The translations under genes and the position numbers were made by a program. The notes under the pieces are model-generated. The model saw only the letters and a program-made list of their open reading frames with translations. It searched no databases and was not told the DNA's origin. DNA of 64,000 nt from Centroscyllium fabricii. Lineage: Eukaryota. The stretch is from contig JBNRSN020000306.1 in NCBI GenBank assembly GCA_051313645.2, positions 434,001 through 498,000 on the forward strand. The letters are read 5' to 3'. Position 1 is the first letter of the stretch, and every line of letters begins with the position of its first letter. Below, one piece after another: positions 1 to 64,000 of the stretch.

Positions 1-85
1 GGATATTAGGTGGGTTGGGCAGGAGCTGAGTATATTGGGTGGTGTGGAGAGGAGCTGAGGATATTAGGTGGGGTGGGGAGGAGAG
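1..85. repeat. G-rich minisatellite, ~29-bp unit, ~3 copies, cut by the window edge
   Basis: ATATT(A/G)GGTGG...GGAGCTGAG recurs at 3, 32 and 61. Confidence 0.6.
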
Positions 86-400
86 TCCATAACCAGGGTC
101 ACAGTCTAAGGTTAAGGGGTGAGCCATTTAGGACATAGATCAGGAGGAATTTCTTCACCCAGAGAGTGGTGAACCTGTGGAATTCTCTACCACAGAATGT
201 AGTGGAGGCCAATTCATGAAATATATTCAAGAAGGAGTTAGACATATTTCTTAGAGCTAAAAGGATCAATGGATATGGGGAGAACGCAGGGACAGGGTAC
301 TGAGTTTGGATGATCAGACATGATCTCATTGAATGGCGGAGCAGGCTCGAGGGGCCGAATGTCCTACTTCTGCTCCTATCTTCGGTGTTTCTACGCTTCT
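86..400 (+). mobile_element. CR1-type LINE 3' fragment
   Basis: GGTCACAGTCTAAG...TTCTTCACCCAGAGAGTGGTGAACCTGTGGAATTCTCTACC and 3' tail GAATGGCGGAGCAGGCTCGAGGGGCCGAAT; near-match to 14120-14420. Confidence 0.85.
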
Positions 401-1353
401 ATAAGAAATAGGTGCAGGAGTTGAACATTCGGCCCTTCGACCCTTATCCTGTACTCAATAAATCATGTCTGATTTTGGTTAAACACATACATGTAACACC
501 CTGTCACTGACCCTCATTCCTGCAGAAACAGTAATCTACTTACTTAGTTTACTGGTATATGTTGCATTAACAGAATAACATGTCAGTAGTGCCTAAAACG
601 GACCCAATATCCTCAGCATATTTGGCTGGCTCCTGACCCTCATCAAGTATTCCGCAGGCTCCAGGGCACGAGAGCTTCAGAGAAGACCCTGATCTGATGC
701 CTCGCTTCCCTGTTGGAGTTTCTTTCCAATTCCAATCGCTTCACTTACAATAATAGCCGAACTGAAATTCTAATGTGCAGTCACATGGCAGCTTAAAACT
801 AACACACAGAGAATTGGGGAGTGAGGTTTTTTTGGTCGGAAGAATGAGCAGAGGCATGAGGAAATAAATGTACATTTGTAGAAGGAGTGCCGGCGCAGAG
901 AGACCTGGGTGTTTATGTAAGCATATGGCAGGACAAGTCGAGAAGACTTTTAAAAAGCACATGGGAACTTTCATTTATTAATTGATCAATAGAGAACAAA
1001 AGCAAGGAATTCATGCTTAAAGTGCATAACACACTGGTTAGGATACAGCTCGAGGATTGTGTTCAATTCTGGGCAAAACAATTTAGGAATGACGTCAAGT
1101 CATTGGAGCATGTGAAGAAGAGATTTATAGAATGGAACCGGGGATGGGGGACTTCCGATAGGGGAGATACTGGAGACGCTGTGGTTGCCCTCCGTAGAGC
1201 AGGGGAGGTTAAGATGAGATTTGATAGAGTTGTTCCAAATCCCGAAAAAATTTGATAGAGTAAATATGAAGCAATTGTTTCCAGTGGCGGATGGGTCGGT
1301 AACCAGAGGACACAGATTCAATGTGAGTGATAAAAGAACCAGAGACGACATGA

Positions 1354-1851
1354 TGTAACGGTTGTAGGTTGGGCCCAAATGCAATACACCGAACACTTGC
1401 GTAGAAGTAAACTCTTTTATTTCTGAGCAGTCAAAAGATATGGGAAACAGTAGGTCAATAACGGCAGAAAGTTCACGGAGGAAGCAAGTCCAAAACAGAA
1501 TTCAGGCAGGAGAGAATACAAATTCAGAAACAGTAATATACCGGGTTGTCCATCCACGGGAGCGACAAATCCAAGACAGAGTTCAAGCAGAAGAGAATCC
1601 AAATTTCCAGTAAGCAGGTCAGTATCACGAAGAGACAGGATCAGAGAGCTAGGAACTAAACGCAAGTATCACAGTCAGAAGTAATAACGATCTGGCAACC
1701 TCATGGTGAAAAGTGGGAGCTTATATACAGCTATAGATACTACTGCTTAATCTGGGCTGTCCAATCAGGTGCATGCAGTAGTTACCGAGGTGCTGACCAG
1801 TTAAAGGAGAAGAGCTCACCTAGGAGTTAAAGGGGAATCCAACCTATGACA
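1354..1851 (-). repeat. 3' LTR of Gypsy element 1
   Basis: TGTAACGG...CTATGACA on +; about 17 differences from 6372-6868 by eye (~3%). Confidence 0.95.
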
Positions 1852-1886
1852 GAACCCCCCCATCAATGGACGACTCCTGACGTCCC
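1852..1886 (-). other. Polypurine tract with preceding hairpin, element 1
   Basis: Minus strand GGGACGTCAGGAGTCGTCCATTGATGGGGGGGTTC immediately before the 3' LTR TGTCAT. Confidence 0.8.
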
Positions 1887-1934
1887 AAACCCCAAATGCC
1901 GGAATCGGGTGGGCGGAGGGGTGCGGAGGATGGA

Positions 1935-4926
1935 CTAACATTCCTCGGGACCCTCATCCACGTCCATCTCATCACAAGAATGAAGGGAATTTTCATCATC
2001 AGAAGATTGTACCACCTCGTTCAGGGTTTCCAGAGAATGCACGGAACCGGACCCTTGCCCAGACTCCCCAGGGGGCGCAGTCCTCCTACTTGGCTGGTCG
2101 GGATGCCCTTTGTGGAATTCGACCATAAGCTGATGATCCACTATGTGGCGAGCAGGGACCCAGGACCTCTCTTCTGGACCATACCCCTCCCAGTCCACCA
2201 GGTACTGAAGTCCTCTCCCTCGACGACGGGAGCGAAGTAGGCGACGAACAGTGTAGACCAATCCACCGTCGAGCATACGAGGAGGCTGAGGGGGTGTGGC
2301 AACAGGCACCAAAGCACTCTCACGTGCTGGTTTGATTCGTGACACATGAAACGTGGGATGAACCCGCATGGATCGAGGAAGCTTGAGTCTCACAGCCGCT
2401 GGGTTGATGATGTTCTGGATCTCGAAGGGCCCGATAAAACGGGGAGCAAGCTTCCTCGAATCCACCTGGAGAGGCAGGTCCTTAGTGGAGAGCCACACTT
2501 TCTGCCAAGCCTAATGTTTAGGAGCCTCCGAGCGATGACGGTTGTCAGCAGCCGAGTAGCGATCTGCCGAGCGAAGCAACGAAGTCCGAGCCTGGTCCCA
2601 TGTCCGGCGACAACGATGAATAAATGCCTGGACGGACGGACAGGAAACCTCCCTCTCCAGGTCTGGAAACAATGGGGGCTGGAATTCATAGGCGCACTGG
2701 AACGGGGAGAGTCCGGTGGCGGAACTGGTCAGAGTGTTGTGAGCGTACTCTACCCACAGGAGTTGCTGGGACCAGGAAGAGGGATTCTGGGAGACCATAC
2801 ATCGGAGAGCCTTCTCCATCTCCTGATTCATATATTCAGACTGCCCGTTGGACTGCGGATGAGAACCCGACGACAGACTGACTGCGGCCCCGATCAGACT
2901 GCAGAACTCCCTCCAGAATACGGACGTAAACTGAGGACCCCGATCAGAGACTACGTCTACAGGAAGCCCATGAAGCCGGGAAACATGTTGCAGCATAAGT
3001 TCAGTCGTCTCCTTCGCCGAGGGCAGTTTAGGCAGAGGTATGAAGTGGGCTATCTTGCTGAATCGGTCCACCACTGTCAGGATTGTGGTTAGTCCCTTGG
3101 ATGGAGGCAGACCGGTAACAAAGTCCAAGGATATGTGGGACCAAGGATGATGTGGTATCGGCAGAGGTTGCAGAAGGCCAGCGGGAGCCCGATGAGATTG
3201 CTTGTGTTGGGTGCAGACCGAGCAGGCGTAGACAAACTCCCGGGTGTCTTCTTCCAGTGTATCCCACCAGAACCTCCGCCGTATAACCTCTATGGTCCTT
3301 TTAGCCCCCGGATGGCAGGAAAGCTTGGAAGCATGGGCCCACAGGAGAACATCAGGTCGAAGGTTCGTGGGAACGAATATACGGTCGGGAGGACAACCGC
3401 TGGGTCCAGCCTGATCCTCCACGGCTGATCTCACCCTCACCTCGATCTCCCACGTAACAGCAGCAATAAGACAAGGAGCTGGAAGGTGAGGTCAGATCCT
3501 GGAGCGGAACCCTCCTCCTTCTGGAACTGGCGGGAGAGAGCATCAGGCTTGACATTGCGAGAACCAGGCCTGTAGGAGAGGGTGAAGTTGAAACGGGGAA
3601 AGAAGAGGGACCACCTAGCCTGCCGTGAATGCAACCTCTTGGCCGTGCGAATGTATTCAAGGTTTTTGTGGTCTGTCCAGACTAGGAACGGCAGCTTGGT
3701 CCCCTCTAGCCAATGGCGCCACTCCTCCAGTGCCATTTTGACCGCCAGTAACTCCCGGTTCCCGATGTCATAGTTCATCTCAGCTGAGGACAGGCGCTTG
3801 GAAAAATAAGCACAGGGATGTAGCTTTTGGTCGGAAGCCGAATGTTGGGACAGAATAGCCCCTACTCCAAATCTGATGCGTCCACCACTACCACGAACTG
3901 CTGATCCGGATCAGGCACCTGGAGAATGGGAGCAGAGGTGAACCGGGACCTGAGCACTCGAAAAGCCTCCTCCGCTGCAGAAGACCACAGGAACGGCACC
4001 TTAGTGGAGGTAAGAGCCGATAACGGGGCTGCTACCGTGCTGTAGCTGTGAATTAACCGTTGATAGAAATTAGCGAATCGCAGAAACCGCTGTAGCTGTT
4101 TACGTGTCTCTGGAATAGGCCATGATGCGACAGCTGACACCTTCTCTGGATCCATCTGCACGCTCCCCTGCGCAATGATGTAGCCCAAGAAAGAAACGGT
4201 AGTGACGTGAAACTCACACTTATCCGCCTTCACAAATAATGAGTTCTCGAGAAGCCGTTACAGGACAGTCTGGACATGGTGAACATGCTCCTCACGAGAC
4301 TTAGAAAAGATTAAAATGTCGTCCATGTACACGAACACAAACCGGTTCAGCATGTCTCGTAATATGTCATTAACCTAGGCTTGGAATACCGCCGGGGCTT
4401 TGGTTAACCCGAACGGCATTACGAGGTATTCATAATGTCCAGAGGGAGTGTTGAAAGCAGTCTTCCATTCATCGCCCTCTCGGATCCGGACCAGATGATA
4501 GGCGTTACGAAGGTCCAGCTTAGTAAAGATGGTCGCCCCCTGTAGCAACTCAAAAGCAGAAGAGATGAGAGGAAGAGGATACCGGTTCTTTATTGTGATG
4601 TCATTAAGTCCCCTTGTAGTCGATGCATGGTCGCAGCGACCCGTCCTTCTTACGCACAAAAAAGAATCCAGCCCCAGCAGGTGATGAAGAGGAACGGATG
4701 ATCCCCGCCGCCATAGAGTCGCTGATGTACGTTTCCATGGCCTCCCTCTCAGGTGCAGACAAGGAATACAGACGTCCCTTAGGTGGGGAAGAACCTGGCA
4801 GCAGATCAATGACGCAGTCATAGGGGCGATGTGGAGGCAGAGACGTGGCTCTAGCCTTGCTGAATACCTCCCTAAAATCGTGGTATTCAGAGGGAACCAG
4901 CAAAAGATCTGAGGCGGGAAGAGGTG
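1935..4926 (-). pseudogene. Disrupted pol (RT, RNase H, integrase, chromodomain) of element 1
   Basis: [35 protein letters not shown] (~4310-4335), [58 protein letters not shown]; split over several ORFs by stops and frameshifts. Confidence 0.93.
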
Positions 4927-6354
4927 TTAATGGCTGTTGGAAGACGTAGCCTGTTTCAGACAGACCTGGTGACAGGAGGAACTCCACCCCACAATAGCTC
5001 CCGTGTTCCAGTCAATGTGGGGGTTGTGGCGGCGAAGCCAAGTGTGTCCCAGAATCAAAGGAAGCCGAGGTGATCTCAGGATATGAAATTGAATACTTTC
5101 ATGATGATTACCAGACATAATCATGTGAAGTGGTGAGGTCTGATGTGTCACCGTTCCCAGGAGGTGACCGTCGAGGGCGTTGGCAGGAACCGGCTGCGGC
5201 AGTGGAACCCGGTCCATCTCCAGCTGTGTGACAAGATCCTCATCAATAATGTTGACGTCGGCTCCAGAGTCAATAAAAGTGACGAGAGTCTGTGATCCCC
5301 TGGGAAGAAGAAGTCTGGCCTGGCACAAGGATCGTGGATTGGGAGAGAGTCTTGTAGGAGTTCGACTCACCAGTACGACTCCATCTACTGGTGAGTCCGG
5401 ACCCTTTGCTGGGCATTGGGAATCAAAATGGCCGGCCTGGCCGCAGTACAAACAGAGATTCCCCTGGCGACGTCGTTCATGCTCCACCAATGAGAGACTG
5501 GTGCGACCCAACTGCATTGGTTCGGGACCCACTGACTGTGACCCTGCTGTCGCAGTGGACCTGGGCGCCACAAATATCTCTTGGGACCGTTTCGGAGGAG
5601 GTCGACCAGTCATTCCCAGTCGTCTCTCACGTCGACGTGCCTGGATACGGAGATCGATCCTGGTGGCAAGACGAATTAGTTCATCCAGGGTGGAAGGGAG
5701 ATCATAGGAGACCAGTTCATCCTTGATGTACTCAGCAAGCCCATGAATAAAAACGTCACATAATGCAGCAGAGTTCCAATCACTCTGACGAGCTCTGATT
5801 CGGAAGTCTATGGAATAGTCGGCCACTGTCTGATTAACCTGGCTCAGATTCATGAGTCCCCGAGCGGCTTCAGAGCCGTATGTCACCATGCCGAACACCT
5901 TTCTTAATTCGATGGCGAACCTCTGGAAGGAAGAGCAAGCCATAGTCTCTCTCTCCCACTCGGCGGTTCCCCAGAGACGAGCCCTTCCTGTAAGGTGGTT
6001 AATAGCAAAGGCTACCTTTGCCGCCTCATTGGCAAAGGTGTTGGGCTGCAATGAAAAAAGAATGGAACAGTTTGTGAGAAAGGGATTGCATTCCCTAGGT
6101 TCACCGGCATAACGCTCCGGGACCCCGACCCGGGGTTCCGGTGTGAGGCCTTGTGGGTGAGGCATTGATGCCGACATCGATACTGGAGCAAAAACTGGTG
6201 GTGGTGGAATCCCTTCCACTTCCTTAGCTGCTTGTTGGATCAGGGCGGTGGTTAGCTGCTCCAATTGAGTGAATAACTTCCCCAAGGCCTGCCCCTGGTG
6301 CCTTAGGGCGCACTCGGCCTGTGCAAGACGATTCGGTGTGTCTGCTGGGTCCAT
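4927..6354 (-). CDS. Gag plus aspartic protease ORF of element 1 (start MDPADTP)
   Basis: PERYAGEP capsid region, [21 protein letters not shown] zinc knuckle, FIDSGA protease motif; ATG at 6354 just after the primer site. Confidence 0.85.
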
Positions 6355-6359
6355 TTCTG

Positions 6360-6370
6360 GCCAGATCGTT
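6360..6370 (-). other. Self-priming primer binding site of element 1
   Basis: Minus-strand AACGATCTGGC is the exact complement of LTR 6703-6713, which lies ~25-30 nt downstream of TATATAAA. Confidence 0.85.
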
Positions 6371-6371
6371 C

Positions 6372-6868
6372 TGTAACGGTTGTAGGTTGGGCCCAAATGC
6401 AATACACCGAACACTTGCGTAGAAGTAAACTCTTTTATTTCTGAGCAGTCAAAAGATATGGGAAACAGTAGGTCAATAACGGCAGAAAGTTTACGGAGGC
6501 AGCAAGTCCAAAACAGAGCTCAGCAGGAGAGAAACCAAATTCAGAAACAGTAATATACCAGGTAGTCCATCCACGGGAGCGACAAATCCAAGACAGAGTT
6601 CAAGCAGAAGAGAATCCAAATTTCCAGTAAGCAGGTCAGTATCACGAACAGACAGGATCAGAGAGCTAGGAACTAAACACAAGTATCACAGTCAGAAGGA
6701 ATAACGATCTGGCAACCTCATGGTGAAAAGTGGGAGTTTATATACAGCTCTAGATACTACTGGTTAATCTGGGCTGTCCAATCAGGTGCATGCAGTAGTT
6801 AACGAGGTGCTGACCAGTTAAAGGAGAAGAGCCCACCTAGGAGTTAAAGGGGAATCCAACCTATGACA
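6372..6868 (-). repeat. 5' LTR of Gypsy element 1
   Basis: Direct repeat of 1354-1851; minus-strand TATATAAA at 6737-6744 and AATAAA near 6434-6439. Confidence 0.95.
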
Positions 6869-7063
6869 CATGAGGAATCTTTGTATTTATAGAGCAAGTT
6901 GTTGGTATCTGGAATGCACTGCTTGAAAGGGATTTGGAAGCAGATTCAATAATAAAATGCAAAGGTGATTGCAATACATATTTAAAGTAACGAATCTACC
7001 GGGGAAAGAGCAGAGGACTGGGATTAATTGGGTAGCTCTACCGAAGATGACACATTCAAAGAT

Positions 7064-7325
7064 CTGCTACATAAACACCCGGGTCTCTCTGCTCCTGCAC
7101 ACCTTTTAAAATAGTAAATTTTGTTCATATTGCCTTTGCTCATTCATCCTACAAAAAATCCTCACTCCACAATTCACTGGGTGTTAGTTTTAAGCTGTCA
7201 TGTGTCTGCACATGTGAATCCGATTTCCGGTTATGTTGTAAGTGAAGCGTTTGGATTTGTAAAGAAACTCCACCAAGGAATAGAGGCATCAGATCAGCGA
7301 TTTCTCTTAAGCTCTCGGGCCCAGG
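7064..7325 (-). repeat. Inverted duplicate of ~660-925
   Basis: GTGTTAGTTTTAAGCTG...TGTAAGTGAAGCG...AAAGAAACTCCA...GAGGCATCAGATCAG is the reverse complement of 660-925 at roughly 80% identity. Confidence 0.8.
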
Positions 7326-7679
7326 CACGATGGTCCGAATGGCCTCCTTCTGTGCTGCATCATTACACGATATTATGATCAACCGAATCTTAGAAACTAA
7401 TAAAGCGAATGAGGCGGAAAAGCAAATGGATATAGGGAAACAGCTGAACAAATATTTAAACCAGTATCACAGGTCAGAAAAGCAATTCAAATGCGAACAA
7501 TATACTGGGGTGTGTTTCTAAGGCAGTAGGTTTCAGAAGTAGTGAAGTTGGCAAATGTTGAGAAGCGGTGATGCCCATATATGGGTACTGGGACCACTCT
7601 GGTTCACCATTCACAGAATCAATTTCGACTCAGGTAACAGAAGAACAAATTCAAGATTTATGGATGTAACCAAATGGAG

Positions 7680-8130
7680 GTTTATAGTTGATACACAGGA
7701 GGGCTGCGGCGGAATACAGGAAGAAGTTAATAAACCTGCAGATTGGGCGTATAATTGGCAAAATAACTTCAAAATAGAGCAGAATGAGGTAGTGCATTTT
7801 AATAGGAAGATTCTGGAGGCCACATACTCCTTGAGAAGTAAGTGTCTCAATGGGATTGAGTAACAGAGATGTTCTGGTAGAGATACACAAATAACTAACA
7901 GCCGTGATGTAGGTTGATAAGAACATAAAAGACAAATAGAATACACGGGTTCATTTCTAGATGGATTGAATTTTAATGGAGGTAACTTCTGTTAACTTAT
8001 ATAGAGCATCGTTTGGACTGCACTTAGAGCACTGCAAACATTTCTTGTCTCCAGCTTATAAATTGGGCAGGCAGGCACTGGAGAAGATGCAACAATGATT
8101 TACTAGAATGATGCCAGAAATGAGAGGAGT
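7680..8130 (+). mobile_element. Diverged CR1 RT C-terminal fragment
   Basis: ORF remnant DWAYNWQNNFKIEQNEVVHF resembles the CR1 W..W...FN..KC.V.HFG motif. Confidence 0.6.
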
Positions 8131-8159
8131 CAGTGCGATTGAAGTAAATATTTCTCAAT

Positions 8160-9040
8160 AACCTATCCCCAGAGATGGAGATGGAGAAGTCAAGGATGGA
8201 AGGGCAGATTCGGAGATGAACCATGTGAAAGTGAGGGAAGGGTGGAAATTGAATGCAAAGAGAATAGCAATATCTAGTTCAGGGTGAGATCAGGACACGG
8301 CATGGATACAGCCATGAATGTACCGGAAAAAGAGGTGAATGAGGGAACCTCAGTAGGAGTTGAACGATGATTCCTCCACATATCCCACAAAAGGCAGGCA
8401 TAGCTAGAACCCTTGTGCGTTCCCGTAGCAACACCGTTGATTTCGAGGAAGTGAGTGGAGTCAGAGGAGAAGTTGTTCAAATTCAGAACAAATTCAGCCA
8501 GGCGGAGGAGGGTGGTGGTGGATGGGCTCTGGTGGGGCCTCCGTTCAAGGAAGATGTGGAGCGCCATCAGGCCATCCTGCTGGGGGATGGAGGTGTAGAG
8601 GGATTGTTCGTTTAGCTCAAAAGCAGGCGGTTGTGACCAGGAAACTGGAAAATGATAATGTGGCGGAGGGCATCGGAAGAATCGCAGATTTAGTTGGGAA
8701 GAGACTGGACAAGGGGAGAAAAAATAAAGTCCGGATAGGAAAAGATAAGTGCCGTGGGGCAAGAAAAGACTGAAACGATGGGGCTACCAGATCAATCCTG
8801 TTTGTAGATCTTGGGAACGACGTAGATGCGGATTTTGCGTGGTTGGGGAACAATGAGGTTGGTGGCCGCTTGGGAAGATCTTCAGATGACATGAGGCCAG
8901 TGGCAGTCTTGGAAACGGTCGCGTGATGTTCGGTAGTGGGGGCTTGGTCCAGGCAGAGGTGGGCGGAAGTTTTGGAAAGTTAGGGTTCAGCCTCTACTAG
9001 GTAGTGGTCGGTTCGTCAAACAACAACAGCACCGCCTGTC
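8160..9040 (-). mobile_element. Penelope-like element RT fragment
   Basis: SLYTSIPQQDGL...TLLRLAEFVLNLNNF...GVATGT.KG.SYACL, typical of Penelope-like RT; degenerate. Confidence 0.75.
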
Positions 9041-9787
9041 AACATTTAACGCCCAGCCACAGGGGAAATATTAGGACAGAAGACCAAACACGTGGTCCAA
9101 TTGGAAATGTTTGAGGAAGATATACAAGGAATGGGGAGAGATGGGGAGTGATTTGTTTAGGGAGGGGATTTCAGAACTCAGAGTCCAGACAGCTGCAAGC
9201 ACATCCGGTAATGTTGGAGCGATTGAAATCGCGGATGGGTATGGTGCGAGCAATCACGGCGCGGCGGGTCTGCAATGTCATGGGGTGCGGACATAGAGCT
9301 GATGGTGTTTACAGGCCATGCCGAGTTTTGAGATCATTGATGACAATTTTAAGATGAAGGCATTGATGAACAGGCAGCCAATAAAGTCAGCAAGCGCACG
9401 GTGGTGGGTTAACGGGATTTAATGCGATTTGGTGCCTTGATTCTATTAAAAGGAAACTAGACGAGTATATGACAGAAAAGGTAACAGAAATATAAGCTTA
9501 AAGGCAGGGATGAGGTAGATGCAATGGGAGGACATTCGTTTGGAACATAAATATCAGAGAATAGTGAACTTGAATGGCCTATTTCTGTGCTGCACATTCT
9601 ATGTAATTTAATCCTCTAAATTGCTGCTCTGAAGAGCTGAAGTGACTCATTACAGGACAGCTCAGATGACATTCAGCAAACGATTGGTCCTGTACCGAAA
9701 GACAATGTGGAAACTGTCAGGCAGAAACAGAGTCTTCTCCTACACCCAGTGCTTGTCCCGCGGCTGGTTGTATTTTCAGATCAGCAG

Positions 9788-10788
9788 TTATTCCTTCGGC
9801 GTTTCAGTTGAACGAAGTCTGGGGCTGAACATTAGATTCGTGAACTGGAAACACTGGGAGCCGCTTCTGGGCTGCGCTCGGTTGTTCTGATTATTAATTA
9901 ATGGAATAATTGGGAGAAACGGATATTTCACCATGTTCTTCACCTGCTCTCTGAACTTGGACTGGGTCACCCCATAAATAAATGTGTTTGTGCAGCAACT
10001 TAGATTCCGCAGCATATATCCGATTTTATGAAAGATATACAAAGATTCATTGTAATTATCGGGATTTGTTCCTCCAATGCTATAATATAAGAAATCTATA
10101 ACAATTACCAACCACAGCAGTATGAAGCAGCCGGATATAGTGAAAAGTAAAATCATAGACTTCCTTCTGCTCTCCATCTCTGGGTCACTGCCATTCTCTC
10201 CCTTGCTCTCACCCCTCAGCCACTTACGGACCCGACTGGCAACTAAGATGTGTCTGACTGTCAGAGCGTTGAGTAACAGAATTAAAGCGAATGGTAGCAA
10301 TGGGGTTACAATCGTATCAAACCAATCAAATCCCACCCATCCGGACTCAGTAAAATAGCCTGGCTTTACATAACAGAACCAAGGTACATTGTCGACCATC
10401 TGTTGTGGTTCATAGACAAAGTAAAACGGGACGTTTTTTAAACAGAGCAGTGTGCAACTTGTTCCTAAAACTACAGCCGCAGTTCTCTCGGTGCAATATT
10501 TCGGTTTCAGCTTCTGGCAACAAATGGCCACAAATCGATCAAAGGTGAAAGTGACGGTGAACCAGACAGAACATTCTGTGGCTGCACGAATCAGGATATT
10601 GTGAACACTGCACACAGGAGTGATGTCCAGGAAAGAGCCCGGGAAATAATAGTAACTGATCTGCCACAGTATGACCTCAGTGACAATGACCAGGAGATCA
10701 GCCGCTGCCATGGCCACCAGGTAGCGAGTGGTGCAGGTGGAGAGCCCGCACTTTCCCCGCAACAGGATCACAATCGCCAGCAAATTAA
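9788..10788 (-). CDS. Class A GPCR, GPR139/GPR142-like, exon 2
   Basis: Hydrophobic TM pattern, AAADLLV (TM2), FTFDRFVAIC (DRY-like), CCTNTFIY (TM7). Acceptor TTTTTTTTACAG ends at 10789 and is phase-compatible with exon 1, giving GVP-V-NLLAIVIL. Confidence 0.9.
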
Positions 10789-11795
10789 CTGTAAAAAAAA
10801 GGAGAAAAATTCTGGAAATTACTGATCAAACATTCCCCGTGTCAAAGCCCAGACAGTACGTGTTCTACTTCAGCACCCAAAACGGAGGGTTGGAGTCGTT
10901 TCGAACAGTAAAATATAATTTGTTTTCATTCTGGCAGCACCTCGCCTCCACCCCGCCGCTTGCCGGTTAAACCGAGGCGGGGCAGAGGCCGGGCAGCGGA
11001 GCCATCCCAGAAGGCGGGTTGGCAAATTAATAAATTATTGCGGCTGGCAGTCTCTGATTTAAACTGTTTTACTGGTTTATCTGTAGCGGGTCGTGTTTCC
11101 CGATCCTCACCCGGAACCTGGCAGCTGAGGGGAGGCGAGGACAGCATCGGGGATACGGTAACTGTCCTCACAACACTGCTGATGGGCCAGGAGCAGCAGG
11201 GCTACTTCCTCCGGCCCCCCAACGGGCAACTACAGACTAGTTCATCTGACGTCAGACGTAGGCAAAATGATACAATCTATTATTATGGATGTGGTAACAG
11301 GGCATTTAAAATTAATAATAGAGTTTGGCACAGCAACATGGATTTATGAAAGGGAAATCATTCGTGACGAATCTCCTCGAGTTTTTGAGGTGGTACCTAG
11401 CATTATAGATAACGGGGAAACCAGTGGTTGTGGCGATTTGGATTTAAGAAGGTATTCGATTAAGTGCCACACAAGAGTTCATCAAACAGAATCAGTGCTC
11501 AATGGATTGGTGGCAATATACTAGTTTGGATTGAGGATTGGTTAAAGGACAGAAAAGAGAGAGTAGGAATAAACCAGTCATTATTGGGTTGGCAGGCTGT
11601 AACTCGTGGGGTACCGCAAGACCAGTGCTTAGACGTCAGATATTCTCAATCAATATCAATGATTTTAACGCCTGATTCAAATCTAATACATCCAGGTTTG
11701 CTGATGATAAAAAATCTTGGTTTGAATGGACTTCATGAGTGGGGAGCAAGGAGGCTTCAAGGGCACACAGGCAGCCTTATTGAGTGGGCAAGGGC

Positions 11796-14422
11796 ACAAT
11801 TCTAAGAAACGATATTAGCTCTGATGATGTGGAATCTGTATGCGTAGAACTGAGAAGTACCAATGGGCAGAAAACGTTCGTGGGAGTGGTATATAAACCT
11901 CCAAAGAGCAATGCAGATATTGGGGACGACATTAAGAGGAAAAATAGAGAAGCATGCAATATGGGCACAGCACTTTTCATGGGTGACTTTAATTTACATA
12001 TATATTGGGCTAACCAAATTAGTAACAATGCTGTGGAGGAGGACTTCCTGAAGTGTATACAGGATGGTTTCCTGGACCAATATACCGAGGAACCAACTAG
12101 AGATCAGGCCATCTTGGACTGGGTTTATGTAATCAGCAAGGATTAATTAGCAATCTTGTTGTGAGAGACCCCGTGGGTCGGAGCGATCATAACATGAGGA
12201 ATTCTTCATTAAGATGGAGTTGACTCAGAGACTAGGGTGCAGAATTTAAATAAAGGAAACTACGATGGTATGAGATGCAAGTTGGGTAGGATTGACTGGG
12301 GAATTTTACTCAAATGATTGTCGGTGGATAGGAAATGGCAAATATTCAAAGATCGCATGGATGACTTACGGAATTTTTTTCAGCCCATTTTGGCATAAAA
12401 ATGAAACAGAAAAGGTGATAACAGTGGTTAACACAGGGAAATTAGCGAGAGCATAAGATCCAAGGAGGGGTCATATAAATTGGCCAGAAAATGTAGTAAA
12501 CCTGAGGATTGGGAGCAGTTTAGCGTTCAACAAACGATGCTGAAGGATTAATTATGAGGGCGAAAATATAGTGTGAGCGTAAACATACTGGGAATATAAA
12601 AACTGACTGTAAACAACTTTATAGATACGTGAGGAGAAAAATATTGGTGAAGTCAAGCGTAGGCCCCTTGCAGTCAGAATTAATGGAAATTAAAATGGGG
12701 AACAAGGAAATGGCAGACCAATTAAATAAATATTTTGGTTCTGCCTTCACAAAGGAGGACACAAATAATCTCCCAGGCATGTCAGGGAACATAGGTTCTA
12801 ATGAAAGGCAGGAACTGAAAGAAATCAGTATTTGTAGGGAAATGGTTTTGGGGAAATTGACGGGATTGAATGCTGATAAATTCCAAGGGCCTGATAATCT
12901 ACATCCTAGTGTACATAAGGAAGTGGCCTTAGAAAAAGTAGATGCAATGCTGGTCATCATCGAAAATTGAATAGACTCTGGAAATGTACCCATGGATTTG
13001 AAGGTAGCTAATGTTACCCCACTATTCAAAAAGTTGGTTGAGAGAAAACGGAAAACGGAATTTGGCAAAATGCCCGCTAAAAAAGATGTAATAGCAGAGC
13101 ACTTGGAAAACAGTAAATGAATCAGACAAAGGCAACATGGATTTACAAAGCGTAAGTCGTGTTTGACTAACCTACTGGAATTTTTTGAGGATGTAACTGG
13201 TAAAATAATTAAGGGAGATCCAGTGGATGTGGCGTATTGGACTTTCAAAAGGCGTTTCATAATGTCGCGCATAGGAGATTAGAATGTAAAGATAGGGCAC
13301 ATGGGATTGGGGGCAAGGTATTGACTTGGATAGAGAACAATTTGGCAGACAGCAAGCAAAGAGTTGTTATAAATGGTTCATTTTCCGAGTGGCAGACAGT
13401 GACTAGTGGGGTACCGCAGGGATCGTTCCTTGGACCCCAGCTATTGACTATATATTTCAATGATCTATACGAGGGGACTAGATGTTCTATCCCCAAGTTT
13501 GCAGATGACACAATGCTAGCAGGGCGTGCATGCTGTGAGGATGGTGACGAGAAACTCCAGTATGATTTGGCAGGTTGTTTGAATGGGCAGAAGCATGGCA
13601 GATGCAATATAACGTGGATAAATGCGAGGTTATCCATTTTGGTGTCAATAAGAGTAAGGCAAGGTATTATGTGAATGGCAGTAGATTGGGAGAAGGGAAA
13701 TGGAACGGGACCTGGATGTCTTTGTGCAACAGTCGCTGAACATAGGCACACAGGTGCAGCAGGCGTTTAAGAAGGCAAATGGTATTTTAGCTTTCGTAGC
13801 GAGAGGGTTTCAGTCCAGGAACAAGGAGGACTTTCTGCAGTTGCCTAGTTGAGAACATATCTTGACTATTGAGTGCAGTTTTTGTCACCTTATCTGACGA
13901 CGGATATTATTGCCACGGAGGGAGTGCAGCGACGATTCACCAGGTTAAAACCTGGGCTGGCAGGAATGACGTATACAGTTAGATTGGGTCGGTTGTGTTT
14001 ACACTCGCTGGAGTTTAGAAGAATGATAGGGGATCTCATTGAAACTTATAAAATTAGAAAAGGACTAGACAGACTAGATGCAGGAAGGATGTTCCGGATG
14101 GTCGGGGTGTCCAGAATCAGGGGTCACAGTCTAAGGATAAGGGGTAACCATTTAGAACAGAGATGAGGAGGAACCTCTTCACCCAGAGAGTGGTGAACCT
14201 GTGGAATTCTCTACCACAGAAGGCCATAGAGGCAAAATCATTAAATATATTCAAGAAGGAGTTGGATATATTTCTCAAGGCTAAAGGGATCAAGGGATGT
14301 GGGAAGATCGCAGGGATAAGATACTGAGTTTGGATGATCAGCCGTGATCTCATTCAATGGCAGAGCAGTCTCGAGGGGCCGACAGGTCTACTCCTGCACC
14401 TATTTTCTATGTTTCTATGTTT
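11796..14422 (+). mobile_element. CR1 LINE ORF2 (APE endonuclease plus RT), 5'-truncated, degenerate
   Basis: GVVYKPP, MGDFN, EPTR..AILDWV, DFQKAF, SGVPQGS.LGP, KFADD; 3' tail TTTCTATGTTTCTATG. Confidence 0.92.
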
Positions 14423-14569
14423 CAATGCAAATGGAATATAATGTGCAGAAATGTGAAGTTATCCACTTTGGTAGGAAAAATAGTACAGCGGATTACTTTT
14501 ATATGCTGAATGATTGGGAAATGTTGTGGTTCAGTAGAAGAATCACTGAAAGTTCACATGTAGGTACAA

Positions 14570-14715
14570 AGAAACACAGAAATAGGAGCAGGAGTAGGAC
14601 ATTCGGCTCTTCAAGCCTGCTCCGCCATTTTTTGACGTGATCATGGCTGAGCATCCAAACCCAGCACCCTTCCCCCAGTACCCTCTACCCATATCTCCCG
14701 ACACCCCCAACTCTA
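14570..14715 (-). mobile_element. CR1 3'-tail fragment, inverted
   Basis: AGAAATAGGAGCAGGAGTAGGACATTCGG...AGCCTGCTCCGCCATT is the reverse complement of the CR1 tail. Confidence 0.7.
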
Positions 14716-14739
14716 AGAACGATATCTCACACACATACT

Positions 14740-14939
14740 CATGGGCAATTCTCAGTATCTCCAATTCACCTAACCTGCATGTCTTTGGGTGGTGAGAGGA
14801 AACCGGAGTACCCGGAGGAAACCCACACGAACACGGTGTGAACATGCAAACTCCACGCAGAGAGGTCCCGGGCCAAGCAGGATTCGAACCCAGGAGCTCC
14901 TTATTGAGAGGCAGCAGTGCTAACCACTGCGCCACCGTG
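14740..14939 (-). mobile_element. tRNA-derived V-SINE (HE1-like)
   Basis: Minus strand A box TGGCGCAGTGG, B box GGTTCGAATCC, V-domain-like TGGAGTTTGCATGTTC...GGGTTTCCTCCGGGTACTCCGGTTTCCTC. Confidence 0.85.
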
Positions 14940-15619
14940 TTGTATAGGAAGCAATTTAAAAATAATTGGTATGTTGTCCTTTATTATAAGAGGTTTTGAG
15001 TATAAGGGAAAGAACGACTTATTGTAATTATATAGGACCCAGTTGAGAACACACCTGGAGTATTGTGCACAGTTTTGTTTTCCGAACCCAATGGAAGGTT
15101 ATACTCGCCATTGAAAGAGTGCAATGAATCTTCACCAGACTGACGCCTAGGACAGAGAGATTGTCTTATGAGGAGTGATTGAATACACAAGGACAATATA
15201 CATTTGAGATTGGAAGAATCAGAGGTGATCTCATTGAAACATAGAATATTATTCCATGGTTTGACATGGTAGATGCTGGGAGAATGTTTCCAATGGCTGG
15301 ACAGTTTGGAACCAGGGACCACAGTGTCAGAATAAGGGGTCGGCCATTTAGGACTGTGCTGAGGAGAAACGTCTTCACTCAGAGTGTAATGAAACTTTGG
15401 AATTCTCTGACCCAGAATGCTATGGAGGCTCAGTATTTGAGTTTATTGAAGACAGAGATCGATAGATATTTTAATATTAACGGAATCAAGGGATATGGGG
15501 ATAGCGCAGGAAAGTGGAGCTAAGGTAGCAGATCAGCCATGATCCTATTGAATGACAGAACAGTCTCGAAGGGCTAACTGGCCGAATTTTCCTCCTATTT
15601 CTTCTGTTCGTATGCTATT

Positions 15620-17135
15620 ATGTTGAGAAAGAAAGAGAATTCAATGTTCAAGTCGATACCCTTTCTGCAGAACTGGAAGATATTACAGATTAACACTTTA
15701 ATAGGAATGATAGAGATAGAAAAACCTGGGGTAGGGAGGAAAGAAGAACGCCGAGGTCTGTGACCGGTTGGAGGGCAGGAGTGATTGAAAGGCAATAGGG
15801 TGAAGATTTAAGCTAAATGGGGCAATGAAAGAATACTGGTCCAGAGGCGGTCTAAATGTATAAACAAGAATAACGGGGGGAGGGAATCACGGTAAATCTC
15901 GCAAATCACAGAAGACTCCCGTGGCCCGGGAATGTGATGGAGAAAATAGGGTAAAGTCTGGGTAGGCCCCGGAGGTGGGTTCCAGCCCGCAGCCCGTGCA
16001 CGGTTAGGGGATCCCCAACCCAAGTACCAGCCAGCACCTCCTCCACGCCCAGTGGCACCGGTTTAGGCAATCCCCGATTATCAGCACATGCTGTCTGTGA
16101 AAACGACAGAGATGGATATGATCTGAACCTTGTAACGCTGCTGTTGATTCTGGCAGAAAATAAATTGTCCAATCGAAAAACACAGAGCAGTTCCTCATTG
16201 AAATCTTTTAGATTCGTGCAGGAGTCCGAGGATGGAGAGACGATAGTGGGATTTAAATGTAGAATTGAAGTGGAAAGCGACGGGAAGCTCGGGATCACAC
16301 TTGGAGACTGAACCGAGATTTTCAGAAAAGCAATCACTCAATCTGCGTTAATCCTCCCCAATGAAAAGGAGGCTGCATCCTACGATGATGCTGAACTGGA
16401 AGAATTACCAGTAGTTCGCGAAATGTGAGGGACAAATTTGTTTCGCCCTGGACAATGGGAAGGATGGAGGAGAAAGGGCAGGAGCTGCATCTTCTCTGCT
16501 TGAATAGTTTGGTTCCAGGCGAAAGGGAGCGGATGTTGGGGGTGATCGAAGAGTTGACCAGTTTGGCGCGAGTGGAGCTGGGGCGGGAGGGGTACAGAAG
16601 GATTGGAAAGTATGTTTGGCGGCAGCCTTAGCTAGATTTGACGGAAATTGCAGAGAATGATCTGTTGAAGGGGGAGGCGGCTGGAGTGGAAGGTGAGCAG
16701 AAGGAGTCACCATTTTGGTTCTGGCAGGGAGGGTACGGGGTGGTGACATTGATGCTGGAAATTGGATTGACACGATCTTGGGCCATGTCTACCACAGTGG
16801 ACGGGAATCCTTGGCTGTGGAAGAATGAAGCGATTTCTGAAGTCCTGATCTGGCAGTTTGCATCGTCAGAAGATCCAGCGGAGATGGAGCAACTGGCAGA
16901 ATGCAACAGAGACATTCCTGGAAGCGGGCTGGGAGGAGGTGTAATGAAGATGGCTGAGGGAGACGGTGGGCTTATAGTAGATATTAATGGACAGCCCATC
17001 TTCTGAAATGGAGATTGAGGCGCAGAGGTAGATTATGCAAGTGTCAGTGATGGTACTTGTGAAGTTGAGGGAGGGTTTGAAATTAATAGCAATGTTACTG
17101 AAACTTTCTGGTTTAGGCAACAGAATGAAAATAGT
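15620..17135 (-). mobile_element. Penelope-like element 3' part (RT end and GIY-YIG remnant)
   Basis: LNFTSTI...INIYYKPT, SFFHSQGFPSTVV, degenerate 'IGE..R.L..F.E.L' near 16320-16380, terminal AAAGGGTATCGACTTGAA. Confidence 0.65.
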
Positions 17136-17189
17136 CCCAGTCATGAGTACATTGCACAATGGAAAACGGGGGCCGCCGTATTTTTGGAA

Positions 17190-18760
17190 ACGGCACCTGT
17201 CATCAATTTAATGGACAGTTTCCTCGAACAATATGTCATGGAAACAAACAGGGAAAAGGCTAAATTAACTTTTGTATTGTGTAATGAGACAGGGTATATT
17301 ACCATTCGCACAGTAAAGGATCTCTGGGGCAGAGTGATCATAATATGATAGAATTTTACTTTAATTATAAGAGTGACTTGCCTAAATCCGAAACAAGGTC
17401 CTAAACATAAATAAAGCCAATTACATAGGTATGAGGGGCGTGTTGTCTAAGTTCGAGAGGAGAAATAGATGCAAAGGTATGGCAGTAGAGAAGCAGTTGC
17501 TAGCCTTTAAAATATATAATACAATTCTCAACAAATTGCATTCCATTGAGAAACACAAACTCCACGGGAAAAGTGATCCAACCGTGGCTAACTAAAGAAG
17601 ATAAGGATAGCAGTAGATTGAAAGAAGTATCTTATAATGTTGCAAATAATAATAGTAAGCCTGAGGCTTGGGAAACTTTCAGAAATCAGCAAAGGTTGAC
17701 CATAAAATTATCAAAGCGAATAAAATAGAACATGAGAGAAAACAATCTAGACATATAAAGCGTAATGTAAGATTTTCTAAAAGTGTGGTAAAAGTAAGAG
17801 CGTAGCAATAGTAAACGCTGGTGCCTTAGTGGCTGAGACAGGATAAATTATTATGGCGAATACGGAAATGGCAGAAATGTAAACAAATATTTTATATCTG
17901 TCTTCACAGTTGAAGACATATAAATCACACCAAAACTGGTGGTGAATAAATGGTCTAATTAGGGTGAGGAACTTAATGTAATTAATATAAGTAGAGAAAA
18001 AGTACTAGAGGAACTAATGGGACTAAAGGCCAAAAAATCCCCTGGACCTGACGGCGTCCATTCTAGGGTTCTTAAAGAGGTGGCTGAAGAGACAGTGGAT
18101 GCATTGGTTTTGATCTTCCGAAAATTCTTACATTCTGGATAGGTCCCAGTGCATTGGAAGACCGCAAATATAACACCGCTAGTCAAGAAAGGAGTAAGTG
18201 AAAAGACATTGAAATACAGGCCAGGTAGCCTGACATCATTCGTAGGGAAATGACTGGAATCCATTGTAAAGGAAGTGGTGTCAAGTCATGCAGAAAATCA
18301 CAACATGATTCGGCAGTGTCAACATGGTTGTCTGAAAGGGAAATCGTGTTTGACAAATGTATTTGAGTTATTTGAGGATGGAACTAACAGGATAGACAAA
18401 GGAGAACCCGCGGGTGTAGTATATTTTGATTTCGAAAAGGCATTTGATGAGGTGCCTCATAAAAGGTTATTACACAAGATTTAGACTCTTGGGGTTGGGG
18501 TTTATATAGTAGCGTGGATAGCGGATTGGTTAACGGACAGCAAGCAGAGAGGCTAAACGAATCGTTTTCATGTTAGCAGGCTGTAACAAGTGGTGTACCG
18601 CAAGGATCAGTGCTTGGGCCTCAGCTATTTACAATCTATATTAATGACCTATGAAGGGGCCGAGTGTAACGTATCCAAGTTTGCTGATGATACAAAGCTA
18701 GTTTGCACAGTAAGCTGTGAGGAGAACAGAGAGTGTCTGAAAAAGGATTAATGTAGAGTG
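17190..18760 (+). mobile_element. CR1 ORF2 fragment, degenerate
   Basis: QHGCLKGKSCLTN, VYFDFEKAFDEVPH, GGTGTACCGCAAGGATCAGTGCTTGGGCC, AAGTTTGCTGATGA. Confidence 0.85.
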
Positions 18761-18979
18761 AGTGATTACGCAGACCTCAGAATGAAGGAAGTCACGCGTG
18801 CTGTGGGACAGTAGGGGCAGAAGAAACATTTCGATTTTTGTTGAGAGCCTGAAGATGAAAGAGTTGTCTGTGTGGTGTGGAATGAAACACTGTCAAATAA
18901 TAATTGATTCAATTCATCACAAAAAATCAAGATCTTTAAGGAAGAGAGGGGGAATAATTAGTAAAGTAATCAAACAGTG

Positions 18980-20765
18980 AATCAAACTATTGGCTCGGCT
19001 GATTGTATCAGCACATCCCAAAACAGATACTGAAGAACCAGCAGAGACATTATTGTATCAGTGTAAAATGGCATTGAGAAACGGCAGACTGCCAGAGGAC
19101 TGGCGGAGATTGCATATTATTCCAGTGCTTAAACCAGAAAACTGAAAAAATATCCAATGATCTTTAGAGCAGTTAGCCTAAAGCCTCTCGCAGAGAAACA
19201 CAATTGCATTTTTACTCAAAGCTGTAATAGGAAAACATCTAGAAACAAAATAATACAACAAGTAGTTGTCAGCACATTTTCCAAAAGGCCATGTCATGCT
19301 TGACCAATCTTGCTGCATAATTGTAAAGAAACACTTGCATTTAGATAATGCCTTCCCTGACCAGCGGACGTCTCAACGTGATTTACAGACAATGAGGTAG
19401 GTTTGATGCGTAGTCACTGGCGTAATGTGTGAAAGGAGGCAGCTCATTTAAGCTCAGAAAGATGCGACAACCAACAATAGGGAGAGAACCAGATGATCTA
19501 TTCTTATTATTTTTGAGCGATAAATATGAGGCAGGACAACGGAGTTAACTCCCCTAATAGTGCCATAGGGTCATTTACGTCCAACTGAGAGGGCAGATAA
19601 GATGGAGGATAAGCCTAATTTTATGTTCTACCAGTTCCTGGCGTGGGACTTGAACCAACAACCTTTTAGACCCAGGGACGTGTGTTCTACGCACTGCGCC
19701 ACAGCTGTCACGGGAGTCGCTGTAGTAGATGTAATATAGCTTGATTTTCTAACTCCCTTCGTTATGGTACCACATTGCAGACACATGCCTAATCACAGAG
19801 CAAGTTAGCGGACAAGCAGCAGAATATAAGACACGCTGGCTGATAAAACGGAAAATTGGGAGTAGGGAATAAAGGAATTTACGCAGATTGGTTGAATACC
19901 TGAACATACCTGAAGATATTAATACACTTGCAGATTGGGCGTTTACATGGAAAATTAATTTCAACGTAGCTAAGTGTCGACTGCAGGAATTTGTTAGGAA
20001 GAATAAGCTTCTGAAATAATCATTGGAAAATACGAGTCAGAAAAGTCTAGAGTGGCAAAGGGTTTTAGGGATACAGATGCACAAATCATTTAAAGTAGCA
20101 ATGCAGGGTAACAAGGCCATGAAATGTCAAAGAAGCACTGGGGGGAATTTCTAGAGGAACAGAATCTTATAGCTAAGAGGTTATAATAATATTAAAAAGG
20201 GACCATCTTTATATCAAAATTAGTTTACTGTGTACAGTTCTGATCAAACAAAATCCGGGCAGTAGAGGAAGGGCACATTTTTTTTACAATGATGATTATA
20301 GGACTGAAAGATCTTAACTAACAGAACAGAACGAACAGACTCGGTCCCCTGGTTGCAGATATTTGAAGGCTGAAGTGTAACTTAATACAGGGCTTTGTAA
20401 TGATGAATGAGTTCTAGAGGATTGACATAGAGCAGATATGTTAAATTGCAAGTTTGTCTAAACCTGGAGAAATAAATATAATATAGTCCCTGAATATTCC
20501 ATTAATGAATTCAGGAGAGACGTCTTTATTCAGAGTGTGGTCAGAATGTGGAATTCGCTACAATATGGAGTAGGTGAGGTGAACAACATAATGCAATTAA
20601 GTGGAGGACCGACAGGTTCATGAGTGAGGACGGATTAGAAGCATATGCTGATACGGTTGAAGGGTGGGATGGAGAGCGGCTCATGTGGATGATAAACAAC
20701 AAACCAGTAATTGGGCAGGATCGTCTACTATTGTGCTTTAAATTTTATGCTGTTCTATGTAACTG
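18980..20765 (+). mobile_element. Highly diverged CR1 remnant containing a SINE insert
   Basis: CCAGAGGACTGG, TCATGCTTGACCAA and CAGAGTGTGGTCAGAATGTGGAATTC motifs with a 3' tail near 20750. Confidence 0.55.
19330..19710 (-). mobile_element. Old tRNA-headed SINE (DeuSINE/SacSINE-like)
   Basis: Minus-strand head TGGCGCAGTG...GGTTCAAGTCCC; body ACTTGCATTTA...TTTACAGACAATGA...GTAGTCACTG on +. Confidence 0.6.
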
Positions 20766-21461
20766 AAGTAAAAATTAATCACTGTAATCAGTTATTTCCT
20801 AACATTCCAGCTTTTGAAGTATTTAGTTATTGAAGCAGTGCACTATTACTTCCATTATTAAAGAATTACTAATGTTATTATTATTACCCCAGGACTGCTC
20901 TCTTTATTATCTAGACACGATATATATGTTCTTCAGTTATCTTCCACCGCGCAGGGACACATCTCACTGAGCTAAGGCGAGAGATCGCTGCAGGTACCTA
21001 TGTAGTGAATCTGAATCATAGATAAGAAACCAATCGTCAAAGCTTAATCAGTTACAAAAATTGACAGTTGAATAACCACAGCACAATTCATCCTGTATAA
21101 TTACAAGATAATAAAATCCTGCCCCCAAGGTACACAGATACTCAGGACCGTGTTGCGGGAAGGGGATTAATCAACACCCAAACTATTAAAGTATTTACAG
21201 TACCTGAAGTTAAAGTAAGATTAAATCATTATGCAGAAGATTTGAATAAGGTAACATTGCTGAACTGCTGTTTACATGTCAGTAAATAGTTCTCATCAGT
21301 TTCTGTTGATGCAGTTCAAGAGGAAACAGCGCAATATCAATGCATTTCTCTCTGTAAGAATATTACCAAATATCTTGAATCAACAGCAAAAACAGCATTG
21401 CTGTATCGGCAGTGGAGAGATCAGTCACCTAAAACCAGGAATTCAAAGAAGTACCGGATTG

Positions 21462-22262
21462 TTCAAATCCGGTTAGTGACCCGCACTCAGTACAGTGCTA
21501 GAGTGAGAGATACTCCGAGTAATAAATGGCCACTGGGTTCAGGTTTTCCACTCCTGTGAGTGACCCGCACTCAGTACAGTTCTAGAGTGAGAGATACTCC
21601 CAGTAATAAATGGCCACTGGGATCAGATGTTCCACTATGGTTAGTGACCCGCACTCAGTACAGTTCTAGAGTGAGAGATACTCCCAGTAATAAATGGCCA
21701 CTGGGATCAGATGTTCCACTATGGTTAGTGACCCGCACTCAGTACAGTTCTACAGTGAGAGATACTCCCAATAATACAAGGTCACTGAGGTCAGGTGATC
21801 CCCTCCTATGAGAGACCCACACTCAGTACAGTGCTAGAGTGCGAGATACTCCAAGTAATACATGGTCACTGGGGTCAGGTGAACCACTCCAGTTACTGAC
21901 CCACACTCAGTACAGTTCTACAGTGAGAGATGCTCCCGGAAATACATGGCCACTGGGGTCACGTGACCCCTCCTGTGAGTGATCCACACACAGTACAATT
22001 CCACAATATCAGCCACTCCCAGTAATACATGGCCATTGGGGTCAGGTGTTCCCCTCCTGTGAGTGACCCACACTCAGTACAGTTCTACAGTGAGAGATAC
22101 TCCCAGTAATACATGGCCATTGGGGCCAGGTGCTCCACTCCGGTGAGTGATCCACACTCAGTATAGTTCTACAGTGACAGATATTCCCAGTAATACATGA
22201 CCACTGGGGTCAGGTGTTCCACTCCAGTTAGTGACCACCCTCAGAAAATTCTACAGTGACAG
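21462..22262. repeat. 84-bp minisatellite, ~9.5 copies, in the GPCR intron
   Basis: GTGACCCGCACTCAGTACAGT at 21476, 21560, 21644, 21728 and degenerate copies onward. Confidence 0.92.
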
Positions 22263-22581
22263 CCCCTTCCACCAATTCTCCACCTCGGTGAGTTGCTTGC
22301 ACTCAGCATTGATTCAACAGTACATGATTTTCAACTAAAGGCAATAACTTCATATTTCAGCTAGCCTGTGAACTAAAAACAGTGGTTTACTTTCAGTTGA
22401 TGCAATGGAATAAAACTGCAGCGACAATTCAGCACATTTGACTTAAGGACATTATATCACTGCTCGGATGTCTATATAACTGTCAGCACTAGACCAGCAT
22501 GTAACATGAATAGTTACAGTGAAAAACCCGAGAGCTGCTCACTCAAAGCTTTCCACAAGGTCAATGCTTCTCGTCACTTAC

Positions 22582-22648
22582 CAGGAACACCAATGACAGC
22601 AAGGATCATGTAATATATTTTTTCGATACTGTCAATTGGTAACTGCAT
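22582..22648 (-). CDS. Class A GPCR, GPR139/GPR142-like, exon 1 (MQLPIDSIEKIYYMILAVIGVP)
   Basis: ATG at 22648, 67 nt (phase 1), donor GTAAGT at 22581; supplies the first half of TM1. Spliced CDS is 1068 nt, 355 aa. Confidence 0.85.
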
Positions 22649-22726
22649 TTTCTGTGTGAAGCGATGGGGCCCTTCGTCTGCAGGCAATCTCTCTGAATTA
22701 TACTCTGAGGCAATACATTCCCACAG

Positions 22727-22739
22727 CCTTTTATTTATC
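22727..22739 (-). promoter_or_regulatory. Candidate TATA-like element of the GPCR gene
   Basis: GATAAATAAAAGG about 80-90 nt upstream of the ATG; position only. Confidence 0.35.
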
Positions 22740-23159
22740 CCTGTGAGATGTCCACTGGGACATTGAGGTTGCAACATCGTCCAAAATATTTATTTTTAAA
22801 ATTTGAACAAACAGATGACGACAGCCGAGATAGTCCCTGTTGTGATTTAATTTATTTAGTGCGGAGATTGAAATTAAAAGTCCCAAATACTGAAGAATTC
22901 TGATCACATTAATTGGTTAATGATAGTTGCCAGCTGTCTACTTCTAGTAATAGTGTGGTTGTTCGAAATACGATCAGGTGAATCTCTGGATCTCATATTG
23001 TCTCGGTGACGTCCTTCTCTCTGCGGTGGCCATTCAGAAATTGAACTACCAATGTTATAGTGTCCTCACAGGGCTGCCCTGCTGCACCCTGGGATGTGAC
23101 GACCCTCGTTAATTGTAGCCATTCAGTTATGCAACTAAAGTGAGGAATTGTTTTCGATG

Positions 23160-23575
23160 GAACCTCAAACTTATACAGACCCTCAATCTAATACAACTCC
23201 TAAAATAATAAAGGTGCTACATCGAATAATAAATACTAAAATAAAGCAGCATCTCCAACCAATCAGCACTTCACACTAACACAGCCTGTCAAATTAATAC
23301 AACCCTTCAAACTAGCACAGCATATTTAGAAATACCGAACGAAAACCAAGCCAACACCATAAGCCAGTACAGAAACTCAAACCAATTCAGCCCTAACCTA
23401 ATACAGGCCCTGAAACTAAAACAGACCATCAGCCTGCTGAAGCACCTCAATTCACAGCACCTCAAAAGCAGCACCTTAAACATAGCACCTCACACACATA
23501 CAGGACTTCCAACACTTAGAGCACCTCAAACTATTTCAGCACCTGAAACTTACGCAATACCAAAAACGAAAGCAA
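23160..23575. repeat. AC-rich low-complexity degenerate repeat
   Basis: Recurring (A)CAGCACCTCAAA-like words with strong A/C skew. Confidence 0.55.
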
Positions 23576-24739
23576 TGCATCAAGGCAGTTCAGCATCTGA
23601 AACTAATGCAGCTCGATACCATCCGGGAAAAATCTGCCCACTTGATCGGCACCCTATGCCGCACCATAAAACTTCACTCCCTCCATTACCAGCGCAGTGT
23701 CTACCATCTACAAGAGGGATTTTAACAACTCGACAAGGCTTCTTCGATAGTATCTCACAAAGCTGCGACTTCTATCACCTAGAAGTGCCTGCTGCACTTG
23801 CATGCTTACCATCAGCGACTGCTGCACAACGACGCCCAGGTCTGGTTGCACTTCCCCTTCTCCCAATCTATTGCAATTCGGATAATATTCTGCTTCTGAC
23901 ACCAAAGTGGATAACCTCGCATTTATCTACCTTATATTGCATCTGCCATGCTTCTGCCCAATCATCGAACCTGTGCAAATCGTACTGGATACTCGCGGCA
24001 TCCTCCTCACAGCTCACATTACCATCCAGCTTTGTGTCGTCTGCAAACTTGGATATATATAATTTTGTTCCCTCACCTTGATCAATAATATATATTGTGT
24101 ATAACTGGGTGCAAGGACCAATGCCAGCCTTACCCCACTATTCACTGCCTACCAATTGGAAAAGGACCCGTTTAGTCCAATTCTTTGCTTTTTGTCTGCC
24201 AACCAGTTCTCTATCCAAGTTAATATCTTGCCACCAACCCAATTGTCTTTATTATGCACGCTAATCTCTTATGCGGGATCTTATCAAAAACCTTTTGAAT
24301 GTCTAAGTGCAACACACACACTGGTTCTCCCTAATCTATTTTTTACCAGTTATATGCTCAAACAATTCCATTAGATTAGTCAAGCACGGTTTACCTTTTG
24401 TAAATACATGTTGACTTTGTCCTATCCGGTCACTATTTTCCAAGTACTCTGCTATTACAGCTTTTATAATGGATTCTAACATTTTCCCCACAACCGTTCT
24501 CTGTAGTTATCCGCTTTATCTCTACCACCTTTTTTGAATAGTGGGTTAACATTACCTACCCTCCGATCCATGGCTACTGTTCCAGAGCCTATCGAATTTT
24601 GGAACATGACCATTAATGTATCCACTATTTCTAGGGCCACTTCCTTAAGTACTCTAGGATGTACATTATCAGGCCCTGGGGATTTATCTGTATTCTATCC
24701 CGTTAATTTCTCCAACACCATTTCCCTACAAATACTAAA

Positions 24740-24840
24740 TCAGTTCCGAAGAAAGATCATCGACCTGGAAAGTCAAATTGTTTCTCTCTGCAGCGATGCT
24801 ACCTGGCCTGCTGAGTTTCTCCATCGTTTCCTGATGTTAT
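24740..24840 (+). mobile_element. Short Penelope-like terminal fragment inside the CR1
   Basis: CAGTTCCGAAGAAAGATCATCGACCTGG...TTTCTCTCT...GATGCTACCTGGCCTGCTGAGTTTCTCCA. Confidence 0.55.
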
Positions 24841-24987
24841 ACCCTTCAAATAATCATTTGTATCAGTTCCACCCTTTCGTTAGCCGACACATTCCTCGAC
24901 ATCTCCGGGAGGTTGCTTGTGTCCTCCTTTGTGAAGATAGAAACAAAGTATGTATTTAATTGCTCTGCCATTTCATTGTTACCCATT

Positions 24988-26265
24988 ATAGTCATAGAGT
25001 CATAGAGCCATATAGCACAGAAAGAGGCCCTTCGGCCCATTACGTCCGTGCTGCCCATCCAAACCTAGTCTATTCTAATCCCACTTTCCTGCATTTGGAC
25101 CGTAGCATTGTATGTTGTAACATTTCAGGTGTACATCTAAATGCTTCTTGAACGTTGTGACTGTTCCCGACTCTACCACCCTTTCAGGCAGTGAGTTCCA
25201 GACTCCAACCACCCTCTGGGTGAAAAGGTTCTTCCTCACATCCCTCCAAATCCTCCCGCCTCTCACCCTGTCTCTATGCCCCCTCGTTATTGACCCTTCC
25301 ACGAATGGCAAAAGTTCACCGCCATCTACCTTATCTATGCCCCTCATGATTTTGTACACCTCAATCAGGTCCCCTCTCAGCCTCCGCTGCTCCAAGGAAA
25401 ACAACCCCAGCCTGTCCAGTCTCTCCTCATAGCTGAGGCTCTCCATCCCTGGCAGCATCCTGGAGAATCTCCTCTGCACCCTCTCCAAAGCTATCACATC
25501 CTTCCTATAGTGTGGCGACCAAAAACTGCACACAATACTCCAGCTGTGGTCTCACCAGTGTTTTGTTCAGCTCCATCATCACCGCCCTACTTTTGTATTC
25601 TATGCCCCTGCTAATGAAGGCAAGTATCCCATATGCCTTCTTGACCACCCTACCCAGCTGCCCTGCTGCCTTCAAGGACTTGTGGACCTGTACACCAAGG
25701 TCCCTCTGATCCTCTGTCTTCCCTAGAGTGCTACAATTCATGGTGTATTCCCACTCCATGTTAGTCCTGCCAAAATGCAGCACTTCGTACTTTTCAAGGT
25801 TAAGTTCCATTTGCCACTGTTCCGCCCATCTGACCAGCTCATCTATATCCCGTTGCAGCCTGCAGATCTCTTCCTCACTATTTACCACCCCTCCTATCTT
25901 CGTGTTGTTTGCAAACTTGCTGATCATGCCTTTTACGGTGATATCCAAATCATTAATGTAGACTACAAATAGCAAGGGACCCAGCACCGATCCCTGCGGT
26001 ACCCCACTGGACACCGGCCTCCAGTCACAAAAGCAACCTTCGACCATCACCCTCTGCCTTCTGTCACCAAGCCAGTTTTGGGTCCATTGTGCCAAGGTGC
26101 CCTGGATCCCATGGGCTCTTACCTCCTTGAGTAGTCTCCTATGCGGGACCTTATCAAAAGCCTTACTAAAATCCATGTAGACCGCATCCACTGCACTACC
26201 CCCATCCACATACTTGGTCACCCCTTCAAAAAATTCAATCAAATTAGTCAGACACGATCTTCCCT
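24988..26265 (-). mobile_element. Younger 5'-truncated CR1 nested in the older CR1
   Basis: Near-intact RT ORFs (VYMDFSKAFDKVPH, SGVPQGSVLGP, RPQLEYCVQF, LRGDLIEVYKI) and (CTATGACT)n tail at 24988-25010. Confidence 0.92.
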
Positions 26266-27851
26266 TGAATTCCCTATAAATTCCACTGATTCTGAGTGCA
26301 AGGGACCTACGCTTGACTTCGTAAATCTTTTTCTCTTCACATATTTATAAAGCTTTTACAGTCAGTTTTTTATGTTCCCTGCCAGCTCCCTCTCATACTC
26401 TATTTTCCCCCTCTTAATTAATCCCTTTGTCCGCCTCTATTGAAACCTAAACTGCTCCCAATCTTCAGGTTTACTGCTTTTTCCGGCCAATTTATATGCC
26501 TTCGCCTTGGATCTTATGCTATCCCTAATTTTCCAGTTAAGCCACGGTAGAGTCGCCTTTTTCGATTTATTTGTATGCCACACTTGGATGAGCACATTCT
26601 GTTGTTCATCCATTCGATATTTGAATGATAGCCATTGCCTTTCCACGGTCGACCTTTTGAGTGACATTCCCCAATCAATCCTACCCAACTTGCGCCTCAT
26701 ACTAACGTAGTTTCCTTTATTTAAATGTAGCACCCTAGTCTCTGAGTCAAATACTTCACTCTCCATCTCAATGAAGAATTCTATCATATTATGATTGATC
26801 CGACCCAATGGGCCTCGCACAACAAGATTGCTAATTAATCATTTCTCCTTACATAAAACCCAGTCTAAGATGGCATGAACTCTATTTTGTTCCTTTACAT
26901 TTTGTTCCAGAAAACAATCCCGCATACACACCAGGAATTCCTCCTCCACAACATTGTTACTAATTTGGTTAGCCCAATCTATATGTAGATTAAAGTCTCC
27001 CATGATAGCTGCTGTGCCCTTCTTGTACGCTTCTCTAATTGCCCATTTAATGCCATCCCCGACCTCCGCCTTACTGTTTATAGGTCTATATACCACTCCC
27101 ACTAACGTTTTCTGACCCTTGGCATTTCTGAGCTCCACCCATGCAGATTCCTCATCATCAGAGCTGCTATCTTTCATTAGAATTGTGTTAATTCCCTCTT
27201 TAACCTGCAATGCCAACACAACTCAATCATATCATATTCGTCTACCTCTATTTGTGCAGCCAATTTATCCACCTTATTACGAATGCTCCTCGTATTAAGA
27301 CACAAAGCCTTCAGGCTTTTTAACACTCTTAAATCCTTTTGAATTAAACCCTTGAATTCTCTTGCTGCAACTTTTGGTTTTCTCCTGCCTTTTGCTTTCA
27401 TCCTTGATTCTCTTTCCTCTCTCTCCCCACTTAGGTTCCCAAACCCCTGTAATTTTAGCTTAAACTCTCCCCCAGAGCACTAGCAAACTCTCCTCCATGA
27501 CAACGGTCCCGGCACGGCCCAGGTGCAGCCAGTCGTTTTTGTACTGGTCGCAACTCCCCCAGAACCGGTTCCAATATCCCAGGAATTTGAATCGCTCCCT
27601 CTTGAACAATTCCTCAGGACACGTAGTCATTTGAAATATCCTTCTTTTTCGACTCTGACTTGCACGTGGCACTGGCAGCAATCCTCATATAACTGCCTTT
27701 GAGGACGCATTTATTAATTTACATCCAGCACCCTTTATAGCTGTTTTTGGACCTCATCCCGGTGTCTACCTATATCATTTGACCCTATAAATACCACAAC
27801 AACTGGCGACTCTGAGACATCGTTGACCCTTGCCCCAGGGAGGCAACACAT

Positions 27852-28082
27852 ATAGAGACATAGAGTCATATTCATAGAGTCATACAGCACAGAGAGAGGC
27901 CCAATGGACTATCGCGTCCGAGCCGGCCATCAAGCCCTGTCTATTGAAATACCATTTTCCAGCACTTGGTCTGTAGCCTTGTATGCTATGGCATTTCAAG
28001 TGCTCATCTAAATGCTTCTTTAATGTTGTGAAGTTCCTGCCCCTATCACCATTTCAGGCAGTGAGTTTCAGATTCCAACCAT
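27852..28082 (-). mobile_element. CR1 3'-tail insert in ORF1 of the host CR1
   Basis: CATAGAGTCATA repeats and a tail homologous to 24990-25215. Confidence 0.75.
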
Positions 28083-28634
28083 CCTGGTGTCTAGTTTGCG
28101 GACTCAGATATGCATATATATTCCCCTTAAAATAGTGTCCACTATCAATATACCTCCGCCACAATTTTTGCTCCCGTCCTGTGCAGCAGGAGCAGATAAT
28201 CTTGCCAGGAAGTTGGCTGCTGCTACATTTGCCTGGTAGGCAATGTCCCCATCTGTATCCAAAGTGGGTTACCTGTTTGAGAGGGGGATGGTCAGAGGCA
28301 GTCCCTGCACTTCCTGCCTCTGCCTAATTCTCTGCCTCTAGTTCAGCGATTCACTTCCTGCCTGTGAAACCTTTGCCTGTGTTGTGACCAACTCACTAAA
28401 CGTGCTATTCACGAATTCCTCATCAGCGCGAATGCTCCAGAATGTTTCCTTTTGCAGACATAGTGCCGCAATGCGCTATGTCAGTAGCTGAAACTTGAGA
28501 AACTCCCTGCACAGAAAAACGTCACGGACACTTGATAAAGTCACGCATAATGAACTTTTAGATAAAGTTGAATCTCCTGGAATTGAAGGTAACATTTTTA
28601 TCCAGGTTGTGAAAATTGTTGCTCGACAGGAGAC

Positions 28635-28653
28635 CCGACTGAGCTATCCGGGC
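28635..28653 (-). pseudogene. tRNA-Lys 5' fragment (19 nt) at the array edge
   Basis: CCGACTGAGCTATCCGGGC on +, followed by the usual upstream flank. Confidence 0.75.
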
Positions 28654-30086
28654 TCTTGATAACCAAAGCTCACACACGTACTGTTCTTGGTTGCAGTGCA
28701 TCATTGCACCTCTTAAAAAATTCAATGTTCTTGTCCATAATCCAGCCTGTGCAGCGCATTTCTCCCACGAATCCCGTTTGACTGCCTCAAACCGCCATCA
28801 CTTCAGAAATATTCTCCCATCCACAAATGACTTGCTCTTTAGCAGCAGCGTCAGTTGTGACACATGCCGTGCCCCAGATATCTGTGTTGGATGTTCAACT
28901 TTACTTCCTATGTATGTTTGACTTGAATGGATCAATTGAGCGCTGGAGATCATAGTTTGATATCGCACAAAGTTAGACGATCCATTCTTACTGCAAATGG
29001 GAAATGCAGCCAACCAAATGGACAGAGAGAGAAGAAGCAAGCCGAGAAAACCAAGGCAAATCGTGTTCACTGTGCGGTAGTGTGACAGTACCAACATTGG
29101 AACAAAGTAAGATATTTTGGAGCATTTTCTAAATAATGGGAAACTATTAACTGTTGAGGAGCAAAGAGATTTCTGAGTCCCGGTTCACAAATCATTATTA
29201 GCTGATAGACATGGAGCAAAATTCACTCGAAAAAGTCGCGCATACTGGACTTTTAGCTACAGTTTAAGCTCGTGGCAGTGAAAGTAAAACTTTTATTCTG
29301 TTTAGATAATTGGTTGCTCGACAGGAGTCACATTTTTCGGATAATGATCTGGTTTTTTAATTAGCAGGATATGATGTGTGTTGTGATCGAAATAGATTTA
29401 ATGGTCCATGTAAATATATCATTAAATGGTTTTGGACAGAAAAAGGTTCAAAAAGACAAATTGAACTGTGATACTTATATCTTTGGAATTATAATATAAG
29501 AAGCAGAAATATGCCCCATCTATAACAAGTACCGGCAAGGCCACACCTGCGGTTCTGTGTTCAGTTCTGGGCATCACAGCTGAAGAAGGTGGTCCTTGGC
29601 TTAAAACTGGAACCCAGATTAACCAGAATGATACAGAGTGTCAACTTACAATGGAAGATTCCACAAACTAGGGTTACATTCCATGGAATTTAGAAGATTA
29701 AATGGTGAATTGATTGACATATTCGCGATATTATGTGGAACTGATAGTGTCGATAGCGAGAAGCGATGTTTGCTGATTGGCCAGTCTGGGAGTCGGGAAC
29801 ATAGCCTCAACCTAAGATCCCAGCATTCCAGGAGTGGAAAGAGTGTGGCAGAAATTTGTAACACACATCAGGAAACAACCGTTAAAGCTGGGTCGATTGT
29901 CAATCTTGAGATTGAGAGATGTTTGTTAACCAAAGGTATTAATTTGGAGCCAAAAGCGTTCCATCACAGATTTAATTGGGATGGCAGTGCGGTTCGAGGG
30001 GTTAAACGGCCTCCTCCTGTTGTTATTTTCAGTGTTAAATAATCAAAGTACAAATGCAGAGATGACAATCTTAATTTAAAGGTAAT

Positions 30087-30145
30087 CCCCGAACAGGAAT
30101 TTGAACCCTGGAACACTGATTCACTACCGACGGACATATCCGGGC
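30087..30145 (-). pseudogene. tRNA-Lys pseudogene with anticodon arm largely deleted
   Basis: CCCGAACAGGAATTTGAACCCTGG...CTACCGACGGACATATCCGGGC, ~59 nt. Confidence 0.8.
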
Positions 30146-30424
30146 TTTTAATAGCTAAAACTCACAATCGGACTGTCATTGGCTGCAGTGCATCATTGCT
30201 CCTCCTACAAATTCCTGTGGAATTTCAATAGAAGAAGCAGAAATATGCCCCATCTATACAAAGCACAGGAGAGACCACACCTGCGGTACTGTGTTCAGTT
30301 CTGGGCTTCACACCTGAGGAAGGTCGATAGCGAGAAGCGATGTTTGATGATTGACCTGCCCGGGAGCCGGGAACATAAATCATCGTTAAAGGATGCAGAG
30401 ACGACAATCTCCGTTTAAAAGCAG

Positions 30425-30497
30425 GGCCCGAACAGGGACTTGAACCCTGGACCCTCAGATTAAAAGTCTGATGCTCTACTGACTGAGCTATCCGGGT
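30425..30497 (-). tRNA. tRNA-Lys(TTT) variant, probably impaired (G1A, G18A, G73C)
   Basis: 73-nt match to the array consensus with three changes. Confidence 0.7.
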
Positions 30498-32199
30498 TCT
30501 TGCTAACAAAAGCTCATAATCGTACTGTCATTGGCTGCAGTGCATCATTGCACCTCCTACAAATTCAATTTTCTTGACCATAATCCAGCCTGTGCAGCAC
30601 ATTTAACCCACGAATCTAGATTGACTGCCTCAAACCGCCATCACTTCAGAAATATTCTCCCTTCCACAAATGACTTGCTCTTTAGCAGCAGCGTCAGTTT
30701 TCACAAATGCCGTGCCCCAGATATCTGTGTTGGATCTTCAACTTTTCTTCTTATATATGTTTGACTTGAATGGATCAATAGAGCGCTGGAGATCGTAGTT
30801 TTATATCGCACAAAGTTAGACGATCGATTCTTACTGCAAATGGGAAATACAGGGAACCAAATGGACAGAGAGAGAAGAAGCTAGCAGAGAAAACGAAGGC
30901 AAATCGTGTTCACTGTGAGCTAGTGTGATACCACCCACTTTGGAACAAAGTAAGATATTTCGGAGTATTTTCTAAATAATGGGAAGTTATTAACTGTTGA
31001 GGAGCAAAGAGATTTCTGAGTCCCGGTTCACAAATCATTATTAGCTGGTAGACATGGAGGAAAATACATTCGAAAAATACGCGCATACGGGACATTTAGC
31101 TACAGTTGAATCTCCTGGTAGTAAAGGTCAAATTTTTATCCTGGTTCGAAAATTGTTTGCTCGAAAAGAGACACATTTTTCGGATAATGATCTGGTAATT
31201 TAATTGGCAGGATATTATGAGTGTTGACTCTGAGCGATCTCTTTTCGGGCTTCAACAATTTACCGATTTTTTTACGACTTATTGATGGGATTGAGAAGCT
31301 CCCATGATAGATTGAGGATAAAAAAATGAAAGGCGGCATTAGAAGCAGTTTAGATGGGAGCAATACATTTGTCAAACTATTCGTAGATTGATTGAAAGGG
31401 CAAATCCTTTGCAAATTGATTTAAATATGATCAAGTGTGACGTCGTCCACTTCGGATCTGAAAAGGGGCGTCTAGTACACACTCCTTATAATGTTAAGAT
31501 GGAAAAAGTTGTGATCCGTAGTTTAAATGGTCCATGTACAAATATCATTAAATGGTCATGGACAGAAAAGATTCAAAAGACTATTTGAAAGGTGATATGT
31601 TTCTCTGTGGAATTTCAATAGAAGAAGCAGAAATATGCCCCATCTATACAAAGCACAGGAGAGACCACACCTGCGGTACTGTGTACAGTTCTGGGCTTCA
31701 AACCTGAGGAAGGTGGTCGTTGGCATAAAGGTGGAGCCTAGGTTTTCCAGAATGATACAGAGTGTCAACTTCCAAAGGAAGATTCCATAATCTAAGGTTA
31801 TATTACCTGGAATTTAGAAGATTAAATGGGGAATTGATGGAAGTATTCATGATATTATGTGGAACTGATCGTGTCGATAGCGAGAAGCGATGTTTGATGA
31901 TTGACCTGCCCGGGAGCCGGGAACATAGCCTCAAACTTAGATACATGAATTGCAGGAGTGGAGTGAGTGTGACAGAAATTTCTAACACACTTCAGCAAAC
32001 AACCCTTGAAGCTGGGTCAATTGTCAGTCTTGAGATTGAGAGATGTTTGTTAACCAAATGCATCAATGGAGCGTTCCAGCACAGAATTAATTAAATGGCA
32101 GAGCGGCTCGAGGGGTTAAAAAGCCTCACCCTGTTGTTATTTTCATCGTTAAAGGATCAGAGCACGGATGCAGATACGACAATCTCAGTTTAAATGCAG

Positions 32200-32272
32200 C
32201 GCCCGAACAGGGACTTGAACCCTGGACCCTCAGATTAAAAGTCTGATGCTTTACTGACTGAGCTATCCGGGC
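32200..32272 (-). tRNA. tRNA-Lys(TTT) variant (G18A, G22A; terminator reduced to T3)
   Basis: D-arm/A-box changes relative to consensus. Confidence 0.7.
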
Positions 32273-32697
32273 TTGCTAACCAAAGCTCACAATCGTTCTG
32301 TCATTGGCTGCAGTGCATCATTGCACCTCCTACAAATTCAATTTTCTTGCCCATAATCCAGCCTGTGCAGTGCATTTCTCCCACGAATCTAGATTGACGG
32401 CCTCAAACCGCCATCACTTCAGAAATATTCTCCCTTCCACAAATGACTTGCTCTCTTTAGCAGCAGCGTTAATTTTAACAAATGCCGTGCCCCAGATATC
32501 TGTGTTCGAACTTCCACATTTCTTCCTATGTATGTTTGACTTGAATGGATCAATAGAGCGCTGGAGATCGTAGTTTGATATCGCACAAAGTTAGACGATC
32601 GATTCTTACTGGAAATGGCATATACAGGGAACCAAATGGACAGAGAGAGTAGAAGCAAGCCGAGAAAACCAAGGCAAATCGTGTTCACTGTGAGCTA

Positions 32698-33124
32698 ACA
32701 TAGAAACATAGAAACATAGAAAATAGGTGCAGGAGTAGACCATTCGGTCCGTCGAGCCTGCACCGCCATTCAACACGTTCATGGCTGAACACAAGAACAC
32801 AACACAAGAACACAAGAACAGAAGAAACAAGAACACAGGAACACAAGAACACAAGAACCCCAGAAATACCAGCAGGAGTAGGCCAATCGGCCCCCCGAGC
32901 CCGCCCCCTCACCCATCCAGATCATTGCTGATCCTACCCTAACCTTCGTACCACTATCACCCTTCTCCCACCCAAAGAACCGTGTGATCTCCTGGGAGAG
33001 GCGAAAAACCGGATAAAAACCCAGGTCCAATTTGGGAAAATAAATCCGGGAAATTCCTCTCCGACCCCAATCCAGGCGATCGAAACTTGTCCAGGAGATC
33101 ACTCAGGTCTTACTATACTAACCA
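32698..33124 (-). mobile_element. ~427-bp composite retroposon insert in an array unit
   Basis: Absent from most units; two 3' tails (TTCTATGT)n and (TCTTGTGT)n; TA on both sides. Confidence 0.85.
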
Positions 33125-34403
33125 TAGTGTGATACCACCCACTTTGGAACAAAGTAAGATGTTTCGGAGTATTTTCTAAATAATGGGAAGTTATTAACTG
33201 TTGAGGAGCAAAGAGATTTCTGAGTCCCGGTTCACAAATCATTATTAGCTGGTAGACATGGAGCAAAATACATTCGAAAAATACGCGCATACGGGACTTT
33301 TAGCTACAGTTGAATCTCGTGGTAGTAAAGGTCACATTTTTATCCTGGTTCGAAAATTGTTTGCTCGACAAGAGACACATTTTTCGGATAATGATCTGGT
33401 AATTTAATTGGCAGGATATTATGAGTGTTGACTCTGAGCGATCTCTTTTCGGGCCTCAACAATTTACCGATTGTTTTACGACATATTGATGGGATTGAGA
33501 AGCTCCCATGATAGATTGAGGATAAAAAAATTAAAGGCGGCATTAGAAGCAGTTTAGATGGGAGCAATAAATTTGTCAAAATATTCATAGATTGATTGAA
33601 AGGGCAAATCCTTTGCAAATTGATTTAAATATTATCAAGTGTGACGTCATCCACTTCGGATCTGAAAAGGGGCGTCTAGTACACACTCGTTATAATGTTA
33701 AGATGGAAAAAGTTGTGATCCGTAGTCTAAATGGACCATGTACAAATATCATTAAATGGTCATGGACAGAAAAGATTCAAAAGACTATTTGAAAGGTGAT
33801 ATGTTTCTCTGTGGAATTTCAATAGAAAAAGCAGAAATATGCCCCATCTATACAAAGCACAGGAGAGACCACACCTGCGGTACTGTGTTCAGTTCTGGGC
33901 TTCAAACCTGAGGAAGGTGGTCGTTGGCATAAAGGTGGAGCCTAGGTTTACCAGAATGATACAGAGTGTCAACTTCCAAAGGAAGATTGCATAATCTAAG
34001 GTTATATTACCTGGAATTTAGAAGATTAAATGGGGAATTGATTGAAGTATTCACGATATTATGTGGAACTGATCGTGTCGATAGCGAGAAGCGATGTTTG
34101 ATGATTGACCTGCCCGGGAGCCAGGAACATAGCCTCAAACTTAAATACATGAATTGCAGGAGTGGAGTGAGTGTGACAGAAATTTCTAACACACTTCAGC
34201 AAACAACCCTTGAAGCTGGGTCAATTGTCATTCTTGAGATTGAGAGATGTTTGTTAACCAAATGCATCAATGGAGCGTTCCAGCACAGAATTAATTAAAT
34301 GGCAGAGCGGCTCGAGGTGTTAAAAAGCCTCACCCTGTTGTTATTTTCATTGTTAAAGGATCAGAGCACGGATGCAGAGACGACAATCTCAGTTTAAAAG
34401 CAG

Positions 34404-34476
34404 CGCCCGAAGAGGTACTTGAACCCTGGGCCCTCAGATTAAAAGTCTGATGCTTTACTAACTGAGCTATCCGGGC
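34404..34476 (-). pseudogene. tRNA-Lys(TTT) likely pseudogene (6 changes incl. C61A, G65C, G18A)
   Basis: T-stem and D-arm disrupted. Confidence 0.75.
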
Positions 34477-36177
34477 TTGCTAACCAAAGCTCACAATCGT
34501 TCTGTCATTGGCTGCAGTGCATCATTGCACCTCCGACAAATTCAATTTTCTTGCCCATAATCCAGCCTGTGCAGCGCATTTCTCCCACGAAACTAGATTG
34601 ACTGCCTCAAACCGCCAACACTTCAGAAATATTCTCCCTTCCACAAATGATTTGCTCTTTAGCAGCAGCGTCAGTTTTCACAAATGCCGTGCCCCAGATA
34701 TCTGAGTTGGATCTTCAACTTTTCTTCCTATGTATGTTTGACTTGAATGGATCAATAGAGCGCTGGAGATCGTAGTTTGATATCGCACAAAGTTAGTCGA
34801 TCGATTCTTACTGCAAATGGGAAATACAGGGAACCAAATGGACAGAGAGAGAAGAAGCAAGCCGAGAAAACCAAGGCAAATCGAGTTCACTGTGCGCTAG
34901 TGTGATACCACCCACTTTGGAACAAAGTAAGTTATTTCGGAGTATTTTCTAAATAATGGGAAGTTATTAACTGTTGAGGAGCAAAGAGATTTCTGAGTCC
35001 CGGTTCACAAATCATTATTAGCTGGTAGACATGGAGGAAAGCACATTCGAAAAATACGCGCATACGGGACATTTAGCTACAGTTGAATCTCGTGGTAGTA
35101 ATGGTCACATTTTTATCCTGGTTCGAAAATTGTTTGCTCGACAAGAGACACATTTTTCGGATAATGATCTGGTTATTTAATTGGCAGGATATTATGAGTG
35201 TTGACTCTGAGCGATCTCTTTTCGGGCCTCAACAATTTACCGATTTTTTTACGACTTATTGATGGGATTGAGAAGCTCCCATGATATATTGAGGATAAAA
35301 AAATGAAAGGCGGCATTAGAAAGAGTTTAGATGGGAGCAATACATTTGTCAAACTATTCATAGATTGATTGAAAGGGCAAATCCTTTGCAAATTGATTTA
35401 AATATGACCAAGTGTGACGTCATCCACTTCGGATCTGAAAAGGGGCGTCTAGTACACACTCGTTATAATGTTAAGATGGAAAAAGTTGTGATCCGTAGTC
35501 TAAATGGTCCATGTACAAATATCATTAAATGGTCATGGACAGAAAAGATTCAAAAGACTATTTAAAAAGGTGATATGTTTCTCTGTGGAATTTCAATAGA
35601 AGAAGCAGTAATATGCCCCATCTACACAAAGCACAGGAGAGACCACACCTGCGGTACTGTGTTCAGTTCTGGGCTTCACAACTGAGGATGGTGATCGATG
35701 GCATAAAGGTGGAGCCTAGGTTTACCAGAATGATACAGAGTGTCAACTTCCAATGGAAGATGGCATAATCTAGGGTTATATTACCTGGAATTTAGAAGAT
35801 TAAATGGGGAATTGATGGAAGTATTCACGATATTATGTGGAACTGATCGTGTCGAAAGCGAGAGGCGATGTTTGATGATTGACATGCCCGGGAGCCGGGA
35901 ACATAGCCTCAAACATAGATACATGAATTGCAGGAGTGGAGTGAGTGTGACAGAAATTTCTAACACACTTCAGCAAACAACCCTTGAAGCTGGGTCAATT
36001 GTCAATCTTGAGATTGAGAGATGTTTGTCAAACAAATGCATCAATGGAGCGTTCCAGCACAGATTTAATTAAATCGCAGAGCGGCTCGAGGGGTTAAAAA
36101 GCCTCATCCTATTGTTATTTTCATCTTTAAAGGATCAGAGCACGGATGCAGAGACGACAATCTCCGTTTAAAAGCAG

Positions 36178-36250
36178 CGCCGGAACAGGGACTTGAGCCC
36201 TGGAACCTCAGATTAAAAGTCTGATGCTCTACCGACTGAGCTATCCGGAT
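36178..36250 (-). pseudogene. tRNA-Lys(TTT) likely pseudogene (G1A, C2T, G46T, T54C, G69C)
   Basis: Acceptor stem and B box altered. Confidence 0.75.
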
Positions 36251-37942
36251 TCTTGCTAACCAACGCTCACAATCGTACTATCATTGGCTGCAGTGCATCA
36301 TTGCACATCCTTCAAATTCAATTTTCTTGCCCATAATCCAGCCTGTGCAGCGCATTTCACCCACGAATCTAGATTGACTGCCTGAAACCGCCATCACTTC
36401 AGAAATATTCTCCCTTCCACAAATGACTTGCTCTTTAGCAGCAGCGTCAGTTTTCACAAATGCGGTGCCCCAGATATCTGTGCTGGATCTTCCACTTTTC
36501 TTCCTATGAATGTTTGACTTGAATGGATCAATAGAGCGCTGGAGATCGTAGTTTGATATCGCACAAAGTTAGACGATCGATTCTTACTGGAAATGGGAAA
36601 TACAGGGAACCAAATGGACAGAGAGAGTAGAAGCAAGCCGAGAAAACCAAGGCAAATCGTGTTCACTGTGAGCGAGTGAGATACCACCCACTTTGGAACA
36701 AAGTAAGATATTTCGGAGTATTTTCTAAATAATGGGAAGTTATTAACTGTTGAGGAGCAAAGAGATTTCTGAGTCCCGGTTCACAAATCATTATTAGCTG
36801 GTAGACATGGAGCAAAATACATTCGAAAAATACGCGCATACGGGACTTTTAGCTACAGTTGAATCTCGTGGTAGTAAAGGTCACATTTTTATCCTGGTTC
36901 GAAAATTGTTTGCTCGACAAGAGACACATTTTTCGGATAATGATCTGGTAATTTAATTGGCAGGATATTATGAGTGTTGACTCTGAGCGATCTCTTTTCG
37001 GCCCTCAACAATTTACCGATTGTTTTACGACTTATTGATGGGATTGAGAAGCTCCCATGATAGATTGAGGATAAAAAAATTAAAGGCGGCATTAGAAGCA
37101 GTTTAGATGGGAGCAATAATTTGTCAAAATATTCATAGATTGATTGAAAGGGCAAATCCTTTGCAAATTGATTTAAATATTATCAAGTGTGACGTCATCC
37201 ACTTCGGATCTAAAAAGGGGCGTCTAGTACACACTCGTTATAATGTTAAGATGGAAAAAGTTGTGATCCGTAGTCTAAATGGTCCATGTACAAATATCAT
37301 TAAATGGTCATGGACAGAAAAGATTCAAAAGTCTATTTGAAATGTGATATGTTTCTCTGTGGAATTTCAATAGAAGAAGCAGAAATATGCCCCATCTATA
37401 CAAAGCACAGGAGAGACCACACGTGCGGTAATGTGTTCAGTTCTGGGCTTCACACCTGAGGAAGGTGGTCGTTGGCATAAAGGTGGAGCCTAGGTTTACC
37501 AGAATGATACAGAGTGTCAACGTCCAATGGAAGATTGCATAATCTAGGGTTATATTACCTGGAATTTAGATGATTAAATGGGGAATTGATGGAAGTATTC
37601 ACGATATTATGTGGAACTGATCGTGTGGATAGCGAGAAGCGATGTTTGATGATTGACCTGCCCGGGAGCCGGGAACATAGCCTCAAACATAGATACATGA
37701 ATTGCAGGAGTGGAGTGAGTGTGACAGAAATTTCTAACACACTTCAGCAAACAACCCTTGAAGCTGGGTCAATTGTCAGTCTTGAGATTGAGAGATGTTT
37801 GTTAAACAAATGCATCAATGGAGCGTTCCAGCACAGATTTAATTAAATGGCAGAGCGGCTAAAAAGCCTCATCCTGTTGTTATTTTCATCGTTAAATGAT
37901 CAGAGCACGGATGCAGAGACGACAATCTCCGTTTAAAAGCAG

Positions 37943-38015
37943 CGCCCGAACAGGGACTTGAACCCTGGACCCTCAGATTAAAAGTCTGATGCTCTACCGA
38001 CTGAGCTACCCGGGC
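37943..38015 (-). tRNA. tRNA-Lys(TTT), A7G variant
   Basis: One change giving a G7:U66 pair; T4 terminator present. Confidence 0.88.
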
Positions 38016-38440
38016 TCTTGCCAACCAAATCTCGCAATCGGACTGTCATTGGCTGCAGTGCATCATTGCAACTCCTGCAAATTCAATTTTCTTGCCCATA
38101 ATCCAGCCTGTGCGGCGCATTTCTCCCACGAATCTAGATTGACGGCCTCAAACCGCCATCACTTCAGAAATATTCTCCCTTCCACAAATGACTTGCTCTT
38201 TAGCAGCAGCGTTAATTTTTACAAATGCCGTGCCCCTGATATCTGTGTTGGAACTTCCACATTTCTTCCTATGTATGTTTGACTTGAATGGATCAATAGA
38301 GCGCTGGAGATCGTAGTTTGATATCGCACAAAGTTAGACGATCGATTCTTACTGGAAATGGCATATACAGGGAACCAAATGGACAGGGAGAGTAGAAGCA
38401 AGCCGAGAAAACCAAGGCAAATCGTGTTCACTGTGAGCTA

Positions 38441-38866
38441 ACATAGAAACATAGAAACATAGAAAATAGGTGCAGGAGTAGACCATTCGGTCCGTCGAGC
38501 CTGCACCGCCATTCAACACGTTCATGGCTGAACACAAGAACACAACACAAGAACACAAGAACAGAAGAAACAAGAACACAGGAACACAAGAACACAAGAA
38601 CCCCAGAAATACGAGCAAGAGTAGGCCAAACGGCCCCCCAGCCCGCCCCCTCACTCATCCAGATCATTGCTGATCCTACCCTAACCTTCGTACCACTATC
38701 ACCCTTCTCGCACCCAAAGAACCGTGTGATCTCCTGGGAGAGGCGAAAAACCGGATAAAAACCCAGGTCCAATTTGGGAAAATAAATCTGGGAAATTCCT
38801 CTCCGACCCCAATCCACGCGATCGAAACTTGTCCAGGAGATCACTCAGGTCTTACTATACTAACCA
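38441..38866 (-). mobile_element. Second copy of the ~426-bp insert
   Basis: Same sequence and same unit position as 32698-33124. Confidence 0.85.
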
Positions 38867-40136
38867 TAGTGTGATACCACCCACTTTGGAACAAAGTAAG
38901 ATATTTCGGAGTATTTTCTAAATAATGGGAAGTTATTAACTGTTGAGGAGCAAAGAGATTTCTGAGTCCCGGTTCACAAATCATTATTAGCTGGTAGACA
39001 TGGAGCAAAATACATTCGAAAAATACGCGCATACGGGGCTTTTAGCTACAGTTGAATCTCGTGGTAGTAAAGGTCACATTTTTATCCTGGTTCGAAAATT
39101 GTTTGCTCGACAAGAGACACATTTTTCGGATAATGATCTGGTAATTTAATTGGCAGGATATTATGAGTGGTGACTCTGAGCGATCTCTTTTCGGGCCTCA
39201 ACAATTTACCGATTGTTTTACGACATATTGATGGGATTGAGAAGCTCCCATGATAGATTGAGGATAAAAAAATTAAAGGCGGCATTAGAAGCAGTTTAGA
39301 TGGGAGCAATACATTTGTTAAAATATTCATAGATTGATTGAAAGGGCAAATCCTTTGCAAATTGATTTAAATATTATCAAGTGTGACGTCATCCACTTCG
39401 GATCTGAAAAGGGGCGTCTAGTACACACTCGTTATAATGTTAAGATGGAAAAAGTTGTGATCCGTAGTCTAAATGGTCCATGTACAAATATCATTAAATG
39501 GTCATGGACAGAAAAGATTCAAAAGTCTATTTGAAATGTGATATGTTTCTCTGTGGAATTTCAATAGAAGAAGCAGAAATATGCCCCATCTATACAAAGC
39601 ACAGGAGAGACCACACCTGCGGTAATGTGTTCAGTTCTGGGCTTCACACCTGAGGAAGGTGGTCGTTGGCATAAAGGTGGAGCCTAGGTTTACCAGAATG
39701 ATACAGAGTGTCAACGTCCAATGGAAGATTGCATAATCTAGGGTTATATTACCTGGAATTTAGATGATTAAATGGGGAATTGATGGAAGTATTCACGATA
39801 TTATGTGGAACTGATCGTGTGGATAGCGAGAAGCGATGTTTGATGATTGACATGCCCGGGAGCCGGGAACATAGCCTCAAACATAGATACATGAATTGCA
39901 GGAGTGGAGTGAGTGTGACAGAAATTTCTAACACACTTCAGCAAACAACCCTTGAAGCTGGGTCAATTGTCAGTCTTGAGATTGAGAGATGTTTGTTAAA
40001 CAAATGCATCAATGGAGCGTTCCAGCACAGATTTAATTAAATGGCAGAGCGGCTAAAAAGCCTCATCCTGTTGTTATTTTCATCGTTAAATGATCAGAGC
40101 ACGGATGCAGAGACGACAATCTCCGTTTAAAAGCAG

Positions 40137-40209
40137 CGCCCGAACAGGGACTTGAACCCTGGACCCTCAGATTAAAAGTCTGATGCTCTACCGACTGAGC
40201 AACCCGGGC
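40137..40209 (-). tRNA. tRNA-Lys(TTT), A7G and A9T variant
   Basis: Two changes from consensus. Confidence 0.8.
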
Positions 40210-40634
40210 TCTTGCTAACCAAATCTCGCAATCGGACTGTCATTGGCTGCAGTGCATCATTGCCACTCCTGCAAATTCAATTTTCTTGCCCATAATCCAG
40301 CCTGTGCGGCGCATTTCTCCCACGAATCTAGATTGACGGCCTCAAACCGCCATCACTTCAGAAATATTCTCCCTTCCACAAATGACTTGCTCTTTAGCAG
40401 CAGCGTTAATTTTTACAAATGCCGTGCCCCTGATATCTGTGTTGGAACTTCCACATTTCTTCCTATGTATGTTTGACTTGAATGGATCAATAGAACGCTG
40501 GAGATCGTAGTTTGATATCGCACAAAGTTAGACGATCGATTCTTACTGGAAATTGCATATACAGGGAACCAAATGGACAGAGAGAGTAGAAGCAAGCCTA
40601 GAAAATCAAGGCAAATCGTGTTCACTGTGAGCTA

Positions 40635-41060
40635 ACATAGAAACATAGAAACATAGAAAATAGGTGCAGGAGTAGACCATTCGGTCCGTCGAGCCTGCAC
40701 CGCCATTCAACACGTTCATGGCTGAACACAAGAACACAACACAAGAACACAAGAACAGAAGAAACAAGAACACAGGAACACAAGAACACAAGAACCCCAG
40801 AAATACGAGCAAGAGTAGGCCAATCGGCCCCCCAGCCCGCCCCCTCACTCATCCAGATCATTGCTGATCCTACCCTAACCTTCGTACCACTATCACCCTT
40901 CTCCCACCCAAAGAACCGTGTGATCTCCTGGGAGAGGCTAAAAACCGGATAAAAACCCAGGTCCAATTTGGGAAAATAAATCCGGGAAATTCCTCTCCGA
41001 CCCCAATCCAGGCGATCGAAACTTGTCCAGGAGATCACTCAGGTCTTACTATACTAACCA
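40635..41060 (-). mobile_element. Third copy of the ~426-bp insert
   Basis: Same sequence and same unit position. Confidence 0.85.
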
Positions 41061-42338
41061 TAGTGTGATACCACCCACTTTGGAACAAACTAAGATATTT
41101 GGGAGTATTTTCTAAATAATGGGAAGTTATTAACTGTTGAGGAGCAAAGAGATTTCTGAGTCCCGTTTCAGAAATCATTATTAGCTGGTAGAAATGGAGG
41201 AAAATACATTCGAAAAATACGCGCATACGGGACATTTAGCTACAGTTGAATCTCGTGGTAGTAAAGGTCACATTTTTATCCTGGTTGAAAATTGTTTGCT
41301 CGACAAGAGACACATTTTTCGGATAATGATCTGGTAATTTAATTGGCAGGATATTATGAGTGTTGACTCTGAGCGATCTCTTTTCGGGCCTCAACAATTT
41401 ACCGATTTTTTTACGACTTATTGATGGGATTGAGAAGCTCCCATGATAGATTGAGGATAAAAAAATTAAAGGCGGCATTAGAAGCAGTTTACATGGGAGC
41501 AATAAATTTGTCAAAATATTCATAGATTGATTGAAAGGGCAAATCCTTTGCAAATTGTTTTAAATATTATCAAGTGTGACGTCATCCACTTCGGATCTGA
41601 AAAGGGGCGTCTAGTACACACTCGTTATAATGTTAAGATGGGAAAATTTGTGATCCGTAGTCTAAATGGTCCATGTACAAATATCATTGAATGGTCATGG
41701 ACAGAAAAGATTCAAAAGACTATTTGAAAGGTGATATGTTTCTCTGTGGAATTTCAATAGAAGAAGCAGTAATATGCCCCATCTACACAAAGCACAGGAG
41801 AGACCACACCTGCGGTACTGTGTTCAGTTCTGGGCTTCACACCTGAGGAAGGTGGTCGTTGGCATAAAGGTGGAGCCTAGGTTTACCACAATGATACAGA
41901 GTGTCAACGTCCAATGGAAGATTGCATAATCTAGGGTTATATTACCTGGAATTTAGAAGATTAAATGGGGAATTGATGGAAGTATTCACGATATTATGTG
42001 GAACTGATCGTGTCGATAGCGAGAAGCGATGTTTGATGATTGACCTGCCCGGGAGCCGGGAACATAGCCTCAAACATAGATACATGAATTGCAGGAGTGG
42101 AGTGAGTGTGACAGAAATTTCTAACACACTTCAGCAAACAACCCTTGAAGCTGGGTCAATTGTCAGTCTTGAGATTGAGAGATGTTTGTCAAACAAATGC
42201 ATCAGTGGAGCGTTCCAGCACATATTTAATTAAATGGCAGAGCGGCTCGAGGGGTTAAAAAGCCTCATCCTGTTGTTATTTTCATCGTTAAAGGATCAGA
42301 GTACGGATGCAGAGACGACAATCCCCGTTTAAAAGCAG

Positions 42339-42411
42339 CGCCCGAACAGGGACTTGAACCCTGGACCCTCAGATTAAAAGTCTGACGCTCTACCGACTGA
42401 GCTATCCGGGC
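42339..42411 (-). tRNA. tRNA-Lys(TTT), A26G variant
   Basis: One change; T4 terminator present. Confidence 0.9.
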
Positions 42412-44102
42412 TCTTGCTAACCAACGATCACAATCGTACTGTCATTGGCTGCAGTGCATCATTGCACCTCCTACAATTTCAATTTTCTTGCCCATAATCC
42501 AGCCTGTGCAGCGCATTTCATTCACGAATCTAGATTGACTGCCTCAAACCGCCATCACTTCAGAAATATTCTCCCTTCCACAAATGACTTGCTCTTTAGC
42601 AGCAGCGTCAGTTTTCACAAATGCCGTGCCCCAGATATCTGTGTTGGATCTTCAACTTTTCTTCCTATGTATGTTTGACTTGAATGGATCAGTAGAGCGC
42701 TGGAGATCGTAGTTTTATATCGCACAAAGTTAGACGATCGATTCTTACTGCAAATGGGAAATACAGGGAACCAAATGGACAGAGAGAGAAGAAGCAAGCC
42801 GAGAAAACCAAGGCAAATCGTGTTCACTGTGCGCTAATGTGATACCACCCACTTTAAGATATTTCGGAGTATTTTCTAAATAATGGGAAGTTATTAAGTG
42901 TTGAGGAGCAAAGAGATTTCTGAGTCCCGGTTCACAAATCATTATTAGCTGGTAGAAATGGAGGAAAATACATTCGAAAAATACGCGCATACGGGACATT
43001 TAGCTACAGTTGAATCTCGTGGTAGTAAAGGTCACATTTTTATCCTGGTTGAAAATTGTTTGCTCGACAAGAGACACATTTTTCGGATAATGATCTGGTA
43101 ATTTAATTGGCAGGATATTATGAGTGTTGACTCTGAGCGATCTCTTTTCGGGCCTCAACAATTTACCGATTTTTTTACGACTTATTGATGGGATTGAGAA
43201 GCTCCCATGATAGATTGAGGATAAAAAAATTAAAGGCGGCATTAGAAGCAGTTTACATGGGAGCAATAAATTTGTCAAAATATTCATAGATTGATTGAAA
43301 GGGCAAATCCTTTGCAAATTGTTTTAAATATTATCAAGTGTGACGTCATCCATTTCGGATCTGAAAAGGGGCGTCTAGTACACACTCGTTATAATGTTAA
43401 GATGGGAAAATTTGTGATCCGTAGTCTAAATGGTCCATGTACAAATATCATTGAATGGTCATGGACAGAAAAGATTCAAAAGACTATTTGAAAGGTGATA
43501 TGTTTCTCTGTGGAATTTCAAAAGAAGAAGCAGTAATATGGCCCATCTACACAAAGCACAGGAGAGACCACACCTGCGGTACTGTGTTCAGTTCTGGGCT
43601 TCACACCTGAGGAAGGTGGTCGTTGGCATAAAGGTGGAGCCTAGGTTTACCACAATGATACAGAGTGTCAACGTCCAATGGAAGATTGCATAATCTAGGG
43701 TTATATTACCTGGAATTTAGAAGATTAAATGGGGAATTGATGGAAGTATTCACGATATTATGTGGAACTGATCGTGTCGATAGCGAGAAGCGATGTTTGA
43801 TGATTGACCTGCCCGGGAGCCGGGAACATAGCCTCAAACATAGATACATGAATTGCAGGAGTGGAGTGAGTGTGACAGAAATTTCTAACACACTTCAGCA
43901 AACAACCCTTGAAGCTGGGTCAATTGTCAGTCTTGAGATTGAGAGATGTTTGTCAAACAAATGCATCAATGGAGCGTTCCAGCACAGATTTAATTAAATG
44001 GCAGAGCGGCTCGAGGGGTTAAAAAGCCTCATCCTGTTGATATTTTCATTGTTAAAGGATCAGAGCACGGATGCAGAGACGACAATCCCCGTTTGAAAGC
44101 AG

Positions 44103-44175
44103 CGCCCGAACAGGGACTTGAACCCTGGACCCTCAGATTAAAAGTCTGATGCTCTACCGACTGAGCTATCCGGGC
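44103..44175 (-). tRNA. tRNA-Lys(TTT), consensus
   Basis: GCCCGGATAGCTCAGTCGGTAGAGCATCAGACTTTTAATCTGAGGGTCCAGGGTTCAAGTCCCTGTTCGGGCG; full cloverleaf, A and B boxes; trailer TTTC. Confidence 0.96.
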
Positions 44176-45878
44176 TCTTGCTAACCAAAGATCACAATCG
44201 TACTGTCATTGGCTGCAGTGCATCATTGCACCTCCTACAAATTCAATTTTCTTGCCCATAATCCAGCCTGTGCAGCGCATTTCATTCACGAATCTAGATT
44301 GACTGCCTCAAACCGCCATCACTTCAGAAATATTCTCCCTTCCACAAATGACTTGCTCTTTAGCAGCAGCGTCAGTTTTCACAAATGCCGTGCCCCAGAT
44401 ATCTGTGTTGGATCTTCAACTTTTCTTCCTATGTATGTTTGACTTGAATGGATCAGTAGAGCGCTGGAGATCGTAGTTTTATATCGCACAAAGTTAGACG
44501 ATCGATTCTTACTGCAAATGGGAAATACAGGGAACCAAATGGACAGAGAGAGAAGAAGCAAGCCGAGAAAACCAAGGCAAATCGTGTTCACTGTGCGCTA
44601 GTGTGATACCACCCACTTTGGAACAAAGTAAGATATTTCGGAGTATTTTCTAAATAATGGGAAGTTATTAACTGTTGAGGAGCAAAGAGATTTCTGAGTC
44701 CCGGTTCACAAATCATTATTAGCTGGTAGAAATGGAGGAAAATACATTCGAAAAATACGCGCATACGGGACGTTTAGCTACAGTTGAATCTCATGGTAGG
44801 TAAAGGTCACATTTTTATCCTGGTTCGAAAATTGTTTGCTCGACAAGAGACACATTTTTCGGATAATGATCTGGTAATTTAATTGGCAGGATATTATGAG
44901 TGTTGACTCTGAGCGATCTCTTTTCGGGCCTCAACAATTTACCGATTTTTTTACGACTTATTCATGGGATTGAGAAGCTCCCATGATAGATTGAGGATAA
45001 AAAAATTAAAGGCGGCATTAGAAGCAGTTTAGATGGGAGCAATACATTTGTCAAAATATTCATAGATTGATTGAAAGGGCAAATCCTTTGCAAATTGATT
45101 TAAATATTATCAAGTGTGACGTCATCCACTTCGGATCTGAAAAGGGGCGTCTAGTACACACTCGTTATAATGTTAAGATGGAAAAAGTTGTGATCCGTAG
45201 TCTAAATGGTCCATGTACAAATATCATTAAATGGTCATGGACAGAAAAGATTCAAAAGACTATTTGAAAGGTGATATGTTTCTCTGTGGAATTTCAATAG
45301 AAGAAGCAGTAATATGCCCCATCTACACAAAGCACATGAGAGACCACACCTGCGGTACTGTGTTCAGTTCTGGGCTTCACAACTGAGGAAGGTGGTCGTT
45401 GGCATAAAGGTGGAGCCTATGTTTACCACAATGATACAGAGTGTCAACGTCCAATGGAAGATTGCATAATCTAGGGTTATATTACCTGGAATTTAGAAGA
45501 TTAAATGGGGAATTGATGGAAGTATTCACGATATTATTTGGAACTGATCGTGTCGATAGCGAGAAGCGATGTTTGATGATTGACCTGCCCGGGAGCCGGG
45601 AACATAGCCTCAAACATAGATACATGAATTGCAGGAGTGGAGTGAGTGTGACAGAAATTTCTAACACACTTCAGCAAACAACCCTTGAAGCTGGGTCAAT
45701 TGTCAGTCTTGAGATTGAGAGATGTTTGTCAAACAAATGCATCAATGGAGCGTTCCAGCACAGATTTAATTAAATGGCAGAGCGGCTCGAGGGGTTAAAA
45801 AGCCTCATCCTGTTGATATTTTCATTGTTAAAGGATCAGAGCACGGATGCAGAGACGACAATCCCCGTTTGAAAGCAG

Positions 45879-45951
45879 CGCCCGAACAGGGACTTGAACC
45901 CTGGACCCTCAGATTAAAAGTCTGATGCTCTACCGACTGAGCTATCCGGGC
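45879..45951 (-). tRNA. tRNA-Lys(TTT), consensus
   Basis: Identical 73-mer; trailer TTTC. Confidence 0.96.
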
Positions 45952-47654
45952 TCTTGCTAACCAAAGATCACAATCGTACTGTCATTGGCTGCAGTGCATC
46001 ATTGCACCTCCTACAAATTCAATTTTCTTGCCCATAATCCAGCCTGTGCAGCGCATTTCATTCACGAATCTAGATTGACTGCCTCAAACCGCCATCACTT
46101 CAGAAATATTCTCCCTTCCACAAATGACTTGCTCTTTAGCAGCAGCGTCAGTTTTCACAAATGCCGTGCCCCAGATATCTGTGTTGGATCTTCAACTTTT
46201 CTTCCTATGTATGTTTGACTTGAATGGATCAGTAGAGCGCTGGAGATCGTAGTTTTATATCGCACAAAGTTAGACGATCGATTCTTACTGCAAATGGGAA
46301 ATACAGGGAACCAAATGGACAGAGAGTGAAGAAGCAAGCCGAGAAAACCAAGGCAAATCGTGTTCACTGTGCGCTAGTGTGATACCACCCACTTTGGAAC
46401 AAAGTAAGATATTTCGGAGTATTTTCTAAATAATGGGAAGTTATTAACTGTTGAGGAGCAAAGAGATTTCTGAGTCCCGGTTCACAAATCATTATTAGCT
46501 GGTAGAAATGGAGGAAAATACATTCGAAAAATACGCGCATACGGGACGTTTAGCTACAGTTGAATCTCATGGTAGGTAAAGGTCACATTTTTATCCTGGT
46601 TCGAAAATTGTTTGCTCGACAAGAGACACATTTTTTGGATAATGATCTGGTAATTTAATTGGCAGGATATTATGAGTGTTGACTCTGAGCGATCTCTTTT
46701 CGGGCCTCAACAATTTACCGATTTTTTTACGACTTATTCATGGGATTGAGAAGCTCCCATGATAGATTGAGGATAAAAAAATTAAAGGCGGCATTAGAAG
46801 CAGTTTAGATGGGAGCAATAAATTTGTCAAAATATTCATAGATTGATTGAAAGGGCAAATCCTTTGCAAATTGATTTAAATATTATCAAGTGTGACGTCA
46901 TCCACTTCGGATCTGAAAAGGGGCGTCTAGTACACACTCGTTATAATGTTAAGATGGAAAAAGTTGTGATCCGTAGTCTAAATGGTCCATGTACAAATAT
47001 CATTAAATGGTCATGGACAGAAAAGATTCAAAAGACTATTTGAAAGGTGATATGTTTCTCTGTGGAATTTCAATAGAAGAAGCAGTAATATGCCCCATCT
47101 ACACAAAGCACATGAGAGACCACACCTGCGGTACTGTGTTCAGTTCTGGGCTTCACAACTGAGGAAGGTGGTCGTTGGCATAAAGGTGGAGCCTATGTTT
47201 ACCACAATGATACAGAGTGTCAACGTCCAATGGAAGATTGCATAATCTAGGGTTATATTACCTGGAATTTAGAAGATTAAATGGGGAATTGATGGAAGTA
47301 TTCACGATATTATTTGGAACTGATCGTGTCGATAGCGAGAAGCGATGTTTGATGATTGACCTGCCCGGGAGCCGGGAACATAGCCTCAAACACAGATACA
47401 TGAATTGCAGGAGTGGAGTGAGTGTGACAGAAATTTCTATCACACTTCAGCAAACAACCCTTGAAGCTGGGTCAATTGTCAGTCTTGAGATTGAGAGATG
47501 TTTGTCAAACAAATGCATCAATGGAGCGTTCCAGCACAGATTTAATTAAATGGCAGAGCGGCTCGAGGGGTTAAAAAGCCTCATCCTGTTGTTACTTTCA
47601 ACGTTAAATGATCAGAGCACGGATGCAGAGACGACAATCCCCGTTTAAAAGCAG

Positions 47655-47727
47655 CGCCCGAACAGGGACTTGAACCCTGGACCCTCAGATTAAAAGTCTG
47701 ATGCTCTACCGACTGAGCTATCCGGGC
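47655..47727 (-). tRNA. tRNA-Lys(TTT), consensus
   Basis: Identical 73-mer; T4 terminator. Confidence 0.97.
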
Positions 47728-49422
47728 TCTTGCAAACCAAAGCTCACAATCGTACTGTCATTGGCTGCAGTGCATCATTGCACCTCCTACAAATTCAATT
47801 TTCTTGCCCATAATCCAGCCTGTGCAGCGCAATTCATTCACGAATCTAGATTGACTGCCTCAAACCGCCATCACTTCAGAAATATTCTCCCTTCCACAAA
47901 TGACTTGCTCTTTAGCAGCAGCGTCAGTTTTCACAAATGCCGTGCCCCAGATATCTGTGTTGGATCTTCAACTTTTCTTCCTATGTATGTTTGACTTGAA
48001 TGGATCAGTAGAGCGCTGGAGATCGTAGTTTTATATCGCACAAAGTTAGACGATCGATTCTTACTGCAAATGGGAAATACAGGGAACCAAATGGACAGAG
48101 AGAGAAGAAGCAAGCCGAGAAAACCAAGGCAAATCGTGTTCACTGTGAGCTAGTGTGATACCACCCACTTTGGAACAAAGTAAGATATTTCGGAGTATTT
48201 TCTAAATAATGGGATGTTATTAACTGTTGAGGAGCAAAGAGATTTCTGAGTCCCGGTTCACAAATCATTATTAGCTGGTAGAAATGGAGGAAAATACATT
48301 CGAAAAATACGCGCATACGGGACGTTTAGCTACAGTTGAATCTCATGGTAGTAAAGGTCACATTTTTATCCTGGTTCGAAAATTGTTTGCTCGACAAGAG
48401 ACACATTTTTCGGATAATGATCTGGTAATTTAATTGGCAGGATATTATGAGTGTTGACTCTGAGCGATCTCTTTTCGGGCCTCAACAATTTACCGATTTT
48501 TTTACGACTTATTGATGGGATTGAGAAGCTCCCATGATAGATTGAGGATAAAAAAATTAAAGACGGCATTAGAAGCAGTTTAGATGGGAGCAATAAATTT
48601 GTCAACATATTCATAGATTGATTGAAAGGGCAAATCCTTTGCAAATTGATTTAAATATTATCAAGTGTGACGTCATCCACTTCGGATCTGAAAAGGGGCG
48701 TCTAGTACACACTCGTTATAATGTTAAGATGGAAAAAGTTGTGATCCGTAGTCTAAATGGTCCATGTACAAATATCATTAAATGGTCATGGACAGAAAAG
48801 ATTCAAAAGACTATTTGAAAGGTGATATGTTTCTCTGTGGAATTTCAATAGAAGAAGCAGTAATATGCCCCATCTACACAAAGCACATGAGAGACCACAC
48901 CTGCGGTACTGTGTTCAGTTCTGGGCTTCACAACTGAGGAAGGTGGTCGTTGGCATAAAGGTGGAGCCTATGTTTACCACAATGATACAGAGTGTCAACG
49001 TCCAATGGAAGATTGCATAATCTAGGGTTATACTACCTGGAATTTAGAAGATTAAATGGGGAATTGATGGAAGTATTCACGATATTATGTGGAACTGATC
49101 GTGTCGATAGCGAGAAGCGATGTTTGATCTGCCCGGGAGCCGGGAACATAGCCTCAAACATAGATACATGAATTGCAGGAGTGGAGTGAGTGTGACAGAA
49201 ATTTCTAACACACTTCAGCAAACAACCCTTGAAGCTGGGTCAATTGTCAGTCTTGAGATTGAGAGATGTTTGTCAAACAAATGCATCAATGGAGCGTTCC
49301 AGCACAGATTTAATTAAATGGCAGAGCGGCTCGAGGGGTTAAAAAGCCTCATCCTGTTGTTATTTTCATCGTTAAAGGATCAGAGCACGGACGCAGAGAC
49401 GACAATCCCCGTTTAAAAGCAG

Positions 49423-49495
49423 CGCCCGAACAGGGACTTGAACCCTGGACCCTCAGATTAAAAGTCTGATGCTCTACCGACTGAGCTATCCGGGC
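49423..49495 (-). tRNA. tRNA-Lys(TTT), consensus
   Basis: Identical 73-mer; T4 terminator. Confidence 0.97.
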
Positions 49496-51190
49496 TCTTG
49501 CAAACCAAAGCTCACAATCGTACTGTCATTGGCTGCAGTGCATCATTGCACCTCCTACAAATTCAATTTTCTTGCCCATAATCCAGCCTGTGCAGCGCAT
49601 TTCATTCACGAATCTAGATTGACTGCCTCAAACCGCCATCACTTCAGAAATATTCTCCCTTCCACAAATGACTTGCTCTTTAGCAGCAGCGTCAGTTTTC
49701 ACAAATGCCGTGCCCCAGATATCTGTGTTGGATCTTCAACTTTTCTTCCTATGTATGTTTGACTTGAATGGATCAGTAGAGCGCTGGAGATCGTAGTTTT
49801 ATATCGCACAAAGTTAGACGATCGATTCTTACTGCAAATGGGAAATACAGGGAACCAAATGGACAGAGAGAGAAGAAGCAAGCCGAGAAAACCAAGGCAA
49901 ATCGTGTTCACTGTGAGCTAGTGTGATACCACCCACTTTGGAACAAAGTAAGATATTTCGGAGTATTTTCTAAATAATGGGATGTTATTAACTGTTGAGG
50001 AGCAAAGAGAATTCTGAGTCCCGGTTCACAAATCATTATTAGCTGGTAGAAATGGAGGAAAATACATTCGAAAAATACGCGCATACGGGACGTTTAGCTA
50101 CAGTTGAATCTCATGGTAGTAAAGGTCACATTTTTATCCTGGTTCGAAAATTGTTTGCTCGACAAGAGACACATTTTTCGGATAATGATCTGGTAATTTA
50201 ATTGGCAGGATATTATGAGTGTTGACTCTGAGCGATCTCTTTTCGGGCCTCAACAATTTACCGATTTTTTTACGACTTATTGATGGGATTGAGAAGCTCC
50301 CATGATAGATTGAGGATAAAAAAATTAAAGGCGGCATTAGAAGCAGTTTAGATGGGAGCAATAAATTTGTCAAAATATTCATAGATTGATTGAAAGGGCA
50401 AATCCTTTGCAAATTGATTTAAATATTATCAAGTGTGACGTCATCCACTTCGGATCTGAAAAGGGGCGTCTAGTACACACTCGTTATAATGTTAAGATGG
50501 AAAAAGTTGTGATCCGTAGTCTAAATGGTCCATGTACAAATATCATTAAATGTTCATGGACAGAAAAGATTCAAAAGACTATTTGAAAGGTGATATGTTT
50601 CTCTGTGGAATTTCAATAGAAGAAGCAGTAATATGCCCCATCTACACAAAGCACATGAGAGACCACACCTGCGGTACTGTGTTCAGTTCTGGGCTTCACA
50701 ACTGAGGAAGGTGGTCGTTGGCATAAAGGTGGAGCCTATGTTTACCACAATGATACAGAGTGTCAACGTCCAATGGAAGATTGCATAATCTAGGGTTATA
50801 CTACCTGGAATTTAGAAGATTAAATGGGGAATTGATGGAAGTATTCACGATATTATGTGGAACTGATCGTGTCGATAGCGAGAAGCGATGTTTGATCTGC
50901 CCGGGAGCCGGGAACATAGCCTCAAACATAGATACATGAATTGCAGGAGTGGAGTGAGTGTGACAGAAATTTCTAACACACTTCAGCAAACAACCCTTGA
51001 AGCTGGGTCAATTGTCAGTCTTGAGATTGAGAGATGTTTGTCAAACAAATGCATCAATGGAGCGTTCCAGCACAGATTTAATTAAATGGCAGAGCGGCTC
51101 GAGGGGTTAAAAAGCCTCATCCTGTTGTTATTTTCATCGTTAAAGGATCAGAGCACGGATGCAGAGACGACAATCCCCGTTTAAAAGCAG

Positions 51191-51263
51191 CGCCCGAACA
51201 GGGACTTGAACCCTGGACCCTCAGATTAAAAGTCTGATGCTCTACCGACTGAGCTATCCGGGC
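51191..51263 (-). tRNA. tRNA-Lys(TTT), consensus
   Basis: Identical 73-mer; T4 terminator. Confidence 0.97.
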
Positions 51264-52958
51264 TCTTGCAAACCAAAGCTCACAATCGTACTGTCATTGG
51301 CTGCAGTGCATCATTGCACCTCCTACAAATTCAATTTTCTTGCCCATAATCCAGCCTGTGCAGCGCATTTCATTCACGAATCTAGATTGACTGCCTCAAA
51401 CCGCCATCACTTCAGAAATATTCTCCCTTCCACAAATGACTTGCTCTTTAGCAGCAGCGTCAGTTTTCACAAATGCCGTGCCCCAGATATCTGTGTTGGA
51501 TCTTCAACTTTTCTTCCTATGTATGTTTGACTTGAATGGATCAGTAGAGCGCTGGAGATCGTAGTTTTATATCGCACAAAGTTAGACGATCGATTCTTAC
51601 TGCAAATGGGAAATACAGGGAACCAAATGGACAGAGAGAGAAGAAGCAAGCCGAGAAAACCAAGGCAAATCGTGTTCACTGTGAGCTAGTGTGATACCAC
51701 CCACTTTGGAACAAAGTAAGATATTTCGGAGTATTTTCTAAATAATGGGATGTTATTAACTGTTGAGGAGCAAAGAGAATTCTGAGTCCCGGTTCACAAA
51801 TCATTATTAGCTGGTAGAAATGGAGGAAAATACATTCGAAAAATACGCGCATACGGGACGTTTAGCTACAGTTGAATCTCATGGTAGTAAAGGTCACATT
51901 TTTATCCTGGTTCGAAAATTGTTTGCTCGACAAGAGACACATTTTTCGGATAATGATCTGGTAATTTAATTGGCAGGATATTATGAGTGTTGACTCTGAG
52001 CGATCTCTTTTCGGGCCTCAACAATTTACCGATTTTTTTACGACTTATTGATGGGATTGAGAAGCTCCCATGATAGATTGAGGATAAAAAAATTAAAGGC
52101 GGCATTAGAAGCAGTTTAGATGGGAGCAATAAAGTTGTCAAAATATTCATAGATTGATTGAAAGGGCAAATCCTTTGCAAATTGATTTAAATATTATCAA
52201 GTGTGACGTCATCCACTTCGGATCTGAAAAGGGGCGTCTAGTACACACTCGTTATAATGTTAAGATGGAAAAAGTTGTGATCCGTAGTCTAAATGGTCCA
52301 TGTACAAATATCATTAAATGTTCATGGACAGAAAAGATTCAAAAGACTATTTGAAAGGTGATATGTTTCTCTGTGGAATTTCAATAGAAGAAGCAGTAAT
52401 ATGCCCCATCTACACAAAGCACATGAGAGACCACACCTGCGGTACTGTGTTCAGTTCTGGGCTTCACAACTGAGGAAGGTGGTCGTTGGCATAAAGGTGG
52501 AGCCTATGTTTACCACAATGATACAGAGTGTCAACGTCCAATGGAAGATTGCATAATCTAGGGTTATACTACCTGGAATTTAGAAGATTAAATGGGGAAT
52601 TGATGGAAGTATTCACGATATTATGTGGAACTGATCGTGTCGATAGCGAGAAGCGATGTTTGATCTGCCCGGGAGCCGGGAACATAGCCTCAAACATAGA
52701 TACATGAATTGCAGGAGTGGAGTGAGTGTGACAGAAATTTCTAACACACTTCAGCAAACAACCCTTGAAGCTGGGTCAATTGTCAGTCTTGAGATTGAGA
52801 GATGTTTGTCAAACAAATGCATCAATGGAGCGTTCCAGCACAGATTTAATTAAATGGCAGAGCGGCTCGAGGGGTTAAAAAGCCTCATCCTGTTGTTATT
52901 TTCATCGTTAAAGGATCAGAGCACGGATGCAGAGACGACAATCCCCGTTTAAAAGCAG

Positions 52959-53031
52959 CGCCCGAACAGGGACTTGAACCCTGGACCCTCAGATTAAAAG
53001 TCTGATGCTCTACCGACTGAGCTATCCGGGC
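52959..53031 (-). tRNA. tRNA-Lys(TTT), consensus
   Basis: Identical 73-mer; T4 terminator. Confidence 0.97.
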
Positions 53032-54722
53032 TCTTGCAAACCAAAGCTCACAATCGTACTGTCATTGGCTGCAGTGCATCATTGCACCTCCTACAAATTC
53101 AATTTTCTTGCCCATAATCCAGCCTGTGCAGCGCATTTCATTCACGAATCTAGATTGACTGCCTCAAACCGCCATCACTTCAGAAATATTCTCCCTTCCA
53201 CAAATGACTTGCTCTTTAGCAGCAGCGTCAGTTTTCACAAATGCCGTGCCCCAGATATCTGTGTTGGATCTTCAACTTTTCTTCCTATGTATGTTTGACT
53301 TGAATGGATCAGTAGAGCGCTGGAGATCGTAGTTTTATATCGCACAAAGTTAGACGATCGATTCTTACTGCAAATGGGAAATACAGGGAACCAAATGGAC
53401 AGAGAGAGAAGAAGCAAGCCGAGAAAACCAAGGCAAATCGTGTTCACTGTGCGCTAGTGTGATACCACCCACTTTAAGATATTTCGGAGTATTTTCTAAA
53501 TAATGGGAAGTTATTAACTGTTGAGGAGCAAAGAGATTTCTGAGTCCCGGTTCACAAATCATTATTAGCTGGTAGAAATGGAGGAAAATACATTCGAAAA
53601 ATACGCGCATACGGGACATTTAGCTACAGTTGAATCTCGTGGTAGTAAAGGTCACATTTTTATCCTGGTTGAAAATTGTTTGCTCGACAAGAGACACATT
53701 TTTCGGATAATGATCTGGTAATTTAATTGGCAGGATATTATGAGTGTTGACTCTGAGCGATCTCTTTTCGGGCCTCAACAATTTACCGATTTTTTTACGA
53801 CTTATTGATGGGATTGAGAAGCTCCCATGATAGATTGAGGATAAAAAAATTAAAGGCGGCATTAGAAGCAGTTTACATGGGAGCAATAAATTTGTCAAAA
53901 TATTCATAGATTGATTGAAAGGGCAAATCCTTTGCAAATTGTTTTAAATATTATCAAGTGTGACGTCATCCACTTCGGATCTGAAAAGGGGCGTCTAGTA
54001 CACACTCGTTATAATGTTAAGATGGGAAAATTTGTGATCCGTAGTCTAAATGGTCCATGTACAAATATCATTGAATGGTCATGGACAGAAAAGATTCAAA
54101 AGACTATTTGAAAGGTGATATGTTTCTCTGTGGAATTTCAATAGAAGAAGCAGTAATATGCCCCATCTACACAAAGCACAGGAGAGACCACACCTGCGGT
54201 ACTGTGTTCAGTTCTGGGCTTCACACCTGAGGAAGGTGGTCGTTGGCATAAAGGTGGAGCCTAGGTTTACCGCAATGATACAGAGTGTCAACGTCCAATG
54301 GAAGATTGCATAATCTAGGGTTATATTACCTGGAATTTAGAAGATTAAATGGGGAATTGATGGAAGTATTCACGATATTATGTGGAACTGATCGTGTCGA
54401 TAGCGAGAAGCGATGTTTGATGATTGACCTGCCCGGGAGCCGGGAACATAGCCTCAAACATAGATACATGAATTGCAGGAGTGGAGTGAGTGTGACAGAA
54501 ATTTCTAACACACTTCAGCAAACAACCCTTGAAGCTGGGTCAATTGTCAGTCTTGAGATTGAGAGATGTTTGTCAAACAAATGCATCAATGGAGCGTTCC
54601 AGCACAGATTTAATTAAATGGCAGAGCGGCTCGAGGGGTTAAAAAGCCTCATCCTGTTGATATTTTCATCGTTAAAGGATCAGAGCACGGATGCAGAGAC
54701 GACAATCCCCGTTTGAAAGCAG

Positions 54723-54795
54723 CGCCCGAACAGGGACTTGAACCCTGGACCCTCAGATTAAAAGTCTGATGCTCTACCGACTGAGCTATCCGGGC
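54723..54795 (-). tRNA. tRNA-Lys(TTT), consensus
   Basis: Identical 73-mer; trailer TTTC. Confidence 0.96.
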
Positions 54796-56497
54796 TCTTG
54801 CTAACCAAAGCTCACAATCGTACTGTCATTGGCTGCAGTGCATCATTGCACCTCCTACAAATTCAATTTTCTTGCCCATAATCCAGCCTGTGCAGCGCAT
54901 TTCATTCACGAATCTAGATTGACTGCCTCAAACCGCCATCACTTCAGAAATATTCTCCCTTCCACAAATAACTTGCTCTTTAGCAGCAGCGTCAGTTTTC
55001 ACAAATGCCGTGCCCCAGATATCTGTGTTGGATCTTCAACTTTTCTTCCTATGTATGTTTGACTTGAATGGATCAGTAGAGCGCTGGAGATCGTAGTTTT
55101 ATATCGCACAAAGTTAGACGATCGATTCTTACTGCAAATGGGAAATACAGGGAACCAAATGGACAGAGAGAGAAGAAGCAAGCCGAGAAAACCATGGCAA
55201 ATCGTGTTCACTGTGCGCTAGTGTGATACCACCCACTTTGGAACAAAGTAAGATATTTCGGAGTATTTTCTAAATAATGGGAAGTTATTAACTGTTGAGG
55301 AGCAAAGAGATTTCTGAGTCCCGGTTCACAAATCATTATTAGCTGGTAGAAATGGAGGAAAATACATTCGAAAAATACGCGCATACGGGACGTTTAGCTA
55401 CAGTTGAATCTCATGGTAGTAAAGGTCACATTTTTATCCTGGTTCGAAAATTGTTTGCTCGACAAGAGACACATTTTTCGGATAATGATCTGGTAATTTA
55501 ATTGGCAGGATATTATGAGTGTTGACTCTGAGCGATCTCTTTTCGGGCCACAATAATTTACCGATTTTTTTACGACTTATTGATGTGATTGAGAAGCTCC
55601 CATGATAGATTGAGGATAAAAAAATTAAAGGCGGCATTAGAAGCAGTTTAGATGGGAGTAATAAATTTGTCAAAATATTCATAGATTGATTGAAAGGGCA
55701 AATCCTTTGCAAATTGATTTAAATATTATCAAGTGTGACGTCATCCACTTCGGATCTGAAAAGGGGCGTCTAGTACACACTCGTTATAATGTTAAGATGG
55801 AAAAAGTTGTGATCCGTAGTCTAAATGGTCCATGTACAAATATCATTAAATGGTCATGGACAGAAAAGATTCAAAATACTATTTGAAAGGTGATATGTTT
55901 CTCTGTGGAATTTCAATAGAAGAAGCAGTAATATGCCCCATCTACACAAAGCACAGGAGAGACCACACCTGCGGTACTGTGTTCAGTTCTGGGCTTCACA
56001 ACTGAGGAAGGTGGTCGTTGGCATAAAGGTGGAGCCTATGTTTACCACAATGATACAGAGTGTCAACGTCCAATGGAAGATTGCATAATCTAGGGTTATA
56101 TTACCTGGAATTTAGAAGATTAAATGGGGAATTGATGGAAGTATTCACGATATTATGTGGAACTGATCGTGTCGATAGCGAGAAGCGATGTTTGATGATT
56201 GACCTGCCCGGGAGCCGGGAACATAGCCTCAAACATAGATACATGAATTGCAGGAGTGGAGTGAGTGTGACAGAAATTTCTATCACACTTCAGCAAACAA
56301 CCCTTGAAGCTGGGTCAATTGTCAGTCTTGAGATTGAGAGATGTTTGTCAAACAAATGCATCAATGGAGCGTTCCAGCACAGATTTAATTAAATGGCAGA
56401 GCGGCTCGAGGGGTTAAAAAGCCTCATCCTGTTGTTATTTTCAACGTTAAAGGATCAGAGCACGGATGCAGAGACGACAATCCCCGTTTGAAAGCAG

Positions 56498-56570
56498 CGC
56501 CCGAACAGGGACTTGAACCCTGGACCCTCAGATTAAAAGTCTGATGCTCTACCGACTGAGCTATCCGGGC
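56498..56570 (-). tRNA. tRNA-Lys(TTT), consensus
   Basis: Identical 73-mer; trailer TTTC. Confidence 0.96.
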
Positions 56571-57214
56571 TCTTGCTAACCAAAGCTCACAATCGTACTG
56601 TCATTGGCTGCAGTGCATCATTGCACCTCCTACAAATTCAATTTTCTTGCCCATAATCCAGCCTGTGCAGCGCATTTCATTCACGAATCTAGATTGACTG
56701 CCTCAAACCGCCATCACTTCAGAAATATTCTCCCTTCCACAAATGACTTGCTCTTTAGCAGCAGCGTCAGTTTTCACAAATGCCGTGCCCCAGATATCTG
56801 TGTTGGATCTTCAACTTTTCTTCCTATGTATGTTTGACTTGAATGGATCAATAGAGCGCTGGAGATCGTAGTTTTATATCGCACAAAGTTAGACGATCGA
56901 TTCTTACTGCAAATGGGAAATACAGGGAACCAAATGGACAGAGAGAGAAGAAGCAAGCCGAGAAAACCAAGGCAAATCGTGTTCACTGTGCGCTAGTGTG
57001 ATACCACCCACTTTGGAACAAAGTAATATATTTCGGAGTATTTTCTAAATAATGGGAAGTTATTAACTGTTGAGGAGCAAAGTGATTTCTGAGTCCCGGT
57101 TCACAAATCATTATTAGCTGGTAGAAATGGAGGAAAATACATTCGAAAAATACGCGCATACGGGACGTTTAGCTACAGTTGAATCTCATGGTAGTAAAGG
57201 TCACATTTTTATCC

Positions 57215-57765
57215 TGTAATGGTTCGGTTTCGAACCCAATAGCAGAACACCGGAGACAGTCTATAGTAAATGGGTGCTTTAATCCTAATTATAACAACAG
57301 TGCATATAAAGATATCAAAACACATAGAGTATAATCCACAATGCACAATAAAGCAACAGTAGTCCAAGATACCGATAGCCGGTAAGCCAGAGTTCAAATG
57401 TCCAAACCCCAATCCTTGGTGGTTGAAAAAGCAAGGCCCAAAAGTCTGGTGCTGCAGTACTTCCAATAATCACAGTTCAGGAAAGGACACTCCTTGATCG
57501 GTGTACCAGGTAATCTCACACGGCAGGAACCAGGAATCCAAAACGATTGGAAACGAATACAAATATAACTCCAGAAATAACAGGTAACAGGAAATAACAG
57601 AACTCTTAAACCAGCAGCATAGAAATAACACTCCGACAAAGTCCTAGGGCTAACAGGTGGCTTATATCTAGAATTTAGACCAATCAGATGTGTTACATTA
57701 CAATAGGTGATGATCCAATAATGAACTGCAGCCTAGACATTTAAAGTGACAGTCCACCCATGACA
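57215..57765 (-). repeat. 3' LTR of Gypsy element 2
   Basis: TGTAATGG...CCATGACA on +; only one mismatch to 60280-60830 seen (57451 G vs A). Confidence 0.96.
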
Positions 57766-57842
57766 GAACCCCCCCCTTAAGGGACGCCACCTGACGTCCC
57801 CAAAACCCAATCGCCTACAACCGGGTTGGCGGGGAGAAGGAA

Positions 57843-59340
57843 CTAACAATTTTCGGGTCTCTTGTCAATATCCATCTCCTCATCTGGTGAAACAGAATCA
57901 TCCTGCCCCATTATTTCAGGGCCCTCGTCATCAGATGCCACCCTATCGTCCAGGTCCACCTGACTCAAAATGGTGTCGAAAACCTGTCCAGGTCTCCTAG
58001 GAATCGCCCTCCCCTTTCTCGGTTGACCAGGGTGCTGTTTGCGAAAGTCGGAAATAAGTTTGGGATCCATGATATTCCGAGCAGGGACCCAGGACCTCTC
58101 CTCAGGACCATACCCTTCCCAGTCCACTAGGTACTGAAGTCCCTTTCCTCGGCGACGGGAGTCAAGCAAACGACGGACCGTGTACACTAATCCACCGTCG
58201 AGAATACGAGGAGGTGGAGGGGGTGCGGAAACGGGTACTAAGGCACTCTCCTGAGCAGGCTTTATTCGTGATACGTGGAAAGTGGGATGAACCCTCATGG
58301 ACTTGGGGAGCTTGAGTCATACCGCAGCGGGGTTAATGATCCTTTCAACCACGAACGGTCCGATAAATCTGGGAGCGAGTTTTTTGGACTCCACTTGGAG
58401 AGGCAGATCCTTTGTGGAGAGCCAAACCTTCTGCCCGACCCGATACTCCGGAGCAGTAGAACGACGACGGTTGGCCGAAGCCGAGTATCGATCCGCCGAG
58501 CGAAGCAGCGACATCCGCGCTTGTTCCCATGTCCTGTGGCATCGTTGGATGAAGTCCTGGACGGACGGACAAGATACCTCCTTCTCTAGGTCCGGAAACA
58601 ATGGAGGCTGGAACCCATATGCGCACTGAAAGGGCGAAAGTCCTGTAGCGGAACTAGTCAGCGTGTTGTGCGCATACTCCACCCACAATAGTAATGTGGA
58701 CCAGGAAGAGGGATTTTTGGAGATCATGCACCGAAGTGCCTTCTCCATCTCCTGATTCATCCTCTCCGATTGTCCATTAGACTGGGGATGGAATCCCGAC
58801 GACAGACTGACCTTGGCCCCGATGAGACTGCAGAATTCCCTCCAAAATATCGAAGTAAATTGGGGACCTCGATCAGACACCACATCCACCGGAAGCCCAT
58901 GAAGCCGAAACACGTGCTGCAACATGAGCTCTGCAGTTTCTTTAGCAGAGGGCAGCTTATCCAAGGGTATAAAATGTGCCATCTTGCTAAACCTGTCCAC
59001 CACCGTTAGCACCGTGGTCAGTCCCTTGGATGAGGGTAGTCCTGTGACAAAATCCAGGGCTATGTGAGACCAAGGCCGATGGGGTATAGGCAATGGTTGA
59101 AGCAGGCCAGCAGGTTGCGGCAGTGGACACCGGTCGATCCCCAACTGTGTAACCAGGTCCTTATCAATGATATTAACATCTGCCCCCGAGTCGATAAATA
59201 TGGCAAACTTCCGAGATCCTGATGGCAGAAGAAGTCGAGCCTGGCACAAAGGCCGTGAATTTGAAGAGAGTCTAATCGGAGTTCGGCTCACCAGTACGAC
59301 TCCCTCTACTGGTGAGTCTGGTCTTTTACCGGGCATCCTA
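57843..59340 (-). pseudogene. Deleted pol: protease N-terminus fused in frame to integrase core and chromodomain
   Basis: FIDSGAD...RCPLPQP|[10 protein letters not shown]...LDFVTG...SDRGPQF...[11 protein letters not shown] at 58317-58319, then in-frame [15 protein letters not shown]. Confidence 0.92.
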
Positions 59341-60262
59341 CGACAAAATGGCCGGCCTGACCACAGTATAGGCATAAACCCCTCCTGCGGCGCCGACTGT
59401 GCTCTAATGGCGAAATGCCTGTGCGGCCTAACTGCATGGGTTCGGGAATCCCTGACGTGGCCGAATCTCTGGGCGCCACGAATCTCTCCTGAACCCGTTT
59501 ACCAGGATGATGACCCGTCTCTCCCAATCCTCTCTCACGCTGTCATGCCTGGATCCTTAGATCGATCCTAGTAACCAGACTGATGATCTCATCCAAAGTA
59601 GAAGGGAGATTATGTGATACTAATTCATCCTTGACGTATCCCGCCAATCCATGCAGGAAAACCTCACATTTGGCAGCCATGTTCCAATTGCTCCGACGAG
59701 CCTTGATCCGAAAATCAATGGCATAGTCCACCACCGTCTGATTTCCCTGGTTCATACTCATAAGGCCCTCAGCCGTCTCCACCTCAAAGGCTACCCTGCC
59801 AAAAACTCTTCTCAACTCCTCAGAAAATGTTCTGAAAGAACTGCATGCCGGAGTATCTCTCTCCCACTCGGCAGTACCCCAGAGTCTAGCTCTCCCCGAG
59901 AGATGGTTGATCATAAATGCTACTCTTGCCTTCTCGCTGGCAAAGGTGCGCGGTTGTAGGGAAAACAAAATAGAACAGTTCGTAATGAAGGGGTCGCACT
60001 GTTCTGGTTCACCAGCATAACGCTCTGGTACTCCAACCCGGTGCTCGGGTGTGAAGCTCTGAAGTAGAGACAGGGAAACTGATTCAGCTGTTGAAACAGG
60101 TTCCGGTGTGGAAGAAGTCCCTGCTGGGTTTGCTACAGTGAACGCCCTCATGTCAGAGGTTAGCCGTTCTATTTTAGAGAACAAATCCCCAAAAGCCTGA
60201 CCCTGAAGTGTCAGGACCTCCTCCATGCGCGCCAGACGTCCCGGTGTGTCCGCTGGGTTCAT
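59306..60262 (-). pseudogene. gag of element 2 (start MNPADTP) with one nonsense codon
   Basis: [11 protein letters not shown] at 59543-59545, same frame continues PEPMQLG and [14 protein letters not shown] to a stop at 59306. Confidence 0.9.
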
Positions 60263-60267
60263 GATTG

Positions 60268-60278
60268 GTCGGAGTGTT
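60268..60278 (-). other. Self-priming primer binding site of element 2
   Basis: Minus-strand AACACTCCGAC is the exact complement of LTR 60692-60702, ~25-30 nt downstream of ATATAA (60727-60732). Confidence 0.85.
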
Positions 60279-60279
60279 C

Positions 60280-60830
60280 TGTAATGGTTCGGTTTCGAAC
60301 CCAATAGCAGAACACCGGAGACAGTCTATAGTAAATGGGTGCTTTAATCCTAATTATAACAACAGTGCATATAAAGATATCAAAACACATAGAGTATAAT
60401 CCACAATGCACAATAAAGCAACAGTAGTCCAAGATACCGATAGCCGGTAAGCCAGAGTTCAAATGTCCAAACCCCAATCCTTGGTGGTTGAAAAAGCAAG
60501 GCCCAAAAGTCTGGTACTGCAGTACTTCCAATAATCACAGTTCAGGAAAGGACACTCCTTGATCGGTGTACCAGGTAATCTCACACGGCAGGAACCAGGA
60601 ATCCAAAACGATTGGAAACGAATACAAATATAACTCCAGAAATAACAGGTAACAGGAAATAACAGAACTCTTAAACCAGCAGCATAGAAATAACACTCCG
60701 ACAAAGTCCTAGGGCTAACAGGTGGCTTATATCTAGAATTTAGACCAATCAGATGTGTTACATTACAATAGGTGATGATCCAATAATGAACTGCAGCCTA
60801 GACATTTAAAGTGACAGTCCACCCATGACA
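60280..60830 (-). repeat. 5' LTR of Gypsy element 2
   Basis: Direct repeat of 57215-57765. Confidence 0.96.
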
Positions 60831-61893
60831 TATCCTGGTTCGAAAATTGTTTGCTCGACAAGAGACACATTTTTCGGATAATGATCTGGTAATTTAATTG
60901 GCAGGATATTATGAGTGTTGACTCTGAGCGATCTCTTTTCGGGCCACAACAATTTACCGATTTTTTTACGACTTATTGATGGGATTGAGAAGCTCCCATG
61001 ATAGATTGAGGATAAAAAAATTAAAGGCGGCATTAGAAGCAGTTTAGATGGGAGCAATAAATTTGTCAAAATATTCATAGATTGATTGAAAGGGCAAATC
61101 CTTTGCAAATTGATTTAAATATTATCAAGTGTGACGTCATCCACTTCGGATCTGAAAAGGGGCGTCTAGTACACACTCGTTATAATGTTAAGATGGAAAA
61201 AGTTGTGATCCGTAGTCTAAATGGTCCATGTACAAATATCATTAAATGGTCATGGACAGAAAAGATTCAAAAGACTATTTGAAAGGTGATATGTTTCTCT
61301 GTGGAATTTCAATAGAAGAAGCAGTAATATGCCCCATCTACACAAAGCACAGGAGAGACCACACCTGCGGTACTGTGTTCAGTTCTGGGCTTCACAACTG
61401 AGGAAGGTGGTCGTTGGCATAAAGGTGGAGCCTATGTTTACCACAATGATACAGAGTGTCAACGTCCAATGGAAGATTGCATAATCTAGGGTTATATTAC
61501 CTGGAATTTAGAAGATTAAATGGGGAATTGATGGAAGTATTCACGATATTATGTGGAACTGATCGTGTCGATAGCGAGAAGCGATGTTTGATGATTGACC
61601 TGCCCGGGAGCCGGGAACATAGCCTCAAACATAGATACATGAATTGCAGGAGTGGAGTGAGTGTGACAGAAATTTCTATCACACTTCAGCAAACAACCCT
61701 TGAAGCTGGGTCAATTGTCAGTCTTGAGATTGAGAGATGTTTGTCAAACAAATGCATCAATGGAGCGTTCCAGCACAGATTTAATTAAATGGCAGAGCGG
61801 CTCGAGGGGTTAAAAAGCCTCATCCTGTTGTTATTTTCAACGTTAAAGGATCAGAGCACGGACGCAGAGACGACAATCCCCGTTTAAAAGCAG

Positions 61894-61966
61894 CGCCCGA
61901 ACAGGGACTTGAACCCTGGACCCTCAGATTAAAAGTCTGATGGTCTACCGACTGAGCTATCTGGGC
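61894..61966 (-). tRNA. tRNA-Lys(TTT) variant (G5A, G24C), probably impaired
   Basis: Mismatches in acceptor and D stems. Confidence 0.75.
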
Positions 61967-63660
61967 TCTTGCTAACCAATGCTCACAATCGTACTGTCAT
62001 TGGCTGCAGTGCATCATTGCACCTCCTACAAATTCAATTTTCTTGCCCATAATCCAGCCTGTGCAGTGCATTTCATTCACGAATCTAGATTGACTGCCTC
62101 AAACCGCCATCACTTCAGAAATATTCTGCCTTCCACAAATGACTTGCTCTTTAGCAGCAGCGTCAGTTTTCACAAATGCCGTGCCCCAGATATCTGTGTT
62201 GGATCTTCAACTTTTCTTCCTATGTATGTTTGACTTGAATGGATCAGTAGAGCGCTGGAGATCGTAGTTTTATATCGCACAAAGTTAGACGATCGATTCT
62301 TACTGCAAATGGGAAATACAGGGAACCAAATGGACAGAGAGAGAAGAAGCAAGCCGAGAAAACCAAGGCAAATCGTGTTCACTGTGCGCTAGTGTGATAC
62401 CACCCACTTTGGAACAAAGTAAGATATTTCGGAGTATTTTCTAAATAATGGGAAGTTATTAACTGTTGAGGAGCAAAGAGATTTCTGAGTCCCGGTTCAC
62501 AAATCATTATTAGCTGGTAGAAATGGAGGAAAATACATTCGAAAAATACGCGCATACGGGACATTTAGCTACAGTTGAATCTCGTGGTAGTAAAGGTCAC
62601 ATTTTTATCCTGGTTCGAAAATTGTTTGCTCGACAAGAGACACATTTTTCGGATAATGATCTGGTAATTTAATTGGCAGGATATTATGAGTGTTGACTCT
62701 GAGCGATCTCTTTTCGGGCCTCAACAATTTACCGATTTTTTTACGACTTATTGATGGGATTGAGAAGCTCCCATGATAGATTGAGGATAAAAAAATTAAA
62801 GGCGGCATTAGAAGCAGTTTAGATGGGAGCAATAAATTTGTCAAAATATTCATAGATTGATTGAAAGGGCAAATCCTTTGCAAATTGATTTAAATATTAT
62901 CAAGTGTGACGTCATCCACTTCGGATCTGAAAAGGGGCGTCTAGTACACACTCGTTATAATGTTAAGATGGAAAAAGTTGTTATCCGTAGTCTAAATGGT
63001 CCATGTACAAATATCATTGAATGGTCATGGACAGAAAAGATTCAAAAGACTATTTGAAAGGTGATATGTTTCTCTGTGGAATTTCAATAGAAGAAGCAGT
63101 AATATGCCCCATCTACACAAAGCACAGGAGAGACCACACCTGCGGTACTGTGTTCAGTTCTGGGCTTCACACCTGAGGAAGGTGGTCGTTGGCATAAAGG
63201 TGGAGCCTAGGTTTACCACAATAATAAAGAGTGTCAACGTCCAATGGAAGATTGCATAATCTAGGGTTATATTACCTGGAATTTAGAAGATTAAATGGGG
63301 AATTGATGGAAGTATTCACGATATTATGTTGAACTGATCGTGTCGATAGCGAGAAGCGATGTTTGATGATTGACCTGCCCGGGAGCCGGGAACATAGCCT
63401 CAAACATAGATACATGAATTGCAGGAGTGGAGTGAGTGTGACAGAAATTTCTAACACACTTCAGCAAACAACCCTTGAAGCTGGGTCAATTGTCAGTCTT
63501 GAGATTGAGAGATGTTTGTCAAACAAATGCATCAATGGAGCACAGATTTAATTAAATGGCAGAGCGGCTCGAGGGGTTAAAAAGCCTCATCCTGTTGTTA
63601 TTTTCAACGTTAAAGGATCAGAGCACGGACGCAGAGACGACAATCCCCGTTTAAAAGCAG

Positions 63661-63733
63661 CGCCCGAGCAGGGACTTGAACCCTGGACCCTCAGATTAAA
63701 AGTCTGATGCTCTACCGACTGAGCTATCCGGGC
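63661..63733 (-). tRNA. tRNA-Lys(TTT), T66C variant
   Basis: One acceptor-stem mismatch (A7:C66); T4 terminator. Confidence 0.85.
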
Positions 63734-64000
63734 TCTTGCGAACCAAAGCTCACAATCGTACTGTCATTGGCTGCAGTGCATCATTGCACCTCCTACAAAT
63801 TCAATTTTCTTGCCCATAATCCAGCCTGTGCAGCGCATTTCATTCACGAATCTAGATTGACTGCCTCAAACCGCCATCACTTCAGAAATATTCTCCCTTC
63901 CACAAATGACTTGCTCTTTAGCAGCAGCGTCAGTTTTCACAAATGCCGTGCCCCAGATATCTGTGTTGGATCTTCAACTTTTCTTCCTATGTATGTTTGA

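Follow-up and report, generated by a model that had tools for sequence, protein, structure and literature searches.

A tandem array of tRNA-Lys(UUU) genes with a LINE-derived spacer in Centroscyllium fabricii, and probable traces of its germ-line transcription

The 64,000-nt stretch of the C. fabricii genome analysed here (the window) contains part of a long head-to-tail array of tRNA-Lys(UUU) genes whose spacer consists mostly of LINE remnants. Taken together, the observations would be best explained, with a probability of about 0.7, by a tandem array of a functional tRNA-Lys lineage that leaks long pre-tRNAs, some of them retrocopied, while its copies undergo birth-and-death turnover and its spacer is carried along as a passenger.

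ARAGORN and Rfam each found 17 tRNA-Lys(ttt) genes in the window, all on the minus strand between 30425 and 63733, with Rfam scores of 48.8–74.1 bits against a gathering score of 29. This bears out the claim of an earlier note on this DNA that there are at least 17 tRNA-Lys(TTT) genes, one per ~1.77-kb unit. Each head-to-tail unit carries one tRNA gene, measures 1764–1776 bp when uninterrupted and has a GC content of 41%; the array is kilobase-scale and homogenised internally. Its full extent, which the same note had proposed to establish, is ~86 kb with 43 genes: it continues beyond the window to ~150,100 in window coordinates (contig C830, base 584,133). No tRNA was found in the 100 kb upstream of the window. 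The main features within the window are as follows.

28528..64000, unstranded: tandem array of ~1.77-kb tRNA-Lys(UUU) units, running past the window end
28528..30423, unstranded: decayed, rearranged left edge, unit pieces 78–96% alike, with two tRNA fragments (28637–28653 and 30086–30145)
30425..36250, minus strand: four edge tRNA copies (30425, 32200, 34404, 36178), invariant positions 18, 54, 61 or 73 changed
37943..42411, minus strand: three tRNA copies (37943, 40137, 42339), changed, every stem kept
44103..56570, minus strand: eight identical 73-nt tRNA-Lys(UUU) genes, Rfam 74.1 bits (starts at 44103, 45879, 47655, 49423, 51191, 52959, 54723 and 56498)
61894..63733, minus strand: two tRNA copies (61894, 63661), stem pairs broken
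32698..33124, minus strand: 427-bp retroposon piece ending in a short-repeat tail, duplicated together with its unit at 38441–38866 and 40635–41060
57215..60830, minus strand: internally deleted Ty3/gypsy chromodomain LTR retrotransposon, in one unit

The 17 genes had been described as full-length; the count stands, but only eight have the exact majority sequence. Three carry tolerated changes, two have broken stem pairs and four are altered at invariant positions. The latter are the left-edge copies, in which A- or B-box invariant positions are changed and which are likely pseudogenes. Across the whole array, 22 of the 43 genes are identical, five are tolerably changed and 16 are damaged; all 21 stem pairs and 15 invariant positions, including those of the promoter, are kept in 27, and exact copies score 74.1 bits. 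The 73-mer, which we take to be the mammalian/vertebrate tRNA-Lys3 sequence, occurs in 45 exact genomic copies, 22 of them in the array and at least 23 elsewhere, and the identical sequence is also found on seven other contigs.

The array is not an assembly echo, because none of the 33 units compared is identical to another (0 of 528 pairs; median 27 mismatches), and these differences contradict the artefact that the earlier note had allowed for. Moreover, the 263 kb around the array contain no N, and the spacer is covered by near-identical contigs in sequencing runs of two studies (X3 and X6); coverage was judged on the spacer, and contig depth is not a measure of copy number. X6 covers all 30 spacer bins and X3 26; X2 (16) and X1 (9) are patchy and largely represent other LINE copies. 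One of these runs may be the source of the assembly itself. Within the array, blocks of units appear to have been duplicated together by unequal exchange: a three-unit block is repeated with 2, 2 and 9 mismatches, and one insertion has been copied into three units. Copies of the 427-bp retroposon piece differ from each other by 4–7 mismatches. Four window units carry insertions, and those internal to the array comprise two LTR elements, one LINE and one retroposon piece; the Ty3/gypsy element has a 5-bp target duplication and LTRs identical at 548 of 549 positions. Core units lie 0.4–1.3% from the column majority and most edge units 1.5–6%, that is, the core is homogeneous and the edges are decayed. 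In a tree, the flanks of the C830 array form one branch with support of 100/100.

The spacer and the flanks of the tRNA gene can be described for one example unit.

46157..46602, plus strand: first remnant of LINE ORF2, covering the end of the reverse-transcriptase region
46555..47612, plus strand: second LINE remnant, 3' part of ORF2 and 3' tail, lying tail-to-tail with the tRNA that follows
45952..46130, minus strand: non-LINE 5' flank, 70–77% alike in tRNA-Lys genes on contigs C800, C1544, C2 and C700
45952..45971, minus strand: inner 5' flank (-1 to -20), where the unit varies most, with a putative transcription start at about -3/-4
47647..47650, minus strand: first Pol III terminator, T4 at +5 of the gene at 47655
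47573..47577, minus strand: T5 run at +78, in the LINE 3'-tail remnant, putative second terminator

The claim that CR1 motifs lie in order within the spacer holds: three peptide motifs and a 22-nt tail motif follow one another in that order in many units. At 12 sites the tail motif is exact, lying some 85 bp away from the 3' end of the tRNA, in good agreement with the antisense tRNA placed ~90 bp past the tail. Comparison with LINE ORF2 sequences of this genome by tblastn/tblastx gave matches down to E 1e-27, and the tail also aligns to LINE copies. The genomic LINE copies related to the spacer have ORFs matching RVT_1 and Exo_endo_phos, and a 4.7-kb LINE relative within the array has a GDSL/SGNH ORF1. 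An esterase-bearing ORF1 marks CR1-like elements. Judged by these similarities, the spacer is probably a decayed CR1-type LINE. It is not a single remnant, as had been supposed, but two overlapping LINE 3' pieces (unit positions 280–725 and 678–1735), while the ~180–250 bp 5' of the tRNA are non-LINE. A run of at least four T at +4/+5 is present in 37 of the 43 copies. It is lost in the other six, five of which lie in the window, and these reach, within the LINE tail, the T5 run at +78.

The unit itself is older than this array. Contigs C800 and C1544 hold older arrays of the same tRNA-plus-spacer unit, with a spacer ~76% alike, and the ~175-bp 5' flank also accompanies tRNA-Lys genes on C2 and C700. 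On these grounds the C830 array is best described as the latest wave of an old multicopy family, and the proposal that one lone tRNA gene was captured together with transposon debris has to be abandoned. A single-copy parent with the whole spacer was found neither among the 23 scored of 1983 candidates nor at six dispersed exact copies. Among the sampled sister-array copies, 46 of 57 are damaged and five are exact. Set against 27 copies from C800 and C1544, the tRNA is 96.6% alike versus 76% for the spacer, and it shows zero changes on a stem branch of 0.074 (P 0.005). We infer that long-run selection kept the majority tRNA sequence of the lineage while single copies decayed. Inside the array, variation is higher in the tRNA than in the spacer, and copy-by-copy conservation over the flanks is absent; an excess of singletons in the tRNA (11 of 15 vs 71 of 133) is not significant (p 0.18). 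Thus, of the earlier reading as a single-isoacceptor dosage locus, a single-isoacceptor tandem array amplified as one unit survives; dosage is unproven, given this variation and the damaged copies here and in the sister arrays.

Two kinds of evidence suggest that the lineage has been transcribed. One is variation among the 30 young core units (31 alignments, median 29 deep), where each allele was counted once and related units were otherwise taken as independent. Positions -1 to -20 hold nine variants, 5.2-fold over spacer (p 8e-5), and none of 1513 spacer windows is as high; the tRNA body varies 2.4-fold over spacer (p 0.002). Both excesses persist without CpG sites. Over all 39 regular units the flank excess is only 1.8-fold, with a background inflated by the 427-bp insertion and edge copies. 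Raised variation of this sort in flank and body, peaking at -12 to -15, is reported for active tRNA genes (PMC6130373), and array lineage transcription is suggested here because of this likeness. Likewise, among 15 lineages identity falls to 0.58 at -17 to -10 vs 0.78–0.82 upstream. The stretch from -60 to -41 is 0.925 alike between lineages; a ZNF143/Staf site there was considered and dropped, since it lacks the CCCR core described for such sites (PMC3082894) and is absent from the C2 family. CpG decay was considered as a sign of methylation: in the core spacer 3 of 88 CpG sites are mutated vs 28 of 526 other C/G sites, which is no excess, although a count by cells gives a ratio of 2.6, like that in SINEs.

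The other kind of evidence comes from stray copies outside the array. The trailer pattern, which recovers read-through copies only and does not bear on read-through frequency, has 46 genomic matches, 41 in the array and five elsewhere, the latter representing four independent insertions (one present twice). All five off-array copies start 3–4 bases before the tRNA, and further upstream their identity to the array is at chance level (10–16 of 56–57). Their trailers extend for 49, 82, 177 (the insertion present twice) and 216 nt at 91–94% identity. A SINE is joined to three of the insertions, and one terminates at a run of T within the CR1 tail. Target-site repeats of 7 bp and 5 bp surround two of the four; none convincing was seen around the other two. 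The SINE joined to the pre-tRNA pieces is full-length with a CR1-type tail and presumably resembles HE1. Searching with a pattern for the junction between trailer start and SINE head yielded 30 matches; of the 20 examined, none involved tRNA-Lys and one involved tRNA-Ser, so that this pattern finds mostly chance matches. The stray copies look like retrocopied read-through pre-tRNAs, and the array gene lineage therefore likely underwent germ-line transcription and is more than mere satellite DNA. They would record an older state of the lineage rather than today's core, because they are 6–9% diverged, branch just outside today's units and, in two cases, keep a 12-bp piece otherwise held only by two right-edge units.

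In the mechanism that we favour, transcription would start at about -3/-4, driven by the internal A and B boxes, and would mostly stop at +5. Occasional read-through would enter the antisense LINE remnant and end at +78 or beyond. Such precursors would have been reverse transcribed by LINE machinery at least four times, and three times joined to SINE RNA, before insertion elsewhere. Under birth-and-death with concerted turnover, single copies would decay and be replaced, with the majority sequence kept by selection and the spacer a passenger except as the source of the second T run. The array is probably functional. Amplification as such needs no function, because most of the sampled copies that were amplified in the sister arrays are damaged (46 of 57). 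A bolder version, in which point changes made the dead LINE tail into a working second Pol III terminator and leaky pre-tRNAs have become attached to a SINE again and again in the germ line, is tentative and would sooner be wrong than right.

Could the array instead be a neutrally amplified, now largely silenced repeat, with a transcribed ancestor and genes that look intact as the core is young? Damage to 16 of the 43 copies without per-copy conservation, the tolerated LTR, LINE and retroposon insertions, the predominance of pseudogenes in the sister arrays and retrocopies older than the core all fit such a history, and methylated, silent tRNA clusters are reported in PMC7544208. The flank excess, however, must be recent because it was measured among core units under ~1% apart. 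On C800, nine type A copies with fixed stem breaks have no variants at -20 to -1, whereas nine near-exact type C copies have two, at -11/-12, small numbers in both cases. We regard a silenced repeat as unlikely. Less probable still is a dosage reservoir under selection, serving for instance yolky oocytes or early embryos, with copy number tuned to AAA decoding demand. It would account for the array holding 22 of the 45 exact copies, for exact copies being 22 of 43 here vs 5 of 57 in the sampled sister arrays and for the germ-line retrocopies, and many tRNA loci are reported in sharks (10.1101/2025.06.08.657570). Yet a younger array alone gives a higher intact share without selection, and at least 23 exact copies lie elsewhere. 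This reservoir would supplement the best explanation with a selective cause and is compatible with it. Hardly credible, finally, is an origin as a tRNA-Lys-headed SINE or retroposed tRNA-LINE chimera turned satellite, or as an assembly artefact. Although tRNA-Lys-headed SINEs with CR1 tails (tortoise Pol III/SINE, PMC3747384) and antisense tRNA-LINE chimeras in mammals (10.1101/2025.02.02.635956) are described, the tRNA here is full length, antisense and tail-to-tail with the LINE piece, where a SINE would need the same strand, and the ~175 bp of 5' flank common to genes on four other contigs would be missing from an RNA copy. An artefact conflicts with the differences among all units, the gap-free 263 kb and the spacer in other runs.

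Whether extra shark tRNA copies work is an open question, as identical mature tRNAs are untraceable to their locus; the unit's own trailer makes this one traceable. Flank hypermutation in young units and retrocopied precursors are two read-outs from sequence that both point to germ-line transcription, and the approach is applicable to any tRNA array. The contrast with the damaged sister arrays allows dosage selection to be tested directly against neutral turnover, and the chimeras illustrate how the heads of new SINEs, and also dispersed tRNA genes, could come about. If the LINE-derived terminator and SINE grafting are real, the genome preserves, for one identifiable locus, a fossil map of where Pol III starts and stops, along with several independent first steps to a tRNA-Lys-headed composite SINE, and some of the copies may work as new dispersed tRNA genes.

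A literature search, mostly outside subscription journals, found nothing on the C830 array or on shark pre-tRNA/SINE chimeras. The closest known counterpart is the human 1q23.3 tRNA VNTR, described in PMC4041453, in which a GC-rich unit of 7.3 kb carries five tRNAs, representing four kinds, as well as a conserved CTCF site and is present in 9–43 copies per allele with demonstrated copy-number variation. Both have kilobase head-to-tail tRNA units in tens of copies, a conserved tRNA with a non-conserved spacer, and retroelement pieces. In contrast, the shark unit is 1.77 kb, has 41% GC, one tRNA and a mostly LINE spacer, and the array is known from one assembly. As in the clustered tRNA genes of Arabidopsis (PMC7544208), tandem extra copies stand beside a dispersed set; those clusters are described as silent and methylated, whereas the shark array bears sequence marks of transcription. 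Sharks and rays are reported to have unusually many, clustered tRNA loci (10.1101/2025.06.08.657570, which gives counts and positions), and the array would represent one mechanism yielding such counts. The stray copies resemble U6-L1-type and tRNA-L1 chimeric retrocopies (10.1101/2025.02.02.635956) in having a Pol III RNA 5' of a retroposon in a one-piece insertion. However, the mammalian tRNA-L1 chimeras described there are mostly half tRNAs in antisense, and those of the shark appear to be complete pre-tRNAs that have a leader, a long trailer and sense orientation and are joined to a SINE. Long 3' trailers from leaky termination have been seen in human cells; in the shark they are deduced from genomic fossils, with the downstream T run in a LINE remnant. 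Tandem tRNA arrays are thus already known, and what is new here is the putative fossil transcripts and the candidate LINE-derived second terminator.

Both ARAGORN and Rfam placed 17 tRNA-Lys(ttt) genes on the minus strand of the window, G000:C830:434001-498000, and units measure 1764–1776 bp wherever no insertion intervenes, bearing out the earlier note's count of at least 17 tRNA-Lys(TTT) genes in ~1.77-kb units; the CR1 motifs it had read were all located in the spacer. The full array, which that note had proposed to trace, comprises 43 genes once 199 kb downstream of the window are added, with its right end near window coordinate 150,100. Inversions and insertions disrupt this edge (G000:C830:556285-584133, on the window's own contig, C830), where older unit variants persist; a 12-bp piece gone from the core, the homogeneous inner units, survives there. 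The 33 uninterrupted units all differ from one another in the 528 pairwise comparisons. Moreover, contigs from sequencing runs of two studies (X3 and X6) match the array spacer almost letter for letter with nearly full coverage. Of 14 checked differences between runs and array, 11 are alleles present among core units and 3 are absent from the core, as is a fifteenth listed letter, in X3.

Other features in the window are as follows.
9791-10825, minus strand: single-exon rhodopsin-family GPCR frame (7tm_1)
21460-22259: tandem repeat, 84 bp, 9.6 copies, 85% matches
1935-6519, minus strand: second gypsy element with RT remnants, like the one at 57215-60830
Relatives of the GPCR frame lie up- and downstream on C830 and on contig C710, which hints at a dispersed tandem family of receptors on these small contigs.

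On the tRNA strand, a unit runs from ~250 bp of non-LINE 5' flank through the 73-nt gene and a T4 run at +5 (counted from the tRNA 3' end; negative numbers count upstream of the 5' end) into an antisense LINE 3' tail and then the end of ORF2. The spacer contains two overlapping LINE pieces (unit 280–725 and 678–1735) that match LINE copies of the same genome (best E 1e-27). These relatives encode reverse transcriptase, an AP-type endonuclease and an esterase-bearing ORF1, a domain content in line with CR1. A T5 run at +78 sits within the LINE-tail remnant; intact LINE tails lack such a run, and aligned copies from sister clusters on contigs C800 and C1544 have T3 at most there. The +5 run is missing in 6 of the 43 genes, where the +78 run is the first met. 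As for gene condition, 22 of the 43 are identical, 5 have tolerated changes, 10 stem-pair breaks, 5 changes at invariant positions and 1 an indel.

Core units lie 0.4–1.3% from the column majority and most units of the decayed edges 1.5–6%. A three-unit block is present again with 2, 2 and 9 mismatches, and a 427-bp retroposon piece was carried along into three units. Unequal crossing-over in tandem arrays is expected to leave duplicated blocks, copied insertions and a homogeneous core, the pattern of this array. Three later insertions interrupt one unit each: a 3.6-kb gypsy element (LTRs 548/549 alike), a 4.7-kb LINE and a 10.9-kb LTR element, the last located in stretches L011 and L012.
G000:C830:505977-516871 (L011-L012): the 10.9-kb LTR element, which is young and lies within a single unit; its 1.75-kb LTRs are 99.2% alike
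L012:167-1651 and 1655-6274: its ORFs, which encode a zinc-knuckle gag and, in an open frame of 1540 aa, protease, RT, integrase and two RNase H-type domains
Two RNase H domains are unusual in plain gypsy elements.

We then asked where the unit came from in this 7.2-Gb genome, whose LINE and SINE complement resembles that of a cartilaginous fish, sampling 210 kb of C800 and 40 kb of C1544. Clusters on C800 (43.6–46.05 Mb) and C1544 have tRNA and spacer in common with C830 (96.6% and 76% alike, respectively; 27 alignments). In a 5'-flank tree of 88 of 100 flanks (12 dropped, flank missing), C830 copies form a single branch with support 100/100. The nearest 175 bp of 5' flank, 70–77% alike, also occur in a cluster on contig C2 and at a single gene on C700. 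By these comparisons the unit predates the C830 array and was already clustered on C800 and C1544, contrary to the earlier proposal that one lone gene plus transposon debris had been captured. Since tRNA, spacer and 5' flank recur on other contigs, the family went through several rounds of DNA-level amplification, and its unit is not a SINE. That the unit is a SINE satellite, despite this flank, or the array an artefact, despite the matching runs, is highly improbable.

The exact 73-mer has at least 45 genomic copies, 22 of them in the C830 array; 40 of 394 looser candidates were scored. Among 57 sampled C800/C1544 copies 5 are exact and 46 damaged, so amplification needs no function. On C800 (43.6–46.05 Mb; L031-L043, L063-L070), tRNA-Lys units are grouped by threes into higher-order repeats of 7–10 kb, nested in blocks returning every 200–470 kb; of the three unit types, two have fixed stem-breaking changes, and a damaged copy at three cluster ends is called tRNA-Asn(ATT) through an anticodon change. 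The C2 cluster (5.0–5.5 Mb; L048-L050, L077-L083), a third one of tRNA-Lys(UUU), contains 12 exact copies and has a flank family of its own, with a hypervariable stretch immediately 5' of the gene. An 820-bp spacer piece (L046:7759-8577, on C710; 87%) lacks tRNA-Lys and lies 6 kb from a tRNA-Val(CAC).

Active tRNA genes are reported to have a highly variable inner 5' flank, peaking 12–15 bases upstream, and a gene body in which rare variants are roughly doubled although it is conserved long-term (PMC6130373, in part). Among core units, with every allele counted once, kinship among units ignored and the spacer averaging 0.087 variants per base, positions -1 to -20 carry 9 variants (5.2-fold over spacer, p 8e-5; none of 1513 spacer windows has as many) and the gene 15 (2.4-fold, p 0.002), the units not being independent in either case. 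Positions +1 to +82 carry 14, with 13 of 1451 spacer windows as high. The excesses persist with CpG sites removed. Identity among representatives of 15 lineages falls to 0.58 at -17 to -10, against 0.78–0.82 farther upstream and 0.945 in the gene. Adding edge units lowers the flank excess to 1.8-fold against a confounded background, and a C800 replicate yielded very few variants.

A second sign of transcription comes from stray copies, off-array matches to the trailer, first recognised as a dispersed exact tRNA-Lys gene with array trailer on contig C745. Of the 46 matches to the trailer pattern, which detects read-through copies only, 41 fall within the array; all 5 that lie elsewhere were examined. 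Those on C1200 and C744 are two copies of one insertion, 97% alike over 5 kb, leaving four independent events. Each copy has 3–4 leader bases in common with the array and no likeness farther upstream; vertebrate leaders measure two to five bases (PMC6130373, in part). In three events, trailers of 49, 177 and 216 nt run into the head of a full-length SINE whose tail is LINE-type. The remaining event has an 82-nt trailer that stops in the +78 T run, without a SINE. Unit sequence does not resume behind any of these inserts. Flanking repeats of 7 bp and 5 bp occur at two events and are missing at the other two. The four starts at -3/-4 speak against random DNA breakage and the four differing 3' ends against one master copy; from both we infer that the stray copies are retrocopied read-through pre-tRNAs. 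If so, such RNAs must have existed in germ cells or early embryos. Leaky termination giving long trailers is known in human cells (PMC3141230, in part).

A fifth copy, on C1488 (L076), starts at the first base of the tRNA and has a 7-nt trailer and then a SINE; it is counted outside the four events. At L092 (G000:C1:336910401-336911600), one of 20 junction loci examined, a tRNA-Ser(GCT), its short trailer ending in T, is fused to a SINE head and is likely another pre-tRNA/SINE chimera. Being of the same build, it would make such chimeras a habit of this genome.

The stray copies lie 6–9% from present units and branch just outside them, and thus date an older state. An array that is now a silent repeat would fit that date; the variant excess among present core units speaks the other way, and we consider silence unlikely. 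We favor, at roughly 70%, a real and probably transcribed tRNA-Lys array with birth-and-death turnover and long-run selection on the majority sequence. A selected, stage-specific dosage store is compatible with such an array, but we give it only a slim chance.

We found no literature on the C830 array or its retrocopies; the supplements of 10.1101/2025.06.08.657570 may include such arrays. As far as the portions consulted of these sources go, tandem tRNA arrays are known already (PMC4041453; PMC7544208), for rDNA it has been argued that transposons fill the spacers (10.1101/2023.02.20.529178), and sharks have many clustered tRNA loci (10.1101/2025.06.08.657570).
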